This document shows positions 1 to 64,000 of a stretch of DNA of 64,000 bases, piece by piece (positions within the stretch are counted from its first letter, which is position 1; every line of letters begins with the position of its first letter). The stretch covers positions 825 to 64,824 of the forward strand of contig DIJZ01000020.1 of the NCBI GenBank assembly GCA_002421425.1, given 5' to 3'. The notes under the pieces were generated by a model that was not told where the DNA came from, ran no database searches, and saw nothing but the letters and a program-made list of their open reading frames with translations. Position numbers and translations under genes: made by a program. This DNA comes from a candidate division WOR-3 bacterium UBA5631. Lineage in GTDB: Bacteria > Hydrothermota > Hydrothermia > UBA1063.

Positions 1-1239
1 TCTTGGCTCTATTGCCATAGAAATCAGCGGCTCAGGGAAATGCATACCTTCAAAGAAAATCGGATCCTCAGGATCGCAGAGGGTATCACCAGTTTTCACA
101 TCTCTTACTCCGACAATTCCCACGATCTCACCAGCTTTTGCCTCTTTTAGAGGCTCCTTCTTGTCAGCATGGATCAGGTATATCCTGAGTGCCCTTTCCA
201 CCTTTCCAGTTGAGGCATTTAATACTTTCTGATTCACAGATAACTTACCCGAATAAACCCTTGTAAAAAGAATATTTCCTGCGTGAGGGTCGTTCTGAAT
301 CTTAAACACCACCGAAGAAAAAGGCTCAGTATAGGATGGCGTCCGGGAACGGTGTTCCCCACTCTTGGGATCAACACCTGGAATTTCTCCCTTGTCCAGC
401 GGTGAGGGAAGGTAATCAACGATGGCGTTGAGAAGCGGCTGGATACCTTTATTTCTAAGCGCAGAACCCATTAAAATGGGAACTGCTTTTAAACTGAGAG
501 TAGCTTTTCTCACGGCTTTCCTTAGTAGATCTGCGGGCACCTCTTCTCCATCCAGAACATACCTGATAATTTCTTCATCAACCTCGGAAAGTTTCTCGAT
601 CAATTCATTACGTACTCTGTTTACTTCCTCGGAATCCGCGTGTTCAATCCTGAACTGTTCGCCTGTTTCATCAACATCCCAGATGTACTTTTTTTGTTCA
701 ATAACGTCAATTATGCCTTTGAAACTTTCTTCAATGCCAACAGGAATCTGAACAGGAAGAGCAACTTTGTTAAACTTCTCTTCAATTTCTTTAATGACTC
801 TAAAGGGATCTGCGCCAACTCTATCAAGCTTGTTCACAAAGACAATTCTCGGGACTTTGTATCTTTCTGCTTGGTGCCAGACAGTTTCTGATTGAGGTTG
901 AACTCCAGCAACGCCACAGAATATGACTATTAAACCGTCAAGCACTCGAAGGGACCTCTCCACTTCCACTGTAAAGTCCACGTGCCCTGGAGTATCAATT
1001 ATATTAATTCGATGACCATTCCAATAACAGCTAACGGCCGCACTTGTGATGGTAATTCCCCTTTCCTTCTCCTGTAACAAATAATCGGTGGTGGCAGTAC
1101 CCTCATCCACGTCGCCCAGACGGTGAATTTTTTTCGTATAATATAGAATTCTTTCTGTAGTTGTTGTTTTTCCAGCGTCAATATGAGCAGCGAAACCGAT
1201 GTTTCGCAGGTTAGTTATGTTATCAATCACGTTATCCAT
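1..1239 (-). CDS. fusA: Elongation factor G, N-terminal ~413 codons; the 3' end runs off the window edge
   Basis: Minus-strand translation reads MDNVIDNITNLRNIGFAAHIDAGKTTTTERILYYTKKIHRLGDVDEGTATTDYLLQEKERGITITSAA, the EF-G G-domain. The ATG at 1237-1239 sits just downstream of the rpsG stop. Confidence 0.9.
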   Translation of the reverse strand, partial: MDNVIDNITNLRNIGFAAHIDAGKTTTTERILYYTKKIHRLGDVDEGTATTDYLLQEKERGITITSAAVSCYWNGHRINIIDTPGHVDFTVEVERSLRVLDGLIVIFCGVAGVQPQSETVWHQAERYKVPRIVFVNKLDRVGADPFRVIKEIEEKFNKVALPVQIPVGIEESFKGIIDVIEQKKYIWDVDETGEQFRIEHADSEEVNRVRNELIEKLSEVDEEIIRYVLDGEEVPADLLRKAVRKATLSLKAVPILMGSALRNKGIQPLLNAIVDYLPSPLDKGEIPGVDPKSGEHRSRTPSYTEPFSSVVFKIQNDPHAGNILFTRVYSGKLSVNQKVLNASTGKVERALRIYLIHADKKEPLKEAKAGEIVGIVGVRDVKTGDTLCDPEDPIFFEGMHFPEPLISMAIEPR

Positions 1240-1241
1240 TC

Positions 1242-1724
<483 letters not shown>

Positions 1725-2099
1725 TTACTTTTTGGGCTTCTTGGCCCCGTAGAGGGACCTTGAATTCTTTCTATTCTCAACACCTGCGGTGTCGTATTTC
1801 CCTCTTATTATGTGGTACTTAACACCGGGAAGGTCTTTCACTCTACCGCCCCTCACGAGAACTACGGAGTGTTCCTGAAGATTATGACCTTCTCCTGGAA
1901 TGTACGCAATGACTTCCTTTCCGTTAGACAAACGAACTTTGGCCACCTTCCGCAGCGCAGAATTAGGCTTCTTTGGTGTAGTGGTATAAACTCTTATACA
2001 AACACCTCTCTTTTGAGGGCACCCTTCGAGCGCAGGCGCCTTTGATTTTTTCCTTTTTGGCATCCTTCCATGCCTCACAAGTTGACTAATTGTTGGCAT
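1725..2099 (-). CDS. rpsL: 30S ribosomal protein S12
   Basis: 124 aa ORF: [12 protein letters not shown]...[11 protein letters not shown]...[17 protein letters not shown]. Confidence 0.95.
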
Positions 2100-2110
2100 A
2101 ATACTTCCCC

Positions 2111-2140
2111 CTTTAAAAAGCAGTGTTAAATTTTACTGCT
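2111..2140 (-). terminator. Weak intrinsic terminator or pause hairpin between rpoC and rpsL
   Basis: On the minus strand: AGCAGUaaaauuuaacACUGCU (6 bp stem) followed by UUUUAAAG. Confidence 0.3.
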
Positions 2141-2193
2141 ATATCAATAAACGTTCAAGATTTATATTCTTTTTTATAAATGCGATCTTGAAG

Positions 2194-5100
2194 TTATTCC
2201 TCCCTGTTCTCTTCAAGTTCTTCTTTTTCCTCTAACTCTGCTTCTTCTTCCATATATATGTTCCTGTATTTCTTAAAGCCCGTACCTGCAGGAATAAGGT
2301 TTCCAATAATCACATTCTCCTTGAGCCCTTCAAGTCTATCTTCTTTCCCTGCAATGGCTGCCTCTGTGAGCACTTTCGTAGTCTCCTGGAAAGATGCAGC
2401 AGAAAGGAAACTTTCCGAGGCAAGGGCAGCTCTTGTAATTCCAAGAAGCTGAAATTCGTAAGTTGCAGGCCGCCCTCCTTTATCAAGAACTTCTCTGTTC
2501 TCATCCTCCACAACATTTATATCGACAATGTCACCTTCAACAAGATTCCTGGTATCACCTGAATCCTTAATTCTTACCTTTCTCAGCATCTGCCTTACAA
2601 TGATCTCCACATGGGCGTCATCGATTTTAACATTTGATAACCTGTATACCTCAAGAATCCTATCCAGCAAGAACTCCTGAACCGCATCAATTCCTTTTAC
2701 TTTGAGAATGTCGTGGGGGTCTATTGGACCTTCAGTAATAGGCTCTCCTGCCTCAATCCAGTCACCATCAGCCACGTGTAGATATTTTCCATAGGGAATT
2801 GTGTATTCTCTAGTGTCTCCAGATTCACTTATTACTTTAACAACGATGCCCCTTTCTCGGCCTTCTCTGACAAACTCAACTTTTACTATACCACTAATCT
2901 CCGAGAGAACAGCCTTGTCTTTCGGGACTCTCGCTTCAAAGTAGTCCTCCACTTGGGGTAATCCACCTGTGATATCTCTGGTTTTCGCAGCACTCCTGGG
3001 TACCTTTGCAACTATATCTCCAGGTTCAATCCGGTCACCATCTATAGCTATCAGCGTTGCTTCTCTAACAAGGAGGATCTCCTCAAGGATTTCGCCTGTT
3101 TCCGGATCAACAATGTGCAATCTCGGGAATAGCTTCTTTTCTCGATCAAGTTCAATCATTCTCTCAATCTTTCCAGATGGAAGGGCTACTTCTTTAAGTG
3201 TAACTCCATCAATAACATCTATAAACTTCACAATACCTTTAGACGTTGATAAAATTGGCAAACTATAGGGTTCCCATTCACAGAACCTGTCACCTTTCTT
3301 AAGTTTTGCACTGTCTTCGAAAAGTATTCTCGCGCCGTAAGGTATTCCATACTTCCTCTCGAATTTTCCATCAGTGGTTCTAAAGATAATATTAGCTTTC
3401 CTACTAATATTCACTAAACCAATTCTGGGGTTCCGCACCACTCTCACGCCATCATAGACAATAATTCCGTCGTATGGAGCTTCGTGATAAGATTCTTCAG
3501 CGATTCTTTCGGCAGTACCACCGGTGTGGAAAGTCCTTAAAGTCAGCTGAGTACCAGGTTCGCCGATGGACTGAGCAGCCATAACACCTACTGCTTCACC
3601 TACCTCAACCAGTCTTCCTGTAGCAAGGTTTCTACCATAACACCTTGTGCAAACACCTTTCCTTGATCTACACCTTAGAACTGACCTTACTTCAACTTCA
3701 GCAATACCAGCCTCTTCAATCTTCTTCGCTGCTTCCTCATCAATCTCTTTCCCTTCCTCTACTATCAGTTCCTCAGTTATAGGATGATATATGTCATTCA
3801 CTGCTATTCTTCCTACGATTCTTTCAGATAGAGGTTTAATTACCTTCTCGCCATCGGTAAGAGCCGTCAACTTTCTTCCTGTGAGGGTTCCGCAATCTTC
3901 CTCAGTTACAACTATATTATGCGCAATATCTACGAGCCTTCTGGTGAGATAACCTGCATCTGCGGTTTTCAAAGCAGTATCAGACAAACCTTTTCTCGAA
4001 CCGTGGGTTGAAATGAAGTATTCGAGGACTCTTAACCCTTCCTTGAAGTTCGAAATAATTGGATTTTCAATCAGCTCACCAGCTTCTTTACCTTTGCCAG
4101 GCCTTGCCATCAGACCCCTCATTCCGGCCAGCTGTTTCACCTGATCTTCGTTTCCTCTTGCGCCTGAAGTTAACATCAAATATATGGGATTGAATCCACT
4201 CTTATCTTTGCTCATCATGTCTAACATCTCTCTCTTCACGGTCTCAGCTGTCCTGGTCCATATGTCAAGAACGTTCTGATACTTTTCCATAGCAGAAAGA
4301 GTCCCTCTCTCAAAAGCACGTTCAAATCTCTCCACGTCATGCTTTGCCCTTTCCACAATGTCCTTCTTCCTCTCCGGGATTACCATGTCATCAATTCCAA
4401 AAGTAATACCTGACACTGTACAGTATTTGAAGCCAAGATCCTTCAGAGCATCAAGAAGTTCTGCGGCTCTCGCTGCTCCAAGACGGTAATGTGCCTGGGA
4501 CACCAGATCTGAAAGTTCGTTCTTCTTCATTTCTTTGTTGATGAATTTAAGCTCGTCAGGTAAGTAATCGTTAAAAATGATTCTACCGATAGTTGTCTCA
4601 AGAAGTTCTCCTTTTATGAGCACCTTTATCTTCGCTCTAAGTCCAACAAGACCATTTTCGAAAGCCACCATTGCTTCTTCAGGAGAAGAAAATATCTTAC
4701 CTTCTCCCTTGTCACCAGGTAACATTTTGGTTAGATAGTTCAGGCCAAGAACGATATCTCTTGTGGGTGCGGCCAGAGGACCACCGTGGGCAGGAGATAG
4801 AATATTGTTTATAGAAAGTATCAATCCGTAGCTTTCCAGCTGTGCTTCATAAGAAATTGGCACGTATACACTCATAGTGTCCCCATCAAAGTCGGCATTG
4901 TAAGCTGCGCAAACCAGGGGATGAAGACCAATGGCCTTGTTTTCCCATAGCACCGGCTCAAAGGCCTGTATGGATACTCTATGAAGTGTTGGGGCTCTGT
5001 TAAGAAGCACCGGATGGTCTTTTATTATCTTCTCCAGCATATCCCATATCGCAGGGTCCCTCTGCCTCAATTTCGCCTCAGCTTCTTTCATTCCGCTTGC

Positions 5101-6567
5101 AAGTCCCGATTCGTTCAATTTGTGCTCCACCATCGGTCTGAAAAGTTCCAGTGCCATCTCTTTCGGGAGAGCTACTTGATTAAGTTTGAGTTCAGGAGCA
5201 ACAACAATGACGGAACGGCCAGAATAATCGACACGCTTCCCAAGGAGGTTCCTTCTGAGAAGCCCCTTCTTTCCTCTGAGGACATCAGAGATAGACTTGA
5301 GTTTCTTCCCGCCTTTTGGAGAGGTAACGGGCCTTCTCCTCTTTGAATTGTCTAGAAGAGCCTCCACTGCTTCCTGTAAGTTTCTCTTTTCGTTGTGAAT
5401 AATGATCTCAGGAGCACCCTGTTCCATTAACTGTTTTAAACGATTATTCCGCATTATTACTCTTCTGTACAGCTGATTTATTTCAGTCGTGGCTATCTGC
5501 CCATTCTCCAAAAATACAATCGGGCGGAGGTCCGGTGGAATTACGGGCAGTACCTCAAGAATCATCCATTCGGGCCTTGTTTTTGAGTTAAGAAATGCCT
5601 CAACAACTTTGTATTTCTTTAAGAATCTCGCCCTCTTAATTGGGGACTGCTCTTTCTTGATTTTTACCCTGAGCTCATTTCTCAGATCTTCAAGATTGAG
5701 ACCTGCAAGAATTTTCTTAATTCCAGGAGCACCCATTTCGGCTTCAAACTGGTTTCCATATCGCTTCTTATATTCCTCATATTCACTCACCGAGAGCACT
5801 TCACCCACTCTTAATCTTTCACCAGCCTCAAGGTATCTTTCAACATCTATCTCAACCGTCTGTGCGACTTCATTGAACTCCTGCACGAGGTCCTCTGGAA
5901 TATTTGGAGAGTTATCTTCCAGGGCTTTACGGCATCTTTCAATATTCCTGGTTAAATCCTTTTGAATCCGCTCATCAGAATTATCGAGGGAATGCTTAAG
6001 CTCCCGGAAGTCTTTCTCAAGATCCTCAGGAATTACATCCAGAATGCTTCCCACAATCTTGGCTAGTCTGAATAGATTGATACCCAGTTCCTCTGGAACT
6101 TTTTGTTCCCCAAATCTTCTTCCATGCCTTGCGATATCCTCAGAAACCTTAGTTACAATATACGCATCATAATAGACAACCCGCTCGAGGTCCTTAACAC
6201 TCAAATCAAGAAGTATTCCAACAGGAGAAGGAATTGCCTTATAAAACCAAATGTGGGCAACAGGAATAGCAAGCTCGATGTGTCCCATTCTTTCTCTTCT
6301 AACCTTCTTCTCGGTGACTTCCACTCCGCAACGATCACACTTAACTCCCTTGTATTTCTTGCCATGAAACTTTCCACAACTACACTCGTAGTCCTTAACT
6401 GGCCCAAATATCTTTTCGCAGAAAAGTCCACCGGGTTCAGGCTTTTGAGTCCTGTAGTTAATAGTCTCTGAACTCGTTACTTCACCACGAGACCAGCTTC
6501 TAATGGTCTCTGGCGAAGCTATTTTAACCTTAATTGACAGTAAATTTTTCGGTAAAATTTTTTCCAT
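2194..6567 (-). CDS. rpoC: DNA-directed RNA polymerase beta' subunit
   Basis: ~1457 aa ORF with beta' hallmarks (NADFDGD, zinc-binding cysteines). The ATG at 6565-6567 is preferred because it is preceded by GGAGAAGG. The alternative ATG at 6577-6579 overlaps the rpoB stop. Confidence 0.95.
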   Translation of the reverse strand: MEKILPKNLLSIKVKIASPETIRSWSRGEVTSSETINYRTQKPEPGGLFCEKIFGPVKDYECSCGKFHGKKYKGVKCDRCGVEVTEKKVRRERMGHIELAIPVAHIWFYKAIPSPVGILLDLSVKDLERVVYYDAYIVTKVSEDIARHGRRFGEQKVPEELGINLFRLAKIVGSILDVIPEDLEKDFRELKHSLDNSDERIQKDLTRNIERCRKALEDNSPNIPEDLVQEFNEVAQTVEIDVERYLEAGERLRVGEVLSVSEYEEYKKRYGNQFEAEMGAPGIKKILAGLNLEDLRNELRVKIKKEQSPIKRARFLKKYKVVEAFLNSKTRPEWMILEVLPVIPPDLRPIVFLENGQIATTEINQLYRRVIMRNNRLKQLMEQGAPEIIIHNEKRNLQEAVEALLDNSKRRRPVTSPKGGKKLKSISDVLRGKKGLLRRNLLGKRVDYSGRSVIVVAPELKLNQVALPKEMALELFRPMVEHKLNESGLASGMKEAEAKLRQRDPAIWDMLEKIIKDHPVLLNRAPTLHRVSIQAFEPVLWENKAIGLHPLVCAAYNADFDGDTMSVYVPISYEAQLESYGLILSINNILSPAHGGPLAAPTRDIVLGLNYLTKMLPGDKGEGKIFSSPEEAMVAFENGLVGLRAKIKVLIKGELLETTIGRIIFNDYLPDELKFINKEMKKNELSDLVSQAHYRLGAARAAELLDALKDLGFKYCTVSGITFGIDDMVIPERKKDIVERAKHDVERFERAFERGTLSAMEKYQNVLDIWTRTAETVKREMLDMMSKDKSGFNPIYLMLTSGARGNEDQVKQLAGMRGLMARPGKGKEAGELIENPIISNFKEGLRVLEYFISTHGSRKGLSDTALKTADAGYLTRRLVDIAHNIVVTEEDCGTLTGRKLTALTDGEKVIKPLSERIVGRIAVNDIYHPITEELIVEEGKEIDEEAAKKIEEAGIAEVEVRSVLRCRSRKGVCTRCYGRNLATGRLVEVGEAVGVMAAQSIGEPGTQLTLRTFHTGGTAERIAEESYHEAPYDGIIVYDGVRVVRNPRIGLVNISRKANIIFRTTDGKFERKYGIPYGARILFEDSAKLKKGDRFCEWEPYSLPILSTSKGIVKFIDVIDGVTLKEVALPSGKIERMIELDREKKLFPRLHIVDPETGEILEEILLVREATLIAIDGDRIEPGDIVAKVPRSAAKTRDITGGLPQVEDYFEARVPKDKAVLSEISGIVKVEFVREGRERGIVVKVISESGDTREYTIPYGKYLHVADGDWIEAGEPITEGPIDPHDILKVKGIDAVQEFLLDRILEVYRLSNVKIDDAHVEIIVRQMLRKVRIKDSGDTRNLVEGDIVDINVVEDENREVLDKGGRPATYEFQLLGITRAALASESFLSAASFQETTKVLTEAAIAGKEDRLEGLKENVIIGNLIPAGTGFKKYRNIYMEEEAELEEKEELEENREE

Positions 6568-6578
6568 AGCCTTCTCCA

Positions 6579-9500
6579 TTATTGTTGTTTTTCCCTCAAG
6601 CCCTGTTTTGTCTTACTTTCCAGAGTCTTGAGTTCCACGTCAAGACAGAGCCCTTTAAGGTGATTCACAAGAACATTGAAGGATGCAGGAAGACCAGGCT
6701 CTTTCGGCCTCTTCCCGAGCTGCAAGTCTTTATAAAGAATGTTCCTTCCATCAATGTCATCGGATTTTATCGTAAGCATTTCCTGAAGGGTGTAAGCAGC
6801 TCCGTGAGACTCAAGTGCCCATACTTCCATTTCCCCGAATCTCTGGCCTCCAAAGTGGGACTTACCACCCACCGGCTGCTGAGTGATCGAAGAATATGGA
6901 CCAATGGCTCTTGCGTGGAGCTTGTCCTCCACCATATGTATTAACTTGATAATGTACATGAAACCAACGGTAACTGGATAATGAAATCTCTCACCAGTTC
7001 TTCCATCTCTGAGATGAACCTTCCCTGGGTAAGTGAGGCCCGCCTCTTCCATTTCTCTCTTTATTTCATCAATAGTCATACCCTCAAAGACCGGAGTCGC
7101 GTAATACTCACCTTTAATTTTCCCTGCCCATCCGAGAATAGTTTCAAGAATCTGACCGACGTTCATACGAGAAGGAACCCCAAGGGGGCTCAGCACAATA
7201 TCCACAGGAGTGCCATCCTCAAGGAAAGGCATATCCTCTACAGGTGCAATCTTTGCCACTACACCCTTGTTTCCATGTCTTCCCGTGATCTTATCGCCCA
7301 CTTCTAACCTTCGCTTCTGGGCAACGTAAACTTTGATCAGCTGATTTACACCAGGAGGAAGTTCGTCGCCTCTCTCGATTTCTTCAAACTTCTGAGTCAG
7401 CCTTTCATCAATCTCTTTCTCTTTGCTGTGCGAATCTGCAATCAAATGTCTTATTCTTTCGAGGGTATCTGCCTCCACTACGGGAATATCATAATCCAGT
7501 CTCGCAATATCTACGTTCATTTTCTCCGTTATTTCCTCAAGGACTTCCTTAGTCATTACCGTGCCTTTCGTCAGTATGACCCTGCCATCCTTTGTTTTGA
7601 GGTCTTCCAGTAAAATCTGATCTAGAAGGAGTTCAAATATGAAGTCCCTTAGCCTTGCTCTAACCATTCTCTTCTCTTCTTCAGACCTTCTCTGTGCTTT
7701 TTCCTTACGTTCCTTTATAACGCTTAGAGATAGAGAGTCATTTTTCGTCTTTGTTAAAATAACTACATCCACCACATAACCTGAAACTCCAGGAGGTACC
7801 CTCTTCGAGGTATCCTTTACTTCCTGTTCGTATCCAGCCACTGTAAGAAGTAATCTCTTTTCAGGGGGCAGTTCCTCTTCCTCACCCTTCGGAGTTACCT
7901 TACCGACCAGAATGTCCCTGGGTTTTACCTCGGCTCCGATTCTAATTATACCAAAGTGGTCAAGGTTTCTGAGATCCTCATCTCTCACTCCCGGGATATC
8001 TACTGTGACTTCCTCGGGACCAAGTGCAGTTTCCCTAACTTCAACCTCAAACTCGAGAATATGGAGTGAAGTAAAAGTATCGTTTTTCAGGACATTCTCA
8101 GAAACAACAATTGCGTCCTCATAGTTATAACCATACCAGGGGAGAAAGGCTATTAACACGTTCTTCCCGAGGGCGAGTTCTCCATTCTTTGTCGCTGAAG
8201 CATCTGCAATGATATCACCTTTCTTAACCTTTTCGCCAATTTTAACTAGTGGCCTCATGTTGATAAGGGTATTCTGGTTAGATCTCCTGAACTTTACAAG
8301 ATTATACTCATCGAGTTCTTCTTCAAATTTCGATATTTTCTTACCTCTTTTTGAAACCCTTATCACGATCCGGTTTGCATCCACATAAACCACTGTTCCT
8401 GAATTTCTGGCAATAACCAGGGTCCCCGAATCCCTTGCTACCTTTCCTTCCATCCCGGTACCAACAATGGGTGGCTCAGGGTCAATCAGTGGAACAGCCT
8501 GTCGCTGCATGTTGCAACCCATAAGGGCTCTAAGAGCATCGTCGTTCTCCAAAAAAGGTATCAGCGAAGCAGACGGGGAAACAACCTGCCGTGGTGATAT
8601 GTCCATATACTGGACCTGTTCCCTCGGTACAAGTGGATATCCGTTCTTCGCTCTAACCCACACCTTCTCATCTTTTATCAAACCAGTCTCAGGATCAAAT
8701 TCAGTATCAGAAGAAGCAATGAAAGCATCTTTCTCTTCAATTGGAGACAGCTCAACGATTTTGTCCGTGACCTTTCCATTTTCAACCACTCTCAAAGGGG
8801 TTCTAATAAATCCGAGCTCATCGACCCTAGCATAGGTTGTCAGTGAATTTATAAGACCGATATTCTGGCCTTCCGGTGTTTCAATGGGACACAATCTACC
8901 ATAATGAGAAGGATGCACGTCTCTAACTTCAAATCCTGCAGTTTCCCTCGTTAAACCACCCTTTCCAAGGGCTGATATACGCCGCTTATGCGTAAGCTCT
9001 GCAAGAGGGTTCGTCTGATCAAGGAACTGCGAGAGTCTTTCCCTCATAAAGTAATTAATGAGAGTGTTGGTAATCACTTTGGGATCAATTAGATTCTTCG
9101 GTACAATCCTTGATTCTTCAGTTATTGAAAGTATCTTCTCCGAAATGTTCCTGATAAGTTTTCTTGCGAAGGCCTCCCTGATCTGCTCATACAGTAACTC
9201 GCCAACGCTTCTAATTCTTCTGTTGGAAAGATCATCAACATCGTCTTCTTTCTCTTCACCTTTATACAGTTTTATAAGTCTCTTAACGATTTCTGCAAGA
9301 TCTTCTACCGTCAGAGTCTGTTCCTTCCTATCCTGATTTTCGTATAGCCTTAGATTCAGCTTGTATCTTCCAACTTCACCAAGGAAGAAATATGACTCCT
9401 TAAGGAAGAAACTCTTTATGTAATCCCTCGCTTCCTCTATGTTGCTTGGTGGCTGACTGAATTTTAGCGTTCTGTATATGTTCCCGATAGCATCTATTTC

Positions 9501-10388
9501 CTTCTTAAGCCTATCCTGTCTGTAAGTCGTGTAAAGCACGCCAGCTTCAGGGGACTCGAGATCAAAAACCTCGATACTGCTGATCTTTCTCTCTTTGAGT
9601 TCCTTAAGAACACCTAAATCGATCTCCTTAAGAGCTTCGAAAATTACTTCACCTGTCTTCACATCTATAATATCTTCTGCAAGGATGTACGAATTACTCT
9701 CATTAAGGTCGCTCAACTTGAGTTTCTGAACAGGTAAAAACATTCTGAAGATTCCGCCCATAGAAAGCCCTGTCAGTGCACGAAGCAACCTTGTAAAAGG
9801 TATTTTCCTTCTCTTGGAAACTGTCACCGTCAAATTTCTATTTCCATCAATGTTAAACTCAATCCAGGGGCCTCTATAAGGTACAAGCAGAGCCCGGTAC
9901 GTAACAGTTCCTTTCTCTTCCGTTTCAAAATAGACACCCGGAGACCTGTGAATCTGGCTGACAAGAACCCTTTCAACTCCATTTATAACAAAAGTACCCC
10001 TTTCGGTCATATAAGGTATTTCACCCATATAAACTTCCTGGGTTACACTCTCCTCAAATTCCTTCGTTTCGGGGTTCTTCTTTGAAAGTCTAAATCTGGC
10101 TTTCAAAGGTACGGAATACGTCAAACTTTTCTCCTTACACTCCTCTGGGTCGAAACGGGGACTACCAATGGAATAATCTAGATACTCAAGTTTGTAAACT
10201 CCATTTTTATCTGTCACAGGGAAATATTCTCGAAAAATGTACTCCAGACTGCCTGTTGCCCTCTCTTCCTTCTGAATTCCTTCAGAGAGAAGCCTCTTAA
10301 AAGAATCCAGTTGAATGAAGAGCAGGTCAGGCATCTCATACTTTTCCGGTTTGTAACCTTTCCTTATAATTTTGTCCATAATAGACAA
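6579..10388 (-). CDS. rpoB: DNA-directed RNA polymerase beta subunit
   Basis: 1269 aa ORF with full-length beta subunit similarity (GEMEVWALE, PSRMNVGQ motifs). Confidence 0.95.
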   Translation of the reverse strand: MSIMDKIIRKGYKPEKYEMPDLLFIQLDSFKRLLSEGIQKEERATGSLEYIFREYFPVTDKNGVYKLEYLDYSIGSPRFDPEECKEKSLTYSVPLKARFRLSKKNPETKEFEESVTQEVYMGEIPYMTERGTFVINGVERVLVSQIHRSPGVYFETEEKGTVTYRALLVPYRGPWIEFNIDGNRNLTVTVSKRRKIPFTRLLRALTGLSMGGIFRMFLPVQKLKLSDLNESNSYILAEDIIDVKTGEVIFEALKEIDLGVLKELKERKISSIEVFDLESPEAGVLYTTYRQDRLKKEIDAIGNIYRTLKFSQPPSNIEEARDYIKSFFLKESYFFLGEVGRYKLNLRLYENQDRKEQTLTVEDLAEIVKRLIKLYKGEEKEDDVDDLSNRRIRSVGELLYEQIREAFARKLIRNISEKILSITEESRIVPKNLIDPKVITNTLINYFMRERLSQFLDQTNPLAELTHKRRISALGKGGLTRETAGFEVRDVHPSHYGRLCPIETPEGQNIGLINSLTTYARVDELGFIRTPLRVVENGKVTDKIVELSPIEEKDAFIASSDTEFDPETGLIKDEKVWVRAKNGYPLVPREQVQYMDISPRQVVSPSASLIPFLENDDALRALMGCNMQRQAVPLIDPEPPIVGTGMEGKVARDSGTLVIARNSGTVVYVDANRIVIRVSKRGKKISKFEEELDEYNLVKFRRSNQNTLINMRPLVKIGEKVKKGDIIADASATKNGELALGKNVLIAFLPWYGYNYEDAIVVSENVLKNDTFTSLHILEFEVEVRETALGPEEVTVDIPGVRDEDLRNLDHFGIIRIGAEVKPRDILVGKVTPKGEEEELPPEKRLLLTVAGYEQEVKDTSKRVPPGVSGYVVDVVILTKTKNDSLSLSVIKERKEKAQRRSEEEKRMVRARLRDFIFELLLDQILLEDLKTKDGRVILTKGTVMTKEVLEEITEKMNVDIARLDYDIPVVEADTLERIRHLIADSHSKEKEIDERLTQKFEEIERGDELPPGVNQLIKVYVAQKRRLEVGDKITGRHGNKGVVAKIAPVEDMPFLEDGTPVDIVLSPLGVPSRMNVGQILETILGWAGKIKGEYYATPVFEGMTIDEIKREMEEAGLTYPGKVHLRDGRTGERFHYPVTVGFMYIIKLIHMVEDKLHARAIGPYSSITQQPVGGKSHFGGQRFGEMEVWALESHGAAYTLQEMLTIKSDDIDGRNILYKDLQLGKRPKEPGLPASFNVLVNHLKGLCLDVELKTLESKTKQGLREKQQ

Positions 10389-10404
10389 AACCCACCTCCC
10401 TTCA

Positions 10405-10441
10405 ATATTAAAAATAAATAGCTAAATGGGGCATAAGCCCC
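10405..10441 (-). terminator. rplL-rpoB intergenic attenuator-like hairpin
   Basis: Minus strand: GGGGCuuauGCCCC followed by a U-rich run (AUUUAGCUAUUUAUUUUU). It sits where the classic L7/L12-rpoB attenuator lies. Confidence 0.4.
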
Positions 10442-10490
10442 AACTTTAGCCCCCTCATTAATCTCGTAAACAATGCTTACTCGTGGGAAA

Positions 10491-10880
10491 TTATTTTATC
10501 TCAATCTTAGCACCGAGCTTTTCAAAATGCTGTTTTATCTTTTCCGCTTCTTCCTTTGTGGCTCCTTCCTTAAGAGGCTTGGGAAGATTGTCAACAAAGT
10601 CCTTGGCTTCCTTAAGTCCCAGCCCTGTTAACGCCCTCACTTCTTTAAGGACATTAATTCTATCCTGTCCAGCATCTGCAAGAATAACGTCAAACTCTGT
10701 TTTTTCCTCAACCACAGCAGCTTGCGCAGCACCCTGAACAGCCACTGCCCCAGCCATAACTGGCATCTGTGCAGAAACTCCAAACTTATTCTCCAGTTCT
10801 TTTACCAGCTCTGAGAGCTCAAGAACGGATAAAGACTCGATCATCTCAACGATCTCGGCAACACTCTTCTTCTCTACCAT
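10491..10880 (-). CDS. rplL: 50S ribosomal protein L7/L12
   Basis: [37 protein letters not shown]...KIEIK. GGAGG lies upstream of the internal ATG at 10878-10880. The longer ORF to 10931 is an upstream extension. Confidence 0.9.
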
Positions 10881-10881
10881 T

Positions 10882-11406
10882 TTACTTAACCTCCTCTTTT
10901 TGTTTTCTAACCTGTTCCAAAGTTGAAACAAGGGCCTGTAAAGGCCAGTTCAATGCATACACAAGTTTAAAGATGGGAGCATTAAGGGTACTCACCACCT
11001 TTGCCTGAAGTTCTTTCTTTCCAGGTAAATTCGCAATTATGTTAAGTTCCTTTGGGCCGTAAACCTTCCCCTCAATCCACCCTGCTTTGAAAGACATCTT
11101 TGAGAGTTCTTTTGAATATTCAAAAGCAGCTTTTAGAGGTTCTAGCTCGTCCTGGTATGCAAACAGGACTGCCGTGGGACCAGGCAAGTATTCCTGCATT
11201 TCCTCACACTTTCTTTCCTTCAGTGCGAAATATAGAGTGGTGTTCTTAATGACTTTAAAATGAGCGCCTTTTTCACGCAGCTTTCTTCTAAGCTCTGTTA
11301 TCTCGGCCACCGTGAGTCCTGCATAATCGCAAAGATAAAAAGCCTTTGCTTTATCAAGATGTTCTTTTACCTGATTAACTTTCTCTACCTTTTCAGTTCT
11401 TATCAT
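10882..11406 (-). CDS. rplJ: 50S ribosomal protein L10
   Basis: 174 aa ORF directly upstream of rplL: [17 protein letters not shown]... Confidence 0.9.
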
Positions 11407-11407
11407 A

Positions 11408-12118
11408 TTACATCCTCTCCAGTTGCTGCATTATGCTGTTCAAATCTAACTTGATGCTTGGACCCATCGTAGAAGAAATATAAGCCTGCTTTATATAGGT
11501 CCCTTTCATGGTTTTCGGTTTTGCGTTCAAAAGTTCGTGAAAGAATGCCATTATATTTGCCTTCAAGGCATCTTCAGAAAAAGATACTTTCCCTACCGGA
11601 ACGTGAACATTTCCTGTCTTGTCTACCTTGAATTCCACCCGTCCCATTTTCAGTTCTTTTACAACTTGTCCAACCTCTTTGGTTACCGTGCCTGTCTTTG
11701 GAGAAGGCATTAATCCACGAGGTCCCAGAATCTTACCGAGTTTTGCAAGCTCTGGCATTACGTCGGGGGTGGCAACAAGAGCATCAAAATCGAGCCAGCC
11801 ATTTTTAATCTTCTCAATCAAATCCTGATAACCTACAAAGTCGGCACCTGCTTCAACTGCTTCCTTCTCTTCGTCACCTCTTGTGATAACTGCAACCCTT
11901 ACTGACTTTCCAAGACCGCTGGGTAATACGGCAGAACCTCTAACCATCTGGTCAGCCTTTCTCGGGTCTACTCCAAGCTGCACAGCAAGTTCAACAGTCT
12001 CATCAAACTTGGCGGTACCAATTTCTTTGATCTTCTTTAAGGCCTCATCAAGTGAATATTCCTTCTCTCTTTCGATTTTCTCAAGCAATGCAGCGTATCT
12101 TTTACCATGTCTTCGCAT
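11408..12118 (-). CDS. rplA: 50S ribosomal protein L1
   Basis: [14 protein letters not shown]...[15 protein letters not shown]...[10 protein letters not shown]. Start chosen at the ATG at 12116-12118; the listed ORF extends to a TTG at 12133. Confidence 0.92.
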
Positions 12119-12119
12119 T

Positions 12120-12557
12120 TTAACCCTCCACAATTTCTATACCCATACTGCGGGCAGTACCTTCAATTATCTTCATCGCAGCATCAATGTCATTTGCATT
12201 GAGATCTACCATTTTGAGCTCAGCAATCTTACGAACCTCAGACCTCTTAACTTTCCCCACCTTAACTTTGTTGGGTTCACCTGAACCTTTGACGATGCCG
12301 GCTGACCTCTTAAGAAGTTCCGAAGCAAGGGGAGTCTTTACCTCAAAAGTAAAAGATCTATCTTTATAAACAGAAACAACTACGGGAACAACTAAACCCT
12401 GTTTATCCCTCGTTCTATCATTAAACTCCTTAACAAACTGCATAAGATTAACACCATGCTGACCCAGCGCAGGACCAACAGGTGGAGCAGGAGTCGCCTG
12501 TCCCGCCGGTAACTGTAATTTAACCTGTGCAACAATTTCCTTCTTTTTCGGGGGCAT
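12120..12557 (-). CDS. rplK: 50S ribosomal protein L11
   Basis: [46 protein letters not shown]... Confidence 0.95.
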
Positions 12558-12568
12558 CTTGTCCTCCT

Positions 12569-13174
12569 TTAATCAGCTTTCTCCACCCCGTCAAAATCAA
12601 GAATCACCGGAGTGGATCTATTCATTAAATTCACTACAACTTTTAATTTCCGCTTTTGAGGATATACTTCCTGAACTGTTCCAATTACACCTTCAAGGTT
12701 CCCCATAACGATCTTAACCCTTTCGCCTTCAAGATAGGGCACCTTTTGTTCCTTCTTCTGCTGTTCTACTTGAATTTTCTGTTTGAGGTCATTAACCTCT
12801 TCTTCTCTGAGGAAAGCATATATAGGTTCGCCCGTTTTTTCGTCTCTCTTTGTGAGAGCTCTCATAAGCCTTGTCTCAGTGAAAAGATTTACTACCTTAT
12901 CAATAAGTCCCCTATCGCCACTGACTCCTACGAATACATAGCCTCTGTATATTGGCTTCTCTATATTTATTCTTACTCTTTCTCTGTGTTCACCTTTACC
13001 ACGAGTTACAACCTTGGAAACAAATTCCATCGGAACAATAGGTTCTACGAGGCCTTCAAGATTGTGCTCTTTAATAATTTTATGAGCAGCGCTTAATGCC
13101 TTTTTCTCTTTCCCAGAGTATGTCTGAAAAATCAACCACTTCCTTTCTACTGATTCCACTGGCTTTTCCGTCAT
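12569..13174 (-). CDS. nusG: Transcription termination/antitermination factor NusG
   Basis: 201 aa ORF with an NGN domain ([14 protein letters not shown]) plus a KOW domain. Canonical position between secE and rplK. Confidence 0.85.
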
Positions 13175-13178
13175 TGTA

Positions 13179-13361
13179 TCACCCCAGCACCAACTGAATG
13201 AGCTTCGATACTATGAAATCTATAAGGAACATAAATAATATGAAAAACAGTGATATTAGCACGACTCCAAGGGTCCCACCCCACAGACTTTCTTTGGTGG
13301 GCCAGGTAATCTTGCGAAACTCCAGGAAGGATTCCTTCAAAAATTCAATGAGCTTCTTCAT
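13179..13361 (-). CDS. secE: Preprotein translocase subunit SecE
   Basis: 60 aa single-TM protein ([24 protein letters not shown]) in the conserved position. Confidence 0.85.
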
Positions 13362-13507
13362 ACCTTCGACTCCTTATGGAGTGTGTGCTTGCCGCAAAAC
13401 TTACAAAACTTTTTCAGTTCAACTTTTTCCTTTTTGTCCTTATTTTTTGTTGTGTAGTAATTTTTGCGCTTACATTCCGAACAGACCAATGCAATTTTCA
13501 CTCTCAT
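13358..13507 (-). CDS. rpmG: 50S ribosomal protein L33
   Basis: Hand translation of the minus strand gives [49 protein letters not shown], 49 aa with a Cys4 zinc ribbon. It is missed by the >=60 aa ORF track. Its stop overlaps the secE start (ATGA). Confidence 0.85.
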
Positions 13508-13520
13508 ATTTCCCCCTTAA

Positions 13521-13595
13521 CAGGCCTGGAGGGACTTGAACCCCCAACCACTGGATTTGGAGTCCAGCGCTCTAGCCGAATTGAGCTACAGGCCT
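13521..13595 (-). tRNA. tRNA-Trp (anticodon CCA)
   Basis: Reverse complement folds as a cloverleaf: AGGCCTG acceptor, GCTC/GAGC D-stem, CTGGA-CTCCAAA-TCCAG anticodon arm, GGGGG-TTCAAGT-CCCTC T-arm. Confidence 0.85.
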
Positions 13596-13645
13596 ATGAA
13601 AGTTTCTCAATTATAATTTAAATACAATAGACAGTCAAGCGACAA

Positions 13646-13719
13646 TGCCCCCGAGAGGATTCGAACCTCTGGCCTGCGGTTTAGGAAACCGCCGCTCTAT
13701 CCTTCTGAGCTACGGGGGC
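13646..13719 (-). tRNA. tRNA-Arg (anticodon CCT)
   Basis: Reverse complement: GCCCCCG acceptor, GCTC-AGAAGGATA-GAGC D-arm, GCGGT-TTCCTAA-ACCGC anticodon arm, AGAGG-TTCGAAT-CCTCT T-arm, discriminator A. Confidence 0.8.
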
Positions 13720-14100
13720 AAGCAGAGAAAATGATAAAGTCAGGTGGCAGAAAATTCAAACTTGGTGTAATTTTACGCTTATAAACTTAAACCCCATGTG
13801 CATAAACTTTTCAAAACTAATTCAAGCAACCTCAGCTCAATTTAGAGACACTAATTTACGAGTAAGTTTCCCTTAATAAAACGTCATTATAAGCACCTCC
13901 GATGGGAAAACCTTTCCCATACAAAAGCCCACCTAAAGTCAATATCGAAATTAACTGTAAGAGCCTACGAAATATTATTACCACCCCCGAAATATTCTAT
14001 TTCTTTTTTCTGGTTTGTCAATAGTGCCGCATTTCGCTAAACTGAATGAAAGGAGCTGCCATAATTTCCAAATTCACAATACTCTTGTTAAAATTCCCTT

Positions 14101-14814
14101 ATGCCAGTATTCGAACCACCAATTAAAGAAGAAATCCTCGGCGGAGGCCTAGTTCTACTCGAAGAAATGTTAGGAGATGACCTGACTCCAGCAAAAATAG
14201 CTCGCATTTCTTATCTATCCGAAGGAGACGAAGAAGCCAACAGAAAACTCCTTATTAAGCTGCTCCATATGAAACACTTTTCACCCTTTGAACAACAGGT
14301 TTTCCGCTTTAAGATTGAAGGCATTCCAATGTATATTGGAGAACAGCTTCTCCGCCATAGAATTGCTAGCCCCCTGAAACGTTCCTTTAGATTCACCAGC
14401 CCGGACAAAGGCACCACCATCGAATATACTCCAGATAGCCTCAACAAAATAGTCCACATTCCACCCGAATTTTTCAATCTCAGAGAATCTCACATTGATA
14501 ACAAAGATGAACTAATCCAGGATATCATCAATCACATTAGAAAATCTGTGGAGCTATATCAGAAACTTGTTGAATCGGGACTTCGAAAGGAGGCAGCAAG
14601 GACCGTCCTTCCCGCAGGACTGAGAACTTCCCTTTACTGGACTATAAATATGAGAAGCCTTATGAACTTTTTGGAACAGAGGCTTTCTCCAAAAGCACAG
14701 TGGGAAATAAGGGAACTTGCAAAAGCAGTGGTAAGAATCTTATACCGTGTAGTACCGTTAACAATAGATAATTTCCTGAAAATCAGCGGGTTGGAAAAAT
14801 ATTACAGGGAGTGA
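14101..14814 (+). CDS. thyX: FAD-dependent thymidylate synthase ThyX
   Basis: The ThyX signature RHRIASPLKRS (RHR-x7-S) is present. The N-terminus GGGLVLLEEMLGDDL aligns with Thermotoga ThyX. 237 aa. Confidence 0.85.
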   Translation: MPVFEPPIKEEILGGGLVLLEEMLGDDLTPAKIARISYLSEGDEEANRKLLIKLLHMKHFSPFEQQVFRFKIEGIPMYIGEQLLRHRIASPLKRSFRFTSPDKGTTIEYTPDSLNKIVHIPPEFFNLRESHIDNKDELIQDIINHIRKSVELYQKLVESGLRKEAARTVLPAGLRTSLYWTINMRSLMNFLEQRLSPKAQWEIRELAKAVVRILYRVVPLTIDNFLKISGLEKYYRE

Positions 14815-14843
14815 AGGTTCAACTCGAACTTCGATGTTCCTCC

Positions 14844-17003
14844 TCACTCAACAACTAGAACTTTTACCGACTTATCCAAGTTTTTGCTTTCAATCCTTAA
14901 GAAGTAAATACCACCTGGAACCTGCCTGATATCAAGGGTGAAGCGGCTTCCAGTCCCTACGGTATATCCTCTTACACGCTGCCCAAGGGCATCATAGAGC
15001 GAGAGATTCAACATTTCTTTTACTGGTTCCAGAAAAATCAATTCTATTACCTCTGAATTTGGATTATGGAGTAACTTTATCACTCCAGCTGGATTTCTGT
15101 ATCGCTCTTCGATCCCTATGCCCAAAAACTCGCAAATCTGAATACCAGCTGAATAATCAGCAACAAAAATATAAGAACCTACAGCGTAAACATTCATCGC
15201 GCTCCCAGGCGTATCATAAAAGCCAACCTCATACGGATTTGATGGATCCGATACGTCAATTATTCTAACTCCACCTGCGTAATTTGCAACATAAGCGTAT
15301 GATCCCGAAACGTGCAAACCGAAAGCATAACTTGGGGTCAAACAATATCCAATCTCAACAGGAGCTATAGGATTTGAAACATCAATTATCCGGAAGCCAA
15401 AATATTGATCCGTGATATAAGCATACGAACCGGAGACGCAAACGCTGTAAGTCTCACCAGGTGTGTCATAATACCCCACTTCATAAGGATTTGATGGGTT
15501 TGCAATACTAATGATTCGAAGACCCGAACTACCATCCGCAACGTATGCATAAGAGCCCGAAACATAGACATCGTTTGCAGCGCCAGGGGTATCAAAATAA
15601 CCAACTTCAAAAGGATTAGACGGACTCGTTATATTAATTATACGAAGACCCTCAGTATAATCTGCAACATAAGCGTAAGGGCCAGAAACATAAATATCAT
15701 TGACAATGCCAGGAGTATCATAATATCCAACCTCTTGAGGATTCGAAGGGTTTGATACATCAATAATATGAAGACCTCCGTAGCCTCCCGCGAGATAAGC
15801 AATAGTACCCGACAGGAAAACTCCATATCCGCCGGTAGGAACATAACAACGCCCGACTTCCATTGGACTTGAGGGTGTTGAAATATCAATAACGCGAAGG
15901 CCATACCAATAATCTCCGATGTAAGCATAAGACCCTGAAACACTTATTCCCAAAGCTAAACCGAGGGCACGGTAATAACCTACTTCCTGAGGACTTGAGG
16001 GGCTTGAAATATTTACTATACGAACACCCTCCCAGTCGTCAGCAACGTAAGCATAAGAGCCAAAAACACAAACTCCATCAGCATTACCGGGGGTATTACA
16101 AAAACCAGTTTCAGAAGGATTTGCCGGGTCCGAGATATTAACAACCCTTAAACCCTCCCAGGCATCTGCAACATAAGCATATGAACCTAACACATAAACA
16201 CCACGAGCCACACCAGGAGTATCGTAATACCCAGCCTCCAAGGGATGTGATGGATTTGATATATTTATTATACGAAGTCCAGACCCCCAATCTGCGACAT
16301 AAGCATATGAACCTGAAACAAAAATGCCCCGAGCGTCGCCAGGCGTGTCATAATATCCTGATTCTGAAGGATTTGAAGGATCTGATATATTTATTATTCG
16401 AAGACCCTGAAAAGCATCCGCAACGTAAGCATACGAACCTGATACATAAACACTATAGGCTATACCAGGAGTATCATAATATCCAACCTCTGAAGGATTT
16501 GATATATTCGATATATCAACTACTCTCAGTCCAGAATTTCCGCCTGCAACGTAAGCATACGAACCTGAGACATAAACACCGTAAGCATCTCCAGAAATGA
16601 AGTATGAACCCAATTTAACAGGATCTGTTGAATTCGCTATATTCCATATCTCGATACCACCCTGACCCGCTGCAATGTAAAGCCTTTGAGTTGCTGACTG
16701 ATAAGAAAGCTCATGTACTACTCCCCTTGTGCGAATTTCTGAAATTTTCTGAGGATTTGCTGGGTTCGAAACGTCAAGTACATAGACACCACCACCTGAC
16801 CCACAGAAAACAAGATTTCTCGAAGGGTCAAAACTTACTGCATAAGTAACGCCAAAGGGCCAGTTTCCAATAAATCTTGTATTCAGAGAATCAAAACCTG
16901 CATATGTCCGGGGATCCGATATCTGTTCAGTGCGATAACGAGCTACCTGTGCAAAAAGCACTGAAAAGGGAAGGATTATGATTACTACAACCTTTTTCAG
17001 CAT
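14844..17003 (-). CDS. LVIVD-repeat beta-propeller protein with T9SS C-terminal sorting domain
   Basis: Signal peptide MLKKVVVIIILPFSVLFAQ, with AAGGAGGTGGTG upstream of the ATG at 17001-17003. About 12 tandem ~43 aa repeats (VSGSYAYVAD..GLRIINIS.PSNP.EVGYYDTPG). C-terminus ...GIYFLRIESKNLDKSVKVLVVE is Por-secretion-tail-like. Confidence 0.8.
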   Translation of the reverse strand: MLKKVVVIIILPFSVLFAQVARYRTEQISDPRTYAGFDSLNTRFIGNWPFGVTYAVSFDPSRNLVFCGSGGGVYVLDVSNPANPQKISEIRTRGVVHELSYQSATQRLYIAAGQGGIEIWNIANSTDPVKLGSYFISGDAYGVYVSGSYAYVAGGNSGLRVVDISNISNPSEVGYYDTPGIAYSVYVSGSYAYVADAFQGLRIINISDPSNPSESGYYDTPGDARGIFVSGSYAYVADWGSGLRIINISNPSHPLEAGYYDTPGVARGVYVLGSYAYVADAWEGLRVVNISDPANPSETGFCNTPGNADGVCVFGSYAYVADDWEGVRIVNISSPSSPQEVGYYRALGLALGISVSGSYAYIGDYWYGLRVIDISTPSSPMEVGRCYVPTGGYGVFLSGTIAYLAGGYGGLHIIDVSNPSNPQEVGYYDTPGIVNDIYVSGPYAYVADYTEGLRIINITSPSNPFEVGYFDTPGAANDVYVSGSYAYVADGSSGLRIISIANPSNPYEVGYYDTPGETYSVCVSGSYAYITDQYFGFRIIDVSNPIAPVEIGYCLTPSYAFGLHVSGSYAYVANYAGGVRIIDVSDPSNPYEVGFYDTPGSAMNVYAVGSYIFVADYSAGIQICEFLGIGIEERYRNPAGVIKLLHNPNSEVIELIFLEPVKEMLNLSLYDALGQRVRGYTVGTGSRFTLDIRQVPGGIYFLRIESKNLDKSVKVLVVE
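14950..16700 (-). repeat. Intragenic near-identical tandem coding repeats (~129 nt unit, about 12 copies)
   Basis: Recurrent DNA strings such as gcataagaacc/gcatatgaacc/gcatacgaacc tgaaac, at roughly 130 nt periodicity inside the LVIVD gene. Confidence 0.7.
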
Positions 17004-17625
17004 AATCACCACCTCCTTTACATAGACTTCGTATATAATATAAATTACGATTTTTAGCCCGTCAAGATCCAATATGTGTGACAGAAAGATTATTCACTTC
17101 AGAAGACAAAACACAGCAGGTGTAGTTCAAACGGTTAATCTAAGGTTTTTAGTTCTACCGAGCCAAAGCTGCAAAACAATCCATAAAGTTAATTTAATAG
17201 CAGAACATCGCTCTTCCCGTCCTTCTTCTATTTCGTTCAATTTTCTAAATTTAATGCTTCAAAAAAGCACTTTCAACCCTCCCTAAGGCACTTTTTGACC
17301 AGGCAAACTTACGCGGCGAATGCGACACAGCAATTCCAAAAATTTTAAGCCAACACACTTGACTGCTGAAGAGTATGAATTGGTTTCTGTATTTGAAACA
17401 GAAGAAAAACCCCGTACGAAAAATCTTAAAGACCTCTCGAATATCCATACAATCGACATAATCGGTTCTCAAACTCTAAAATCTTTATTCGATGCATTAC
17501 AGCAAATGCGAATAATCTGGCTTTTATGCCAAGTTTTCGGTATAATAAACACACATTGAAAGAAGCGAGATGAAGGGGCTTTTAGGAAGTGCTGAAGAAA
17601 GCCTCCTAAAATCAAAAGAGAGACC

Positions 17626-18180
17626 ATGAATAGAAAACTTATCCTCGCCTCTGGATCTCCACGAAGGATTGCGGTGCTCAAAAAATTCGGCTACGAGTTT
17701 GAGGTGGTAAAGCCAAAGGTTGAGGAAGTGATTTTAAAAGTCGATGATTGCTTGAAGGCTGCAGAAGATAAGGCGTTAAGCATCGAGGCTGAAGGCATAA
17801 TCCTTTCCTGCGACACCATCGTGGTCCTTGGAGAAAGAATTCTTGGAAAGCCACAAAACTATGAGGAAGCAAAAGAATTTCTAAAGAAACTCTCGGGCAA
17901 ATGGCACGATGTTTATACGGGATATTACATTAAAAGCGATGAAGAGATTAAGAAAAACATCGTAAGAACCAGAGTAAAGTTCGCGCCACTAAAAGACTTC
18001 GAAATCGAATTCATTCTTAAAAATGGTGATCCCCTCGACAAGGCTGGAGGGTACGGCATTCAAGAAGTGGCAGGACTCTTTGTAGAAGAAATCAAAGGTT
18101 CTTACTACAATGTGGTCGGAATTCCAATTGAATATATTTACTGGGATTTAAAAACCCTGGGAATCCTGCCTAAGAGATAA
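17626..18180 (+). CDS. maf: Maf-like nucleoside triphosphate pyrophosphatase
   Basis: MNRKLILASGSPRRIAVLKKFGY...GIQE; Maf family. Confidence 0.85.
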   Translation: MNRKLILASGSPRRIAVLKKFGYEFEVVKPKVEEVILKVDDCLKAAEDKALSIEAEGIILSCDTIVVLGERILGKPQNYEEAKEFLKKLSGKWHDVYTGYYIKSDEEIKKNIVRTRVKFAPLKDFEIEFILKNGDPLDKAGGYGIQEVAGLFVEEIKGSYYNVVGIPIEYIYWDLKTLGILPKR

Positions 18181-18237
18181 GTGTCGGAAGGTACAGGGTA
18201 ATTTTTATAAAAACGAACCTTTTAAGGTATAATATCT

Positions 18238-19584
18238 TTGATGCAGGACGAAAACATATTACGTGAAAAAGCCGCAGAACCCCTGAAAAAGGCTGAAAAA
18301 TTACATCCTCTCTATAAAGGAAAAATAGAGGTAATTCCGAAAGTCCCCGTCTCAAATCTCGACTACTTTTCCGTATGGTACACTCCGGGCGTGTCATCGG
18401 TGTGCCGGAAAATTGTTGAAAACACCGATAATTCTTTTGAATATACGTCTCGTTGGAATACCGTTGCAGTCATCTCAGATGGTACAAGGGTACTGGGGCT
18501 TGGTAATATTGGCCCAGAGGCCGCTTTACCAGTTATGGAGGGCAAGGCTTTACTATTTAAATTCCTCGGCGGAGTTGATGCCTTCCCCATATGTATAAGA
18601 GAAAAAGACCCCGAAAAAATAGTAGAAATTGTAAAAACACTCGAACCATCTTTTGGTGGAATTAACCTGGAAGATATAGAAAAACCCAAATGCTTTTACA
18701 TCCTGGAAACTCTCAGAAAGGAAATGGAGATCCCTGTGTGGCATGATGACCAACAGGGTACTGCAACCATAACCCTTTCAGCCCTCTACAATGCATCAAA
18801 AATTGTCGGAAAGAATTTTAGTGATTTAAAGATCTTCATCTTAGGCGCGGGGTCAGCAGGTATTGCAACTCTCAAACTTTTAGTAAAGGCGGAAGTTGAC
18901 CCCGGAAATATTCTAATGGCGGACAAAAAGGGAGTTATAAGCAGAGATAGGACGGATTTAGAAGAAAAATTCGGGGTATATGCTGAACTAATTCGCCAAA
19001 CCAATCGGGAAAATAAAAAAGGAGATTATCACGAGGGCTTCGAAGGTGCAGATGCATTCATAGGCTTTTCCACCCCGGGACCTGGGGTCGTTACTAAGGA
19101 TGACATAAGGAAAATGGCAAAGGATCCAATCGTTTTCGCCTGTGCAAATCCAACTCCAGAGATATGGCCATGGGAAGCAAAAGAGGCTGGCGCAAAAATA
19201 GTGGCCACAGGCAGGTCTGACTTCCCCAATCAGGTAAATAATTCCCTTGTATTTCCCGGTATGTTCAGGGGTGTCCTGGATGTAGCCGCAAAAACTATTA
19301 CCGACACAATGTGCATTGAGGTGGCAAAGTCAATCGCCGGATACGCTGAAGAAAAAGGCTTAAGTGAAGAATACATCGTTCCAAGAATGGACGAATGGGA
19401 CTTATTCCCGAGAATTGCTGCCTCCGCTGCCTCCTCAGCAGTCAGAGAAGGAATCGCAAGGAAAGAATTGACCCATGAGGAAGAACTGGAAAACGCTACC
19501 AGGACAATTACAAGAACCAGAAATCTCATGGAAAATCTTGAAATTACAGGTTTGGTAAAAAATTTTTTCCATGAGACGGATTAA
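18238..19584 (+). CDS. NAD(P)-dependent malic enzyme (short form)
   Basis: 448 aa ORF with WYTPGV, FKFLGGVDAFPI and GAGSAG (Rossmann) motifs. Confidence 0.85.
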   Translation: MMQDENILREKAAEPLKKAEKLHPLYKGKIEVIPKVPVSNLDYFSVWYTPGVSSVCRKIVENTDNSFEYTSRWNTVAVISDGTRVLGLGNIGPEAALPVMEGKALLFKFLGGVDAFPICIREKDPEKIVEIVKTLEPSFGGINLEDIEKPKCFYILETLRKEMEIPVWHDDQQGTATITLSALYNASKIVGKNFSDLKIFILGAGSAGIATLKLLVKAEVDPGNILMADKKGVISRDRTDLEEKFGVYAELIRQTNRENKKGDYHEGFEGADAFIGFSTPGPGVVTKDDIRKMAKDPIVFACANPTPEIWPWEAKEAGAKIVATGRSDFPNQVNNSLVFPGMFRGVLDVAAKTITDTMCIEVAKSIAGYAEEKGLSEEYIVPRMDEWDLFPRIAASAASSAVREGIARKELTHEEELENATRTITRTRNLMENLEITGLVKNFFHETD

Positions 19585-20413
19585 AACAGAAGAAATTAAA
19601 AATAAAATTATAGATGCTTTAACTAAAGCCAATTTTTACCTCGTCCCTGAATTCCATGAGTTTCTAAAATATGCTCTCACCGAAGAAACATCGGAGACAG
19701 GAAGACAGGTACTTAAAGACCTACTTGAAAATGCAGAAATTGCGGAAAAAGAAAGGCTACCCCTGTGCCAGGACACCGGAATGGTTAATGTTTACATAGA
19801 GCTCGGGCAAGAGGTATTTCTGGAAGGGAAACTTCTCACCGACGTTATTACAGAAGCTGTTCGAGAAGTGTACACTCAAAACTATTTGAGACCTTCAGTG
19901 GTAAATGACCCTTTAAGAAGGCTAAACACAAAAGACAACACTCCTCCAATAGTCCACTTCGAAGTAGTACCTGGTGACAAAGTAAAAATCCTTCTGGTTC
20001 CGAAGGGTGGAGGAAGCGAGCAGATGTGTCAGGTAGCAATGCTTGCACCTCATCAGGGAATGGAAGGTGTGAAAGAGCTTGTTATCTCTTCAGTTAAAAG
20101 AGCAGGTCCAAATCCTTGCCCGCCTGTCATAGTCGGAATCGGAATAGGAGGTAATTTCGATTATGTCGCCTATTTGGCAAAGAAAGCTATATTGAGGCCC
20201 TGGGGGACGAGAAACACTGATCCTTTCTACGCAAACCTTGAGCTTGAACTGCTTAAAGAAATTAATGCCCTTGGGCTTGGACCCGGTGGACTGGGTGGAA
20301 AGTTCTACGCCATTGATGTGAGAATAGAAACTTATCCCACCCATATTGCCCAGCTCCCGGTAGCTGTGGCTTTTAACTGCAACAGTTTCAGACTGGCAAA
20401 AATTGAAATTTAG
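19571..20413 (+). CDS. Class I fumarate hydratase / L(+)-tartrate dehydratase, alpha subunit (Fe-S hydro-lyase)
   Basis: 280 aa ORF with LPLCQDTGMVNVY (cluster-ligand Cys) and ...GGNFD. Overlaps the malic enzyme stop by 14 nt. No beta subunit is adjacent. Confidence 0.75.
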   Translation: MRRIKTEEIKNKIIDALTKANFYLVPEFHEFLKYALTEETSETGRQVLKDLLENAEIAEKERLPLCQDTGMVNVYIELGQEVFLEGKLLTDVITEAVREVYTQNYLRPSVVNDPLRRLNTKDNTPPIVHFEVVPGDKVKILLVPKGGGSEQMCQVAMLAPHQGMEGVKELVISSVKRAGPNPCPPVIVGIGIGGNFDYVAYLAKKAILRPWGTRNTDPFYANLELELLKEINALGLGPGGLGGKFYAIDVRIETYPTHIAQLPVAVAFNCNSFRLAKIEI

Positions 20414-20422
20414 GAGGGTATT

Positions 20423-21349
20423 ATGGCAAAAATAAATGAAGCAAAGTTCATCTGGATGTCAGGTAATATGGTCCCATGGCATGAAGCGAAAGTACACGTG
20501 TTAACCCACGCCCTCCACTATGGTTCAGCAGTCTTTGAGGGAATCAGGGCTTATAAAACGAAAAGGGGGACCGCAGTCTTCAGACTGAGAGAACATATGA
20601 AACGCCTTCTGGATTCGGCGAAGATTTACAGAATGGAATCCCCTTATACCCTCGAGGAACTGATTAACGCAACCATCGAGATCATAACAGCCAACGAACT
20701 GGAGGAGTGCTATATAAGGCCCTTAATTTACAGAGGGTACTACAATCTCGGAGTTAACCCAATGGAATGCCCCGTGGAAGTTTCAATCGCAGCATGGAAA
20801 TGGGGAAAATACTTAGGTCCTGAAGCCCTGGAAGCTGGAGTCGATGTGATGGTTTCCAGCTGGAACCGAATGGCGCCCAATACTTTTCCAGCAATGGCTA
20901 AAGCCACTGCTAACTATGCGAACTCGCAACTTATAAAGATGGAAGCTATTGAGTACGGTTTTTCGGAAGGCATTGCCCTTAACGCATATGGAACAGTCTC
21001 AGAAGGGTCAGGAGAGAACATCTTCCTGATAAAGGATGGAGTAATCTACACCCCAACTCTTGATTCAGCGGTACTTCCTGGAATAACTCGCCTCACCGTG
21101 ATGGAAATCGCCAGATCGATGGGGATAGAAGTGAAGGAATGCCTGATTCCCCGTGAAATGCTTTACCTTGCTGACGAACTCTTCTTTACTGGAACCGCAG
21201 CGGAGGTTACCCCAATTCGATCCGTAGACAAAATTACCATCGGGAACGGAAAAATTGGACCCATAACCAGAAAAATACAACGGGAATTTTTTAGAATCAT
21301 AGAGGAAGCAGATGAAAAATATGAGCACTATTTTACATGGGTGAGGTAA
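20423..21349 (+). CDS. ilvE: Branched-chain amino acid aminotransferase
   Basis: 308 aa PLP fold-type IV protein: [44 protein letters not shown]. Confidence 0.85.
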
Positions 21350-21350
21350 A

Positions 21351-21794
21351 ATGAAACTGGCTATCGGTTCAGACCATAGGGGTTATAAATTGAAGGAATT
21401 CCTGAAGCAAAAACTCTCAATTTCTCATGAAGTACAAGATTTTGGAGTATCAAGCGAAGAACCGTCAGATTACCCTGATATCGCAATCCCGCTTGCTGAA
21501 AGAGTGGCGAAAGGAGATTTTGCCTTCGGAATTTTGATATGTTATACCGGAATAGGGATGTCTATTGCTGCAAACAAAGTAAAGGGAATACGTGCAGCCC
21601 ACGTGACTGATGAAAGATACGCAATCATTTCAAGAAAACACAACAATGCTAATGTAATATGCCTTCCAGGAGGTTTTATCAAAGAAGAAGACGCGTTGAA
21701 CGCTGTAATTCTTTTCCTTGAAACAGAATTTGAGGGCGGGCGCCATAACAGGAGATTGGATAAAATAGCAAATTACGAACGCTCCACTAAATGA
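21351..21794 (+). CDS. rpiB: Ribose-5-phosphate isomerase B
   Basis: MKLAIGSDHRGYKLKEFL...; RpiB/LacAB family, 147 aa. Confidence 0.85.
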   Translation: MKLAIGSDHRGYKLKEFLKQKLSISHEVQDFGVSSEEPSDYPDIAIPLAERVAKGDFAFGILICYTGIGMSIAANKVKGIRAAHVTDERYAIISRKHNNANVICLPGGFIKEEDALNAVILFLETEFEGGRHNRRLDKIANYERSTK

Positions 21795-22792
21795 AATTTC
21801 TATTCCCCCTCCTCTCATTCAAAAAGCACGGTGGCATCAGGGTCCTCTCTGCTCTAATGAACGGGCTGACTCGAAACGGTCACGAAGTTTATCTAGCAGT
21901 TCCAAGGAATAATTATGAAGACTTTTATAAACTTAACCCTTCTGTGAAAAAGATCCTTCTTGATTCCACAACTAAGGGCCCTCCCGGAGTGATAAAAACC
22001 CTTCTGCGTCTTTTCCTTAACACACCTAATGTCGACTTTGTGGTTGTCAGCTTTTTCCCAACTTACTATCCTGCGCTTCTTCACAAAATTTTCAAAAAAT
22101 CAAGGATTATCTATTTCCGTGAAGACGCTGAGCAATACTTCTATCCATTCCCATTTTCAATTTTTGCCGAACTGTCTTATCTTCTACCCCAGGACTATAC
22201 ACCCTCCATTTCAAAATGGGTCTTAAGAAAAACCAGAGCAAAAGGCCCTATCCTTCACCCTCCTATCGACAGAAATTTCATTGAACATCCACAAACGAAA
22301 GAAAGAGACTTTTCAACCATCATTATATTCTTTCGAAAGGATCGGCGTAAAGGTCCTGGAGCCGCATTAGAAATAATGAGGAACTCCCTTTTCAACAATT
22401 ACCAATTTATCGTGGTAGGTGAAGACCCAGAAATAAGAGCCCAAAACATAAAACACCTGGGTTTTCTAAGCACTCGAGAACTGCTAAAAGTTTACGACTC
22501 CAGCGGATTCATTATACTCACCTCAAAATTCGAGGGTTTCGGCCTACCGCCCCTGGAGGCAATGGCCAGAGGATGCATACCCTTTATTTTTACTAAAACT
22601 GGACCCCTGGAATATATCAAAAGCGGCAAAAACGGTTTTTTAGTCAGCTCACCTCATGAGATAGCACCGATTCTGGCTCGACTTAAAGATGACATACCAA
22701 AAATTCAGCAGATCTCGAAGAACGCCATAGATACTGCAAAGGAATTCACCGAGGAACGATTTATCTCAAACTTTCTGAAAATGCTGAGCTAA
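21791..22792 (+). CDS. Glycosyltransferase family 4 (GT1 superfamily)
   Basis: C-terminal EGFGLPPLEAMARGCIP motif. ATGA overlap with rpiB. Confidence 0.75.
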   Translation: MKFLFPLLSFKKHGGIRVLSALMNGLTRNGHEVYLAVPRNNYEDFYKLNPSVKKILLDSTTKGPPGVIKTLLRLFLNTPNVDFVVVSFFPTYYPALLHKIFKKSRIIYFREDAEQYFYPFPFSIFAELSYLLPQDYTPSISKWVLRKTRAKGPILHPPIDRNFIEHPQTKERDFSTIIIFFRKDRRKGPGAALEIMRNSLFNNYQFIVVGEDPEIRAQNIKHLGFLSTRELLKVYDSSGFIILTSKFEGFGLPPLEAMARGCIPFIFTKTGPLEYIKSGKNGFLVSSPHEIAPILARLKDDIPKIQQISKNAIDTAKEFTEERFISNFLKMLS

Positions 22793-22841
22793 ATAATCTC
22801 TTTCTTTTGAAAAGCCATAACCTCTTCTTTAAGATTATTCA

Positions 22842-23411
22842 ATGCCTGATTTATTTTACTTTTTAGAAAATGTTTACAGACTCAAAAGGACTCCCCGAGC
22901 TGGATTCTGGTATTACGGAGTCAGAGACCCCGAAACCGTGGCTGATCACATTTTTGGTGTAGCTATTCTTACTTACGTCTTCTGTCATCACCTGAACTCT
23001 GAACAAAAGATGGAATTAAACATTGAAAAAGCATTAAAAATGGCAATAATCCACGAACTCGGGGAAGCCCTCATCGGTGACCTGCACCTTGAATCACGAA
23101 AATACCTTGGTAAATGTGTCGAGGAAGGTGAAAGAAAGGCATTCAGTGAAATGGCTGAATCCCTCCCTGAAAATCTAAAAGAAGAAGTAAAGAACCTGTA
23201 CGAAGAATTTGAAAAAGGCGAGACACCTGAAGCAATGCTGGTAAGGTCTTTGGATAAAGTGGACCTCCTGCTGCAGGCTTACGTTTATGAGAAGTCAGGG
23301 TACAGGAATCTGGACAAATTTTTTGGCGAAAAGAAAAACTTCGAGTTCATTGAAAGAATACCCCAGATTAGGGAATTCATTGCGGAAATGAAAAACAGGA
23401 GAGAAAAATGA
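22842..23411 (+). CDS. HD-domain phosphohydrolase (YfbR-like 5'-deoxynucleotidase)
   Basis: HIFGVAIL...IIHELGEALIGD, the HD metal-binding pattern. 189 aa. Confidence 0.7.
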   Translation: MPDLFYFLENVYRLKRTPRAGFWYYGVRDPETVADHIFGVAILTYVFCHHLNSEQKMELNIEKALKMAIIHELGEALIGDLHLESRKYLGKCVEEGERKAFSEMAESLPENLKEEVKNLYEEFEKGETPEAMLVRSLDKVDLLLQAYVYEKSGYRNLDKFFGEKKNFEFIERIPQIREFIAEMKNRREK

Positions 23412-24046
23412 AGGTATCACCATCAATTCTTGCATGTGATTTTTCAAAACTGAAAGAAGAGGTCAAAAGCGTGGAAGGTGCTGATTTTCTGCACCTCGAT
23501 GTAATGGATGGCGTTTTTGTCCCGAACCTCACCTTCGGACCATTTATGGTTGAAGTAATAAATAAACTCACCAGTATTCCGCTGGAATCTCATCTAATGA
23601 TTATAGATCCGCTGAAGTATATAGATGCTTTCGCTGAAGCAGGATCAGATACGATTATAGTCCATGTAGAATCACGCTCCGACATGATCAAGACCCTGAA
23701 AAAAATAAAAAGCAGGGGAATAAAGTCTGGAATTTGTTTAAATCCTGAGACTCCCTTGAGAACTCTCCTACCACTTTTTGAACTGGTGGATCTGGTTCTC
23801 GTGATGACCGTTAATCCGGGATTCTACGGTCAGAAATTTATGCCCCAGGTCCTTCCAAAACTTGAAAAACTAAGGGAAATCAAAGAAAGTAAGAAATACA
23901 ATTTTTTAATTGAAGTTGATGGTGGTATTAATGAAGAGACCGCAAAAATTGTAGCACCCTACGTGGACATTATTGTTTCTGGAGCCTTTATCTTCTCTTC
24001 AGAAAATAGGGAAGAGAAAATCAACTACTTGAAAAAACTGTCGTGA
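23408..24046 (+). CDS. rpe: Ribulose-phosphate 3-epimerase
   Basis: MKVSPSILACDFSKLKEEV...LHLDVMDGVFVPNLTFG. Confidence 0.9.
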   Translation: MKVSPSILACDFSKLKEEVKSVEGADFLHLDVMDGVFVPNLTFGPFMVEVINKLTSIPLESHLMIIDPLKYIDAFAEAGSDTIIVHVESRSDMIKTLKKIKSRGIKSGICLNPETPLRTLLPLFELVDLVLVMTVNPGFYGQKFMPQVLPKLEKLREIKESKKYNFLIEVDGGINEETAKIVAPYVDIIVSGAFIFSSENREEKINYLKKLS

Positions 24047-24057
24047 TAGGCTATAAT
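24029..24057 (+). promoter_or_regulatory. Sigma70-like promoter of the rpsP-trmD-rplS operon
   Basis: TTGAAA (24029-24034), 17 nt spacer, TATAAT (24052-57), then GGAGG and a GTG start at 24084. It is embedded in the rpe 3' end. Confidence 0.5.
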
Positions 24058-24083
24058 ATTGCACAACGGAAGAGGAGGTAATT

Positions 24084-24335
24084 GTGGTAAAGGTCAGGCT
24101 ACAGCGAATCGGGAAAAGCGGAAGAGCTATCTACAGAATTGTTGTCCAGGAATCAAGGGTTCACAGAGATGGCAAAGTAATAGATGTGATCGGTCATTAC
24201 GATCCTGTTAAAGACATAACGGAAGTAAATTGCGAACTCCTTGAAAAGTGGCTTTCACAGGGGGCACAGATGACCCCCAGAGTCGCAAAACTCTACAAAT
24301 TTTACAAAAAAACAAGGGAAATAGGTGTACAATAA
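24084..24335 (+). CDS. rpsP: 30S ribosomal protein S16
   Basis: GTG start after GGAGG: MVKVRLQRIGKSGRAIYRIVV... Confidence 0.9.
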   Translation: MVKVRLQRIGKSGRAIYRIVVQESRVHRDGKVIDVIGHYDPVKDITEVNCELLEKWLSQGAQMTPRVAKLYKFYKKTREIGVQ

Positions 24336-24347
24336 GGAGGTATAAAG

Positions 24348-24587
24348 ATGGCTGAACTGAAAGAATTGCTCGAGTACATAGTAAAAGAACTCGTAGACAC
24401 TCCGGACCACGTATCAGTAAAAGAGATACCCGGCGAAAAGACAGTGATATTCGAACTGAGAGTAGGCTCTGGCGACCTCGGAAAGGTAATTGGCCGTGAA
24501 GGAAGAACAGCAAAAGCCATTAGGCAGCTCATCCAGGCTGCTGCCATGAGGAGGGGCAAGAGGGCCCACATAGAGATCCTTGAATAA
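24348..24587 (+). CDS. KH-domain RNA-binding protein (YlqC/UPF0109)
   Basis: KVIGREGRTAKAIRQL; 79 aa; canonical position between rpsP and rimM. Confidence 0.8.
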   Translation: MAELKELLEYIVKELVDTPDHVSVKEIPGEKTVIFELRVGSGDLGKVIGREGRTAKAIRQLIQAAAMRRGKRAHIEILE

Positions 24588-25104
24588 AGAGAATCTCACT
24601 GTTGTAGGAAGAATAATAAAAGCCTTTGGACTTCGGGGTGAACTCAAGGTTCACCCCGAAGTGTTTTATGACCACTTTTTCAAATTCAAGCGCTTTATTG
24701 TTATAAGCCCGAGGGGCGGTGAAAAGGTCCTGAGGCCGCTGGAATTTCGCAGTGGTGCAGGGAAAACAATAATAGTGAAGTTCAAGGAAATTGACTCCCG
24801 CGAACTTGCTGAAAAACTTGGGGGGCTTGAACTTATGGTCCCCACTGATGAACTCCCCGAAACTGGTCCCAACGAGTTCTACGTGAAGGACCTTATTGGC
24901 TGTACCGTCTTATTCAATAATGAAGTGGTTGGAAAGGTAAAAGATTTTCTTTTCCAAGGATTTACAGGAAGTATTGTCGTTGAAACCAACGAGCAAAAGG
25001 AAGTTTTCGTTCCCTTCGTTCGACGGTTCGTGAAAGAAGTTAAGACAATGGAAAAGGAAATCTTTTTGGTTGATTTTGATGAACTTTCAAGCATAAATCC
25101 ATGA
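24580..25104 (+). CDS. rimM: Ribosome maturation factor RimM
   Basis: VVGRIIKAFGLRGELKV...; PRC barrel. The TTG start overlaps the KH gene stop. Confidence 0.85.
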   Translation: MNKENLTVVGRIIKAFGLRGELKVHPEVFYDHFFKFKRFIVISPRGGEKVLRPLEFRSGAGKTIIVKFKEIDSRELAEKLGGLELMVPTDELPETGPNEFYVKDLIGCTVLFNNEVVGKVKDFLFQGFTGSIVVETNEQKEVFVPFVRRFVKEVKTMEKEIFLVDFDELSSINP

Positions 25105-25841
25105 AATTCAATATTATCACACTCTTTCCCGAAATCTTTAAGCCATACCTTGAAACTGGTCCTGTAAGAAAGGCCATCGAACTTGGTCAGATAAATGTTG
25201 AGACTTATAATCTCCGTGATTTCGCTCCTTCTCCAAAGGAAGTAGACGATTACCCATTTGGTGGATTCAGCGGTATGGTTCTTAAAATTGGCCCTATTCA
25301 GAAAGTATTGAACAGCATTAGTGATCCAGGCTTTGTAGTCCTTCCATCGCCTCAGGGTAAGATTCTCAATCAGAAAATTGTCGAGGATCTTGCAGAAAAA
25401 AATGTAATTACAGTTATCTGTGGAAGATACAAGGGTATCGATGAAAGAATTATGAAATTCGTGGATTTAGAGCTCTCCTGTGGAGATTATATCCTCTCAG
25501 GAGGAGAAATTCTTGCCTTGATTCTCATCGATGCTATTTCGCGCCTTAAAGAAGGAACACTTGGTGATAAGGATTCCTGTTTGACCGATTCTATCATTTC
25601 CAGTATACTTGATGCACCTTATTATACTCGCCCGAGAAGTTTTATGGGTGAAAAAATCCCTGAGGTTCTCGTATCAGGGGATCATGCGAAGGTAGCAAAA
25701 TGGGCGAGAAAAGAGGCGTTAAGAAGAACGGTTTTAAAAAGGCCGGAACTTCTATATAGTGCAGATCTTACAAAAGAAGATGCGAAGATCTTAAAGGAAA
25801 TTGAGGAGGAGGCTAAAAATGGCAGAAATCAGAGAGATTGA
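25101..25841 (+). CDS. trmD: tRNA (guanine37-N1)-methyltransferase
   Basis: [27 protein letters not shown]...; SPOUT fold. Confidence 0.9.
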
Positions 25842-26190
25842 AAAAGAATTTATGAGGACTGACATTCCAGACTTTGGACCCGGTGACACTGTCAGGGTTC
25901 ATGTGAAGATAAAGGAACTAAAAGAAGACCCAAAATCAAAACAGCTGGTAGAAAAGGTTAGAACCCAGCCCTTCGAAGGTGTTGTAATCAGAAGAAGGGG
26001 AAGTGGACTTTCAGAAACTTTCACTGTCAGAAAGGTTACCCAGGGAGTAGGAATTGAGAAAGTTTTTCCTGTCCATTCGCCAGTCATTGAAAAGATCGAA
26101 GTTCTTAGAAAAGGAAAAGTTAGAAGGGCAAGGATTTACTATCTAAGGGAAAGAAAAGGCAAGAAAGCAAGAATTCGTGAAAAGATTTGA
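25819..26190 (+). CDS. rplS: 50S ribosomal protein L19
   Basis: [31 protein letters not shown]..., preceded by GAGGAGGAGG. The ORF track's TTG at 25801 is an upstream extension. Confidence 0.9.
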
Positions 26191-26623
26191 GGTAATCTTT
26201 TTCCTTATTGTCTTTGCCTGCTGCTCCGGACCGAAGAAGATAAATATAGCAAAACCTCTAACTCAAATCAAGATTAAAAATAGGATTCTTTATGTCCGTA
26301 TAGCTTCTTCTCCAGAGGAATGGGAAAAGGGATTAATGTTCACTGAATCCCTTCCAGACTCCGAAGGGATGCTCTTTATTTTTCCTGAACCCAGAATAGC
26401 ATCCTTCTGGATGAAAAACACCCCCATAGACCTTTCCATCGCATACATTGACTCCTCTGGAATTATTCAGGAAATTCACGACCTAAAGGCATATAGCGAA
26501 GATCCAGCTATCTCAAAAAGCCTGGTCAAATATGCCCTTGAGGTAAATAAAGGATGGTTCACGGAAAACCAAATCCACATATTAGATACTGTAGAATTCC
26601 CTGAGGAATTTAAATCTCCCTGA
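26177..26623 (+). CDS. DUF192 family protein (secreted or lipoprotein)
   Basis: N-terminal hydrophobic plus CC; core ...[29 protein letters not shown] is DUF192-like. Confidence 0.55.
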
Positions 26624-26651
26624 AAGTCTTCAGGCGTAAATTCTTATATCT

Positions 26652-27206
26652 TTAGAACTGAACTCTTGGTGCTTCCCTCTCTCCAGGCTCTCCTATCTCG
26701 AAGAAAGTCTCCGCTTTAAAGCCAAACATTGAGGCTACGATATTAGATGGGAACACCATGATTCTCGTGTTATAGTCTCTGACCACAGCGTTGTAATATC
26801 TTCTCGCACTCTGAATAGCCTCTTCAATGTTGGAAAGCTCCTGCTGAAGCATAATGAAGTTTTCGTTGGCTTTGAGATTGGGATAGTTTTCAACAACCGC
26901 AAAGAGCTGGCGCAGGGCCTGGGTCAACACATTCTCGGACTTCATCTTCTCATCTGGTCCCTGAGCTTGCACGGCCATTTGCCTTGCTTTAATTACGTTT
27001 TCAAGGGTTGTCCTTTCATGGGCGGCATAACCTTTAACGGTTTCTACCAGGTTAGGAACCAGGTCATGTCTTTTCTTCAGCTGAACATCAATATCTGCAA
27101 AGGCATTCCTGACGAGAACTTTCAGTCGCACAAGGCTGTTGTAGATGGAAATGAATACTACGAGAAGAATTCCAATTATTAAAAGTGCTATTAGAAATCC
27201 GCTCAT
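26652..27206 (-). CDS. lemA: LemA family membrane protein
   Basis: N-terminal TM then NSLVRLKVLVRNAFADIDVQLKKRHDLVPNLVETVKGYAAHE, the LemA signature. Confidence 0.8.
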   Translation of the reverse strand: MSGFLIALLIIGILLVVFISIYNSLVRLKVLVRNAFADIDVQLKKRHDLVPNLVETVKGYAAHERTTLENVIKARQMAVQAQGPDEKMKSENVLTQALRQLFAVVENYPNLKANENFIMLQQELSNIEEAIQSARRYYNAVVRDYNTRIMVFPSNIVASMFGFKAETFFEIGEPGEREAPRVQF

Positions 27207-27565
27207 TTCAAAAATCCTTTCCTGAAATACACGGCGTCATCAAGGTTCCTCGCACCGTATATACCTACTTTCTCTTTCCCTCTGACCTCCATCCGGATGA
27301 AGACGTCTTCCCCAAATTGCGGTAAATCCTTAAAATTAAAACTTCTCTTGTCAACTTTCACAGGTCTTTCGTTTATGTACACGTAATTAGAATCACTGGA
27401 GACCCCCATAAACATACCGCTAACGGTATTAATGAGCGCCTCATGCTCCTCCTCGGTAAGTACGCTTTTCTGCAGAACCTTAGGCATTATAACACTCTGA
27501 GTAACCTCTATGCCGCCGGTCTGCCCAAAAATTATCATTGAAAATATTATCGCGATCATATTCAA
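27203..27565 (-). CDS. Hypothetical small exported/membrane protein, last gene before lemA in the pilus operon
   Basis: 120 aa; N-terminal hydrophobic segment MNMIAIIFSMIIFGQ. ATGA overlap with lemA. No recognisable family. Confidence 0.4.
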   Translation of the reverse strand: MNMIAIIFSMIIFGQTGGIEVTQSVIMPKVLQKSVLTEEEHEALINTVSGMFMGVSSDSNYVYINERPVKVDKRSFNFKDLPQFGEDVFIRMEVRGKEKVGIYGARNLDDAVYFRKGFLK

Positions 27566-27571
27566 ACCTCC

Positions 27572-30500
27572 TTAAAAGTTTGCTGGTCTCCAGATTCTGG
27601 CACCACTTTTTGGACTGAAAGGAAGTTCCGTCTGAATCTGAACAATTTCACCAGTAGCCGTTTGCACAAAGGCCGTAGCTTCCTGTCGAGAACCAATCTG
27701 AACTGCAGGGGATGCAGGCATACCTTCCACCTGAATTTTCGTGATCGCATATTGCTGCAGGTTCAATCCAAGAGGTGCATTAGAGGCGGCAGTACCAGTT
27801 TTGTAAAAGAGAACATATAGCCACCCCTGACCACCAAATCCGCAGGGATCATCTACAACCTTGTATGTAGTGAAAAATACAGCGCCACCAAGAACCAGAG
27901 GAAAGTTTAGACTTTTCTCCCCGGCAGCCAGTTGAATGTACCAGCCCTTATATTTCCGGTTCACTGAATCTACGAAGGCCGCATAGGAGAGATTCCCCAT
28001 TCCCGGAATATTTTCTACCGTAACATTTCCCGAAGCTGTATCCGCTTTGACTCTTATGGCTGTGGCATTTAGAAAATCTGACAGGGAATGGCTTGGCGAT
28101 GTTTGGCTTGTGTATCCGCCATTCCAATAGTTATCCCTAAAACCGATGAAATAATGGTTCAGGTTATCCGCCTCATCCTCGTCGGTGAAGTACTTTCCGC
28201 TTCCGAAGAAGACCCAGAGGTTTCCATACTCATCCATTGAGACTGCAGACCCGGACGTAAGTGGCCTGTCAAGCCTTACTGCCATTGAAAGCTGCCAGTC
28301 ATTAGGATTTATTTTGTTACCTGTAACAATTCTGTAAAGAGCACCTTTTTCATTTACAGTGTTGCCCTGCGTTTCAAAATAGGTTGTCGGAAGATAGATT
28401 ACGTCACAACTATAATCAAGCCTGACGTCAACTGAAACGGGGTTACCACAGAAGGCCCCAACAGTCTGATTTGAAGGGTAAGGAATCGTAATTTTTCTAA
28501 GAAGCTGACCAGTGGCAAGGTCAAGGATATAAAAATATGCATTCTGATCAGAACTATGGCCAGTTGGAGTACTGGTGGTACCTGATCCAAATACAACAAA
28601 CCACTTTTCCTGACCGCCCTCTATAACTTTCAGCACCGACGGATAAGATATCGTATATCCAAGATCTGGATCTGTGAACTCCCACAGAATTCTCGGGTTA
28701 TCTGGGTTTGAAATGTCCAGCATAAAGTATGAAGACTTAAAAGTATTTATGCCAACAGTAATTGGAGTTCCACCAAACCTCATCCCTACGATGGCCACAG
28801 TACCCCAACCCTCAGGGTGGTCTCCATCATCAGCAAAGATCTTGACATCGGTTATCTTTGGCTTCAGATCAACGTAATACACGTGGCAGTACCGTGGGTC
28901 CCTAAGCCATTTGAGATGTGGTAAAAGGTTCATAGGAATAACTGCCCAGAGCTCTTCTCCAAGATTCTTTCCCAGGCCTCTGAGCTCCCTTTGAGCAGTA
29001 TCAAACACACCCGCATTGAAGGCATGGAGCATGCCGTCGTTTGCCCCAACTAATACAATATTTCGCCTGTCTTTCTTCTCGTTATAGAACTCTCTGTAGG
29101 AAACGTCATCATAGATCAAATCATATCTTTCTGTTGGTTTCCCAACAAAAGACGGCGTCGAATAAACTATATCACCAAGTTTCCAGACTTTGTTTGGCTC
29201 ATAAAGTCTTGAACGCCATTCAGGATTATTGTATTCAACACCTCTAATGTATTCAATCAAGGAATCCTTGAAGGCATCAGACCCCTGCAAATACTGTGAA
29301 AAGACAGTCCGGTTGGAAACTGTAAAGTCCACAAGATTAAAGGTAGACCCACTTTTCACTACAGCTTTTATGTTTCTCCGAGCTGGGTCAGCGTTCAGAA
29401 GTCGAGTACCCGCGTTCCAGAGAAAGTTCAACTCCCAGATTCCTTTCTCGTCAACCTTGTAGATAGGAGTATCATTTTCCACATACCATCTCTCAGCCTT
29501 TGTTTCGTTCCCTTCAACCTTGAATTTTATTATGTAATCATTATCAGTGAGTTTCGCATTACCGTCGGTATCTTCTCTCAAATTTCCGTATTTATCAACG
29601 AAGTAAGCGCCAAGCTGACCAATCCAGTTCAACTCACCAAAAACAGTGTTGATGGAGGGCTGGAAGAAGGCCTGATACATAGTTCCCTCACCTTTTTGAG
29701 TTTGAGAAATGACCGATACAGCAGTAGCAGAACCTACTCTTCTCATAATGTCGAGAATAGCGTTCATTATTGCTCTTTCTACTTCCCATCCGTCCTCAGC
29801 TTCATAGTAAGTATCAGGTACACCATCGCCGTTCTGGTCCCACTCTCTATCCAGATCCGGCCTTCTATTTCCATTGTAGTCGATAAAACCGCCATCCTTA
29901 CAAGCTTCTCTTAAAAGGCCATGCCCTCTTCCAAAGACATAGACACCGTACAGTGTAAGTTCCTGGGTACCAGCTATGCCTGCTCTAAGGTCATTGGTGT
30001 GCATCCAAAGAGCCACATCGTCAAGATAGTGTCCGTTGTAAGGATCAATACTGCCATCTATGTAAGAAGGTTCGTTTCCATCACCATCGTAGTCACCCAC
30101 ATACTGCTGAAGTTTAATGTCCCTATCCCTTGTAGCTTCACCATCGGTGAGCAGTAATACAAAGGACTTTCTGCACCAGTAGGTGCTATCCATCGGATCC
30201 CATTGCTTCCCTGTTTTATAATTTGTTTTATCAAAATAAGGTGCCCTTTGCTGGAAATACCCTGCTGTTTCAAGAAGACACTCTGCCAGAGGTGTCCAGG
30301 TTTCCGGGCTTGTATTTTGTATTGCATTTACAAAGTCACTCATCGAGGAATTGTCCTGATAATAGCTCGTCACGCTACCTGCATCATGGTCGTTTAAACC
30401 ACTCACTTCCTGCCCTGACGCATTCATCTCCTTTCCATTACCTTTATTGTTAAAGTTTATGAGCCAGAATCTCGCTGCATCATCATCCCATCTGCCGTCG

Positions 30501-31150
30501 GCATCTTTATCACCAAGCTTTTGAATTACACCTCGGGAGAAGGTTGAGTCAATCTCAACCTTATTTGTAGCGGAAGAGATCACCGTACTCCAGTTTTGGG
30601 TCCCTACCTGACGCCTTTCTATTGTAATATTATTTGTCTGTCCTGCAGTTCCCCATACATAAAATTCGTACTGATAATCAATTCCCCCCACTCTGAAAGT
30701 TGCATATTTTGTCCAATTACCTCTGGATTCACACTCAATCGTATGAGCAAAACCGCGAACACTTCTGGCCAAAGCTTTACCGCCAACTAAAACCTTCTTG
30801 AGAACGCTCATTCTGGACATTATCGCCCAGTTCAGTACGTTTCCTGGCCAATAGTTATAATAATCTGCAGGTTGATTTACAGGCTCCCAACCGTTGGAAT
30901 ACCGATAAACGGCGTTCGGATCAAAATATCCATAGTAACTCCGAGATGGATCGTAATTATCATATGTGTTTGCAGACCAGTTCCAGTAGGCAGGATCCCC
31001 CATGGAACCGGAATTATCCATTATTACAAAGATATTGGGATTTACTTTCTGGGCTAAAAAGGGTGGAATGTTGCAGGGCATTCCAGCCTCCTGAGCCCAT
31101 AGCCACGACATTCCTAACAATATAATTAACAGAATTTTTTTGTTTAACAT
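27572..31150 (-). CDS. pilY1: PilY1-like type IV pilus tip adhesin (N-terminal vWA plus C-terminal PilC/PilY1 beta-propeller)
   Basis: 1192 aa. Signal peptide ...SWLWAQ. MIDAS IFVIMDNSGSMGD. C-terminal FFGSGKYFTDEDEADN propeller motif. Lies downstream of pilVWX-like genes. Confidence 0.7.
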   Translation of the reverse strand: MLNKKILLIILLGMSWLWAQEAGMPCNIPPFLAQKVNPNIFVIMDNSGSMGDPAYWNWSANTYDNYDPSRSYYGYFDPNAVYRYSNGWEPVNQPADYYNYWPGNVLNWAIMSRMSVLKKVLVGGKALARSVRGFAHTIECESRGNWTKYATFRVGGIDYQYEFYVWGTAGQTNNITIERRQVGTQNWSTVISSATNKVEIDSTFSRGVIQKLGDKDADGRWDDDAARFWLINFNNKGNGKEMNASGQEVSGLNDHDAGSVTSYYQDNSSMSDFVNAIQNTSPETWTPLAECLLETAGYFQQRAPYFDKTNYKTGKQWDPMDSTYWCRKSFVLLLTDGEATRDRDIKLQQYVGDYDGDGNEPSYIDGSIDPYNGHYLDDVALWMHTNDLRAGIAGTQELTLYGVYVFGRGHGLLREACKDGGFIDYNGNRRPDLDREWDQNGDGVPDTYYEAEDGWEVERAIMNAILDIMRRVGSATAVSVISQTQKGEGTMYQAFFQPSINTVFGELNWIGQLGAYFVDKYGNLREDTDGNAKLTDNDYIIKFKVEGNETKAERWYVENDTPIYKVDEKGIWELNFLWNAGTRLLNADPARRNIKAVVKSGSTFNLVDFTVSNRTVFSQYLQGSDAFKDSLIEYIRGVEYNNPEWRSRLYEPNKVWKLGDIVYSTPSFVGKPTERYDLIYDDVSYREFYNEKKDRRNIVLVGANDGMLHAFNAGVFDTAQRELRGLGKNLGEELWAVIPMNLLPHLKWLRDPRYCHVYYVDLKPKITDVKIFADDGDHPEGWGTVAIVGMRFGGTPITVGINTFKSSYFMLDISNPDNPRILWEFTDPDLGYTISYPSVLKVIEGGQEKWFVVFGSGTTSTPTGHSSDQNAYFYILDLATGQLLRKITIPYPSNQTVGAFCGNPVSVDVRLDYSCDVIYLPTTYFETQGNTVNEKGALYRIVTGNKINPNDWQLSMAVRLDRPLTSGSAVSMDEYGNLWVFFGSGKYFTDEDEADNLNHYFIGFRDNYWNGGYTSQTSPSHSLSDFLNATAIRVKADTASGNVTVENIPGMGNLSYAAFVDSVNRKYKGWYIQLAAGEKSLNFPLVLGGAVFFTTYKVVDDPCGFGGQGWLYVLFYKTGTAASNAPLGLNLQQYAITKIQVEGMPASPAVQIGSRQEATAFVQTATGEIVQIQTELPFSPKSGARIWRPANF

Positions 31151-31169
31151 TTTGCACCCCTTTCCTAAT

Positions 31170-31619
31170 TTATTGTGCTATTACACCAATAACCCTTCTA
31201 TATAGGACTTCAAGTTCAATTCTATCCTCAGGTCCAGCCTGGGCCCGAGAAAGAATCCCGTAGAATATCGCGGCACCGCCTCCACCCACTCCTCTACCCA
31301 ATCCTTCATAAGCTGCTGCAAATTCTAGAGAACCTCCCTTCTCCGTTACCACAAAAAGCCTTTGAGGAGTTGCCACTACGTTTCTTCCCCCGATCTCCCG
31401 ATTTATCGCATCCATTTGTCTCCCCTCATTCTCTGCAGCCCAGATCTCACTTACCGCCAGTTCAACCCCTCCCTCAGCAGCTTCGAAAGTAGTTAAAGCA
31501 CGTCTTGAAATTCCGGTTATCTTCATGCCTCTCTGCACCAGAACCGCTGTAATACCAGCTATAACTACAATAAATGCAGTCACAAGTATTACCGTAATTA
31601 AAGCAATTCCCTTTCTCAT
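31170..31619 (-). CDS. pilX: PilX-like minor pilin
   Basis: MRKG|IALITVILVTAFIVVIAGI, a prepilin-like hydrophobic N-terminus lacking E5 (as in PilX). ATGA overlap with the upstream gene. Confidence 0.5.
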   Translation of the reverse strand: MRKGIALITVILVTAFIVVIAGITAVLVQRGMKITGISRRALTTFEAAEGGVELAVSEIWAAENEGRQMDAINREIGGRNVVATPQRLFVVTEKGGSLEFAAAYEGLGRGVGGGGAAIFYGILSRAQAGPEDRIELEVLYRRVIGVIAQ

Positions 31620-32518
31620 CGCACATTCCTCACTTTTACGTCTATGGAATAAAATCTTCTCCGCCTCATCTTTGCTTCTGTTCCGAGATTGTAGGTATGG
31701 TCCTCAACTGTGATCTGGTCTTGGGGGAACGTATATTCTCTGTCTATGTTTCCAACAAGAACGATATTGGGCCTTACGGTCTTTAGTAAGGAATTGAAAT
31801 CTGCAATCCCCTGAGGATTCCATAGCCTTTCACCCGTGTTCTCTACACCATTCCTGTTAAAATCTACCCAGTACGCCAGCTGAAAGTCCTCAACCCCCGT
31901 TAGAAAAGGTTCATTGTTCCTGAATAATGTGTCATTTCGAAGCCAATAGATTACCTGCGCTACCTGTCCGCCAGGAACTGTATATACGAAGTTTCCTGCA
32001 GCAGTCTGGACATTTTGCGAAAGAGAAAGCCTGTAGGCTGGCAGGGTATTGTAGGTGAGAACCTCTCTATCTGTCACACGAACGGGCTGGGTAACTATAA
32101 GGTTCTTTTTATCGTCCATAACAATAACATAGTCATCCTTATGGATATCTACCCTGTCGTCACCCCACCTTCTCACAATAATCTCATTAGCGGCAAAGAT
32201 ATCAAGGGTATAACTCCACCTTGTGGTTCCACCAACCACGAAGCCGGTGCTTCTAAGTATCAAAGAGTCTGGAGCATTGCTTTTGTTAATTCCGGCAACC
32301 GGGTTTACCGACGCCGGGACTCCATATCCAGCCATCAGAATATCCCACTTCATAATGTTAAAGGCCTGCTGAATGTCGGTTTGAAGCATCGAGATGCTCT
32401 GCTGTGTAGATGCAGTTCGGATCTGAGAACGGTATACCACAAAAACACCCGTGAGCAAAACACTCAGGATACCTAATGCTACAATTATTTCAATTAGTGT
32501 AACTCCCCTTCTCTTCAT
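31616..32518 (-). CDS. pilW: PilW-like minor pilin
   Basis: MKRRG|VTLIEIIVALGILSVLL, a class III signal with E5. 300 aa. Confidence 0.6.
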   Translation of the reverse strand: MKRRGVTLIEIIVALGILSVLLTGVFVVYRSQIRTASTQQSISMLQTDIQQAFNIMKWDILMAGYGVPASVNPVAGINKSNAPDSLILRSTGFVVGGTTRWSYTLDIFAANEIIVRRWGDDRVDIHKDDYVIVMDDKKNLIVTQPVRVTDREVLTYNTLPAYRLSLSQNVQTAAGNFVYTVPGGQVAQVIYWLRNDTLFRNNEPFLTGVEDFQLAYWVDFNRNGVENTGERLWNPQGIADFNSLLKTVRPNIVLVGNIDREYTFPQDQITVEDHTYNLGTEAKMRRRRFYSIDVKVRNVR

Positions 32519-32563
32519 GAGTTAAGAACTCCTTTTGCAGTGTAGCGCATATTTCAGGATCCC

Positions 32564-32983
32564 CTACATCTCATACTGGCTCCTTACCGTTGTAACTCTG
32601 TATTCCCTTTGAATTCCGGTCCTCGCATCAAGCCATCGGATTATTGTTCTGATAGTGCGAGTTCCATCTGCATTTTCTGCAATATTCCACATTGTCGTGA
32701 AAGCGATGTTATCAAGAGTATCAACCACGGAATGGTCTGGGTTGTCAACATCATCAAGATCATTGTTATCTCCGTCATTAGCAAGTTCAGGAGCATCAAA
32801 AGATACTCCCTTCAGAGCTTCAGAATGGCGCTCTGCCAGAAACCGGGCATTTAACATCTGATTCTGGAGATTGTTGAGCCTTATCGTAGCAATGGCCAGA
32901 GGAATCACGCCCATAAGTCCAATTGTGAGTATAGTAAGTGCCACCAATACTTCGATCAATGTGTAACCTTTACTTTTCTTCAT
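32564..32983 (-). CDS. pilV: PilV-like minor pilin
   Basis: MKKSKG|YTLIEVLVALTILTIGLMGV. The internal Met is the preferred start; the ORF track extends to 33028. Confidence 0.6.
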   Translation of the reverse strand: MKKSKGYTLIEVLVALTILTIGLMGVIPLAIATIRLNNLQNQMLNARFLAERHSEALKGVSFDAPELANDGDNNDLDDVDNPDHSVVDTLDNIAFTTMWNIAENADGTRTIRTIIRWLDARTGIQREYRVTTVRSQYEM

Positions 32984-33512
32984 GCCATGCTCCCCTCCAG
33001 GAGTATACCCTGACCTGTCCAAAGGCATTTACTCCGATACACATCAGATTCCTGTTATCGTTGATGTAAATTTCACCCGGCGTCTCACAGAGGCCGAAAA
33101 CGGAAAATACCACCATGTTGTTTTCAGACCCCGTGCCAAACATAATCCCATCGGAGTCAATAGTACCTCCACCTAAACTAGTAGCAGAACCCAATCCGCC
33201 AAGATTCACCCTAGGACTAAAATAATTAGGATAACTGGCGAGGGTAGAATCAAGATTTGGCAAAGGCTTGTTCTGGTCCTCTATTCTAATTGTCACATTT
33301 TTACCATTAAAAATCAACGCTCGCCTGTTGCTGGCAGACATAGCTGTGGTTCTCTCTGTCTCAAGAAGGGCTTTGACCTTGAAGGCCTCATTTCGTAGCC
33401 TGTTTCTTGCAACCCACCGGTTACCTCCCCAGAAGGGAATCGCAATAACGACACTCATAATAAAGATCACAAGCAATATCTCAATGAGAGTCATGCCCTT
33501 CTTGAGCTTCAT
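32970..33512 (-). CDS. fimT: FimT/FimU/GspH-like minor pilin
   Basis: MKLKKG|MTLIEILLVIFIMSVVIAI; 180 aa. Confidence 0.6.
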   Translation of the reverse strand: MKLKKGMTLIEILLVIFIMSVVIAIPFWGGNRWVARNRLRNEAFKVKALLETERTTAMSASNRRALIFNGKNVTIRIEDQNKPLPNLDSTLASYPNYFSPRVNLGGLGSATSLGGGTIDSDGIMFGTGSENNMVVFSVFGLCETPGEIYINDNRNLMCIGVNAFGQVRVYSWRGAWHEEK

Positions 33513-33523
33513 CTTTCACATCC

Positions 33524-34720
33524 TTATTCTCTCACAACACTTGGTGTGAGGAATATCAAAATCTCTGACTTGCTCTTATCTACTTGATCTCTACCGAACA
33601 GATATCTGATAATAGGGATCCGCAGAATCAGCGGTAATCCTGACTTTGCTCTTTTGTCCTTGTCAACGATAACTCCACCTATCATGACTGTTTCGCCGTC
33701 GGAGATGGTAACTTTTGTCTCAGCCCCTCTTTTTGATGTAATAGGCTGACCTGCAGCTGAGTATCCAGTTAGATCGCCTGTCTCGGTCTTGATAGCCATA
33801 ACTACTTTTCCATCCGGGATTATATGTGGGGTGACTTCCAGAAGAACACCCGTCTCTTCAAACTGGACAATGGTGTTTCCAGCCATATCCCTTGATATTA
33901 CCGGAACCCTAATTTTTGAGTAGATGGATGCCTTTTCATTATCAAGTACCATAATCTTCGGTTCTGATATGGTATTTGCTTTGCTCTGCCCCTCAAGAGC
34001 TTCAATGGCTGCAGCAACTCTGTGCACATTCGTTCCGATGTATGCAACGGTAAGGAAATTTGGATTTTCGGGTGCATAATCATCAAGATTGACCGTCTGC
34101 CTATTTACATTCAACTGAGCACCCGGGTTACCACCATAGGTCAATCCAAACTGCGTACCAAGTTTTCTTGATTCATTGTAATCAACTTCGACAATTTTCC
34201 CCTGTATTAGAACCTGGGGATAAGGTTTATCTACCTGACTCAAAAGGTCTTCAATCTTGTAAATGTTGACTCTCAAATCGGTTACAATAAGGGCATTGGA
34301 AGATTCGTCTACCTTTATGTCACCTCTTGGAGAAAGTTGTGACTTCAGGACTTCAGCAACTCTGCGTGCGTCGGCATACCTCACCTTCAAAACCTTGATA
34401 TCCAGATCTGCGGCGGTTTTCAGCTGACCGAACTCCGATTGAGTCATAATGGTAATAACCCCCTCACTCTCTATCATTGCAAGACCATACGCATCGAGTA
34501 GAGATTTAAGTGCTAGCCTCCACGGAACATCCTTGATATTGAAAGTAACCTTCTGCGTAACGGAGGGGGTAGTAATTATATTAACTCTCCCGACTTCTGC
34601 AAAAGCTCTTAAAACAGTCTTTATATCCGCCTGCTCAACGCTCATAGTAATTCTGGCTTCCTGCGCGTAGACCAGCGACACAGCCATCAGTAAAAACACA
34701 AATTTTTTAAATAACTTCAT
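33524..34720 (-). CDS. pilQ: Type IV pilus secretin PilQ (short form, no AMIN domains)
   Basis: Signal ...SLVYAQ. Secretin C-domain ...VMIGGVIVDKDKRAKSGLPLILRIPIIRYLFGRDQVDKSKSEILIFLTPSVV. Confidence 0.8.
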   Translation of the reverse strand: MKLFKKFVFLLMAVSLVYAQEARITMSVEQADIKTVLRAFAEVGRVNIITTPSVTQKVTFNIKDVPWRLALKSLLDAYGLAMIESEGVITIMTQSEFGQLKTAADLDIKVLKVRYADARRVAEVLKSQLSPRGDIKVDESSNALIVTDLRVNIYKIEDLLSQVDKPYPQVLIQGKIVEVDYNESRKLGTQFGLTYGGNPGAQLNVNRQTVNLDDYAPENPNFLTVAYIGTNVHRVAAAIEALEGQSKANTISEPKIMVLDNEKASIYSKIRVPVISRDMAGNTIVQFEETGVLLEVTPHIIPDGKVVMAIKTETGDLTGYSAAGQPITSKRGAETKVTISDGETVMIGGVIVDKDKRAKSGLPLILRIPIIRYLFGRDQVDKSKSEILIFLTPSVVRE

Positions 34721-34734
34721 TACTAAACCTCCTT

Positions 34735-35520
34735 TTATTTTTTCTCTTCTGCTAATTTTAGTTCAATCCTTCTTGTGAATCCAAAATCTACAGTGGCAAA
34801 AATTACACGGTCGGACTCAATTTTCACAACCCGACCGTTTCTAACCCTATCCCCTTCTTTGAGTACGTAACCTACTCCCCTCCGATCCTGCAGCAGGGCA
34901 ACGTCTCCCTCTTCACTTCTAATCACACCAAGGAGTTTTGCCTCACTAACGTTCAAAAGTTCCTCTTCTCCTTCCATAGCTTCGGGCCGGAAAGGATCTT
35001 TTTTACCTCTTGACGAGTAGAAATACTTTTCTCCCAGTTCCAGTTTGTAAGCCTCTGCTTTGGGTTTCTCGGAAGGTTTCGCAGGCTCAGTATAAGTTTT
35101 CTGAGGTTCTTGCGTCTCCGTTCTATACGGTTCCTGGGTAACGCCTCCTACGAGAATCGTCAGCTTCCCCTCAGACTGTGCAACGGTGTAGGTCCGAAAG
35201 CCATCTACATCGAGGACAACTCTAGCCACAGGCACCGGGTCTCTTTGAAACTGTGCTCCTCTCATACGCTCAATGCCGCCTCTACCAACTACAAAGAGCT
35301 TCTCGCCGAGACCATAAGATACATTTATAAGGTCAATGACAATCCTGGGAGGGTTGGAAAGAGTAAAATGTTTGTATTCAGGGATACCCCCTGTGAATTG
35401 AAGCTCAACAAGAATACCTTCAGGTGTCTCCTTTATCGAATATGCACTGAGAGTATTTTGAGCCTGCAGAACTCCAGCAGAAAAGACAAAAAACGCTATA
35501 AAAGATAGTATTCTCTTCAT
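34735..35520 (-). CDS. pilP: AMIN-domain plus PilP-like pilotin/alignment protein
   Basis: Signal ...GVLQAQ. N-terminal half carries AMIN-like motifs (PPRIVIDLINV; ARVVLDVDGF). C-terminal ...EGDRVRNGRVVKIESDRVIFA resembles the PilP beta-domain. Confidence 0.5.
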   Translation of the reverse strand: MKRILSFIAFFVFSAGVLQAQNTLSAYSIKETPEGILVELQFTGGIPEYKHFTLSNPPRIVIDLINVSYGLGEKLFVVGRGGIERMRGAQFQRDPVPVARVVLDVDGFRTYTVAQSEGKLTILVGGVTQEPYRTETQEPQKTYTEPAKPSEKPKAEAYKLELGEKYFYSSRGKKDPFRPEAMEGEEELLNVSEAKLLGVIRSEEGDVALLQDRRGVGYVLKEGDRVRNGRVVKIESDRVIFATVDFGFTRRIELKLAEEKK

Positions 35521-36101
35521 TTCTTAGCACCTCCGCTAACACCGGCCGCAGGGTTGTATATGTAGCAAATCACTGTAAGTCTACCTCTCACGGTCTGCTG
35601 ACTTTCCTTGTCAGAACCAGAAAGTCGTTCAATCTGCAAATTTTCCACACTCATTATTCTCTCGGAGTTAGCAATAAAACTTATGAAGGTCCCGAGTTCA
35701 TGAAAACCACCCTGTACATCCATACTTACAGGATATTCCACGTACAACTCTTTTGGCCTTGCTGCCTGGGGTTTGAATCCCGTAATCTGAACTCCAGAAG
35801 TTATTGCCATACCCGTTATCTGAGCAAGCCACTCCTCCATTTTCTCTTCCTGTGGAAGGTATTTCTGAGTTTCCTGCCACAGAGCAAGGAGGGAATCTTT
35901 TTCCCTGATTATCCGGTCATAATCTTTGACATAATCCCTTAGATTCTGTACTTTTGTATATTGAGTTTTATACTGGCTCTCAACTTTCTTCAGTTCCCTG
36001 GATTTTGAAGCATAAACTGAATTCCAGAGAAAAAGAAAGGTGAGAACATAAACTATAACAGCTAACAACCATATTACTATCGGCGATTTAAGTTTCTCCA
36101 T
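35517..36101 (-). CDS. pilO: Type IV pilus assembly protein PilO
   Basis: N-terminal TM, coiled coil, then a ferredoxin-like C-domain. ATGA overlap with pilP. Confidence 0.65.
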   Translation of the reverse strand: MEKLKSPIVIWLLAVIVYVLTFLFLWNSVYASKSRELKKVESQYKTQYTKVQNLRDYVKDYDRIIREKDSLLALWQETQKYLPQEEKMEEWLAQITGMAITSGVQITGFKPQAARPKELYVEYPVSMDVQGGFHELGTFISFIANSERIMSVENLQIERLSGSDKESQQTVRGRLTVICYIYNPAAGVSGGAKK

Positions 36102-36109
36102 ATTCCCCT

Positions 36110-36556
36110 CTAATCAGTTTGGCGCTTAAGGTAAATTGTTGGAAGATTAGCATCTTTCCCCGGTGTGAGAGTATATCCAGTAATTTCTCCGTATCCCGGA
36201 CCCAGAACATTATCAAAATAGAATGCCTGAATTTTGACACCAATGTTTGATACCGGAGGGAATCCCTCGTAACCTGTTGTTGGATAAACGACAAAAGAAT
36301 AATCGCCAGTAGAATTGGTAGTAGTTTCAAGGACTGGACCCGTATATGGGTAGTCAGTAGATGGATCTCCTACAAGATAAAGTCTTGCGCCCACAGCCGG
36401 TGTCTCCACAAAGGTCGTTTCATTATGAACCGTATCTATGTACGCAATGATATAAGCAACCTTACCATTTAATGTCACGGACTTGTCGACATAATCACAA
36501 GACGAAAATAAAATAGCAACCACTACTGCAATACCAAGATATAAATACTTCTTCAT
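36110..36556 (-). CDS. Lipoprotein with carboxypeptidase-regulatory-like/transthyretin-like beta-sandwich, inserted between pilN and pilO
   Basis: Lipobox ...LFSSC. LNGKVAYI...STGDYSF pattern typical of CarboxypepD_reg folds. Confidence 0.45.
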   Translation of the reverse strand: MKKYLYLGIAVVVAILFSSCDYVDKSVTLNGKVAYIIAYIDTVHNETTFVETPAVGARLYLVGDPSTDYPYTGPVLETTTNSTGDYSFVVYPTTGYEGFPPVSNIGVKIQAFYFDNVLGPGYGEITGYTLTPGKDANLPTIYLKRQTD

Positions 36557-36570
36557 AATTGAACCTCCTT

Positions 36571-38187
36571 TTATTTCAGTTTTACATTTAACTCAAAACT
36601 TGCGTACCGCTCCTCCTGACTCCCTGCAACTTCAATAGACAGGAGGCTCACTGAATCTACAATTGCTGATTTCTTGAGATTTGTCATAAATTGTGAAATT
36701 CTCATGTTAGAAAGGGCCGCACCGGAAATATTAAGATAATCCCCGCTTCTCTTCAAAGAAGAAAGCCAGCATCCTGAAGGTAGCACCCTGTTAACCTCAT
36801 CAAGAAGTTGTACGTACCTTGTCCGGCCAATTTGAAGTTCTTTTATCAAATCAATTTTTCTTCTTGCGTCTTCGATCTCTCTTTTGAACCCACTAATTTC
36901 ATCAGCCTTCTTCTGAAGTTCCACCTCTTCAGCCTGAAGAGCCACAATTTGCTTCTTCAGTCCTGAAATTCTTCTTGAAGTGCCTATCGTAAGTCCCAGA
37001 ATTCCAATAACGATGAGTAACCATATAAACAGAGCTCCGACTACATGCGGGAGTATTGAGACCTCTTCTACAGCACCCACCGCTTCCATGCCACCTTCTT
37101 GTGGTATAAGGTTTATCCTGTGTTCTTTTCTGTAAAAGTGCAAAACATCCCCGAGGACTATTGGAAGTAGATGAATATTCTCCTTGAGTCCTTTGACTGG
37201 CTCTTCAACCGCAAACAGAGTCCCGAGATCCAGGAACTTTAGGTCTACTCCGTATTTGTTCTTAACAAAGGTACCAACACCGTAGAGCTGGCTTCCTCCT
37301 CCAGAAAGATAGAAATTGAATTTTGCACCAGCCTCTCCAAGGACAGGAACGAACTTCTCCGGGGAAAGGAACCGGTCGTGTAGGGACTCCATAGTCTCTT
37401 CGAAGGAACTCTTTTCGATATTAGCAGTCGGACCATTTATAGCAACCTCTTCAGCTTCTTCTACCCTGAGATCATAGAACCTCGATAGGTTATCGACATA
37501 GGATTTTATTCCCGAGGGAACTTCGAGCATCTGTTGGATTTGTCCATCTTTAATATGGATCAACAGTGCAACTTCGTACCCCATATGGAAGAACACATTA
37601 TCACCGGGTATGTTCTTAAGCCCAAGAGCTTCTATCACCCTGTACAGAGAGACAAGATCCGTAGTAACCATTACGGGTTCCAGTCCAGAAGCTCTCACGA
37701 TGTCCATTATATCGTAAATAAGGCTTAATTTTGCCGTCCCAACAAGAATATCCACTGACTCGGCAATCTGGCTCATGCCAAGTATTTCATAATCCCTGAC
37801 AATTTCCGTCGGATCAACGTGCAACTCTTCTTTTATCTTCCAGTCCACTGCTTCAGCAAGCTTCTCTTTCTTCTTATAGTAGGGAATCACCATCGCTTTA
37901 GACTTTACCTCTCCGCCGGCAACATTTACAATAACATTCGATACATCGGTACCCATTTTGGCAAAAGCATCCCTGATTTTATCTATTAAGACTTGCCTGT
38001 CAATTATGTCCTTCCCGAGAATGACATCAGGAGGAATTTTTTCCATGGAGAAAGCCCTCAAGATGATTTCTTTCTTGACTTTCTCAAAAAGAGCTAATTT
38101 TATGTACTTTGACCCTATATCTAACACAATCACGGGTCCTCTGGCTTTCCCCTTTAAGCCTTTCGTTACATTACCGATAAAAGCCAT
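36571..38187 (-). CDS. pilMN: PilM-PilN fusion protein (actin-like ATPase-fold PilM, then TM plus PilN periplasmic domain)
   Basis: VIVLDIGSKYIKLALFE (PilM) at the N-terminus. INLIPQEGG, TM ALFIWLLIVIGILGL and a C-terminal PilN-like domain. Confidence 0.75.
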   Translation of the reverse strand: MAFIGNVTKGLKGKARGPVIVLDIGSKYIKLALFEKVKKEIILRAFSMEKIPPDVILGKDIIDRQVLIDKIRDAFAKMGTDVSNVIVNVAGGEVKSKAMVIPYYKKKEKLAEAVDWKIKEELHVDPTEIVRDYEILGMSQIAESVDILVGTAKLSLIYDIMDIVRASGLEPVMVTTDLVSLYRVIEALGLKNIPGDNVFFHMGYEVALLIHIKDGQIQQMLEVPSGIKSYVDNLSRFYDLRVEEAEEVAINGPTANIEKSSFEETMESLHDRFLSPEKFVPVLGEAGAKFNFYLSGGGSQLYGVGTFVKNKYGVDLKFLDLGTLFAVEEPVKGLKENIHLLPIVLGDVLHFYRKEHRINLIPQEGGMEAVGAVEEVSILPHVVGALFIWLLIVIGILGLTIGTSRRISGLKKQIVALQAEEVELQKKADEISGFKREIEDARRKIDLIKELQIGRTRYVQLLDEVNRVLPSGCWLSSLKRSGDYLNISGAALSNMRISQFMTNLKKSAIVDSVSLLSIEVAGSQEERYASFELNVKLK

Positions 38188-38201
38188 TCTAAAACCCCCT
38201 T

Positions 38202-39449
38202 TTATTTGCTTTCCTCAACGAAAGCATTCAAAACCTTGTTTAATAAAACTTCATCGATCTTTTCCCCTAACCTCTTGTACGTCAAAAGCTCTCTAACCAC
38301 TGTCTCAATCTTTTTCAGATTCAACCCCGGCCTTTTAACTATTTGATCAATTATGCTCACCGGAAGCCCTTCTTCACCCATAAAGTTCTTAACAACTTCT
38401 CTTTTGAGTTCCACTGTAGGCTCCTCAATCCCTATGCCCATAAATCCATTTAGTAACGACTTTATTTTCTTACTGAGAGTAGGCATATCTTTTAAAGGCT
38501 GGGCGGAAGTAATAACCACCTGTTTATCCTGCGAAACAAGTTCAGAAAGAACTGTAAAGAGGGCTTCCTGAGCGAAGTCTTTTCCAACCAGAAAATCAAG
38601 ATCATCAAAAAGAAGAAGGTCAGTGTCGCTCAACATGCCAAGGTACCTCTCCAGCTCCCTTTCAGTCTTAAGCCCTTTCAAAGTCGTTACAAACTTAAAG
38701 GCATCAATGTATATAAAACGCCTTAGCGCTTCATTCTCAAGAATATAGTTGGCAATGGACTGCAAAAGATGTGTTTTGCCCGTTCCATCATGTCCGTAAA
38801 TGAAAACCCTTCTTTCTGCTACCCCTCTGGTCTCTGCAAGGTCTTTACACAATAGAAAAGCATGCCGATTAGATTCACCGGTAACATAATTCTCAAAGAC
38901 TTTATCCTTCGCTATTAGAACTCCAATTTCTCTTCTCACTCTCTCCACACCAAACGGTTCCTGGATTCTCTCCTCTCCTCCTGCTTCGACGTAATATTTT
39001 TCGATGGCTTCCCGGATTTCGCTGATGGTTGAGATAAATGGCCTTATCTTCAAATCAGTTACGTTCTTTATCTCAGCAAGCATTTCTTTGTTAACAGGGT
39101 TTGCCATGGCAACGGCGAGAGACTTGCCCTTCTTTCTTATTGGAATCAAAAGATACTTTCTTGCAACTCTTCCTGGGATATGCTCAACTGCTTCGGGGTC
39201 TATATCAATATCCTTGAGCCTTACATAGTGAAGCATTGGAAAACTATCAAGAATGAACTTTACAAGTTGCTCCTCGTTTAGAAATCCCTTTTCCACTAAA
39301 ATCTCTTCAAGGGTCCCTCCCCTTTCCCATTGCTCAGTAAGGGCTGTTTTTATAGCTTCCTTAGTTATAACTCCGCTCTTTTCCAGCAAATCTATAAAGG
39401 TAACCTTAGTACCGGTTTTCTCATCAGCTTTCACATCTTTCCTTATCAT
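38202..39449 (-). CDS. Fusion of a T2SSE_N/MshEN-like N-terminal domain with a DnaA/Hda-type AAA+ module (no DnaA domains I, II or IV)
   Basis: Residues ~15-150 resemble the GspE/PilB N1 domain with two MshEN-like 24-mer halves (TFIDLLEKSGVITKEAIKTALTEQ and TLEEILVEKGFLNEEQLVKFILDSF). The C-terminal module shows DnaA domain III traits. These are ENYVTGESNRHAF, Walker A GHDGTGKTHLL, Walker B LLLFDDLDFL, sensor-1 VVITSAQ, and box VII/sensor-2 ...NLKKIETVVREL. Confidence 0.7.
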   Translation of the reverse strand: MIRKDVKADEKTGTKVTFIDLLEKSGVITKEAIKTALTEQWERGGTLEEILVEKGFLNEEQLVKFILDSFPMLHYVRLKDIDIDPEAVEHIPGRVARKYLLIPIRKKGKSLAVAMANPVNKEMLAEIKNVTDLKIRPFISTISEIREAIEKYYVEAGGEERIQEPFGVERVRREIGVLIAKDKVFENYVTGESNRHAFLLCKDLAETRGVAERRVFIYGHDGTGKTHLLQSIANYILENEALRRFIYIDAFKFVTTLKGLKTERELERYLGMLSDTDLLLFDDLDFLVGKDFAQEALFTVLSELVSQDKQVVITSAQPLKDMPTLSKKIKSLLNGFMGIGIEEPTVELKREVVKNFMGEEGLPVSIIDQIVKRPGLNLKKIETVVRELLTYKRLGEKIDEVLLNKVLNAFVEESK

Positions 39450-41200
39450 TGTACACTACTCCTTAAAGATTTAACCTTTTCCGCCACACTCTTAAAATTT
39501 GAATCAAAGACGTAAACCCTGGTATACAACTCCTTTGCCTCCAGAAACCTTTTCATGCTTTCAAGGGTCTGGGCAAGATAATAATACGCTTCAAGGTAAT
39601 CCTTCTCCATATATCCTACCTCCTCAACAGCCTTTCTCAGTATAACCTCAGCAAATTCTAAATCACCCCTTTCATAGAAGATCTTCCCAAGGAGTATCAT
39701 AGCCTGAAGCCGAAACCTCGGATCATTAAGCAGCTTCTGAAGTTCCTCCACCGCCGCCTGATAAAGCTTCATCTCATAGTACTCCTTCGCCACGTCAAAA
39801 GCAGGATCCTGAGGATATGGCCATTCTTCGAAAGTGAGGATGTCTTCCTTCAACTCTCTAAGTACTTTAAGTAAATACTCAAAATGTTCCCTGTCGGGTA
39901 TTCTCTCAACCCTCTCATAAATGGGTTGTTCCTCCTTCTTGCCTTCTTCTGTCTCTACCTCAGGTGGTCTCTTCTGGGTGGTTTTTGTGACAGGTTCGGA
40001 CTTTATTTCCATCACTTCCTGAGGGATCTTTAACTCCTCTCGCTTTTCTGTTACTTTACGCTTCTCTGTTTCTTTCTTCTCAGTAATCTTCAAAAATTCC
40101 TCAAAAGATTTCCTTAAAACTTCGGGGTTCTCTTCCGACTTCAAAACCTCCTCCAGAGCAGGGGGCTTCTCTTCGGTGATAATTTCCTCTTCCTTTTTCG
40201 GAACTTCTTCAGGAACAACTTTCTCCCACAGCTTTTGCTCTTCCTCAACTTCTTCAGGGACCTCCTCCTCCACTACAGTCTTGAATCCTTCCGCTGGAGG
40301 TGCCTCCTTCGCAATAACAGGCTCTTCAACTACTTGTGTTTTTTCAGATACTTCCTCAACGGGCATTGCCTCCTGCGGAGGCGGTGTCTCTACAACTTCA
40401 GGTTGCTGCAACGGGACTTCCTCAGAAGGCTTCTCAACCCCGAGGAAATCTGCAAAACCAGATGATGTGATAAAGGTTTCTGGTTCTTCCTCTTCTTTTT
40501 CCACGAATTCAACCTTTTCGACTTCTTGCTCCTCTTCTCTCTTTTTTGCAGCCTTCTTTTCCACTTCAGAAGTTCCACCGTGTTCCTCGGGTCCAAAAAA
40601 ACCACCATATGAACCAAAATCACCCTTTTCAAAGAACTCCTGAGGTTCTGCAAATTCTATGCCCCCATCCAGACTCATTATAGAAAGGGACTCTGCCAGC
40701 TCCTGTAGTCGAACAAATAACCTCTCAAACTTTGCGGCTTGCTCGGTGTTCTCCTGAATCGCATTCGCAAATTCATTTATTAATCTTAGCAGTTTACCAA
40801 CATATGTCGGGTCAATAGTCGGCAGCTTAATAAGTTCCAGTGCCCAGTCCAGTGCCTTATCGACATTCCCGTTCTCCAGTTCCATTTCTACGAGGTCAAG
40901 ATACGTATCATATTTTTCTTTATCGAGTCTAATTATCTTCTTTGCAATGGAGATAGCGATTTCTCTGAAGTCCTGTTCCTTATACATTCTGTAAGCTTTT
41001 TCTAAGTTTTCCAGCGCAAGTTCGTGGTTCTGCTTCCGAATATAAAGGTCTCCGATAGAGTTGAATACTTCGGGATCCGCTGTAACTTTTGCCAAATCTT
41101 TGAGAACCTGCAAAGCTTCATCGTACTTGCCCTGACCAATTAGTTTTTGAGCCTGCAGTTTTAGTTTTTTAACGTCAGAACCACCACTCTTAAATATCAT
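39446..41200 (-). CDS. TPR-repeat protein with central polyacidic E/P/V-rich low-complexity region
   Basis: TPR-like helices at both ends. Residues ~200-420 are rich in EEV/PEE repeats. ATGA coupling to the downstream MshEN-DnaA gene. Confidence 0.6.
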   Translation of the reverse strand: MIFKSGGSDVKKLKLQAQKLIGQGKYDEALQVLKDLAKVTADPEVFNSIGDLYIRKQNHELALENLEKAYRMYKEQDFREIAISIAKKIIRLDKEKYDTYLDLVEMELENGNVDKALDWALELIKLPTIDPTYVGKLLRLINEFANAIQENTEQAAKFERLFVRLQELAESLSIMSLDGGIEFAEPQEFFEKGDFGSYGGFFGPEEHGGTSEVEKKAAKKREEEQEVEKVEFVEKEEEEPETFITSSGFADFLGVEKPSEEVPLQQPEVVETPPPQEAMPVEEVSEKTQVVEEPVIAKEAPPAEGFKTVVEEEVPEEVEEEQKLWEKVVPEEVPKKEEEIITEEKPPALEEVLKSEENPEVLRKSFEEFLKITEKKETEKRKVTEKREELKIPQEVMEIKSEPVTKTTQKRPPEVETEEGKKEEQPIYERVERIPDREHFEYLLKVLRELKEDILTFEEWPYPQDPAFDVAKEYYEMKLYQAAVEELQKLLNDPRFRLQAMILLGKIFYERGDLEFAEVILRKAVEEVGYMEKDYLEAYYYLAQTLESMKRFLEAKELYTRVYVFDSNFKSVAEKVKSLRSSVQ

Positions 41201-41205
41201 AATGT

Positions 41206-43068
41206 TTAATTATACTCAAAATGCTTGTCAGTGTCAAGAAGTAATTCAAACAATCTCCTGAGAAAACAAAAAAAGGCGGGGAATCTATCGCTGAAAACTG
41301 CTACATCTGAAACCAATAAGGAAAGACCAGAGGGAATGAACTTTTCAAAATATTTCTTTCCTTTAACCCTTGATAGATATCCGTATGCACCCAGAGCCTG
41401 CATGTGCCTCTGAATCCTCGTAAAGTTCAACTCTTTATATAAGTCCTCAGAAGAAAGATCTATACCCGATAATTCGGAGCAGTTGAGTATATATGAATTT
41501 ATTGCATCCTCTCTAATCTTGCTGGATACATCTGTGTATGGGTCAAACAGCAGGGATGCCAGGTCATAACTTCTTGGACCCCATCTGAGCCCTATGAAGT
41601 CCGTTACGCCCAGCTCCCCGTTTTGTCTAACCATCAAGTTCTGGCTCTGAAAATCTCTATGGAGAACTACATGCGGAAATTTCGAACATTCCACTGCAAT
41701 AGAGTCAAGTTCCTCCATAACCTCTTCAGGAACTTCCAGGCGCCCGTAGGGAAGTACAAAATTATTGATAAAATGAGCCTGTTCCCAGCGGAAATATTCC
41801 ACGTCAAATACAAAACTGCCGAAATCTTTTGATAAAGAAATAGTGGGACCCAGGGAGTGAAGTTGCGCAAGGATACGTGCGGCCTTTCTGTAATAATCTG
41901 GTGCGTTTTTCTGATTCGGAGGATATTTTAAAAATGTATACAAAGTGATATCTCCGAAGTCTTCCATCCAGATCAGGTTTCTTAAAACATCCACGTCGAG
42001 TATTTCCGGCACAGGAACCCCACAAAAACGAAGAAATTCTGACGCCTTAAGGTGCTTATTGAAATTTTCAACATCATCACCGTAATCGCACAAAATTATT
42101 CTCTTTCTACCCTGGAGTACTCTGAAAAATTTTCTGTCTGACCCACCATGTCCAATGGAATATTTGTTCCCGTGGCCACCCATAGCCAGAACTTCATCAA
42201 AGGAAAGTTCTCCAGACGGTGATAGGATCATGTTCTCGTAGCGCCCCACTCGTAGGCTGCTTCCTGGTAAGATTATTGCATTTCTGAAAAACGCCCTGCC
42301 CTCAATACGACACTCCCCTTCCATTATTAGAAATCCATCAAACTTAATATCAGGAAACTCCGGCTTACGCAAGTTCTGGAACAGGTTCTCACCCCTCTTC
42401 TTCAGCAAATAAAACACTGTGCGGGCATAACCTTCCGGAGTACCGATGTCAGACCAGAATACATCCCCAATATCGTATACACTCACTTTAAGACCTCTAT
42501 TGAGGGCGTCAAGCCAGATGGTTTTTGCATCGAGGAATTCGACAGTGAATTTCTCAAAAACATCTTTTTTGTAAACTGCTATCCCCGCAAATCCAGTTAA
42601 GCCTGTGTGTTCGTCAATCCCGGTAAACCTTTCATCCGAAACTACGAGGTTCCTCTTAGGAACGTTCCTGCTCACTGCGAGAGTAATATTAGACTCCGTT
42701 CTTAAGAAGAATTCGATTATCTCTCTAAGATCAGTTTCACAGTACACGTCTCCATTATGAACAAGAATTACGTTACTTCTAAAAAGACTGGACATATTGA
42801 CCAGCGCACCTCCAGTCCCGAGAATTTCCCGTTCCTCAATAAAAGTTAACTCATTTCCAGTAGAACAAAGGTGTTCTCGAATTACATTACCCATATAATG
42901 GAGGTTAACCAGAACCTGAGTGGGATTCAACTCTTCAATTTTTGAGTGAATCTTTTCAAAACAGGTCTCTCCGAGGATGGGAAGTAGTACTTTTGGGATC
43001 GAATAAGTAATTGGTCTGAGTCTCTCTCCCAGCCCTGCAGAAAGAATCACGGCATCAAAATTAGTCAT
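41206..43068 (-). CDS. Bifunctional MurNAc-1-P uridylyltransferase / anomeric MurNAc(GlcNAc) kinase (MurU-AmgK fusion)
   Basis: N-terminus AVILSAGLGERLRPIT is sugar-nucleotidyltransferase GxGxRL. The C-terminal half is an APH-like kinase (VLHRDFQSQNLMV, DFIGL). The start is taken at the internal MTNFDAVIL Met (43066-68). Confidence 0.65.
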   Translation of the reverse strand: MTNFDAVILSAGLGERLRPITYSIPKVLLPILGETCFEKIHSKIEELNPTQVLVNLHYMGNVIREHLCSTGNELTFIEEREILGTGGALVNMSSLFRSNVILVHNGDVYCETDLREIIEFFLRTESNITLAVSRNVPKRNLVVSDERFTGIDEHTGLTGFAGIAVYKKDVFEKFTVEFLDAKTIWLDALNRGLKVSVYDIGDVFWSDIGTPEGYARTVFYLLKKRGENLFQNLRKPEFPDIKFDGFLIMEGECRIEGRAFFRNAIILPGSSLRVGRYENMILSPSGELSFDEVLAMGGHGNKYSIGHGGSDRKFFRVLQGRKRIILCDYGDDVENFNKHLKASEFLRFCGVPVPEILDVDVLRNLIWMEDFGDITLYTFLKYPPNQKNAPDYYRKAARILAQLHSLGPTISLSKDFGSFVFDVEYFRWEQAHFINNFVLPYGRLEVPEEVMEELDSIAVECSKFPHVVLHRDFQSQNLMVRQNGELGVTDFIGLRWGPRSYDLASLLFDPYTDVSSKIREDAINSYILNCSELSGIDLSSEDLYKELNFTRIQRHMQALGAYGYLSRVKGKKYFEKFIPSGLSLLVSDVAVFSDRFPAFFCFLRRLFELLLDTDKHFEYN

Positions 43069-44233
43069 AAAGCAGAAAATCCTTACGTATGTTTTCGTTG
43101 AAACTTTCGCTTTGGGCTTGCCACCAGGCTTCCATCTCGTCCAGCTTTTCACGCCTCTCAAGTTTCAGTCGCAACTCATCGGTTCCCACAAGGATATCGA
43201 AGGGAAGCTTCACGTACTCGTACTCATAAGGGGGCTGCTTCCAGCGAAACTCTTGAGGGTAAAGCTCCATCATCGCCTTTATCACGGCAACCCCAATTTT
43301 AAAGGGCTTCACTTTTTCTTTGCTTAAGATGTGAATCTGCACTCCACCACACTTTTCGCCAGCAAATTTATTGAAAGTTGGGATAAAATAAAGGGGGCGA
43401 AACGTTGTGCCATCAAGCCCAAGGGTACTGAGATAGTCTGCAAGAGAAAAAGGCTCTATAAATGGTGCACCAAAGATTTCAAAGGGTCTCGTAGTACCCC
43501 TTCCCTCACTGATATTCGTGGCCTCAAGAAGACACATACCTGGGTACAAAATTGCCGTCTTCTCTGAAGGCATATTGGGCGATGGATTCACCCAATCAAG
43601 CCCTGTATCCTGCCAGAAATGTCTTCTACTCCACCCCTCCATTTTTATTACTCTCAATTCTAAGTCAGAAAGGTATTTGTGCTTGAAATAAGATGCAATT
43701 TCGCCAATAGTCATTCCATGTCTAACAGGCAGCGGCTTAAGGCCAACAAAAGAGGCAAATTCTTCTTTCAAAACCGGACCTTCAACAAGAGAACCTGAAA
43801 TTGGGTTTGGACGGTCTAGCACTACAATAAATTTGCCGCATTCCATGGCAGCTTCCATGGTGAGGTATAAAGACCAGATATAAGTATAATATCTTGACCC
43901 AACGTCCTGAAGGTCGACCACCACTCCATCAACCTCCAGAAGGACTTCAAGGGGCGGCTTCCTTGCCTTCCCGTAAAGGCTGTACACAGGAATGCCCGTC
44001 CTGAGATCACGATAACCTTCCCACTCTATCATATTGTCTTGCGTTTCACCAAAGAGGCCGTGCTGGGGAGCGAAAACGGATTTAACACTAACTTTTTCAA
44101 ACCCCAAAAACGCATCCAGAGTGCTCTTCAGATTACCAAGGTAAGAGGCAGAGTGAATGAGGAGTGCAACTCTCACTCCCTCAAATTCCGAAGGCCATTC
44201 TTTTTGAAACAGGTCCACACCCAGTTTAGTCAC
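43061..44233 (-). CDS. namZ: DUF1343 family exo-beta-N-acetylmuramidase (NamZ-like)
   Basis: 390 aa; the call is based on family-level resemblance to DUF1343. 8 nt overlap with the upstream gene. Confidence 0.55.
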   Translation of the reverse strand: MTKLGVDLFQKEWPSEFEGVRVALLIHSASYLGNLKSTLDAFLGFEKVSVKSVFAPQHGLFGETQDNMIEWEGYRDLRTGIPVYSLYGKARKPPLEVLLEVDGVVVDLQDVGSRYYTYIWSLYLTMEAAMECGKFIVVLDRPNPISGSLVEGPVLKEEFASFVGLKPLPVRHGMTIGEIASYFKHKYLSDLELRVIKMEGWSRRHFWQDTGLDWVNPSPNMPSEKTAILYPGMCLLEATNISEGRGTTRPFEIFGAPFIEPFSLADYLSTLGLDGTTFRPLYFIPTFNKFAGEKCGGVQIHILSKEKVKPFKIGVAVIKAMMELYPQEFRWKQPPYEYEYVKLPFDILVGTDELRLKLERREKLDEMEAWWQAQSESFNENIRKDFLLYD

Positions 44234-44903
44234 AGAGAGACCTCTCCTTGAAAAAAGAACAAATGGCTTTTAAAGGGCAGCCAGGGCAGTCTGGGTCTCT
44301 TTTTGTGCAGTGAGTCTTCCCCAGGCGCACAAGTAGCGCATGATACTCATTGAACTTCATAACATCGTGATCCAGATTTTCCATAAAAAAACGCTGGACT
44401 TCCTGATAAGAAAGGTCTGAACCTTCGAAAATCCCCAACCTGGAAAAAATTCTCCGCGTATAAGCATCTACAACGAAAATTGGCTTACCAAAGGCGTAAA
44501 GAGCTATGGAATCCGCCGTTTCAGGCCCAATTCCATCAATTTCAAGAAGCCTGCCCCTCAGCTCCTGGATGCCCATCCTTTTAAACCTTTCAATACCACC
44601 CGAATCGACCAGCGCCTTTATCAATTCTTTCAGCCTCGCAGCCTTTATCCGGTAAAAACCGCTGGGCCTTATCAGTTTTGCAAGTTCTTCAACGGAAATT
44701 TTATGCAACGAATCCAGGTCCAGAAGACCTGCTTCCTTTAGGTTCCATATTGCCCTTTCAACGTTTCTCCACGATGTGTTCTGAGTAAGGACAGCTCCTA
44801 CGATAATTTCAAGTTCCCCGTCCCCAGGCCACCAGTGTTGAGGTCCGAAGCGAGAATAAAGAAGTGAAAAGACCTTCTCAAGAATCTCCCTCATCTTCTT
44901 CAT
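44226..44903 (-). CDS. HhH-GPD superfamily DNA glycosylase with [4Fe-4S] FCL motif (EndoIII/MagIII-like)
   Basis: LTQNTSWRNVERA and CTKRDPDCPGCPLKAIC (C-x6-C-x2-C-x5-C). Start uncertain within 44894-44951. Confidence 0.6.
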   Translation of the reverse strand: MKKMREILEKVFSLLYSRFGPQHWWPGDGELEIIVGAVLTQNTSWRNVERAIWNLKEAGLLDLDSLHKISVEELAKLIRPSGFYRIKAARLKELIKALVDSGGIERFKRMGIQELRGRLLEIDGIGPETADSIALYAFGKPIFVVDAYTRRIFSRLGIFEGSDLSYQEVQRFFMENLDHDVMKFNEYHALLVRLGKTHCTKRDPDCPGCPLKAICSFFKERSLCD

Positions 44904-45807
44904 AATCGAGGAGACTTTCACCTTCCACAATATCGTAAAGCCCCGATACAAGTTCGCCCAAAAAACCCATAAGGAAGAAAATAAGACCAGAAATGAGCAA
45001 AAACATTACCAGGTAAAGCAATGGCCTATAGCCAAAATGCTTGAAAATTCTCAGATACAAAGCGACAACTCCTGCAAGTACACCAAGAACAAGCGATGCA
45101 AGACCGAGTCCACCGAAGAAGAACATCGGTTTTCTTCTAAAAGTAATTAAGAATTTCACAGATATAAGATCAAAGACACCCACCAGTACCCTTCCCACAC
45201 CTCTGTACTTACTTACACCATGCATCCTTGGCCTGAGAATAACTCTCTCTTCTCCTACCCTGAAGCCCAGTTCCTTTGCCCATGGAATAATATAGCGGTG
45301 CCAATCTTTACGAAGTGGAAGGAGTTCGAGCACTTCGCGCCTCATAACCTTTATGCTATTCATATCGTGGATTTTGATGCCGAACAACATTCGCACAAGG
45401 AAGTTATATATACTGGATACCACTTTCTTCTCATATTTACCAAGTTTCCAACCTGCCACGAGATCTAATCCATCGGTCTCAATCCTGGAAACCATCCTTT
45501 CCACGTCCTCGAGCGTGAATTGGAGGTCGGCAGGGAAAAAGGCCACAAGGGGCGCCTCAGAGTGCTTCAGGGCAGTTTTAAGTGCGTGAGTAACGCCAAG
45601 ATTTCTTCTGTGGCGGAAATACTTGACATTTCTATATTCCGGCACCAGGCGCTTCAACTCTTCATAAGTTCCATCGGTAGATCCGTCGTCTACGATAATC
45701 ATTTCCCAATCAACATGCCGCCTTTCAACAAAGCCCTTGAAATAGTCAAGTAAGGGCCTGATGTTGTCCCGTTCGTCCTTTGCAGGAACCAGAATTGAAA
45801 GTCTCAT
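44878..45807 (-). CDS. GT2 polyprenyl-phosphate glycosyltransferase (GtrB/DPM1-like) with 2 C-terminal TM helices
   Basis: LSILVPAKDERDNI...IIVDDGSTDGT, and a C-terminal double TM helix. Confidence 0.75.
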   Translation of the reverse strand: MRLSILVPAKDERDNIRPLLDYFKGFVERRHVDWEMIIVDDGSTDGTYEELKRLVPEYRNVKYFRHRRNLGVTHALKTALKHSEAPLVAFFPADLQFTLEDVERMVSRIETDGLDLVAGWKLGKYEKKVVSSIYNFLVRMLFGIKIHDMNSIKVMRREVLELLPLRKDWHRYIIPWAKELGFRVGEERVILRPRMHGVSKYRGVGRVLVGVFDLISVKFLITFRRKPMFFFGGLGLASLVLGVLAGVVALYLRIFKHFGYRPLLYLVMFLLISGLIFFLMGFLGELVSGLYDIVEGESLLDYEEDEGDS

Positions 45808-45871
45808 GCTTCAATTATACATTCAACGGAAAGCCAATGCAACGAAAATTTCAGGTTTTTTCGATGTCATC

Positions 45872-46786
45872 CTATTTTTCCCTGAGTCGTCCTTTTTCAA
45901 AAAAGGCGAAAGCAAAAAGGAATAATATAAAATCACCAAGCACAAGAGCTACTCTTGTTAGGATTGAAAAAGCAGATGCAACCTCTCCGCTGTATGTACC
46001 TCTGAGGAGAGTCATAAGAATTGACTCCCTGACGCCAAGGCCGGCAGGTGCAATAATGGTCAGATATCCAAGAATCCAGGAGATAGGGTAAGTTGTTACT
46101 GAATCCAGAAGGCTTACCCGAATAGAGGACCCCTGAATCATTACCCAGAAGGAGACGCCGGTTAGTATCCAGAGCACGAAGTATAAAACAAAAACAACAA
46201 GGTTTCTCCTTAGGTTGAGGTTTATTCTGGATAGATCCATTTCCACTTTTCTCAGACGCGCGTACAATTTTAAGAAGAACTTAATAAAAGAAGGGTGCTG
46301 AAGGGTAAGAAGTACAAGAAAAAGCAAAGAAGCATATAAAAGCCAAAGCTGAGATACATTGCCGCGCAAAAAAAATCTAATGAAAAACACCATAATAGCT
46401 GCTGCACTGGAAATTATCACTTCAAGGAAAACGGTCGTTAGTGTAATTTCGGGTTTTATTTTCTTGGTTAGAGCAACTCTCCCGACGAACTGCCACACTT
46501 TACCAGGGATGTACTTTCCTACATTAGAGTAAATCCAGGAGATAATTGAAGTCTTCAGAGGAAGTTCATACCCAAATCCCTGGACTATGTACCTCCACAC
46601 AAAGGGATAGGCAGATATTATGAAAGCCAGCATAAGTAAGCCTGCGCAAAGACACAGAGGTTTCAATGTTAGGAAAGTATCGCTAAAGGCTTTAGCATTC
46701 CTGACAAGAGGTGAAGCAACATAGTAGAAAAGAAACAGAACTAAAAGAACCTGTGCTACTCTAAGTAGAATTACCTTTGCGCTCAT
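45872..46786 (-). CDS. Polytopic membrane protein, flippase-like (UPF0104/LPG-synthase TM-like)
   Basis: 8-9 predicted TM helices; no soluble domain. Confidence 0.4.
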   Translation of the reverse strand: MSAKVILLRVAQVLLVLFLFYYVASPLVRNAKAFSDTFLTLKPLCLCAGLLMLAFIISAYPFVWRYIVQGFGYELPLKTSIISWIYSNVGKYIPGKVWQFVGRVALTKKIKPEITLTTVFLEVIISSAAAIMVFFIRFFLRGNVSQLWLLYASLLFLVLLTLQHPSFIKFFLKLYARLRKVEMDLSRINLNLRRNLVVFVLYFVLWILTGVSFWVMIQGSSIRVSLLDSVTTYPISWILGYLTIIAPAGLGVRESILMTLLRGTYSGEVASAFSILTRVALVLGDFILFLFAFAFFEKGRLREK

Positions 46787-49188
46787 CAGGGTTTTCTTAT
46801 AACCAGTACCAGGGCGAACAGAGATATCAAAAATCCTGCAGCAGATAGCGCAAATCCAACTTTGTGGAAAATTGAATCAAACTTCATCAAAATTGTGTGT
46901 TCTCCTGCAGGGCAATATACGGCTCTGAAGGCGTAGTTTGCAGTGTACACTTCCGTTTGCTTGCCATCAATGTAGCATTTCCAGCCAGGATGATAGTTTT
47001 CAGAAAACACGACAAATCCCGCTTTGGGAAGGTCTACTTTCACGTCAATTCTATTTGCATCATATCTTGTAAGTTCAATTACTGGACTTCCCGCTTGCGT
47101 AGCCGCTGAAACGGGAATTCGGGGATCTTTTTCCAGAAAAACGAAACTTTTCAGAGAATCTGAGGGTAGCACCTTCAACATCGCCAGGATTGAATCCGGA
47201 GGAAGAACTCTGTACGCCTCAGCAAAGTACACCCTCCCAAGATTACTGGAGTTTTCATAAAGGGCAAATTGCCCCAGGGGCGATACCAGTCTGAAATTCC
47301 CCAGATACTGGATCCACTCCCTTATAGCCTTTCTTGTAGCCTCATCGTACCTTAAAGTATCGATTATCTGGAAGTTATAAGCAATTACATATTTAACATC
47401 CAGGAGATTTAGCATCTCCGGGTGTGAAATTAGGTTCTGCGGGTTGAACATCACGCTCTGCCCAGCCCCAATAAATTCCTGATACCTCCTTGGTGGAGAA
47501 CTTGTATACCCTCCAATAGAGCTAACTCTATGTATTATTAGTGTCCCATCGTTGGCCCTCGGGTACATAAGGGGAAAGATTCTGAAAATACCTGCTTCGT
47601 TCTTAATTGTTTTTATCACAGGATCTTCTCCATACATTTCATCCATGCTGCGTCCCGTATCAACAATGAAATTTCTATTCACAAGATACAGGTCAAGGAA
47701 AACGAGCAAGGATAGCCCTATGGATAAAGAAAGTGCCTCTCTTCTTTTCTTTGAAATAACCACAAGAATCGCATATGCAAGTCCTGCAATGACCAATGAA
47801 AGTAAATAGGATCCGAGAAGTTTCCCGTACCCTTCACCAAGAATGAATATTTTGTCCTTCACATTGCCTGCATCCTTTGCTCTTTGAAGCATTCCAGAAA
47901 ACATACTTATTATTCCACTCTTGAACATCAATAGAATAAGAAATAGTACAGAAAATGCACCCAGGAGATAGAGACCTTCTTTCACGAGCTTTTTTAATTC
48001 TAACTCACCCCTCAAAACACCTTTTATACAAATAGAAGCCAGTATGACCGATATATAATTAAAGATAAAAAACATTAAACTTGGAGCTCTAAACCTTTTT
48101 ACCATCGGAAGAACATAATAGAAAATTTTATAGAAAGGCGTAAAACCTCCCCACACGTAAAGGAGCACAAATACGGCATAAATTGTCAAAAATCTTACCA
48201 GCTTATCTTTCTTCATTTTCGTTACTATCGTCGTCAGAGCGAGGAAGAGTGTAATTATTCCCATATACTCTGTGTGCAGCTTGAAATAGTTTCTTCCCCA
48301 GTATTCATCAAGAATTCCTGAAAAACGGGGCGTAATTAAATTGAGAATTTCCTCGGGAGGCATTGACCAGCTCACCGCATATTCATATCCCCTCTCAGCA
48401 CCCCTCGCAGTGAAAGGCAAATTTTCAAAGACAGGGAGCAGGTAAAAACTGTACATTAGTGCCGCAACTAACCCTCCAAGAACTGAATATAGGGCATAAA
48501 TATAGAATTTTTTGCTTTTCAGGTTGTTTCCCTGAGTGATGTTGTAAAAAACGAAGAAGCATATCAAAAACAAGACTCCATAGTAAGTCATTTGAGGATG
48601 TCCGTTCAAAAACGAGAATCCTACCGCCGCACCCATTAACAAAAAATACCCCAGCTTGCCTGAGTCAATACCTTTAACAAGGAGAGCAAGATATAAAGGC
48701 AGGAGTGCCATGCTGGTCAGACGGCCCAGATGTCCAGCATAAGTCGTGGAGACAAGAACGCCAGAAAATCCATACATTACTCCACCAATTAAGGCTGTAA
48801 GGTCATCTTTCAGGAATTCTCTCAGAAAAAAGTAAGTAGAAATCCCCGCAATGGTTATCATAAATATAAAACCAAGAACGTGCGATATGTGCACTGGAAA
48901 TACAAAAGTACTCAAGAACCTGAGAGTCAAGATTTCAGGGAAAAAAGCTCCAATTGTAGGCATCCCGGAGAAGACATAAATATTCCAGAAAGGAAGTGAA
49001 TGATTCGCTTTAATGTAATCCCTCATAAAAACCCAGTTTGCGTATCCTCCATTCAGCCAGTCAGTACCCATTAGATTTTTTGATGGTGAGAGAAAAGCAA
49101 CATACAACACAAGTGAAAGGGTTAAATAGGCAAGAAATACTACGTACGGCTTCAACTTGAAAACCTTCTCCTGAACAGTTCGTGCCAT
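46786..49188 (-). CDS. YfhO-like GT-C fold membrane glycosyltransferase
   Basis: 800 aa with many N-terminal TM helices and a large C-terminal extracytoplasmic domain, ending in a C-terminal TM helix. Size and architecture match YfhO. Confidence 0.5.
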   Translation of the reverse strand: MARTVQEKVFKLKPYVVFLAYLTLSLVLYVAFLSPSKNLMGTDWLNGGYANWVFMRDYIKANHSLPFWNIYVFSGMPTIGAFFPEILTLRFLSTFVFPVHISHVLGFIFMITIAGISTYFFLREFLKDDLTALIGGVMYGFSGVLVSTTYAGHLGRLTSMALLPLYLALLVKGIDSGKLGYFLLMGAAVGFSFLNGHPQMTYYGVLFLICFFVFYNITQGNNLKSKKFYIYALYSVLGGLVAALMYSFYLLPVFENLPFTARGAERGYEYAVSWSMPPEEILNLITPRFSGILDEYWGRNYFKLHTEYMGIITLFLALTTIVTKMKKDKLVRFLTIYAVFVLLYVWGGFTPFYKIFYYVLPMVKRFRAPSLMFFIFNYISVILASICIKGVLRGELELKKLVKEGLYLLGAFSVLFLILLMFKSGIISMFSGMLQRAKDAGNVKDKIFILGEGYGKLLGSYLLSLVIAGLAYAILVVISKKRREALSLSIGLSLLVFLDLYLVNRNFIVDTGRSMDEMYGEDPVIKTIKNEAGIFRIFPLMYPRANDGTLIIHRVSSIGGYTSSPPRRYQEFIGAGQSVMFNPQNLISHPEMLNLLDVKYVIAYNFQIIDTLRYDEATRKAIREWIQYLGNFRLVSPLGQFALYENSSNLGRVYFAEAYRVLPPDSILAMLKVLPSDSLKSFVFLEKDPRIPVSAATQAGSPVIELTRYDANRIDVKVDLPKAGFVVFSENYHPGWKCYIDGKQTEVYTANYAFRAVYCPAGEHTILMKFDSIFHKVGFALSAAGFLISLFALVLVIRKP

Positions 49189-49206
49189 TGTTTCCTCCTC
49201 AGGGTA

Positions 49207-49235
49207 ATAATAAAGATGGTGCTTTGACTATTCAA
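49207..49235 (-). promoter_or_regulatory. Sigma70-like promoter for the minus-strand envelope/pilus mega-operon
   Basis: Minus strand: TTGAAT (rc of 49230-35), 17 nt spacer, TATTAT (rc of 49207-12), GAGGAGG, then the ATG at 49188. Confidence 0.4.
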
Positions 49236-49252
49236 ACCCTCCGATTTATAAT
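49224..49252 (+). promoter_or_regulatory. Near-consensus sigma70 promoter of the aminotransferase operon
   Basis: TTGACT (49224-29), 17 nt spacer, TATAAT (49247-52). AAAGGAGG SD, then the ATG at 49277. It is back-to-back with the divergent promoter. Confidence 0.55.
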
Positions 49253-49276
49253 TGCTTATCAATTAAAGGAGGTAAA

Positions 49277-50599
49277 ATGGCCTTAAAACCTGAATTAAAA
49301 ACTTCCCTTCCTGGACCACGAGCCAAAGAACTCTTGAAGAAAGACGAAGACTTTATATCACCTTCCTATACAAGAAGCTATCCAGCAGTCATTGAAAAAG
49401 GAAACGGTGTTTGGGTGTATGATGTGGATGGTAACCGATTCCTCGATATGGCTGCAGGGATTGCTGTACTTACAACAGGTCACTGCCACCCCGAGGTCGT
49501 AAAAGCAGTTCAAGAGCAGGCAGCAAAACTAATACATATGTCAGGAACTGATTTCTATTATCCCTATCAAATAGAACTCGCAGAAAAACTCGCTGAGATT
49601 GCTCCAGGATCCAAAAACAAAAGGGTTTTCTTCTCCAATTCAGGCACTGAAGCAAATGAGGCAGCTTTAAAACTTGCAAGGTACAAGACGAGAAGGCCAA
49701 TTTTTGTTGCCTTCTTTGGTGCCTTTCATGGAAGAACCTTTGGTTCTATGAGTATTTCTGCGTCTAAGGCGATACACAGGAGGCACTTTAGCCCCTTGGT
49801 GCCCCAGGTGGTTCATGTGCCCTACCCCAATCCTTACAGACCATTTTTTGGAGTGGCTCCAGAAAAGCTCACCGATACACTGCTTGACTACATCGAAAAC
49901 TACGTTTTTAATACCATTGCACCACCTGAGGATGTCGCTGCCTTCATTTTTGAGCCGGTTCAGGGTGAAGGAGGCTACGTAGTACCTCCACAGGATTTCT
50001 TCCCAAAGCTCAAGAATCTGGCCGAAAAATTCGAGATTCTTCTTATAGATGACGAAGTCCAGGCCGGGATGGGACGGACGGGAAGAATGTTTGCCATCGA
50101 ACACTTTGATATAATTCCCGATATAGTTACCTTAGCAAAAGGAATTGCATCGGGATTCCCCCTTGGAGCTACAATTGCGAAAAAATCGTTGATGGACTGG
50201 GAATCAGGTACCCATGCCAGTACCTTCGGAGGCAACCCCGTTTCCTGTGTTGCAGCTCTCAAGACTATTGAGCTTCTCGAAAGGGGCCTTGTGGAAAACG
50301 CCAGGGTCGTTGGAGGATACCTGAAGGAAAAATTGTTGGAATTGAAGGAAGAGTTTGAGTTTATTGGGGATGTGAGAGGGCTGGGACTTATGATTGGAGT
50401 GGAGATTGTAAAAGACAAGACCTCCAAAACCCCCGATGCAAAACTCAGGAATAAGATCGTAGATGAGGCATTCTACAAAGGGCTTTTGCTCCTCGGTGCA
50501 GGACCGAACACGGTGAGATGGTGCCCTGCACTTGTTGTAACAAAGGAAGAGCTTGATGTAGCACTCGAAATCTTTAGAGATGTCTTGAAAAAAATATGA
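49277..50599 (+). CDS. Class III PLP-dependent aminotransferase (GABA/ornithine/acetylornithine-type)
   Basis: 440 aa with LIDDEVQAGMGRTGRMFA and the PLP lysine in TLAKGIASGFPLGA. Confidence 0.8.
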   Translation: MALKPELKTSLPGPRAKELLKKDEDFISPSYTRSYPAVIEKGNGVWVYDVDGNRFLDMAAGIAVLTTGHCHPEVVKAVQEQAAKLIHMSGTDFYYPYQIELAEKLAEIAPGSKNKRVFFSNSGTEANEAALKLARYKTRRPIFVAFFGAFHGRTFGSMSISASKAIHRRHFSPLVPQVVHVPYPNPYRPFFGVAPEKLTDTLLDYIENYVFNTIAPPEDVAAFIFEPVQGEGGYVVPPQDFFPKLKNLAEKFEILLIDDEVQAGMGRTGRMFAIEHFDIIPDIVTLAKGIASGFPLGATIAKKSLMDWESGTHASTFGGNPVSCVAALKTIELLERGLVENARVVGGYLKEKLLELKEEFEFIGDVRGLGLMIGVEIVKDKTSKTPDAKLRNKIVDEAFYKGLLLLGAGPNTVRWCPALVVTKEELDVALEIFRDVLKKI

Positions 50600-50618
50600 T
50601 GAAGAGGAGGTACCCGTA

Positions 50619-51944
50619 ATGAGGAAAAGAGTAATTATAATGGGCGCTGCCGGAAGAGATTTTCACAACTTTAACGTATTTTTCAGAGACAATGACGAAT
50701 ACGAAGTCGTGGCTTTCACTGCAACTCAAATCCCGGACATTGCAGGCAGAAAGTATCCTGCAGAACTTGCAGGGAAGCTCTACCCAGAAGGTATTCCCAT
50801 TTACCATGAGGACGACCTTGATAATCTCATTAAGGAAAACAAAGTTGACTTCGTCGTATTTTCTTACTCCGACGTATCCCACGAATATGTAATGAACAGA
50901 GCTTCCAAAGCACTGGCAGCCGGAGCCAACTTCATGCTACTCGGCCCTGGATCCACGATGGTGAAATCTGTAAAACCTGTTATTTCTGTGTGTGCCGTAA
51001 GAACAGGTGCAGGGAAGAGTCAGACCACAAGAAGAGTAGCAGAAATCCTCAGAAAACTTGGCAAGAAAACCGTGGTGGTTCGGCACCCGATGCCTTACGG
51101 AGACCTTACAAAACAGGTGGTTCAGAGGTTCGCAAGTCTTGAAGATCTGGACAAACACCACTGTACCATTGAAGAAAGAGAAGAATACGAACCCCATATT
51201 GACCGTGGAAATGTAGTCTATGCGGGTGTGGATTATGAAAAGATCTTAAGACAGGCAGAGCAGGAGGCTGATGTGGTTCTGTGGGATGGAGGTAATAACG
51301 ACTTTCCGTTCTTCAAAACTGACCTCCACATTGTTGTCGCAGATCCGCACAGACCAGGACATGAGGTTACATACCATCCAGGAGAAACGAATTTGCGGAT
51401 GGCTGATATCATTATAATAAATAAGGTAGACACAGCCTACCCTGAAGACATTCAAATGGTTCGAGAGAATGCAAGATCTGCCAACCCTAAAGCGATAATC
51501 ATTGATGCGGCATCTCCTATATACGTTGAAAACCATGAATCCATTAAAGGGAAAAAGGTGCTCGTGATCGAAGATGGACCCACATTGACCCATGGCGAGA
51601 TGGCTTACGGAGCTGGCTATGTTGCGGCGGAAAAATATGGAGCCGCAGAAATTATTGATCCAAGACCTTACGCTGTGGGATCGATAAAGAAAACTTATCA
51701 AAAATTCACCCAGCTTGAGATGATCCTGCCTGCTATGGGATACTCTCCAAAACAACTCAGTGAACTTGAAGAAACCATTAACTCAGTACCTGCAGATCTG
51801 GTAATTGTTGCCACTCCAATTAACCTTGGAAAGATCCTCAAGATTAATAAACCTTACGTGCGAGTGAAATATGAACTTCAGGAAATTGGAAAGCCCGATC
51901 TTGAGGACATTATCAAGGAATTTTTTGCTACCAGGGAGAAATAA
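50619..51944 (+). CDS. P-loop NTPase domain protein, tentatively cyclic 2,3-diphosphoglycerate synthetase-like
   Basis: GAAGRDFHNFN N-terminus and Walker A CAVRTGAGKSQTT. 441 aa. The family assignment is from memory and is not verified. Confidence 0.3.
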   Translation: MRKRVIIMGAAGRDFHNFNVFFRDNDEYEVVAFTATQIPDIAGRKYPAELAGKLYPEGIPIYHEDDLDNLIKENKVDFVVFSYSDVSHEYVMNRASKALAAGANFMLLGPGSTMVKSVKPVISVCAVRTGAGKSQTTRRVAEILRKLGKKTVVVRHPMPYGDLTKQVVQRFASLEDLDKHHCTIEEREEYEPHIDRGNVVYAGVDYEKILRQAEQEADVVLWDGGNNDFPFFKTDLHIVVADPHRPGHEVTYHPGETNLRMADIIIINKVDTAYPEDIQMVRENARSANPKAIIIDAASPIYVENHESIKGKKVLVIEDGPTLTHGEMAYGAGYVAAEKYGAAEIIDPRPYAVGSIKKTYQKFTQLEMILPAMGYSPKQLSELEETINSVPADLVIVATPINLGKILKINKPYVRVKYELQEIGKPDLEDIIKEFFATREK

Positions 51945-51947
51945 TCA

Positions 51948-53705
51948 ATGGAAGGAAACTGGGAAGAGTTCAAGGAGAGGATAAGTAAAGAGCTGGAGGA
52001 GGCCGTAAAGACACTCTTCCAGAAAACGACCCAGGAAATTGAAGAAATTCTTTCATCATCAAAGTCAAGGATAGAGGAGATCCTTAAGAACTTTGAAGAT
52101 GAAAACCTGAACCCTGAGAAGATCAAAGAAAGCCTTAATGAATTTACTAAGGAAATTCTTGAAGATCGAAAGAGCCAGCTTGAATCTGTTTTGAAGTTAG
52201 AGGAAGACGCAATAAAGAGTGAACTTGACGAAACAAGAGAGAAAATTAAATCCAAGATAGAGGATCGTTTGACGCAGGTGGAACAGGAACTGGACTCCCA
52301 TATCAGAGAAGCCATTGAACCTGACAACATAAGAGGGATACTGGAAGAAAAAATTAAACGGTTTATTGAAGAGGAGACCCACATATTCGAAGAAGAGATA
52401 AAAGGCCTCGCAAAGGAAGTTTTAGAGAAGAACCAGAAAGACATTAGAAAAAGCATAGACAAGAATCTGAAGGCTTTTGTTGATGCTGAAGATGGCCTGA
52501 GAAAAGTGATAGGAGAACTCGTCAGAAATCAAAGCGATTACGTTGCTTCTGAACTCAAGGAGAAAATTAGCGAGCTTATTTCTTCCAGCTCTAGGGAGCT
52601 CCTTATGGAGTCTCCACTTTCCGAGCGAATTGCCGAAGTCGTCGGTTACGAAATGAAAAAATACTTTTCAGAGATAGAGAATCTAAAATCTTCTCTTGAT
52701 ATCCTTGAGATGAAGATAAAAATTCTTTCGGAATCGCCAAAATCCGAAATGGAAACTTCAGTTGATAGGATGCCCCTTGCGGAAGAAGCCATTGAAATTC
52801 CCAAGGTAGATATTTTTCCAGAGGACACTGGCGTTGAAGAAGTTATGGAAAACCTTGTTACTCCAGAGAACATTTCCGATCTATCCATAAAAGAAGAACC
52901 CACAGAGTTGGAGAGGAAGGAACCTCAAGAAGAGGTTGAAAAGGTCGAACCCCAGATTTCAGAGATACAAATCGTTGAGGAAGCGCCTGCTCCAAAGAAA
53001 GAAAAAGGAGTAAAGGAAAGAAGGTTTAAACTGGAGACCCCCATTGAAGTTACTTATTTCGGACATGCTGCATTTCTAATTTCTGCTAAAAACGCAAAAA
53101 TCCTGACAGATCCGTATAAACATATGGCCCTTAACAACTCCATAAAATACGCTCCCATAGATGTGGAAGCAGATTTTGTTACAGTAAGTCATATGCATAT
53201 GGATCAGGGGGCATGGAAGGAGATTCCAGGGAGTCCAAAACTCGTGGAAGTTGCTGGAGAAAAAACTTTTGCAGATTACCCCTACCTAAAATTCAAAGGC
53301 ATTCATACTTATCACGACAACGCTGAAGGAAACGTCAGAGGTTCAAATATGGTGTATAACATTGAGATTACTGGTATCAGAATTACGCACCTGGGCGCTT
53401 TGGGACATATCCTTACAAAAGAACAGGTCAGAGAAATCGGAAGACCTGTAGATATTCTAATAATACCCGTCGGAGGCTATGACACATTACCCGTGAAGGA
53501 TGCCTGGGAAGTTGTCGGACAGCTGGATCCATTAGTCGTAATCCCTATGAGATTTAAGACCGACGCCTGCGATCTTCCCCTCGCTGAAGTGGATGCTTTT
53601 ACGAGCCTTGCTAACTGCCCGGTGAAATTGCTGAATTCATCCTTAACCATCGAGGCGCTGCCGACCTCCCTTGAGATATGGGTTATGAAGCCTCTGAAAA
53701 TGTAG
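51948..53705 (+). CDS. Fusion of an N-terminal ~330 aa polyacidic coiled-coil region with a C-terminal MBL-fold (UPF0173-like) metal-dependent hydrolase
   Basis: The N-terminal region is E/K/L-rich heptad-like (EEILKNFEDENL...). The C-terminal region has YFGHAAFLI...VSHMHMDQ...HLGALGH. Confidence 0.6.
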   Translation: MEGNWEEFKERISKELEEAVKTLFQKTTQEIEEILSSSKSRIEEILKNFEDENLNPEKIKESLNEFTKEILEDRKSQLESVLKLEEDAIKSELDETREKIKSKIEDRLTQVEQELDSHIREAIEPDNIRGILEEKIKRFIEEETHIFEEEIKGLAKEVLEKNQKDIRKSIDKNLKAFVDAEDGLRKVIGELVRNQSDYVASELKEKISELISSSSRELLMESPLSERIAEVVGYEMKKYFSEIENLKSSLDILEMKIKILSESPKSEMETSVDRMPLAEEAIEIPKVDIFPEDTGVEEVMENLVTPENISDLSIKEEPTELERKEPQEEVEKVEPQISEIQIVEEAPAPKKEKGVKERRFKLETPIEVTYFGHAAFLISAKNAKILTDPYKHMALNNSIKYAPIDVEADFVTVSHMHMDQGAWKEIPGSPKLVEVAGEKTFADYPYLKFKGIHTYHDNAEGNVRGSNMVYNIEITGIRITHLGALGHILTKEQVREIGRPVDILIIPVGGYDTLPVKDAWEVVGQLDPLVVIPMRFKTDACDLPLAEVDAFTSLANCPVKLLNSSLTIEALPTSLEIWVMKPLKM

Positions 53706-53708
53706 TTA

Positions 53709-54743
53709 ATGCCTGAAAATCTTGTAACACTGAAGCCTGCAGAACTGCAAAAAGTTCTGGGTGAAATCAAAGAACCCCCTTACAGAATACGACAAATTTA
53801 TAAGTGGGTCTGGGGTAAAAGCAGTAATGAAATTTTAAATTTTTCGGATTTACCCACCCGACTTCGTGAGCATCTCTCAAGGAATTACTACATAAGACGG
53901 GCGGAATTGGTTTCTGCCCTTCATTCATCTGACGGAGCAATAAAATTCCTTCTAAGACTGGAAAACCAGGACCAGATAGAATCTGTTTTCATTCCAGATG
54001 CAGAGAGAAACACTGTTTGCGTCTCGTCCCAGGTAGGCTGTCCGCTGAAGTGCACCTTCTGCGCCACCGGAAAACTTGGATACACAAGGAATCTTAAGTT
54101 CCATGAAATACTGGAGCAGGTTCGAATAGTGCGGGATTATGTAAATACAAGGATTACAAATGTTGTTTTTATGGGTATGGGAGAGCCGCTCCTGAACTAT
54201 GAAGAAGTCATTGAGGCCGCAAGGATTCTGAATGACAACTATACTTTTGGGATAGGTGCAAGGAAAATTACCATATCCACGGCGGGGATAATTCCCGGAA
54301 TCAGGAAGTTAATGAAGGAGCCCGAACAGTTCAAGCTCGCAGTCTCTCTTAACTCTGCCATCCAGGAAAAAAGAGAAATGCTCATGCCAGTTGCAAAAAA
54401 ATTCACCCTGTTGAGTTTGAAAGAGAGTCTTATTGAATTTTACGAAGCCAAAAAGCGATGGATTACCTTTGAATATATCCTGATTCCTGAAGTGAACGAT
54501 TCGAAAGAGGACCTTGAGGCACTGGCGGATTATGTTAATTCTATACCCTCAAAACTCAACCTGATACCCTACAACCCTCATCCATACTCGGAATTCAGAG
54601 CACCAACGGATCAGGAAGTGGAGAAATTCCTGAAAGGACTCCGAAAACGCATTCTCAGAGCGGTAACCCTGAGAAAGTCAAAGGGACAGGATATTCAGGG
54701 CGCTTGCGGCCAGCTGGCTTACTTTGTGAAACCGAAAGAATAA
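53709..54743 (+). CDS. rlmN: 23S rRNA/tRNA adenine-C2 methyltransferase RlmN (radical SAM)
   Basis: CPLKCTFCATG (CxxxCxxC). N-terminus YRIRQIYKWVW; 344 aa. Confidence 0.85.
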   Translation: MPENLVTLKPAELQKVLGEIKEPPYRIRQIYKWVWGKSSNEILNFSDLPTRLREHLSRNYYIRRAELVSALHSSDGAIKFLLRLENQDQIESVFIPDAERNTVCVSSQVGCPLKCTFCATGKLGYTRNLKFHEILEQVRIVRDYVNTRITNVVFMGMGEPLLNYEEVIEAARILNDNYTFGIGARKITISTAGIIPGIRKLMKEPEQFKLAVSLNSAIQEKREMLMPVAKKFTLLSLKESLIEFYEAKKRWITFEYILIPEVNDSKEDLEALADYVNSIPSKLNLIPYNPHPYSEFRAPTDQEVEKFLKGLRKRILRAVTLRKSKGQDIQGACGQLAYFVKPKE

Positions 54744-55114
54744 GGCAAAAAATCCCGTACGGTTTTTTGGACAAGACCTTCAGAAGTCCTTATCAAAATG
54801 AGCATTTCCTTCGAAAACTCCGCAAGGACCTGCAGACATGCACCACACGGAAAAGGCGACACCGATGCGTTGTCGGCTACAATTGCAATAGCCTTAAAGT
54901 TTCTTTTGCCATCAGAGATGGCTTTGAATAGAGCCACTCTTTCTGCACAAATGGTAAGTCCGTACGAACTGTTTTCTACATTTACACCTGTATATACAGA
55001 ACCGTCCTCGCATAAAATAGCCGCTCCAACCCTGTAATTAGAATACGGTGCATACGCATTCCCAAGGGCACCCTCTGCTCTTTTTACAAGCTCCTCAATC
55101 TCTCCACGTAGCAT
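54719..55114 (-). CDS. cdd: Cytidine deaminase
   Basis: CAERVALFKAISDG and PCGACLQVLAEF zinc ligands. Confidence 0.85.
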   Translation of the reverse strand: MLRGEIEELVKRAEGALGNAYAPYSNYRVGAAILCEDGSVYTGVNVENSSYGLTICAERVALFKAISDGKRNFKAIAIVADNASVSPFPCGACLQVLAEFSKEMLILIRTSEGLVQKTVRDFLPYSFGFTK

Positions 55115-55329
55115 TGATCCTGACTCCTGAAATACTCAATCCGAAAGGAAGACCCATCTTCCAGCACTACTTTGTGTACTTCCCTTTCGTTTCCCATAAA
55201 ATCTCTCACTGTTCCCACGGGTATCCATTTCTCCACCAAAAGCTTCTTCCCTTCTACAATAATAGCCACAGGTCGCTCACAGACCTTTTCTCCATCATGC
55301 CAGACCACGTCAAAAGGATCCACTTTCAT
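55084..55329 (-). CDS. Small hypothetical protein (81 aa)
   Basis: An ORF between cvpA and cdd, overlapping cdd by 31 nt. No recognisable family. Confidence 0.3.
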   Translation of the reverse strand: MKVDPFDVVWHDGEKVCERPVAIIVEGKKLLVEKWIPVGTVRDFMGNEREVHKVVLEDGSSFRIEYFRSQDQCYVERLRSL

Positions 55330-55820
55330 TCTGTTCCAATGTTTTCGAAGAATTCCTTTACGTCTGCAAAATATCTTACCACATAGTGCTCATAAAAGGA
55401 AGATACTCTCCAGGCATAGACAGTCTTTTCAATGTATTGCCTTGTAAATTCAAATCTTCCCGCAAAATATAGAATTGTTCCTGCGAATACGAAACCTTCA
55501 AAAAAACCGAAAAGCAGACCGAGAATTCTGTCCATAAACCCTATTACTTTTGGCTTCAGAAGCTTCCTGAGCAGAAAAATAACCAGCTGGGTAAGCATTA
55601 TTATGAGAACAAAAAGAATCAAAATACTCAAAACCTTGAGGAGCAGCGGGTCTTTTATACCTCTTAGATAAAAACCCATCACATCGTTAAATCTTAGTGA
55701 AATGAAGACTGCAAGTATGAGACCAACCAGGGAAAGAAGTTCTTTCAGGAATCCTACGAGAAGACCTCTCAGCGAAAAGAATAGAAGAAGAATCAGCACG
55801 AAAATATCAATACCATTCAT
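55326..55820 (-). CDS. cvpA: CvpA family membrane protein
   Basis: MNGIDIFVLILLLFFSLRGLLVGF... Start taken at the internal Met, which gives a 4 nt overlap with the upstream gene. Confidence 0.7.
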   Translation of the reverse strand: MNGIDIFVLILLLFFSLRGLLVGFLKELLSLVGLILAVFISLRFNDVMGFYLRGIKDPLLLKVLSILILFVLIIMLTQLVIFLLRKLLKPKVIGFMDRILGLLFGFFEGFVFAGTILYFAGRFEFTRQYIEKTVYAWRVSSFYEHYVVRYFADVKEFFENIGTE

Positions 55821-56314
55821 ATTCTTATTTCTCTTAATTCGTAAGCATGCTTCCTGGAATCGTAGATCACAAAAGTTTTGCTCCCCGTTAGGTACCCGCA
55901 AGCCTCCCCTGGATTTACGATAAGTGTTTTCCCAATCTGTTCCAGGTGAACCTTGTGGGTATGACCATAAGCGACAATATCAAACCTTTGAGTTTCCGCT
56001 AGCTCCCTGACCATAAAAGGTTCATGCATTACAATGAGCTTTAGACCGCTTATTTCAAGTTCCGTTGGGATTTTCAATATAGAAATACTATGCTCTTTTG
56101 CCATTTCCGAAAGGTATAACTTCTCTCCATCGTTATTCCCAAAGATCATATAAAGGCTCCCCCCGTACACCTCACGTACAAACTTAAAATTGAAGGGAGA
56201 AATAAGGTCCCCAAGATGTATTACATTCTTTATACCTTCGCTTTCAAAAATCTTGAACGCTTCGTATATTACTTCCTTATGGTCGTGGGTATCAGAAATA
56301 AAACCAATCTTCAC
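55817..56314 (-). CDS. Metallophosphoesterase (YfcE/MJ0936 family)
   Basis: MKIGFISDTHDH...GDLISP...YGHTHK. Confidence 0.8.
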   Translation of the reverse strand: MKIGFISDTHDHKEVIYEAFKIFESEGIKNVIHLGDLISPFNFKFVREVYGGSLYMIFGNNDGEKLYLSEMAKEHSISILKIPTELEISGLKLIVMHEPFMVRELAETQRFDIVAYGHTHKVHLEQIGKTLIVNPGEACGYLTGSKTFVIYDSRKHAYELREIRI

Positions 56315-57129
56315 AACGTTCCTCCCACCAGAATTGCAAGAAGCACAAATATCATAAAGGTTTTGAAAAAAACACTCAATCGGGAAAAGGACCTTTCCCT
56401 TAAAACCTTGAAAGCAAGATATACAAGAATAACCAGCATCGAAATCAGGAAAATAGGGTTATGAAATACACTTAGAAAAGCAACAAAAGTCAAAATCACC
56501 AGTACAGCCAACAGCAGTACACCGAAGATGCGTATCCCCTTTTCTCCAATGTAGAAGGGAAGAGTTCTGTATCCAAACCTTTGATCTACTTTGAAATCTT
56601 CCATATCTTTCAGAGATTCACGCACCAAATTATATAGAATTGAGCAACTAACAGGAAACCACAATATTCTGAAATTAGAAATTTCCAGACCCATCAGCAA
56701 GAACGGAAAGGAGGTGAGTATACTTACCGCGAAATTCCCGAAAAATACAATTTTCTTTAAATAAAAATCGTAGAGGACTGCAAGAAAGAAACCCGCAACG
56801 AAAATAACCTTTGTAAGATTTCCGCGGTACAACAAAGCACTACCAAGGGTCAGAACCCCGAGAGCTATTGTGAATAATCTGGATTCCCTGATAGAGATTT
56901 CACCACGCGGGATTGGCCTCGATGGATGCGCCTCAAAGTCAAGTTCTGCATCAAGACAGTCATTAAGACTATTGGAAAATGCAGCCAGCAAAATTAGAGG
57001 CGTCACAAAAGATAAAAATTTTGCAGGGTCTCCACAGAAACCAGAAATTACAAAGGAAACAAAAGTAGCAAGAATGACGATGAGTAAGTTCAACGGTCTT
57101 ACAAGCTTATATGCTGCCACCAGTCTCAT
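56311..57129 (-). CDS. UbiA-family prenyltransferase
   Basis: 8-9 TM helices and the NSLNDCLDAELD aspartate-rich motif. Confidence 0.7.
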   Translation of the reverse strand: MRLVAAYKLVRPLNLLIVILATFVSFVISGFCGDPAKFLSFVTPLILLAAFSNSLNDCLDAELDFEAHPSRPIPRGEISIRESRLFTIALGVLTLGSALLYRGNLTKVIFVAGFFLAVLYDFYLKKIVFFGNFAVSILTSFPFLLMGLEISNFRILWFPVSCSILYNLVRESLKDMEDFKVDQRFGYRTLPFYIGEKGIRIFGVLLLAVLVILTFVAFLSVFHNPIFLISMLVILVYLAFKVLRERSFSRLSVFFKTFMIFVLLAILVGGTL

Positions 57130-57706
57130 AAATAATTCCTTCCTGCTTCAGAATCTTAAAAAGACCCTCCCTTAATTCCTCAAAGGTGCCGTTATTTGAA
57201 AGAATGAAGTATTTCCCCTCTAAAACTTCCCTTTCCTGGTTCTTTAAAACACTTTCAATCTTCTCAGTGCTCCAACCTTTCTGCTGAAGTCTTTCTTTAA
57301 TCTTTTCAGGAGAAGATTCGACTACTATGGAAAAATCTGCATAAGGGAAAAGCCCGAGTTTATGCGGTATAGCCACGTCCAGAACAATATGCCCTTTTCT
57401 TGAGTTTATAATATCCTTCAGCTTCTCCACAAGAATTGGGTGTACGACCCTTTCGAGAACCTCTAACTGGTTCTTATCACGGAAAACAATCCTTCCGAGA
57501 GCCTCCCGATTTACTTCGCCCGATTTTCCTACTATGACTGGCCCAAAGATGGATACCAGGTCGTCCTTCTTCTCTTCCAGTACTTCGTGAGCAACGTGGT
57601 CCACATCAACAACCTCAAATCCCATACCCTTGAAGATTTCTGCCAGTGTTGACTTTCCTGCACCTGCCTTTCCAGTAATAATTATGACCAATCCCCTTTC
57701 TTTCAA
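57107..57706 (-). CDS. coaE: Dephospho-CoA kinase
   Basis: IIITGKAGAGKSTLAEIF P-loop; 199 aa. Confidence 0.8.
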   Translation of the reverse strand: MKERGLVIIITGKAGAGKSTLAEIFKGMGFEVVDVDHVAHEVLEEKKDDLVSIFGPVIVGKSGEVNREALGRIVFRDKNQLEVLERVVHPILVEKLKDIINSRKGHIVLDVAIPHKLGLFPYADFSIVVESSPEKIKERLQQKGWSTEKIESVLKNQEREVLEGKYFILSNNGTFEELREGLFKILKQEGIIYETGGSI

Positions 57707-57707
57707 A

Positions 57708-59312
57708 TCATTTCCCCTGTATAATTTCCCGGTGCCTGAGGACTTCGGGATCTTCTGCGCCCCCTGAAATCACTGCCTTTTCAATGTATTCCATCGCATC
57801 ATCGATTCTACCCATTTTGAAAAGCACCCAGGCCTTCGTATCAAGAAAGTGAAAATCACCCGGCTCAGCTTCAAGAGCTTTGTTCACAAGCTCCAACGCC
57901 CTATCAAGGTCTCTTCCCACCTGAGCTAATGCATACGCAAGATTATTGTACTGCACGGGATCTGAAATTCCTGACTTCAAAAGGGCTTCAAGAATTAGAA
58001 TTGCAAAGTTGTATTCCTCTACATCCATTGCTATGTATGAAACAAAGATGGAATCATCTCTGCTGTTTGCTACAGAGAGGGCCCTATTAAGAAACTCAGG
58101 ATACGATACTTTAATTCCAGACGATCTGGCGTGCACTAGGTAATCAGCGTATCTTTTCAGATTCTTACTATCGAGGGTAAGAGCTTTAAGAAAGTTCCTA
58201 CTGGCGTTGATCTTATCTCCTTTGCTGTTCAGAGCCTCAGCTTTCAGGTAAAAAAGATACGCATCTTCACCAAATCTTAGTTCAGCACTGTAAATCTCTC
58301 TAAGAGCTTCATCGACCTTTGTCCCTACAAGGAGCAAATATATTTTGTAAAACAGATATTCCCTGGAGTCTGGATTAATTCTTATAGCAATCTGTATTTC
58401 CCTTAAAGCATCATTATTTACTCCCAAGGCTGCAAGAGTTCTTGCAAGGTAGTAGTGCACTTCTGGGTCACTATCCAGAAGGCCAGAAGAAACCAGGAGT
58501 TCGGAAAGTGCACGTTCATAATCACCCTTTCGATAGAAATGCATACCCGCAACCTTTCGAACATCCCAGCTAAAAGGGTTACGCTTCAGTAGAAAATCTA
58601 CAATAGTGTCACCTGCCTCGAAAATCCCATCTTCATCAAGAAGTTGCAGAAAAACTTTTAGAAAGTTCTCATCTCTATAATTCTGCTTATAGTACAGCTC
58701 GCGAAACATCTGAATCGCCTTTTCTCTTTCGCCCAGGAGTCGATAGTAAAGTCCTTTCAGAAAATTCACTTCCCTGTATTCTGAGTGCATGGCGTCGAGG
58801 TAAGAATATAACGAATCTTTCCTTTCCATCTTCCAAAGAAGGTCAAGATATGCCGAAATAAGGATTGGAAAATTCAGCACAAATCCCTTATTCCTTTCAA
58901 AATTAACCAAAGCTTCATAATTCTTACCCTGTAAGTAATAAATATATCCAAGGAAAACCGAGAGAGAGTCTGCAGAATATAATGACTTCTCAAGCACCTT
59001 GAGAAGAGTATCCAGCCTGTTAAGATTTTTCAAGATGGGCACCAACGCGAAGAATACCTGGGGATCAAATTCCCGCGATAAATACGCAAGCCCATATTTT
59101 AATCCATCCTGATTATTAGCAAGGGCTACCGAATAACCGAACATCTTTTTCAGGTAAAAGGGCTCGCGGGTCTTTTCGTACAGGGCTGAAGCCTCCTGGA
59201 ATGCTAGATCTACCCGATTTTGGGTTTCGTAGTAATTCATCATCATTTCCTGGGCAAGGGTATCTGTCTCAGGAACAACACAAAGAAGGAATAAAAGAAT
59301 TTTAATCAACAT
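57708..59312 (-). CDS. TPR-repeat protein (secreted)
   Basis: 534 aa with a signal peptide and multiple 34-residue Y/L/A-pattern repeats. Confidence 0.6.
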   Translation of the reverse strand: MLIKILLFLLCVVPETDTLAQEMMMNYYETQNRVDLAFQEASALYEKTREPFYLKKMFGYSVALANNQDGLKYGLAYLSREFDPQVFFALVPILKNLNRLDTLLKVLEKSLYSADSLSVFLGYIYYLQGKNYEALVNFERNKGFVLNFPILISAYLDLLWKMERKDSLYSYLDAMHSEYREVNFLKGLYYRLLGEREKAIQMFRELYYKQNYRDENFLKVFLQLLDEDGIFEAGDTIVDFLLKRNPFSWDVRKVAGMHFYRKGDYERALSELLVSSGLLDSDPEVHYYLARTLAALGVNNDALREIQIAIRINPDSREYLFYKIYLLLVGTKVDEALREIYSAELRFGEDAYLFYLKAEALNSKGDKINASRNFLKALTLDSKNLKRYADYLVHARSSGIKVSYPEFLNRALSVANSRDDSIFVSYIAMDVEEYNFAILILEALLKSGISDPVQYNNLAYALAQVGRDLDRALELVNKALEAEPGDFHFLDTKAWVLFKMGRIDDAMEYIEKAVISGGAEDPEVLRHREIIQGK

Positions 59313-60240
59313 TGACCTTTATGTTCATAAGCATCTGCATCATAAGCAATTTTTTATCCACGGACGAGCTTTTCAGCTGCGCGTCAAACCTCACAGTAAG
59401 CAGAAGCATTCTCAGCAAATCAGCCTGGCTGAACTTCAACCCCCGCGCACCAAGTTTATATTCCCTGATAAAATGATTAATAAGGGAAGAAGTCAAATAG
59501 GTGGGCTCTGATTCCTCAAAAACGCAGAGAAACTTTGAAAAAAACCCGGACTCCCCTGAAAGAACATCGTGCAATACTTCCCACACCCTCGCCGTCTCGT
59601 AATCGCTTATGATCTGCAAATCCTCCGAAGTCAAAAATTGCCTGTCCATAGAATACAACTCGAGTTTCTGTATCTCGTAAAAGGCACTCCTCAAATCCTC
59701 GGGCATCAACTCCACCATCCTTCGAATCAGGGTTGGAGAATTCACCTGCTTACCCATCTTTTTGATCTTGTCCTCGAGCCATTCTCCGTAGGATTGGCGA
59801 TCCAGAGGCCTAAAATTTATTACCTCAATATCTTTATGAATCGCAGGTTTTGCCTTCCATTCTTTCAATATGATAACAAAGTGCTCCCCAGCCCTGAGAA
59901 GGAGCTCAAGATACCTCAAAACCTTCTCTTCCCGATCCACAAACTTCACTACTAGAACCTTCGATTTCTGAAAAAGGCCACCCTGAAGATGAAGACCAAG
60001 TTCTCCTGCAAAATCCTTTGCGGAACCGTCGACAATATCCTTCTCAGCAGAAAGGGTCGCACAAATCTGGTCCACAGCGGTGTCCATCAGGTATGTTTCT
60101 GAACCCCAAAAAATATAGCCCTTTTTTATGGATGCAGGGTCCTTTAATCTCTTGAATAAATTTTTATATTCTTCCAGAGTTGGTGATTGCCTTGCCATCC
60201 AGAGAATTTTACAGTGGTGCTTATATTTTTCAAAATTCAT
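59302..60240 (-). CDS. holA: DNA polymerase III delta subunit
   Basis: GYIFWGSETYLMDTAV and an AAA+-lid-like fold. The start is ambiguous: 60198, 60240 or a TTG at 60303. Confidence 0.55.
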   Translation of the reverse strand: MNFEKYKHHCKILWMARQSPTLEEYKNLFKRLKDPASIKKGYIFWGSETYLMDTAVDQICATLSAEKDIVDGSAKDFAGELGLHLQGGLFQKSKVLVVKFVDREEKVLRYLELLLRAGEHFVIILKEWKAKPAIHKDIEVINFRPLDRQSYGEWLEDKIKKMGKQVNSPTLIRRMVELMPEDLRSAFYEIQKLELYSMDRQFLTSEDLQIISDYETARVWEVLHDVLSGESGFFSKFLCVFEESEPTYLTSSLINHFIREYKLGARGLKFSQADLLRMLLLTVRFDAQLKSSSVDKKLLMMQMLMNIKVNVD

Positions 60241-60277
60241 TTCGGCCACACTATAATTAAAAACAAAGGAGACAGAA

Positions 60278-60589
60278 ATGGACCTTAGATCAGAAATTAT
60301 CAAAAAATTAAAGGAAATATACGACCCTGAAATTCCAGTGGATATTTATAACCTCGGCTTGATTTACGGAATTGAAATAAACGGTAACAATGTAAATATA
60401 TTAATGACTCTCACAGCGCGAGGATGTCCCCTGGCTGGTACCCTATCGGAAGAAGTTCGCGAGAAACTTGCTGAAATTAACGGAATTGGTAACATTTCCG
60501 TCGAACTGACCTGGGAACCTCAATGGACTCCTGAGATGATAACGGAAGAAGGCCGGGAGAAACTCAGAAACTTTGGATATAATGTCTGA
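60278..60589 (+). CDS. DUF59/MIP18-family Fe-S cluster assembly protein (SufT-like)
   Basis: IYDPEIPVDIYNLGLIY...ARGCPLAG; AAGGAG SD. Confidence 0.75.
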   Translation: MDLRSEIIKKLKEIYDPEIPVDIYNLGLIYGIEINGNNVNILMTLTARGCPLAGTLSEEVREKLAEINGIGNISVELTWEPQWTPEMITEEGREKLRNFGYNV

Positions 60590-61901
60590 AAATATATTAA
60601 TCAAGGCCCGATACATTCTGATAAACGCCGAAAGATACATTGAGAATGGTTATGTTCTGATAAAAGACGGAATTATCGAAGGGGTCGGCAAAGCAGAAGA
60701 CTTAAATGAAGACGAAAATTACGCTCTATTTAATTTTGGAAATGCCATTGTTGCTCCTGGATTTATAAACACCCACACGCATGCCGCAATGGTGGGTATG
60801 AGAGGCATGGCTGACGATCTACCTCTCAAAACATGGCTGGAAAAATATATCTGGCCTGCTGAGCTGAAACTCGTAAACCGAGAGTTCATAATGAAAACCA
60901 TCCCTCTGGCCATAGCTGAAATGCTCTCCTCGGGGATCACAACTTTCGTGGATATGTACTTCTTTGAGGACCTTACTGCTGAGATTGTAAAATCAACAGG
61001 TATGCGTGCTGTTCTCGGCGAGGGCATTATTGATGGACCCACTCCAGCCTTTGAAAATCCCAAAAACGTAATGGATTTTGTTGAAGTATTCGCCCGCAAC
61101 TACGAGAAAGATTCCTTCATCTTCCCCGCCGTCGCACCTCACGCTCCCTACTCAACGAGTAAGGAGACCCTTTTGAAATCAAAACAATTGTCCGAAAAGT
61201 ATGGTATTCCCCTCTTAATTCACGTAGCCGAAACCAGGTGGGAATTTGAAGAAATAAAGACCAGATATGGTCTTGCACCCTTTTCATATCTTAATTCAAT
61301 TGGATTTCTGGACGAAAAAGTTATAGCCGCCCACTCCATATGGGTTGAAGAGTCGGAGCTTGAGATCCTGGGAAAAAGAAAGGTCAACATTTCCCATAAT
61401 CCCGAAAGTAACGCAAAGCTTTCCTCTGGAATTTGCCCCGTAAGTGATTTTCTTAAACACGGAATAAATGTGACCATAGGAACCGACGGTGCCTGCTCAA
61501 ACAATAATCTTGATATTATTGAAGAAATGAGAACGGCTTCCTTCATTCAGAAAATAAGAACAATGAACCCAGAAGCTCTTTCTGCAAGAGAAATATTCAA
61601 GATGGCAACAGAAAGCGGCGCCCGCGCTCTTGGTCTTGCGGAAAAATTGGGCACCATTGAAAAGGGAAAATGGGCAGACCTCGCCATCATATCTCTGGAC
61701 AGCCCAGGGTTGCAACCCATCTTCGATCCCTATTCCCACTTAGTTTATACATGCAAATCCTCTGATATTAAGGCAACTATGGTAGACGGCAAGTTCCTTT
61801 ACATTGGTGGACAGTATCACACAATAGATATAGACGCAGTCATGTACAACATTCAGAAAGTTGAGGAATTGATCCGGAAGGAAATCTTCAATGAACATTA
61901 G
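60573..61901 (+). CDS. mtaD: Amidohydrolase, MtaD-like 5-methylthioadenosine/S-adenosylhomocysteine deaminase family
   Basis: FINTHTHAAM metal-binding motif; TIM-barrel amidohydrolase. 442 aa. Confidence 0.65.
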   Translation: MDIMSENILIKARYILINAERYIENGYVLIKDGIIEGVGKAEDLNEDENYALFNFGNAIVAPGFINTHTHAAMVGMRGMADDLPLKTWLEKYIWPAELKLVNREFIMKTIPLAIAEMLSSGITTFVDMYFFEDLTAEIVKSTGMRAVLGEGIIDGPTPAFENPKNVMDFVEVFARNYEKDSFIFPAVAPHAPYSTSKETLLKSKQLSEKYGIPLLIHVAETRWEFEEIKTRYGLAPFSYLNSIGFLDEKVIAAHSIWVEESELEILGKRKVNISHNPESNAKLSSGICPVSDFLKHGINVTIGTDGACSNNNLDIIEEMRTASFIQKIRTMNPEALSAREIFKMATESGARALGLAEKLGTIEKGKWADLAIISLDSPGLQPIFDPYSHLVYTCKSSDIKATMVDGKFLYIGGQYHTIDIDAVMYNIQKVEELIRKEIFNEH

Positions 61902-63282
61902 TTTTTTGGGAGCGTGTGGAACCGTTACAGGCTCTCTGTACCTGATTGAGACCTCCTCGAATAAGAAGATACTTGTGGATGCAGGAATGTTTCAGGGTGA
62001 ATTTGAAGACCTGAATTTTGAACCATTCCCCTTTGATCCTTACGAAATAGACTTGATTCTCCTGACTCATGCTCACCTCGATCATACCGGTCTAATTCCG
62101 AAACTGGTCCGGAATGGATTTGAAGGAAAAATCCTTGGCACAACTCCCACTCTGGACTTGACCAGAATCATCCTGATGGATGCAGCAAAACTGCAATCAG
62201 AAGAGTTCGAATCCCTTGAAAAGAGAAATCTCAGAAAGGGAATAGAAACTCGTGAGCCACTGTATACCCTGGAAGATGCAATTTCTGCAATGTCTTATTT
62301 CACTCCCATCAGAGCCTATGACGAGGAAATTGAAATCTTTGATGATCTCAAGGTAACGTGGCGTGATGCAGGTCATATACTTGGATCTGCTTTCCTCGAA
62401 ATGAATGTGGATGGAAGGAAGGTTATCTTTTCAGGAGACCTTGGAAACAGAAACAAGCCTATCGTAAGGGACCCAGAGTCCATAAAGATGAAAGACGCCG
62501 ATGTTATCGTTGTAGAATCCACTTATGGATCCAGAATTCACAAAAGCGTTGAAGATTCAAAGGAAGAATTGCTGGGGGCGCTGCAAGATACACTGGACAA
62601 AGGAAATGTTATAATTCCCTCCTTCGCCATCGAAAGAGCCCAGGATCTTCTATATTACATAAGAGAATTTAAGGAAACCGGTGAACTCAGGAATGATATC
62701 AAGGTGTTCCTGGATAGTCCGCTGGCAATTTCTGCCACCAACATTTTTAGAGCGCACAAAGAAGTTTTCGACGATGATGCAAGGCAGCTTTTGAAGGAAA
62801 AGAAAGATATTTTCAGCTTTCCCAACCTTTTCTTCACTCGTTCACGAGAAGCCTCCGTGCAAATTAACAACATTACAAAGGGAGCCATCATTATTGCAGG
62901 TTCCGGGATGTGTACAGGAGGACGCATCAAGCACCATCTGAAACATAACCTGTGGAGAGATGAGTGCGCGGTGATATTCGTCGGCTATCAGGCAAATGGG
63001 ACTCTCGGAAGATCGCTGGTGGATGGCGCAAAGGAAGTTGAAATTTACGGAGAAACAATAAAAGTAAACTCAAGAATCTTCACCATAAATGGACTTTCAG
63101 CTCATGCAGACCAGCAGGAAATCCTTGATTGGATGGACTCTCTTGAAAGAGACTCACAAGTTTTTGTAACTCACGGCGAAAATACTGAAAGGGATACCTT
63201 AGCCGTGAAATTGCAGGAGCTGGGCTTTAAGACGGTCAGGAAACCGGCACTTAAGGAAAACTTTTTTTTGAAGGAGGCATAA
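61891..63282 (+). CDS. MBL-fold beta-CASP ribonuclease (CPSF73/RNase J-like)
   Basis: LILLTHAHLDHTG, with beta-CASP motifs and a C-terminal RNA-metabolising MBL domain. 463 aa. Confidence 0.75.
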   Translation: MNISFLGACGTVTGSLYLIETSSNKKILVDAGMFQGEFEDLNFEPFPFDPYEIDLILLTHAHLDHTGLIPKLVRNGFEGKILGTTPTLDLTRIILMDAAKLQSEEFESLEKRNLRKGIETREPLYTLEDAISAMSYFTPIRAYDEEIEIFDDLKVTWRDAGHILGSAFLEMNVDGRKVIFSGDLGNRNKPIVRDPESIKMKDADVIVVESTYGSRIHKSVEDSKEELLGALQDTLDKGNVIIPSFAIERAQDLLYYIREFKETGELRNDIKVFLDSPLAISATNIFRAHKEVFDDDARQLLKEKKDIFSFPNLFFTRSREASVQINNITKGAIIIAGSGMCTGGRIKHHLKHNLWRDECAVIFVGYQANGTLGRSLVDGAKEVEIYGETIKVNSRIFTINGLSAHADQQEILDWMDSLERDSQVFVTHGENTERDTLAVKLQELGFKTVRKPALKENFFLKEA

Positions 63283-64000
63283 TGGCTAATTTCAAAGAAG
63301 TATATGCAAGACTTTCGGAAATTAAAGACCCGGTGACGGGAGAAACCCTTTTCAAACTCGGGCTTATGAAGGATATTTCCCTTAACGAAGACATCCTCAC
63401 GCTTACCCTCATAGCATCCAGTGAAAGGGAGATGTCCAGCTTTGAACAGCTTACCAGAGAAGCATTAAAAGACACCGGGGTAAAGAAAATTGAAATCAAT
63501 AAAGTAATCAAAGAAATCGAAAGACCTAATCTGGAAAGGAGAGGCAAGATAAAAGAGAAAACCATCGAAGGTGTAAAAAACGTTATTGCAGTGGGAAGTG
63601 GCAAAGGCGGAGTTGGAAAATCTACCGTAGCAGCTAATCTTGCAGCAGCTCTATCGTTGAAAAATTTGAGAATAGGCCTATTCGACGGCGATATATACGG
63701 CCCTTCCATTTCCAGGATGTTCGGAATTGATGGTCTCGCGCCGATGGTAGAAAATCAAAAAATGCTTCCCACTGAAAGATTTGGAATCAGAATCCTATCT
63801 ATGGGTCAACTCGTAGAAGAAGAAACCCCGGTTCTATGGCGCGGACCTCTTGTGCATAAAGCATACGAACAATTCCTTTACGACACCGATTGGGGGCCCT
63901 TAGATATTCTTATAATAGATCTCCCACCGGGTACAGGTGATGCTCAGCTGAGTGCCATTCAGCTAATTAATCTGAACGGCGCGATCATTGTTACCACTCC
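63282..64000 (+). CDS. apbC: Mrp/ApbC Fe-S cluster carrier ATPase with N-terminal DUF59 domain (5' part; continues beyond the window)
   Basis: MANFKEVYARLSEIKDPVTGETL... then VIAVGSGKGGVGKSTVAANLAAAL (deviant Walker A). TAATG overlap with the upstream gene. Confidence 0.85.
   Translation, partial: MANFKEVYARLSEIKDPVTGETLFKLGLMKDISLNEDILTLTLIASSEREMSSFEQLTREALKDTGVKKIEINKVIKEIERPNLERRGKIKEKTIEGVKNVIAVGSGKGGVGKSTVAANLAAALSLKNLRIGLFDGDIYGPSISRMFGIDGLAPMVENQKMLPTERFGIRILSMGQLVEEETPVLWRGPLVHKAYEQFLYDTDWGPLDILIIDLPPGTGDAQLSAIQLINLNGAIIVTT

Follow-up and report, generated by a model that had tools for sequence, protein, structure and literature searches.

A 64-kb stretch of DNA from an uncultured WOR-3/Hydrothermota bacterium, analysed as a whole and called the window here, contains a real and conserved type IV pilus assembly operon, in which 14 co-directional genes on the minus strand (positions 26652-41200; 26652-41237 with the promoter) form one transcription unit with its own predicted consensus promoter. 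The genes code for the envelope-spanning components of a type IVa-like pilus machine and for those that prime the pilus. The most unusual and most interesting component of the operon is an ATPase that combines an MshEN domain with a DnaA-like AAA+ domain; the joint explanation that we favour, and consider likely, is a T4aP-like pilus machine operon with this protein as a cytoplasmic accessory.

Operon layout and promoter

The gene order is TPR/acidic protein, MshEN-AAA+, PilM-PilN, lipoprotein, PilO, AMIN-PilP, PilQ, four minor pilins, PilY1, a 120-aa ORF and LemA. The 13 junctions, recomputed from the coordinates, are -4, +14, +14, +8, -4, +14, +11, -14, +45, -4, +19, +6 and -4 nt in this order, the extremes being an overlap of 14 nt and a gap of 45 nt. 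A first-pass annotation of the same DNA had described a single-strand operon of this order with overlapping or tight junctions; all of this was reproduced, and the gene identities were recovered with Pfam, NCBIfam or profile searches. It had placed the operon at 27203-41200, of which the end at 41200 stands and the start does not, because lemA (26652-27206) lies outside that range. The GC content of the operon (43.4%) is close to that of the window (42.7%), so its composition shows no trace of a foreign island.

A sigma-70-type promoter, TTGACA-17-TATAAT (41209-41237, minus strand), matches the consensus at 12 of 12 positions and is the only perfect match in the 64 kb, where four matches with at most one mismatch were observed against 0.46 expected. 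The candidate promoter proposed earlier at 49207-49235 has to be replaced by this one, because it matches at only 9 of 12 positions and lies in front of yfhO. Ribosome-binding sites (GGAGG/AAGGAG) precede 13 of the 14 genes, the sole exception being the first gene, whose ATG (41200) lies 8 nt from the end of the -10 box with no Shine-Dalgarno sequence between them. This implies that its transcript would be leaderless or nearly so. The arrangement TTGACA-17-TAnnAT-7nt-ATG recurs in three related loci (L001, L002 and L004), while in L008 the promoter is kept with a 26-nt leader carrying GGAG.

Alignment proteins, secretin and tip components

PilO and a single-chain, GspL-like PilM-PilN serve as the alignment proteins of the inner membrane. 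The fused protein (538 aa; 36571-38187; this and all genes below are on the minus strand) carries Pfam PilM_2 at residues 22-331 and PilN at 460-537 and matches TIGR01175 (pilM) with 81 bits. Between its actin-like PilM domain and its periplasmic PilN domain, it retains the N-terminal INLIP motif of PilN (HRINLIPQ, residue 358) and a transmembrane segment (about 375-405), followed by a coiled coil. The fusion, of 538-571 aa, was found in every independent assembly examined, and the earlier description of a fused gene therefore withstands the suspicion of a frameshift or assembly artefact. The next gene encodes a small lipoprotein (148 aa; 36110-36556; lipobox LFSS/C) that is predicted to be all-beta. 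As had been noted, it is an insertion, and every related locus has a gene for an alignable protein of 137-172 aa at this place, flanked by pilMN and pilO; the lipoprotein matched nothing in Pfam, NCBIfam or PDB profiles, and its single-sequence AF2 model was unusable (pLDDT 39). PilO (194 aa; 35517-36101) has an N-terminal transmembrane segment, a Pfam PilO match (1.5e-25) and a weak GspM match.

The PilP-type connector (261 aa; 34735-35520) bears an AMIN domain (Pfam AMIN 2.6e-9, PilP 0.056), its layout being a signal peptide, the AMIN domain, a linker and a beta domain of the PilP/GspC-HR type. When a profile of six orthologues was compared with the PDB, residues 19-153 matched the AMIN region of Myxococcus xanthus PilQ (3.6e-18) as well as Pseudomonas aeruginosa and Neisseria PilQ and AmiC, and residues 160-242 matched M. 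xanthus PilP (3jc8_Pa, 6.7e-7). The outer-membrane channel is a short PilQ (398 aa; 33524-34720; Pfam Secretin 1.2e-42, Secretin_N, STN and GspD_N0) composed of a signal peptide, N0/STN, a single Secretin_N domain and the secretin domain; it has no AMIN domain. Among the NCBIfam secretin models it scores highest with PilQ (258.7 bits), ahead of GspD (201), HofQ (183) and MshL (104).

Downstream of the alignment and secretin genes are encoded four core minor pilins of the H/I/J/K type and PilY1, which in studied systems form the pilus-priming tip complex. The GspH/FimU/FimT-type pilin (180 aa; 32970-33512; leader MKLKKG/MTLIEI) has Pfam N_methyl and weak GspH and ComGD matches. For the PilV/GspI-type pilin (139 aa; 32564-32983; MKKSKG/YTLIEV; N_methyl 1.8e-9, weak PilV TIGR02523 and GspI), the most likely start is not position 33028 but an internal ATG (32983), which is preceded by GGAGG. 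The PilW/GspJ-type pilin (300 aa; 31616-32518; MKRRG/VTLIEI) matches Pfam N_methyl and PilW (5.7e-4), and its orthologues in L002, L004 and L010 also carry PilW. In the PilX/GspK-type pilin (149 aa; 31170-31619; MRKG/IALITV), Thr replaces Glu at +5 and residues 3-65 weakly match GspK; the L010 orthologue has a weak PilX_N match, and the position of the gene is kept in all loci. Within the window, prepilin leaders of the form G-x-T-L-I-E turned up at only three places in a six-frame motif scan, all of them in the operon. PilY1 (1192 aa; 27572-31150; Pfam T4P_PilY1 7.3e-17, residues 658-1007) has a signal peptide, an N-terminal vWA-like MIDAS signature read from the sequence (VIMDNSGSM ... LLLTDGEAT) and a C-terminal beta-propeller; PF28373 (PilY1_homolog_dom) and PF05567 are present in its homologues, which go by the names PilY1/PilC. 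The operon closes with a 120-aa protein (27203-27565; TTG start, hydrophobic N-terminus) without a family match in Pfam or NCBIfam and, overlapping it by 4 nt, the LemA-family membrane protein (184 aa; 26652-27206; Pfam LemA 2.9e-61) that had already been recognized as the terminus.

Might these genes instead encode a type II secretion system or an MSH-type pilus, with PilMN as GspL, PilO as GspM, AMIN-PilP as GspC and the pilins as GspH-K? The weak NCBIfam matches to GspH, GspI, GspJ, GspK, GspM and GspC, the GspL architecture of PilM-PilN and an H-I-J-K order as in gsp operons point that way. However, PilY1, a pilus-specific tip protein, directly follows the pilins, Pfam returns PilM_2, PilN and PilO rather than GspL, the secretin has a single N domain and scores best as PilQ, no GspE, GspF or GspG is found in the operon, and the MshI/J/K/M/N models give no match at E <= 0.01. 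We consider this reading improbable, and the original assignment of the pilins to a type IV pilus rather than to T2SS pseudopilins holds. Still less probable is a machine that serves mainly in DNA uptake (competence), with the DnaA-type AAA+ domain handling incoming single-stranded DNA. The short secretin does align end to end with HofQ, a 'DNA uptake porin', and DnaA domain III binds single-stranded DNA in 3r8f, a solved structure that also came up as a fold match; but the PilQ score exceeds that for HofQ, the window showed no com genes (comEA, comEC, dprA), and the arginine finger needed for a DnaA-type ATP filament is lost.

The MshEN-AAA+ protein and its probable TPR partner

The first gene encodes a cytoplasmic TPR protein (584 aa; 39446-41200), with Pfam TPR_16, TPR_2 and TPR_12 at residues 16-75 and 496-563 on either side of a Glu/Lys/Val/Pro-rich centre of about 260 aa with 73 Glu and a net charge of -37; a sequence check revealed no hydrophobic segment or signal peptide. 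Its gene overlaps by 4 nt that of the MshEN-AAA+ protein (415 aa; 38202-39449), which carries Pfam MshEN at residues 74-157 and Bac_DnaA (domain III) at 181-334. In Foldseek comparisons, the AF2 model of the latter (pLDDT 79) resembles DnaA domain III (8bv3_A, 2z4r_A; target-normalised TM-score 0.86-0.88) and MshE-N (5htl; 0.64-0.66). The Walker A (GTGKTH) and Walker B (FDD) motifs are invariant, the box VII arginine finger is lost (KSLL versus SRF) and the sensor II Arg is Lys. In the MshEN domain, the RLG triads read TFI and TLE: both c-di-GMP-contacting glycines at position 3 are replaced (Ile19 and Glu48), and the position-1 Arg/Phe are both Thr.

The protein belongs to a large, unnamed family of at least 114 clusters at 50% identity, MshEN and the DnaA-like AAA+ domain having been found in 114 of the 149 top 50%-identity representatives. 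Both MshEN glycines are kept in 81 of 88 long-linker forms and missing in 18 of 26 compact forms. Pilus genes adjoin the gene in 15 of 15 fetched loci (L001-L015) and in the window, a sample in which several loci come from the same lineages and which has no negative control set. Compact forms lie beside pilMN (L001-L005, L008, L010-L012 and L014), others directly upstream of pilB (L006, L007, L009 and L013), and L015 has the gene in a PilD...PilB cluster with several paralogues; the pilMN-linked forms are from WOR-3 and the long forms next to pilB are of the Hydrogenedentota type, several uncultured lineages being represented in all. The TPR gene is directly upstream in L001, L002, L004 and L008, and one gene apart in L014.

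Databases call the family members 'chromosomal replication initiator protein DnaA' or 'DnaA/Hda family', and the AAA+ domain is indeed nearest to DnaA domain III in sequence and fold, as would suit a replication-related paralogue placed beside pilus genes by accident. This explanation is very hard to credit, since DnaA domains I, II and IV, the last of which binds DNA, are absent, the scores fall far below the cut-offs for DnaA (TIGR00362, 153 versus 344 bits) and Hda (63 versus 195 bits), the N-terminus is a PilB-type MshEN domain, and each of the 15 fetched loci, which represent several lineages, has the gene next to pilMN, pilB or pilD. We infer that the protein is not a replication initiator; the DnaA label is routine mislabelling. 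A receptor that switches on pilus assembly at high c-di-GMP, like MshE and PilB, deserves somewhat more weight: the protein exceeds the cut-off of the NCBIfam c-di-GMP_motif model (NF053729; 42.5 versus 38 bits) and retains the Gln of motif I and the helical pattern of two repeats, the motifs are intact in long-form relatives, and L002 has a GGDEF gene close to the locus. We nevertheless think it unlikely for the protein in the window, because its position-1 and position-3 replacements are common to the WOR-3 compact clade and the Vibrio cholerae MshE variants G11L and G40I bind c-di-GMP poorly or not at all (PMC5013675).

We return to the accessory role. According to a review (PMC11656802), the N1/MshEN domain of PilB probably contacts components of the inner-membrane platform. 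The protein would join a PilB/GspE-type N-terminal domain, used at the base of the machine, to a DnaA-type AAA+ nucleotide switch. By analogy with GspE-N1/GspL and PilB/PilM, it would most likely dock on the PilM face of PilMN, or on PilB, and its ATP state, perhaps its oligomeric state, may control or scaffold motor recruitment. The TPR protein, as its partner or adaptor, probably acts together with it, because the 4-nt overlap suggests translational coupling and neither product leaves the cytoplasm. Such control would probably respond to c-di-GMP in the long relatives of the Hydrogenedentota type, whose genes lie directly upstream of pilB, as their MshEN motifs are intact. Since the compact form of the window has lost the arginine finger of its AAA+ domain and both glycines that contact c-di-GMP, it probably does not respond to c-di-GMP and probably works as an adaptor that binds ATP, not as a cooperative ATPase.

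Conservation and comparison with known systems

Independent assemblies from WOR-3/Hydrothermota contain the array at 42-80% identity, which answers the earlier call for a synteny comparison; the array is therefore not a chance run of genes, and its gene fusions are no artefact. L001, L002 and L004/L005 have the genes from TPR to PilY1 in one uninterrupted stretch. In L010, L011 and L012, the uninterrupted stretch runs from the MshEN-AAA+ gene through LemA, and PilY1 is followed by a 114-143-aa protein in the place of the 120-aa one, by LemA and by a convergent DUF192 gene. In agreement with the first-pass annotation, the six-frame leader scan pointed to no major pilin elsewhere in the window, and Pfam found no pilA, pilB, pilC, pilT or pilD among long ORFs outside the operon and outside 1-14 kb, where ORF sizes suggest rpoB/rpoC and ribosomal-protein genes. 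Assuming a complete pilus machine in this genome, we infer that PilB, PilT, PilC, the major pilin and the prepilin peptidase are encoded elsewhere; in two related lineages, the gene immediately before the TPR gene is pilD.

In its single-chain architecture, PilM-PilN is the same as GspL. In Myxococcus, Pseudomonas and Neisseria, the peptidoglycan-binding AMIN domain is located on PilQ, whereas here it is on PilP. The composition of the operon had been described as non-canonical, and this is true of the gene arrangement in comparison with Pseudomonas; within WOR-3/Hydrothermota, however, it is the conserved and normal layout.

The operon and its transcription

The type IV pilus locus consists of 14 open reading frames (ORFs), all on the minus strand and running from 41200 to 26652. 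Neighbouring genes overlap by up to 14 nt or are separated by up to 45 nt, as expected from the co-directional genes with overlapping or tight junctions described in the first-pass annotation. A ribosome-binding site of the GGAGG/AAGGAG type precedes every gene except the first (13 of 14), and the GC content of the operon is 43.4% vs 42.7% for the window. The operon begins with a TPR protein that has a 260-aa acidic centre, followed by a 415-aa protein (38202-39449) matching Pfam MshEN and Bac_DnaA, here called MshEN-AAA+. Next come PilM_2 and PilN in a single chain (Pfam), a small lipoprotein, PilO (Pfam), an AMIN-PilP protein (Pfam and an orthologue profile) and a 398-aa secretin. Three prepilins with Pfam N_methyl matches and a GspK/PilX-like fourth are then followed by PilY1 (1192 aa), an ORF of 120 aa and, as the terminal gene, lemA. 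Pfam, NCBIfam and profile searches reproduced the earlier gene list nearly item by item; of the range first proposed, 27203-41200, the genes are real, but lemA (26652-27206) lies just outside it, and the PilV-like gene exists with its start most likely at 32983. Motif scans, together with a Pfam scan of the window beyond its first 14 kb, found no pilA, pilB, pilC, pilT or pilD elsewhere in the window, so that the reported lack of the first four stands.

A perfect TTGACA-17-TATAAT sequence, the only one in the 64 kb, occurs at 41237-41209 on the minus strand, within the 3′ end of the upstream ORF. The end of its −10 box is separated by 8 nt from the ATG at 41200, with no Shine-Dalgarno sequence between the promoter and this first ATG. 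The geometry TTGACA-17-TAnnAT-7nt-ATG precedes the TPR gene in three related loci (L001, L002 and L004), and in L008 the promoter is present with a 26-nt leader containing GGAG. From these sequences we infer that the operon has its own promoter and that its first cistron is leaderless or near-leaderless. The candidate promoter suggested earlier, at 49235-49207, matches at only 9/12 positions and lies before yfhO, whereas the perfect site sits at the operon start. The strong 11/12 site at 49224-49252 faces a plus-strand aminotransferase gene. When one mismatch was allowed, four sites were observed in the 64 kb against 0.46 expected, and the organism therefore appears to use canonical sigma-70 promoters. 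The three 11/12 sites are intergenic, located between two tRNA genes (13610-13638, minus), before rpsP-rimM-trmD-rplS (24029-24057, plus) and before the class-III aminotransferase gene (49224-49252, plus). A terminator scan gave no signal above chance, with no clear terminator after lemA. An Rfam scan of the window detected no riboswitch in or before the operon, and its only matches were the two tRNA genes (13521-13595 and 13646-13719, minus).

Directly upstream of the pilus promoter, at 41206-44233 (minus), one ORF joins an NTP_transferase (MurU-like) and an APH-type kinase (AmgK-like); it measures 651 aa from a TTG start, although its true start is uncertain, and the promoter is embedded in its final 30 nt. 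It is preceded by the gene for NamZ (exo-beta-N-acetylmuramidase), and the two look like a peptidoglycan-recycling pair. Elsewhere in the window, a 742-aa protein (14844-17072, minus) carries 11 LVIVD repeats (beta-propeller) and a Por_Secre_tail domain for type IX C-terminal sorting, so that the organism probably has a T9SS; genes for PorV and Por_Secre_tail proteins also occur in L008, L011 and L014. At 2194-13174 (minus), ORFs of 1461 and 1269 aa and a run of small ORFs after them look, by size and order only, like rpoC-rpoB with an rplL-rplJ-rplA-rplK-nusG cluster. The ORFs at 45872-46786 (minus, 304 aa), 63251-63709 (minus, 152 aa) and 50619-51944 (plus, 441 aa) have no significant Pfam match, the last showing only a marginal match to the CobW P-loop (E = 3.9e-4).

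Conservation of the locus and type of machine

The comparison of synteny proposed as a check in the first-pass annotation recovered the operon order in independent assemblies, whose MshEN-AAA+ proteins are 80%, 72%, 57% and 42% identical. The nearest homologues carry source names that assign the window to candidate division WOR-3 / Candidatus Hydrothermota. A contig scan gave L001 alone, and the further loci were obtained by exact-protein look-ups. The stretch from the TPR gene to PilY1 is present in L001, L002 and L004/L005, and L010, L011 and L012 share the stretch from MshEN-AAA+ through LemA to a convergent DUF192 gene. In the window, a DUF192 (COG1430) gene at 26177-26623 (plus) is likewise convergent with lemA; the genes beyond this pair differ in L010. 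The more distant L008 and L014 retain the core of TPR, MshEN-AAA+, PilMN, small protein, PilO, PilP and PilQ, with the minor-pilin block replaced or displaced by two-component genes. Because the upstream flank varies among amgK/murU-namZ (window), a prepilin peptidase gene (L002 and L008) and holB-like genes (L004), the conserved module begins at the TPR gene. L002 and L008 have a PilD gene adjoining the cluster, and L008 and L014 a PilT-like gene.

Two further observations concern these neighbourhoods. In L002, the lineage with 42% identity, a GGDEF diguanylate cyclase gene and a prepilin peptidase gene (6063-7166, minus, and 7556-8308, plus) lie directly upstream of the TPR gene. Among the two-component genes inside or right after the pilus cluster of L008 (15775-19397) and L014 (9347-10898) are those for a histidine kinase and a PatA_N response regulator, together with one for a Roadblock/LC7 (MglB-like) protein that has a 204-aa ORF after it. 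Their presence is a hint that the pilus is subject to polarity or motility control.

Could the unusual gene structure be an accident of assembly, or the locus belong to a different machine? Since the order recurs and both fusions are kept in independent assemblies, an assembly artefact is ruled out: the fusions are genuine and the layout is typical of the lineage rather than accidental. In particular, the frameshift or assembly error named in the first-pass annotation as a refutation of the joined PilM-PilN gene is not borne out. The composition noted earlier as "non-canonical" is so relative to the Pseudomonas layout, but it is the normal layout for this lineage. The locus also fails as a type II secretion system (T2SS): GspE, GspF and GspG are absent from the operon, the secretin reaches 201 bits with the GspD model against a cut-off of 351, and PilY1 is present. 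Its pilins are therefore T4P minor pilins, as first read, rather than T2SS pseudopilins. An MSH pilus is rejected by an MshL score of 103.9 bits against a cut-off of 250, with no other Msh model of NCBIfam matching at E <= 0.01. The best secretin score is that of PilQ (TIGR02515), whose 258.7 bits lie under the cut-off of 284.35; GspD (201), HofQ (183) and MshL (104) score lower.

The operon machine is T4aP-like. The alignment proteins match Pfam PilM_2, PilN and PilO, and PilP was recognised by an orthologue profile against the M. xanthus PilP structure (3jc8_Pa, 6.7e-7). The four pilins stand in H-I-J-K order, the first three (the N_methyl proteins) with canonical G|xTLIE leaders and the fourth GspK/PilX-like, and they are accompanied by a T4P_PilY1 propeller, the minor-pilin/PilY1 combination of T4aP. 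This propeller forms the C-terminal part of PilY1; its N-terminal VIMDNSGSM...LLLTDGEAT was read by eye as vWA/MIDAS-like, with no Pfam match to a VWA domain.

Three features of the alignment complex deserve description. The fused PilMN retains the N-terminal peptide of PilN (HRINLIPQ, at residue 358) and has a transmembrane segment at about 375-405; it is a GspL architecture made of pilus-type domains. In a profile of six AMIN-PilP orthologues, residues 19-153 match the AMIN region of M. xanthus, P. aeruginosa and Neisseria PilQ (best 3.6e-18) and residues 160-242 match M. xanthus PilP, and Pfam found no AMIN in the operon secretin; judged by these profile matches, the peptidoglycan-binding AMIN domain is carried by PilP, not PilQ. 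In every locus, a conserved gene for the small lipoprotein separates pilMN from pilO. The orthologue profile of this lipoprotein detected no relatives of known structure or family (the PDB search was empty), its single-sequence AF2 model was unusable (pLDDT 39), and it is possibly pilotin-like. The linkage of the lipoprotein, the 120-aa protein and LemA to the pilus genes is conserved.

The MshEN-AAA+ protein and its family

Residues 20-158 of MshEN-AAA+ align with the N-domains of Thermus PilF, M. xanthus and Geobacter PilB and V. cholerae MshE (1e-9 to 3e-31), and residues 177-412 align with DnaA domain III alone (TIGR00362 positions 102-340 of 437). In alignments with true DnaAs, its sequence stops short of domain IV. 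Its AF2 model (pLDDT 79) gave target-normalised Foldseek TM-scores of 0.86-0.88 for DnaA domain III and about 0.65 for MshE-N (5htl), and the MshEN fold was also recognised by Pfam (1.9e-18) and by NF053729 (42.5 bits; cut-off 38). Pfam and NCBIfam found no match to the hexameric motor ATPase domain T2SSE (PF00437). The Walker A (GTGKTHL) and Walker B (FDD) motifs are invariant across the family; in the window clade, the box VII arginine finger SRF of DnaA is replaced by SLL, and the sensor II Arg by Lys.

What, then, is this protein? It does not qualify as a DnaA replication initiator, as only domain III is present and TIGR00362 scores 153 bits against 343.9; nor does it qualify as Hda, with a score of 63.3 bits (TIGR03420) against 194.8 and an extra MshEN domain. 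The MshEN domain might instead suggest a c-di-GMP receptor. Binding of this ligand is associated with two RLGxx(L)(V/I)xxG...LxxxLxxQ motifs whose third residue is Gly, but both triads are degenerate in the window protein: T17-F18-I19 and T46-L47-E48 stand in place of the R-L-G and R-I-G of M. xanthus PilB and fall outside even the relaxed pattern [RKPN]hG. The V. cholerae MshEN variants G11L and G40I bind c-di-GMP poorly, if at all (Wang et al., PMC5013675). We therefore downgraded the window protein as a c-di-GMP receptor, and weak or no binding is predicted from its motifs; because NF053729 scores just above its cut-off, this loss is predicted rather than proven.

A profile search of 1.84 billion representatives, with matches parsed by sub-profiles, recovered MshEN plus a DnaA-like AAA+ domain in 114 of the 149 best matches. 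We define this unnamed family by an N-terminal MshEN, a C-terminal DnaA-III-like AAA+ domain without domain IV, and a position beside type IV pilus genes. Long forms (n = 88) have an Ala/Glu-rich linker of 45-800 aa and keep Gly in both half-motifs in 81 cases, typically as RLG...FLG; the arginine finger is also kept in long forms. Those that are named come mostly from Candidatus Hydrogenedentes and are labelled "DnaA/Hda family" or "chromosomal replication initiator protein DnaA". Among the compact forms (n = 26), 18 have lost both glycines, as has the window protein.

Pilus linkage was found in all 15 fetched loci, drawn from several uncultured lineages, and in the window. Long or intermediate forms lie directly upstream of pilB in L006, L007, L009 and L013, with pilT-pilS-pilR following pilB in L006 and L009 but not in L007. 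Compact forms adjoin fused pilMN in the window and in each of the 10 loci carrying one (L001-L005, L008, L010-L012 and L014). In L015, PilD is followed by three paralogous MshEN/DnaA-like genes, an 1876-aa double-AAA giant and then PilB, which gives a stack of three or four paralogues between the two pilus genes. Giant members of 1248-1990 aa with a second C-terminal DnaA-like AAA+ domain occur there (2681-13179) and among the proteins P0122, P0123 and P0146. Other proteins of 550-700 aa (P0127, P0128, P0131, P0140, P0151 and others) have two tandem DnaA-like AAA+ domains without MshEN and score as high as family members. In the literature searched, we found no paper on the MshEN plus DnaA architecture, none joining DnaA-like proteins, type IV pili and c-di-GMP, and none on Hydrogenedentes with pilB. 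The architecture is absent from the domain-architecture table of Wang et al. 2016, and "DnaA" does not appear in its supplement.

Proposed role and comparison with known systems

How might such a protein act? In PilB/GspE-type motors, the MshEN/N1 domain lies at the end facing the inner-membrane platform. GspL has a PilM-like cytoplasmic domain to which GspE-N1 binds, and PilM is a binding partner of PilB. A recent review mentions the hypothesis that N1 engages platform components (PMC11656802). For a protein that joins this docking domain to an AAA+ switch and always has its gene beside pilB or pilM, docking at that interface seems the most plausible role: MshEN-AAA+ would dock at the PilM/PilB interface through its motor-type N-domain and, once docked, would regulate or scaffold motor engagement. 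In WOR-3, its gene is translationally coupled to that of the cytoplasmic TPR protein, which has a long acidic spacer and is probably its partner or adaptor. In the long forms, control by c-di-GMP would come on top, and the compact form of the window appears to have dispensed with both c-di-GMP sensing and arginine-finger-dependent cooperative hydrolysis. That MshEN-AAA+ is a pilus-associated accessory is highly probable; the docking and licensing mechanism specifically is a tentative suggestion drawn by analogy with motor N-domains. On an equally speculative footing, MshEN-DnaA-III might be an unrecognised, widespread class of type IV pilus regulator in which a motor N-domain and an initiator-type AAA+ switch occupy or license the PilM/PilB interface. 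Its long form (Hydrogenedentota, upstream of pilB) would sense c-di-GMP, and its compact form (WOR-3/Hydrothermota), c-di-GMP-blind and without the arginine finger, would work with a TPR partner in the pilMNOPQ operon.

Few bacterial surface machines are as widespread as type IV pili, and to our knowledge the recruitment or gating of their motors is known from only a few proteobacterial cofactors (PilZ/FimX, and c-di-GMP on PilB). The locus suggests that uncultured phyla have a large cofactor family, as yet unstudied, in which the N-domain of PilB is re-used on a DnaA-type switch, and it corrects a systematic mis-annotation, in that hundreds of proteins carry the name "DnaA" but do not initiate replication. 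The transfer of AMIN to PilP and the joining of PilM and PilN, as in GspL, represent a modular rewiring that bears on the interconversion of T2SS and T4P architectures, and WOR-3/Hydrothermota gain a predicted pilus-based surface or adhesion capacity. The earlier observation is real and its interpretation holds; because the welded operon is the normal layout for this lineage, its interest lies less there than in the unrecognised, pilus-linked MshEN-DnaA-III family, the relocated AMIN domain and the GspL-like PilMN.

Compared with the T4aP systems of P. aeruginosa and M. xanthus, the operon draws on the same protein families, PilMNOPQ and FimU-PilVWX-PilY1, and each set keeps its internal order (M-N-O-P-Q and H/U-V-W-X-Y1). 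Its pilins have class III signal peptides, and its PilY1 combines a vWA-like MIDAS motif near the N-terminus with a C-terminal propeller; the AMIN-PilP orthologue profile directly matches M. xanthus PilP and, in M. xanthus PilQ, the AMIN region. Unlike those systems, it joins both gene sets in one operon, encodes PilM and PilN as one chain, carries AMIN on PilP rather than PilQ, has a PilQ of just 398 aa with one N domain, includes an additional lipoprotein gene between pilMN and pilO, and is headed by TPR and MshEN-AAA+ genes and closed by a small ORF and lemA. PilMN is built like T2SS GspL, whose single chain runs from a PilM-like cytoplasmic domain through a transmembrane segment into a PilN-like periplasmic domain, but PilMN matches Pfam PilM_2 and PilN rather than GspL and keeps the INLIP peptide of PilN, and the remaining operon, with PilY1 and a PilQ-best secretin, is pilus-type, unlike GspL/GspM/GspC.

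For MshEN-AAA+, the MshEN domains of MshE and PilB (5HTL; M. xanthus PilB, 3JC8; Thermus PilF, 6F8L) likewise have the tandem four-helix motif with an alpha/beta subdomain after it, whereas here the domain is joined to a DnaA-type AAA+ instead of the T2SSE hexameric motor ATPase and both RLG triads are degenerate (TFI and TLE). The AAA+ part has the initiator-clade fold of DnaA domain III and Hda, with Walker A (GxGKTHL), Walker B and the lid present. However, it lacks domains I, II and IV of DnaA, scores far under both cut-offs, has in the window clade lost the arginine finger and replaced the sensor II Arg with Lys, and is found among pilus genes rather than beside dnaN or oriC. The V. cholerae MSHA operon encodes the ATPase MshM, the TPR protein MshN and a long MshI. 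As with the MshM/MshN and ExeA/GspA pairs of other type IV filament systems, the operon encodes a cytoplasmic nucleotide-binding accessory and a TPR protein together with secretin and alignment genes, but no sequence match to MshM/MshN or ExeA was found, with AAA_22 reaching only E = 0.0075. In concept it would be a motor cofactor, comparable to PilZ-FimX, the cofactors of PilB (PMC11656802).

Follow-up and report, generated by a model that had tools for sequence, protein, structure and literature searches.

The pil operon of a candidate division WOR-3 bacterium (UBA5631) contains a gene whose product joins the N-terminal domain found in pilus motor ATPases to the AAA+ module of the replication initiator DnaA, which raises the question of whether the protein serves the chromosome or the pilus. 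The window analysed here is a stretch of 64,000 nucleotides from contig DIJZ01000020.1. The MshEN-DnaA(III) fusion is almost certainly an accessory factor of the pilus machine and no replication protein, and it is a member of a conserved, so far undescribed family. The genes and elements of the operon are as follows.

41209..41237, minus strand: sigma-70 promoter TTGACA-17-TATAAT (12/12), with its end 8 nt upstream of where the TPR gene starts (ATG)
39446..41200, minus strand: cytoplasmic TPR - acidic linker - TPR protein (584 aa), a conserved partner whose gene shows translational coupling to that of the fusion
38202..39449, minus strand: MshEN-DnaA(III) fusion gene, 415 aa, stop codon at 38202-38204
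36571..38187, minus strand: PilM-PilN fusion, 538 aa (Pfam PilM_2 at aa 22-331, PilN at aa 460-537)
36110..36556, minus strand: conserved 148-aa ORF between pilMN and pilO, with a lipoprotein-like N-terminus (...FSSC)
35517..36101, minus strand: PilO (Pfam PilO, 90.5 bits)
34735..35520, minus strand: AMIN-domain protein at the PilP position (Pfam AMIN, 37.5 bits; PilP match weak)
33524..34720, minus strand: PilQ secretin (Pfam Secretin, 145.8 bits, with Secretin_N, STN and N0)
27572..33512, minus strand: minor pilins and PilY1, closing the cluster (N_methyl and T4P_PilY1 matches)
32970-33512, 32564-33028 and 31616-32518, minus strand: the minor pilins (N_methyl)
27572-31150, minus strand: PilY1 (T4P_PilY1)

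The promoter is the only 12/12 sigma-70 match within 18 kb on both strands and is likely the start of the pil operon. The ATG of the fusion gene and the TGA of the TPR gene overlap in an ATGA that is preceded by AAGGAG, and 14 nt separate the fusion gene from the ATG of pilMN. Both the coupling and the spacing had been described in an earlier sequence-only reading of the window and are borne out, the downstream neighbour being PilM_2 plus PilN. Every related locus encodes PilM and PilN as one fused protein; in the window protein a cytoplasmic PilM is followed by one transmembrane segment (around aa 383-401) and a periplasmic PilN, a GspL-like topology. The 148-aa ORF has no match in Pfam or PHROG, and the minor pilin/PilY1 order recurs in related loci.

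The fusion protein itself is made up of two modules, which are subdivided as follows.

39240..39401, minus strand: MshEN_N four-helix subdomain, aa 17-70 (NCBIfam NF053729 match at aa 20-66)
38979..39230, minus strand: MshEN_C alpha/beta subdomain, aa 74-157, PilB/GspE-type N1 with a putative PilM-docking surface
38919..38978, minus strand: disordered linker, aa 158-177 (pLDDT <50 at residues 155-175)
38445..38918, minus strand: DnaA-type AAA+ base, aa 178-335, with Walker A, Walker B and the two-helix ISM
38205..38444, minus strand: AAA+ lid (DnaA domain IIIb), aa 336-415, with Lys at sensor-2, at the end of the protein and without domain IV

Both modules are recognised by profile searches and by structure. 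In Pfam, MshEN (PF05157; 66.7 bits, E 1.9e-18) covers aa 74-157, Bac_DnaA (PF00308; 117 bits, E 1.3e-33) covers aa 181-334, and an MshE-related c-di-GMP-motif model of NCBIfam scores 42.5 bits (cutoff 38) over aa 20-66. The sequence-only reading had claimed that a single ORF carries a T2SSE_N/MshEN domain and a DnaA domain III, and the significance of these matches upholds it. The AF2 model (pLDDT 79) consists of two modules joined by the disordered linker. The N-terminal module has the MshEN fold, a four-helix N subdomain (helices 18-25, 30-43, 47-53 and 59-69) and an alpha/beta C subdomain, and the latter is, by fold and sequence homology, a PilB-type N1. The C-terminal module folds as an AAA+ domain III and contains the initiator-specific motif, whose helices (250-259 and 263-274) are flanked by strands 245-249 and 278-282, and the protein matches domain III of B. 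subtilis DnaA with a TM of 0.87 in Foldseek. In the PDB, the sequence matches the N-domains of PilF/PilB as well as DnaA domain III. PilB and GspE models cover only the N-terminal 140-160 residues, the T2SSE ATPase core (PF00437) is absent from the fusion in Pfam, and the match to TIGR00362 (DnaA) runs from position 102 to position 340 of the 437-position model and takes in domain III only. The protein thus contains a full PilB/MshE-type N-terminal domain and a DnaA-derived domain III that includes the ISM and the lid, and no other module.

This composition bears directly on the annotation of the protein by JGI and UniRef as the replication initiator DnaA of the organism. The name 'chromosomal replication initiator protein DnaA' is carried by the family in the source databases, and the best-scoring NCBIfam model for the fusion is indeed DnaA, but its score of 153 bits lies well under the equivalog cutoff of 343.9, domains I/II and IV are lacking, the arginine finger is missing, and pilMN lies directly downstream in a pilus operon of fixed gene order. 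Bac_DnaA_C (PF08299) was found by Pfam neither in the fusion nor downstream of it nor elsewhere in the window, and phmmer with four domain IV queries returned nothing from the window or from 21 loci. The absence of domain IV from the protein had been noted from the sequence, and no cryptic copy, considered there as a possibility, lies downstream. Because the fusion has no DNA-binding domain, its identity as the initiator is refuted for practical purposes, and we regard it as virtually inconceivable. Canonical DnaA and canonical PilB were both absent from the WOR-3 loci in a search of the window and the 21 loci.

An Hda-like regulator, which would inactivate DnaA-ATP (RIDA) and tie replication initiation to the status of the envelope or pilus, had been offered as one of two functions for the fusion. 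As in Hda, the DnaA-type AAA+ domain of the protein comes with no domain for DNA binding, and NCBI names some members 'DnaA/Hda family protein'. A regular-expression search for the beta-clamp-binding motif (QL[SD]LF or QLxLxL) found none in 23 members, and the Hda model TIGR03420 scores 63.3 bits against a cutoff of 194.8, and the arginine finger is again absent, so that a link to RIDA is highly improbable and this half of the suggested function finds no support. The other half, a role in the pilus, is strongly supported by the gene order and by the conservation of the N1 subdomain described below. Assignment to the DnaC/IstB clade was also considered and rejected, the best match of the C-terminal half being DnaA, and there is no sign of phage origin, PHROGs giving only generic DnaC-like AAA+ matches.

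The state of the AAA+ motifs was compared by aligning the fusion family with 20 canonical DnaAs. Walker A (GHDGTGKT) and Walker B (LLFDD) are both intact in the fusion and invariant in 38/38 close family members, and nucleotide binding is therefore under selection. The box VII arginine finger, equivalent to E. coli R285, is Leu in the fusion and L, F or I in all 38 family members, as against R in 20/20 DnaAs, and the equivalent of E. coli R281 is Lys. The sensor-1 Asp has become Ala (A, S or N across the family), and the sensor-2 Arg has become Lys. The AAA+ core had been taken from the sequence for complete, with sensor-1, box VII and sensor-2 all present, which these substitutions contradict. 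The position that contacts ssDNA (B. subtilis I190, E. coli V211) is hydrophobic in DnaA and is K, R, N, S or E in the family, with Lys in the window protein, while the B-motif Lys is present in 17/23 family members. Since Walker A and B are kept and the arginine finger is lost, ATP would be bound without hydrolysis in trans, and the DnaA-derived module of the WOR-3 clade is best read as an ATP-binding switch or scaffold and not as an active ATPase.

The c-di-GMP motifs of the protein are altered as well. Canonical c-di-GMP binding uses two 24-residue motifs, RLGxxhhxxGhhxxxxLxxxLxxQ, with a relaxed form [RKPN]hG... (Wang 2016). MshEN_N of the fusion carries two degenerate half-motifs, T-F-I in the first and T-L-E in the second, in which the final Gln is also replaced by Ser, and both halves miss the relaxed motif at positions 1 and 3; the Arg and Gly of both triads are substituted just as had been read from the sequence. 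Mutagenesis of PilF GSPII-A has shown that Ser at position 1 abolishes c-di-GMP binding and that Ala at position 3 lowers affinity 10-30-fold (PMC12002112). By this precedent, the substitutions in the fusion should abolish canonical c-di-GMP binding, and the caution about c-di-GMP already voiced from the sequence was right and is strengthened.

The fusion is far from unique. The two modules had been described as not normally found together, which needs qualifying, given that a large family carries both, with about 40 clusters in WOR-3/Hydrothermota and many more in Calditrichota/KSB1 MAGs. Among 18 independent loci examined, each with a single MshEN-DnaA(III) fusion of the 375-460 aa type, 17 share the order TPR, fusion, PilM-PilN fusion, PilO, AMIN/PilP-like, PilQ, the sole exception being L022. 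The survey of architecture and neighbourhood that had been proposed for this protein thus uncovered a conserved arrangement, which reaches down to 33% identity within WOR-3/Hydrothermota and extends to still more divergent members of Calditrichota type. By name these loci belong to WOR-3, Hydrothermota and Calditrichota, KSB1 has close homologues, and all carriers of the fusion are uncultured. Genes upstream of the TPR gene vary between clades, unlike the downstream order. The most conserved segment of the fusion is the PilB-type N1 alpha/beta subdomain, with 73-86% identity between clades compared with 41-56% for the AAA+ base.

Variants of the arrangement are also found. Another lineage has several MshEN/DnaA-III genes between prepilin peptidase and PilB, the fusion gene adjoins pilT in Calditrichota, and P0262 is a natural single-chain protein consisting of a TPR array and DnaA-III. 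In L020, L022 and L023, however, relatives that keep the motifs intact lie apart from any pil genes, and the module is therefore not intrinsically pilus-specific. No description of the family was found in the literature on MshEN/T2SSE_N with DnaA, on DnaA-like proteins or paralogues with pili, or on WOR-3 type IV pili, and the MshEN partner domains listed by Wang 2016 include neither DnaA nor AAA+.

The TPR partner has Pfam TPR matches at aa 16-75 and 496-563, separated by a middle region (aa 195-440) with 28% Glu and a net charge of -35, and no transmembrane segment was detected in it. TPR matches are in general promiscuous. The partner is orthologous at both ends to that of locus L019 (E 2e-13 each). 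The NCBIfam SgmX model (NF052243) matches 8/9 partner orthologues, with a best E of 8.8e-25 and all far under the 1800-bit cutoff, and the window TPR protein has no match to it at E <= 0.01. The direct target of SgmX is still not known (PMC9811614).

We propose that the fusion is a cytoplasmic type IV pilus accessory factor docked on PilM beside an SgmX-like TPR partner, with its AAA+ module serving as a nucleotide switch or scaffold, a proposal that we give an even chance of being correct in this form. The PilM socket is contested between the motors for extension and for retraction (PMC11656802). Docking on PilM is proposed because the N1 core is the best conserved part of the protein, because contact between the PilB N1D and PilM has been inferred in the field from GspE-GspL crystal structures (PMC11656802), and because the PilM-PilN fusion is GspL-like; by analogy with the binding of GspE/PilB N1 domains to GspL/PilM, the N1-like subdomain of the fusion would occupy this socket. 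The TPR partner, SgmX-like in most lineages, would bind the AAA+ module, a partnership favoured by the orthology of the partners, by their SgmX matches and by the single-chain P0262. In its ATP-bound form the AAA+ module may be a nucleotide-dependent switch or scaffold by which PilB/PilT are gated or recruited at the pilus base, and it would not work as an ATP-hydrolysing oligomer. Relatives with intact RLG and arginine finger probably represent an ancestral c-di-GMP-responsive form that oligomerises in an ATP-dependent manner, of which the window copy would be a derived, signal-independent and pseudo-enzyme-like version.

Within the pilus, the closest competitor to this proposal is a decoy or negative regulator, in which a free-standing N1 competes with PilB (or PilT) for PilM and blocks extension, the AAA+ module providing bulk or nucleotide-dependent release. 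The competition of motors for the socket and the existence of small inhibitor proteins of PilB (PMC11656802) are in keeping with such a role, as are the strong conservation of the N1-like subdomain, the decay of the enzymatic and signalling motifs and the position next to pilT in Calditrichota. A pure inhibitor is nevertheless unlikely to be kept as a translationally coupled core gene heading a structural operon across several phyla, and selection on nucleotide binding, seen in the invariant Walker motifs, also speaks against mere obstruction; we consider a decoy unlikely.

Two further roles are more remote. Thermophiles such as Thermus take up DNA by means of type IV pili, and a DnaA-III module at the pilus base could bind incoming ssDNA during natural transformation, given that DnaA domain III binds ssDNA as an ATP filament, that 3R8F is among the structural matches of the fusion and that the B-motif Lys is retained in most members; yet the hydrophobic ssDNA-contact position has been replaced by polar or charged residues, the arginine finger required for the ATP filament is missing and the operon has no com genes, which makes coupling to DNA uptake very unlikely. 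That the DnaA-type AAA+ has displaced the PilB ATPase and powers extension is suggested by the PilB N-terminal domain, by a location where pilB sits in some operons and by the failure to find pilB in the window or the WOR-3 loci. Only about 20 kb is seen per locus, though, and pilB may be encoded outside it; L021 has a canonical PilB together with family members, and loss of the arginine finger is incompatible with a processive motor. Initiator-clade AAA+ proteins, moreover, form open helical filaments and not closed translocating rings, and a replacement motor is accordingly hardly credible. A 'split PilB', in which PilB has lost its N1 domain to the fusion gene, is unsupported: in L017 and L018 the T2SSE genes next to the fusion gene encode PilT-family proteins of 397-398 aa (TIGR01420 428-438 bits, cutoff 319) and not truncated PilB, and L021 has a normal MshEN+T2SSE PilB.

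The accessory-factor proposal can be extended across the family. A DnaA-clade AAA+ module may have been exapted as a core cytoplasmic part of the type IV pilus in several FCB-related phyla, where, together with the SgmX-like TPR protein, it would be the missing adaptor that loads or gates PilB/PilT on PilM, ancestrally controlled by c-di-GMP and ATP-dependent oligomerisation and frozen in WOR-3 as a nucleotide-binding pseudo-enzyme. This full scenario is speculative and probably goes too far. To our knowledge, the other roles of DnaA-clade AAA+ proteins lie essentially in replication initiation, helicase loading and transposition. If the pilus reading is correct, this would be the first replication-initiator-type AAA+ module at work in a cell-envelope nanomachine. 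Type IV pili would gain a new class of cytoplasmic accessory factor, and there would be a concrete candidate for the means by which SgmX-like TPR activators come to the pilus base. Within the family, moreover, the arginine finger and the c-di-GMP motifs run from intact to decayed, a natural series in which the change from enzyme to scaffold can be studied. In metagenomic data, dozens of pilus-operon proteins go under the names 'chromosomal replication initiator DnaA', 'DnaC' or 'DnaA/Hda family', a systematic misannotation that can corrupt origin prediction and censuses of replication genes in WOR-3, Hydrothermota, Calditrichota and KSB1 MAGs.

Compared with known systems, the fusion resembles parts of several. 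Relative to DnaA domain III (T. maritima 2Z4R, B. subtilis 8BV3, A. aeolicus 1L8Q), it is without domains I, II and IV, differs at the finger (Leu), R281 (Lys), sensor-1 (Ala), sensor-2 (Lys) and ssDNA-contact (Lys) positions, and is encoded in a pilus operon. Hda of E. coli and HdaA of Caulobacter are the known domain-III-only paralogues of DnaA and share with the fusion a DnaA-type AAA+ module without a DNA-binding domain, whereas the fusion has neither the clamp-binding motif nor the arginine finger, is far less similar to Hda than to DnaA, and carries an extra PilB-type N-terminal domain in another genomic context. Among known MshEN/N1 proteins (M. xanthus PilB, T. thermophilus PilF GSPII-A, T2SS GspE/XpsE and V. 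cholerae MshE), this domain is followed by the N2/CTD T2SSE ATPase, which the fusion lacks, and its half-motifs, with Arg and Gly gone from both, are more degenerate than those of the experimentally non-binding PilF GSPII-A (PMC12002112). The PilB cofactors known so far include none with an AAA+ or DnaA-like module (PMC11656802). The SgmX system for the recruitment of PilB in M. xanthus is similar in that here too a cytoplasmic TPR protein is encoded alongside the pilus machine. The window differs from the SgmX, PilZ and FimX systems in showing no MglA, FrzS, PilZ or FimX component. What the fusion would share with SgmX and with the PilZ and FimX cofactors of PilB is their logic, in which access of the motor to the PilM socket is placed under the control of accessory proteins (PMC9811614, PMC11656802).

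The fusion gene (38202..39449, minus strand) encodes a 415-aa protein in which, as the sequence-only reading had proposed, two modules share one chain, matched in Pfam by MshEN (PF05157, aa 74-157, 66.7 bits) and Bac_DnaA (PF00308, aa 181-334, 117 bits). In NCBIfam, an MshE-related c-di-GMP-motif model covers aa 20-66 (42.5 bits against a cutoff of 38), and the DnaA equivalog, which scores 153 bits and so falls below its cutoff of 343.9, is aligned only over model positions 102-340 of 437, corresponding to domain III alone. A 23-sequence family alignment gave an AlphaFold2 model (mean pLDDT 79) in which a disordered linker (aa 155-175) lies between two folded modules. The C-terminal module, which matches B. 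subtilis 8BV3 with a TM score of 0.87 in Foldseek and carries the two-helix initiator-specific motif between β2 and β3, is a DnaA domain III.

The reported gene junctions were also confirmed: the ATG of the fusion and the stop codon TGA of the TPR gene before it overlap as ATGA, with AAGGAG located 8 nt upstream, and its stop codon is followed by a 14-nt spacer containing AAGGGGG and then the ATG of the PilM_2+PilN fusion. The presence of rpoB, rpoC, L1, L10, nusG and thyX identifies the 64-kb window as chromosomal, and no canonical DnaA, Bac_DnaA_C, PilB, PilT or PilC was found within it. Two window ORFs, at 50619-51944 (+, 441 aa) and 59302-60303 (−, 333 aa), have no Pfam match at E ≤ 1e-5.

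The AAA+ core had been described as complete, which did not survive alignment of the window protein with 20 canonical DnaAs and 38 family members: the arginine finger, the R281 equivalent, the sensor-1 Asp and the sensor-2 Arg are all substituted, and the core is thus incomplete.

AAA+ motif states in the window protein, its close family and canonical DnaA
Walker A Lys: window protein, kept; close family, invariant; canonical DnaA, kept
Walker B Asp-Asp: window protein, kept; close family, invariant; canonical DnaA, kept
Box VII arginine finger (E. coli R285): window protein, Leu; close family, L/F/I in 38/38; canonical DnaA, R in 20/20
R281 equivalent: window protein, Lys; close family, Lys; canonical DnaA, R in 17/20
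Sensor-1 Asp: window protein, Ala; close family, A/S/N; canonical DnaA, mostly Asp
Sensor-2 Arg: window protein, Lys; close family, K or R; canonical DnaA, Arg

Judged by its sequence, the window protein should still bind ATP. DnaA oligomers and Hda use a trans-acting residue, the arginine finger, which the window protein lacks, and at the hydrophobic position that contacts ssDNA (B. subtilis I190) family members have K/R/N/S/E. The finger is still present in the deepest WOR-3/Hydrothermota clade (L015, L016, P0136) and in the related proteins P0126, P0130, P0135, P0137, P0139, P0150 (with Ser at the R281-equivalent position) and P0193, which also keep TSDRP and N(I/V)RxLEG; in P0254, TSDRP and the sensor-2 Arg are retained but the finger position is occupied by His. 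The finger has been lost in the window's clade, in two sister clades and in the Calditrichota clade. The motif states across the family form a series, of which the window copy is the degenerate end.

The N-terminal c-di-GMP half-motifs are similarly altered. Both lack the Arg and Gly of the canonical RLG (T-F-I in half 1, T-L-E in half 2), the last residue of half 2 is Ser instead of Gln, Glu48 does not vary within the family, and both halves fail the relaxed motif of Wang et al. 2016 (PMC5013675). In PilF GSPII-A, the closest structural relative, Ser at position 1 abolished binding and Ala at position 3 reduced affinity 10-30-fold (PMC12002112). Given this precedent and the absence of Arg and Gly from both halves, canonical c-di-GMP binding is unlikely; the caveat originally attached to it was right and can be put more strongly. 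Some relatives retain the canonical RLG (P0193, P0254).

The two modules had been described as not normally occurring together, but the architecture is no singleton. A word-indexed search returned ~40 clusters at 90% identity with MshEN and Bac_DnaA, 40-99% identical to the window protein and named as candidate division WOR-3, Hydrothermota or Hydrothermia, and a GTDB species-genome scan found the fusion in 11 species, all of these lineages. When 1.84 billion cluster representatives were searched exhaustively with a profile, a further 20 clusters (50% identity) emerged that match full-length as a single stretch (375-556 aa), as well as longer forms: MshEN followed by two DnaA-III modules, MshEN with a long spacer and a C-terminal DnaA-III, proteins with DnaA-III in tandem, and DnaA-III joined to a TPR array. 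Further searching revealed a large additional clade in Calditrichota/KSB1-type MAGs. All carriers are uncultured, and source labels vary between ‘chromosomal replication initiator DnaA’, ‘DnaC’, ‘DnaA/Hda family’ and ‘hypothetical’.

Gene order is conserved in 17 of 18 independent loci examined, each encoding a single fusion of this type: TPR, fusion, PilM-PilN, usually a small ORF, PilO, AMIN/PilP-like and PilQ, followed by minor pilins and PilY1 where the contig extends far enough. Within WOR-3/Hydrothermota the order persists at identities as low as 33%, and it extends to Calditrichota-type members that are more divergent again. In these last, the genes are interspersed with pilT, a PatA_N protein, a receiver domain and a PAS histidine kinase; genes 5' of the TPR gene vary between clades. 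The elements flanking the window gene are as follows.

36571-38187 (−): PilM-PilN fusion, a single-TM protein of ~540-600 aa; also present in L001-L019 and L024
36110-36556 (−): conserved 148-aa ORF between pilMN and pilO, with a lipoprotein-like N-terminus (...FSSC)
41209-41237 (−): sigma-70 promoter TTGACA-17-TATAAT (12/12), ending 8 nt 5' of the TPR ATG

PilM and PilN are fused in every locus with an MshEN-DnaA(III) gene. The 148-aa ORF, without a match in Pfam and PHROG searches, occurs in nearly all related loci (28-65% identity). The promoter lies within the 3' end of an upstream AmgK/MurU-like gene; its position fits an operon starting with the TPR gene and implies a nearly leaderless first gene. 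Directly 5' is a peptidoglycan-recycling pair (41206-44233, −), a fused nucleotidyltransferase and aminoglycoside-phosphotransferase-fold protein (MurU/AmgK-like, 651 aa) adjoining the exo-muramidase NamZ, conserved only in the closest clade.

The exception to the order is L022 (P0254), where two MshEN-DnaA(III) paralogues lie side by side (6170-12583) near a DnaA-III-only gene and away from pil genes, which shows that members of this module family also occur outside pilus operons; P0254, the paralogue examined, has the canonical RLG. Other intact-motif relatives away from pil genes are in L020 and L023. Tandem DnaA-III proteins (~675-700 aa, without domain IV or MshEN) occur in Gemmatimonadota (L020 10001-12094, P0127), the L020 gene lying a few genes 3' of two bactofilin genes. 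In L021 (2681-16490), four consecutive genes between a prepilin peptidase and canonical PilB encode MshEN with two DnaA-III modules (921 aa), MshEN by itself (421 aa), DnaA-III by itself (246 aa) and a 1876-aa protein of MshEN, two DnaA-III modules and a long extension; the module family has expanded locally here. Locus L017 has, 3' of pilQ (15775-20951), a histidine kinase, a PatA-type receiver protein, a Roadblock/LC7 (MglB-like) protein and PilT, a polarity or taxis-type regulation set beside the same pil cluster. A 742-aa window protein (14844-17072, −) carries 11 LVIVD repeats and a type IX secretion C-terminal sorting domain; such tails also occur beside the pil clusters of L017, L018 and L024, consistent with FCB-group affiliation.

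The TPR partner is cytoplasmic, without a TM segment, and its N- and C-terminal TPR modules, both orthologous to their counterparts in divergent loci (against L019, E 2e-13 for each), flank a linker of 28% Glu and net charge −35. The NCBIfam SgmX model matches 8 of 9 partners (best E 8.8e-25); the window copy falls short of E ≤ 0.01. SgmX is a Myxococcus TPR activator without which PilB fails to reach the pole, and its direct target is unknown (PMC9811614). P0262 (L023 9879-13964, 1361 aa) joins a weak DnaG-type zinc ribbon, a long TPR array and a C-terminal DnaA-III in one chain, a Rosetta-stone hint that TPR partner and DnaA-III may act together.

Within the fusion, the N1-like α/β core is under the strongest constraint: its residues 84-138 are 73-86% identical between clades, compared with 41-56% for the AAA+ base and 23-39% for the lid. 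The accepted view is that PilB docks in a socket of PilM for which PilB and PilT compete, the PilB N1D-PilM contact having been inferred from GspE-N1/GspL crystal structures (PMC11656802). Together with the GspL-like PilM-PilN, this leads us to propose that the fusion docks on PilM via its N1-like subdomain and binds the TPR partner with its AAA+ module, and that it works as a switch or scaffold which binds ATP and either gates or recruits the motors. Architecture, synteny, conservation pattern and motif states are observed directly; docking, TPR contact, direction of regulation and nucleotide dependence we infer.

A close variant, in which the fusion is a decoy blocking the PilM socket, is a minority possibility. 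Handling of ssDNA during transformation is improbable. The Hda/RIDA-like role offered by the sequence-only reading is very doubtful, since clamp motif and arginine finger are absent and the module is nearer DnaA than Hda; it is equally hard to credit a DnaA-type replacement motor. Lacking domain IV, the protein can in practice be ruled out as a true DnaA.

The PilM-PilN fusion encoded next to it has a GspL-like topology; in classical T4aP systems PilM and PilN are separate. The literature searched yielded no description of the MshEN-DnaA(III) architecture or of a DnaA-like pilus cofactor. As an accessory factor for type IV pili based on the N-domain of PilB, the protein would be of a known type; the DnaA-clade AAA+ module within it is unprecedented.

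Follow-up and report, generated by a model that had tools for sequence, protein, structure and literature searches.

What is the function of two overlapping genes that, in a candidate division WOR-3 bacterium, stand immediately ahead of the genes for a type IV pilus? The preliminary description of this locus had read them as a salvage module for MurNAc, made up of a NamZ-like gene and a single open reading frame with a MurU-type and an AmgK-type half, and had linked the module to pilus biogenesis. The coordinates, the Pfam domains and the quoted motifs (GLGERLRP, residues 12-19, and HRDFQSQN, residues 470-477 of the fusion protein) were all found in the window, that is, the whole 64-kb stretch of DNA analysed here, and the cluster that follows directly downstream of the fusion gene is a genuine type IV pilus cluster (see table). 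We assign a probability of about 0.65 to the reading that, as their sequences suggest, the two genes form a self-contained cytoplasmic cassette for anabolic salvage of MurNAc to UDP-MurNAc.

Table. Positions of the features discussed, numbered along the window.
Feature	Position	Strand	Evidence
HhH-GPD DNA glycosylase gene	44226..44951	-	Pfam HhH-GPD E 5.5e-19, NCBIfam
NamZ-like (DUF1343 / GH171) gene, 390 aa, GTG start	44233..43061	-	Pfam, PDB matches
8-nt overlap ATGACTAA of fusion start codon and NamZ stop codon	43061..43068	-	direct sequence reading
MurU-like sugar-1-phosphate nucleotidyltransferase domain, fusion residues 1-225	42394..43068	-	Pfam NTP_transferase, NCBIfam, Foldseek
All-beta linker, left-handed-beta-helix-like, fusion residues ~226-295	42184..42393	-	DSSP, Foldseek
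AmgK-like APH-fold sugar kinase domain, fusion residues ~296-605	41254..42183	-	Pfam APH E 4e-23, NCBIfam
C-terminal tail of fusion protein, residues 606-620, and stop codon	41206..41253	-	homologue alignment, AlphaFold2
Perfect sigma-70 consensus promoter, TTGACA-17 nt-TATAAT	41209..41237	-	12/12 match
TPR protein gene, head of type IV pilus cluster	39446..41200	-	Pfam
MshEN/AAA+ protein gene, pilus cluster	38202-39449		Pfam
PilM-PilN, pilus cluster	36571-38187		Pfam
PilO, AMIN protein, secretin, pilins, PilY1, rest of pilus cluster	down to 27572		Pfam

The second minus-strand open reading frame (43068..41206) codes for a fusion protein with an NTP-transferase domain first, an APH-fold kinase last and a short linker resembling a beta-helix between them; the one frame matches both Pfam NTP_transferase (E 1e-15) and APH. 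Based on an alignment with 20 homologues, the start of the gene was placed at ATG 43068, as opposed to TTG 43161 of the mechanical open reading frame, so that the protein has 620 residues and the two genes overlap, around the stop codon of NamZ (43063-43061), by 8 nt and not by about 100 nt. The identical 8-nt overlap is seen in the gene coordinates of Dissulfurispira thermophila and of one WOR-3 relative, and start/stop overlaps of this length were found repeatedly across phyla. This arrangement is typical for translational coupling, and the two genes are probably coupled. The fusion of MurU-like and AmgK-like halves is genuine and not an artefact, because an independent assembly contains a protein with 99% identity, because the best 120 homologous clusters are all 596-694 aa long and all carry both domains, and because AlphaFold2 yields a single compact model (pLDDT 91.9, pTM 0.90). 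The C-terminal tail is specific for WOR-3, is missing from the Nitrospirota homologues and is modelled with low confidence (pLDDT <50 at residues 614-620); its codons hold the promoter of the following operon.

The kinase half carries the catalytic loop H470-R-D472-x4-N477, the metal-binding D490 and the motifs DPY and QRHMQALGAYG; H470, D472, N477 and D490 are invariant across the homologues. The preliminary description had named a match of this half to another APH subfamily, such as the choline/ethanolamine kinases, as evidence that would speak against it. When the half was searched alone against NCBIfam, AmgK was the only significant kinase family (E 1e-18 and 1e-12 for its two models), with the next kinase family 13 orders of magnitude behind (E 2e-5) and no choline or ethanolamine kinase models among the matches; the choline kinase, LicA and LicC models gave no match at E 1e-5 or better. 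Both AmgK models were matched by 21 out of 21 members of the fusion family tested, at scores that for the WOR-3 protein lie under the equivalog cut-offs (65-67 bits vs 550 and 45-48 vs 500). Among solved structures the closest is 3csv (E 7.5e-17), and it too is AmgK-like, with 236 bits on an AmgK model.

In the nucleotidyltransferase half, the conserved elements are G12-x-G14-x-R16, K26, T85-G86-G87, N105-x-D107 and W205-x-D207-x-G209; the half has the complete G-x-G-x-R-x(2)-P signature as well as the lysine and the aspartates that bind metal, and G12, G14, R16, P19, K26, D107 and D207 are invariant. The earlier assignment of this half to MurU can be kept for its core, which fits MurU structures best: in Foldseek comparisons it superimposes on 4y7t/u/v and 8hhd with a target-normalised TM of 0.85-0.86 and an rmsd of 2.7-2.8 A, whereas HddC fits more poorly (TM 0.79-0.80, rmsd 3.3-3.4 A). 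By sequence the assignment is less clear-cut, as the half scores alike on the NCBIfam models of MurU (NF045761, 77 bits vs an equivalog cut-off of 250; NF045697, 43 bits vs 370), mannose-1-P guanylyltransferase (88 bits) and the archaeal GlmU-type enzymes, and it ends in a beta-helix appendix. The strands of this linker (residues 229-289 by DSSP on the AlphaFold2 model) resemble the C-terminal domain of GDP-mannose pyrophosphorylases, and weak Pfam matches to GMPPB_C were seen in fusion homologues. Across the fusion family, MurU is the top-scoring nucleotidyltransferase model (E 3e-34), and both MurU models were matched by all 21 members tested.

The gene upstream of the fusion belongs to the NamZ family, with Pfam matches to both NamZ_N (E 6e-76, 254.8 bits vs a cut-off of 26.9) and NamZ_C (E 2e-53, 181.5 bits vs 25); among solved structures it matches those of the DUF1343 proteins 4k05 (E 5e-68) and 4jja (E 7e-49). 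It is 42% identical to Bacillus subtilis NamZ, in a reference sequence with residue numbers that agree with E92 as well as with R279. In that alignment Arg245 corresponds to Arg279 of the C-terminal domain, which faces the active-site cleft, and is kept in the motif SEGRGTT; Gln57, in the motif APQHG, aligns with Glu92, the proposed catalytic residue in the NamZ motif PEHG. A signal peptide is absent from the WOR-3 protein, whose N-terminus, read from the first possible start codon, is hydrophilic (MTKLGVDLFQKEW), and no open frame 5' of the gene could encode one. None of the partner NamZ proteins at other fusion loci has room for a signal peptide either. As judged from these N-termini, the NamZ-like protein is located in the cytoplasm.

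Full-length homologues of the fusion protein were found in at least 80 species-level genomes of WOR-3, Nitrospirota, Elusimicrobia, Eisenbacteria, Hydrogenedentota, Victivallales and others. Seven of the 80 loci were too short for the NamZ neighbour to be judged; among the 73 informative ones, 55 (55/80 of all species-level loci) have a co-directional NamZ gene directly upstream and two more have one within 4 kb, while 16 have the fusion without NamZ. Both genes occur together in WOR-3, Nitrospirota, Deferribacteres, Elusimicrobia and Eisenbacteria, and the cassette is conserved across several phyla. All-against-all clustering of neighbouring open reading frames placed NamZ in 53 loci and the next commonest neighbour, which is unrelated, in no more than 9; NamZ is the sole widely conserved neighbour of the fusion gene. 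The retention of this pairing across phyla strongly supports the reading of the two genes as a salvage module, as had been proposed from the WOR-3 locus, and makes a joint role in MurNAc recycling probable. Four Nitrospirota, D. thermophila among them, encode a GH3 (NagZ-type) glycosidase, an AmpG-like MFS permease or both at a distance of a few kb. No genes for a permease, NagZ, an amidase, AnmK or MupP were found within the 64-kb window.

The proposed link to pilus biogenesis found no support. It would mean that the salvage genes are co-transcribed with the pilus assembly genes in order to recycle local wall turnover products during insertion of the pilus machine. The fusion gene is separated from the TPR gene by a gap of only 5 nt with no terminator-like hairpin, so read-through into the pilus genes is possible and, on this reading, likely; the arrangement is kept in four WOR-3 loci (L001/L002, L005, L006), and the pilus cluster includes a protein with AMIN, a peptidoglycan-binding domain. 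Against this, the pilus operon has a strong promoter of its own, located within the 3'-terminal codons of the fusion gene, 8 nt 5' of the TPR gene ATG (41200). It is the only perfect sigma-70 match in the window (0.02 expected by chance), and three other WOR-3 genomes, with fusion proteins only 46-55% identical, have the two hexamers at the same 17-nt distance, the -10 box being intergenic in one of them. This promoter is predicted to mark a transcription-unit boundary, and the cassette is an independent unit. Furthermore, the gene on the other side of the pair, whose 3' end with the stop codon extends 8 nt into the start of NamZ, encodes an unrelated DNA glycosylase (120 bits on the NCBIfam 3-methyladenine DNA glycosylase model), and the order glycosylase-NamZ-fusion is repeated in WOR-3 relatives; the co-directional array mixes unrelated functions, as is typical for compact genomes. 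None of the non-WOR-3 loci has a pilus cluster next to the pair, and where pilus-type proteins are matched at all, in four of them, the matches are isolated and weak (94-119 bits), to either a secretin or an AAA+ protein. Adjacency to the pilus genes thus appears to be a WOR-3-specific arrangement, a lineage-specific accident, and we regard a functional coupling as very improbable.

Two other explanations concern the chemistry of the cassette. The fusion protein could activate a different sugar, as a GlcNAc/HexNAc 1-kinase with a pyrophosphorylase or as a hexose kinase with a GDP-sugar pyrophosphorylase, for envelope glycosylation that might involve, for example, the GT2 and YfhO genes, with the sugar released by NamZ being catabolised or re-routed. 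The mannose-1-P guanylyltransferase model does score above MurU on the WOR-3 protein, and when the N-terminal 330 residues are compared as a whole, Foldseek ranks VTC1 and GMPPB first, GDP-mannose pyrophosphorylases that align over 310-333 columns and have the same beta-helix appendix. In addition, Pseudomonas AmgK acts on GlcNAc as well, a GlmU-like gene takes the place of NamZ upstream of the fusion at one locus (L017), and the same array holds, upstream of the pair, genes for YfhO, a membrane protein and a GT2 glycosyltransferase. The GT2 and YfhO genes accompany the pair in WOR-3 only, however, whereas the sole partner retained across phyla comes from a MurNAc-specific glycosidase family; AmgK models are the only ones matched by the kinase half, the nucleotidyltransferase core is closer to MurU than to HddC, and MurU leads family-wide. 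On balance, a different sugar is unlikely. The other explanation is that the NamZ-like protein, instead of acting as a hydrolytic exo-muramidase, carries out, for example, phosphorolysis giving MurNAc-1-phosphate, acts on another substrate or only binds sugar. Gln occupies the Glu92 position in all fusion-linked NamZ homologues examined (59 in the larger comparison), whereas about 90-100 of the nearest 150 representatives of the family keep Glu; since the proposed catalytic residue is replaced in every one of them, hydrolase activity cannot be assumed. Other positions change along with this one and give the sequences with Gln (Q-type) a defined signature: N67 and M68, present in 99-100% of them, and E70, in 91%. 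A phosphorylase would also make just what MurU uses as its substrate. Yet the role of Glu92 was proposed from a homology model only and the residue was never mutated (PMC8054146). The Q-type proteins and those with Glu (E-type) are up to 47% identical and share the acidic residues D102, D107, D110, D140, E178, E237, E243 and D346 as well as Arg245 (98% across both types), and the kinase domain would be less needed if MurNAc-1-phosphate were formed directly. We consider this explanation distinctly improbable. The related notion that the Q-type NamZ without signal peptide differs in mechanism from the secreted exo-muramidases, for instance as a cytoplasmic MurNAc-glycoside phosphorylase or as a glycosidase with a relocated catalytic acid, is quite unlikely too. 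If it were correct, Q-type NamZ and the fused MurU-AmgK would make up a third way of recycling peptidoglycan sugars, not described before, in Nitrospirota, WOR-3 and further phyla that are mostly uncultured; it would lead from imported glycan fragments to UDP-MurNAc without AnmK, MupP or MurQ.

The preferred reading, anabolic salvage of MurNAc, has a precedent in the AmgK/MurU pathway of Pseudomonas putida and P. aeruginosa, which is also known from Tannerella forsythia, Caulobacter and Legionella. The fusion protein has the same two enzyme folds and presumably catalyzes the same reactions, from MurNAc through MurNAc-alpha-1-phosphate to UDP-MurNAc, bypassing MurA and MurB. Unlike that pathway, the WOR-3 system consists of a single polypeptide with MurU preceding AmgK, the opposite of the gene order amgK-murU in Pseudomonas and Tannerella. 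Its nucleotidyltransferase core is 28% identical to P. putida MurU (4y7t/u/v) and both halves score under the equivalog cut-offs; stand-alone MurU is a minimal single domain of about 225 aa with no C-terminal beta-helix, in contrast to the fusion with its GMPPB-like linker. We found no description of a natural MurU-AmgK fusion in the literature that we searched. Other salvage enzymes have the same kind of architecture: in Treponema LicCA (choline kinase and cytidylyltransferase) and Bacteroides FKP (fucokinase and GDP-fucose pyrophosphorylase), the kinase and pyrophosphorylase of a two-step route are also fused, with the nucleotidyltransferase N-terminal, although the substrates differ and the FKP kinase is of the GHMP type and not APH-fold.

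The conserved partner also sets the cassette apart, as it is NamZ and not AnmK and MupP. The characterized members of CAZy family GH171, B. subtilis NamZ, T. forsythia NamZ1 and NamZ2, and Bacteroides fragilis BF0371 and BF0379 (4jja, 4k05), have the same two-domain organization, and most of their conserved residues, including the equivalent of Arg279, are retained in the WOR-3 protein. All of them have a signal peptide and act outside the cytoplasm, unlike the fusion-linked proteins, which also differ in the Gln at the Glu92 position. Known namZ genes adjoin catabolic genes (murQ, murP, amiE and nagZ, or ampG, murT, murK and murQ), whereas here the neighbours are anabolic enzymes. One point against the preferred reading is that, according to surveys in the founding NamZ paper, organisms with AmgK and MurU mostly lack NamZ (PMC8054146).

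In the proposed scheme, for which we infer all three substrates and products, the NamZ-like protein would release MurNAc from substrates that would include oligosaccharides trimmed beforehand by NagZ. The C-terminal AmgK-like domain would phosphorylate MurNAc, and probably also GlcNAc, at C1, and the N-terminal MurU-like domain would convert MurNAc-alpha-1-phosphate and UTP to UDP-MurNAc, which could re-enter cell-wall synthesis downstream of MurA and MurB. Fosfomycin tolerance by way of the cassette, which had been put forward for this locus, is only an extrapolation from Pseudomonas. The type of pathway is known, and the combination of NamZ with a fused MurU-AmgK would constitute a new variant of it.

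The partner NamZ gene and the fusion gene lie within a long array of minus-strand genes. Pfam finds its two NamZ domains (E 6e-76 and 2e-53) in the 390-aa product of the NamZ gene, which also matches the two DUF1343 proteins of solved structure, 4k05 (E 5e-68) and 4jja (E 7e-49). Directly after it, a single frame encodes an NTP_transferase domain followed by an APH kinase domain. Mechanical ORF calling places the start of this frame at TTG 43161 but the alignment of homologues indicates that the ATG is the real start, so the two genes share 8 nt (ATGACTAA) and the fusion protein is 620 residues long. Its catalytic motifs are intact: GLGERLRP (residues 12-19) and HRDFQSQN (residues 470-477) both occupy positions that do not vary across the family alignment. 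An assembly artefact as the source of the fusion is ruled out by an independent assembly that encodes a 99%-identical protein, by the presence of both domains in all of the best 120 homologous clusters (596-694 aa), and by a compact, confident AlphaFold2 model (pLDDT 91.9, pTM 0.90). The nearest named relatives belong to candidate division WOR-3 bacteria. Pfam matches, motifs, homologues and the model thus confirm the gene arrangement of the preliminary description, a NamZ gene followed by one ORF that joins a MurU-type and an AmgK-type domain.

Coordinates of the features discussed (positions in the window unless a locus is named)
Feature	Position	Strand	Remarks
NamZ gene	44233..43061	-	DUF1343 / GH171 family
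Fusion gene	43068..41206	-	from ATG; NTP_transferase and APH kinase domains
Sigma-70 consensus promoter	41237..41209	-	TTGACA-17-TATAAT, in last fusion codons
Promoter equivalent, WOR-3 locus L001	about 9836-9864
Promoter equivalent, WOR-3 locus L005	about 11829-11857
Promoter equivalent, WOR-3 locus L006	about 4871-4899
TPR gene	39446..41200	-	first gene of type IV pilus cluster
MshEN-AAA+ gene	38202-39449	-	pilus cluster
PilM-PilN fusion gene	36571-38187	-	538 aa
YfhO, membrane protein and GT2 genes	44878-49188	-	upstream in array
LVIVD-repeat protein gene	14844-17072	-	742 aa
ORF without Pfam match	50619-51944	+	441 aa; same position in WOR-3 relative, L001 92-1417
Amidohydrolase, MFS permease and GH3 genes, Dissulfurispira thermophila (L003)	11438-15220		downstream of pair
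GlmU-like gene, Nitrospirota locus L017	8766-9992		directly upstream of fusion gene

For the kinase half, a choline-kinase/LicCA-type function was considered as an alternative. Two AmgK models are the sole NCBIfam kinase models that the domain alone matches strongly (E 1e-18 and 1e-12), the next kinase family following at 2e-5, and both are matched by 21 of 21 diverse members of the fusion family. The nearest protein of known structure, 3csv, reaches 236 bits with an AmgK model. No NCBIfam choline or ethanolamine kinase model was matched, so this alternative was rejected and the AmgK-type assignment proposed earlier is retained. By sequence, the identity of the N-terminal half is less clear. 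It scores 88 bits with mannose-1-P guanylyltransferase, 77 bits with MurU and 74 bits with archaeal GlmU-type models, and MurU becomes marginally the top model over the whole fusion family (E 3e-34). Its core superimposes best on the MurU crystal structures of Pseudomonas putida and P. aeruginosa (TM 0.85-0.86, rmsd 2.7-2.8 Å; HddC, 0.79-0.80). Residues 229-289 form a beta-helix-like appendix as in GDP-mannose pyrophosphorylases, which are also the top structural matches when the N-terminal part is compared over ~330 columns. The superposition of the core favours the proposed MurU-type identity, but the sequence scores are ambiguous, with MurU and the mannose-1-P guanylyltransferase and GlmU-type models nearly tied. 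As both halves score far below the NCBI equivalog cut-offs, we refer to them as MurU-like and AmgK-like and not as orthologues of MurU and AmgK.

When one genome for each GTDB species was scanned, 590 relatives of the kinase motifs turned up, and the best 80 are all full-length fusions, contig truncations excepted. Their hosts include WOR-3, many Nitrospirota (Thermodesulfovibrionia, Nitrospira, Dissulfurispira), Caldimicrobium, Deferribacteres, Hydrogenedentota, Rokubacteria, Victivallales, Elusimicrobia, Eisenbacteria and Puniceicoccaceae. According to tblastn with the window proteins, a NamZ gene immediately precedes the fusion gene in the same orientation in 55 of these 80 loci and lies within 4 kb in two more; it is absent in 16, and seven contigs are too short to be assessed. 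All-against-all clustering of the neighbouring ORFs recovered NamZ in 53 loci, in every case ahead of the fusion gene and in its orientation, and revealed no other widely shared neighbour, the next families (sigma-54 activators, ParB, NTPase and the like, all unrelated) occurring in at most nine loci each. The NamZ-less loci have unrelated neighbours, such as P-type ATPase, dienelactone hydrolase, alanine symporter and sulfatase, and no alternative partner was found in them except in L017, where a GlmU-like nucleotidyltransferase with a hexapeptide-repeat domain occupies the usual place of NamZ. What is conserved is thus a cassette of two genes in variable surroundings. The pair of Dissulfurispira thermophila, where the fusion homologue is JZK55_13070, overlaps by 8 nt as in the window and has no pilus genes beside it; a few kb downstream, three convergent genes encode an amidohydrolase, an MFS permease resembling AmpG and a GH3 glycosidase of the NagZ type. 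Of three other Nitrospirota loci, L007 has all three genes in this convergent downstream position, whereas L008 and L019 have just the permease and amidohydrolase genes.

Every characterised NamZ (those of B. subtilis and B. fragilis and NamZ1-3 of T. forsythia) is made with a signal peptide and works extracytoplasmically (PMC8054146, bioRxiv 2021.12.02.470905). In contrast, the fusion-linked NamZ is cytoplasmic: the window protein starts at the first possible start codon and has a hydrophilic N-terminus, and the partner NamZ proteins of the other loci leave no room for a signal peptide. All fusion-linked NamZ proteins also carry Gln in the motif (G/A)PQHG, which reads PEHG in 4k05. In an alignment with a B. 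subtilis NamZ sequence, the numbering of which reproduces both E92 and R279, window residues Q57 and R245 stand opposite Glu92 and Arg279. The catalytic role of Glu92 was proposed from a homology model, without mutation in that paper (PMC8054146). Among the nearest 150 representatives of 2186 NamZ clusters (E 1e-30 or better), ~90-100 have Glu at this site and 32-36 have Gln. Q57 co-varies with N67 and M68 (99-100%), E70 (91%), R91 and Y338-E339; D102, D107, D110, D140, E178, E237, E243, D346 and R245 are common to the Gln (Q-type) and Glu (E-type) proteins. At the sequence level, the Q-type NamZ proteins form a defined subfamily. No fusion gene was found downstream of two close E-type relatives (P0126 and P0127) or of a divergent Q-type protein (P0145), so the fusion-linked proteins seem to make up only part of the Q-type. 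Restriction of Gln to fusion-linked NamZ was rejected because P0145 has it without a fusion, three cases being too few for a rule. Activity of the fusion-linked Q-type proteins is a plausible prediction that should not be assumed.

The preliminary description had also linked the salvage genes to pilus biogenesis. A genuine type IV pilus cluster does lie downstream of the fusion gene, and as 5 nt separate the stop codon of the fusion gene from the TPR ATG and no terminator-like hairpin was found between the two genes, read-through is likely. Three observations nevertheless argue against functional coupling: the pilus cluster adjoins the pair in four WOR-3 loci and in no other locus, the pilus operon has a promoter of its own, and the array mixes unrelated functions. 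The promoter is the sole perfect TTGACA-17-TATAAT match in the 64-kb window, as against 0.02 expected, and its hexamers are read as fusion codons (TTGACA within LLDT, TATAAT within EYN, followed by the stop). Both hexamers and their spacing are kept in three other WOR-3 genomes, where the fusion proteins are just 46-55% identical; in one of these the -10 box is intergenic. In the window the promoter lies 8 nt before the TPR ATG (7-8 nt in the window and L005), so the mRNA would be leaderless or nearly so, whereas L001 and L006 have instead a leader of ~40 nt with a Shine-Dalgarno sequence. The C-terminal tail of the fusion protein, which is specific to WOR-3 and modelled at low confidence, looks like coding sequence under constraint of the pilus promoter. 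The same array includes an HhH-GPD DNA glycosylase gene, whose stop codon overlaps the NamZ start, and the GT2 and YfhO envelope genes. The results establish no new connection of cell-wall recycling with pilus assembly, and of the earlier interpretation we keep the salvage module and abandon the pilus link.

Several other genes deserve mention. The pilus cluster encodes an unusual protein in which an N-terminal MshEN domain, matching a cyclic-di-GMP-binding motif model, is joined to an AAA+ ATPase domain of the DnaA type (its counterparts in WOR-3 relatives are 69-80% identical), and a fusion of PilM and PilN with a weak match to the Akkermansia Amuc_1101 PilM-like family; within the annotated 27572-41200, the cluster showed no gene for an ATPase of the PilB type. 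YfhO (800 aa), a membrane protein of 304 aa that matches LPG_synthase_TM in a relative, and a GT2 glycosyltransferase bearing a membrane tail together resemble CsbB/YfhO-type envelope glycosylation sets and stand beside the salvage pair only in WOR-3. Another protein carries 11 LVIVD repeats and, at its C-terminus, a Por_Secre_tail sorting domain, a hint that this WOR-3 organism may have a type IX secretion system. The ORF without Pfam match lies between aminotransferase and metallo-beta-lactamase-fold genes.

In the proposed salvage route, the AmgK-like domain would make MurNAc-alpha-1-P, and perhaps GlcNAc-1-P as well, and the MurU-like domain would convert it to UDP-MurNAc, which would join synthesis past the MurA and MurB steps. 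The suggested fosfomycin tolerance is extrapolated from Pseudomonas. No GH3/NagZ, AmpG, permease, AnmK, MupP, MurQ or amidase gene was found elsewhere in the 64-kb window.

The anabolic MurNAc salvage pathway has so far been studied in Proteobacteria and Bacteroidota. The namZ genes known to date are tied to the catabolic MurQ route, and NamZ was reported to be mostly missing where AmgK and MurU occur (PMC8054146), so its pairing with an anabolic MurU-/AmgK-like fusion is a new configuration. The only MurU or AmgK fusions found in the accessible literature were reporter or tag fusions; the MurU-AmgK-like single chain with a cytoplasmic Q-type NamZ is a widespread, uncharacterised arrangement for which we found no earlier description. 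A cytoplasmic NamZ coupled directly to AmgK and MurU activities would contradict the report that NamZ and the anabolic route exclude each other, and the natural Glu/Gln split at the proposed catalytic residue offers a direct handle on the GH171 catalytic mechanism. Metabolic peptidoglycan labelling with MurNAc probes at present relies on two co-expressed genes, and a natural single-chain MurU-AmgK could serve this purpose. If the assignments hold, anabolic MurNAc salvage extends, in a compact two-gene form, to Nitrospirota (including Nitrospira and Thermodesulfovibrio relatives), WOR-3, Elusimicrobia and others.
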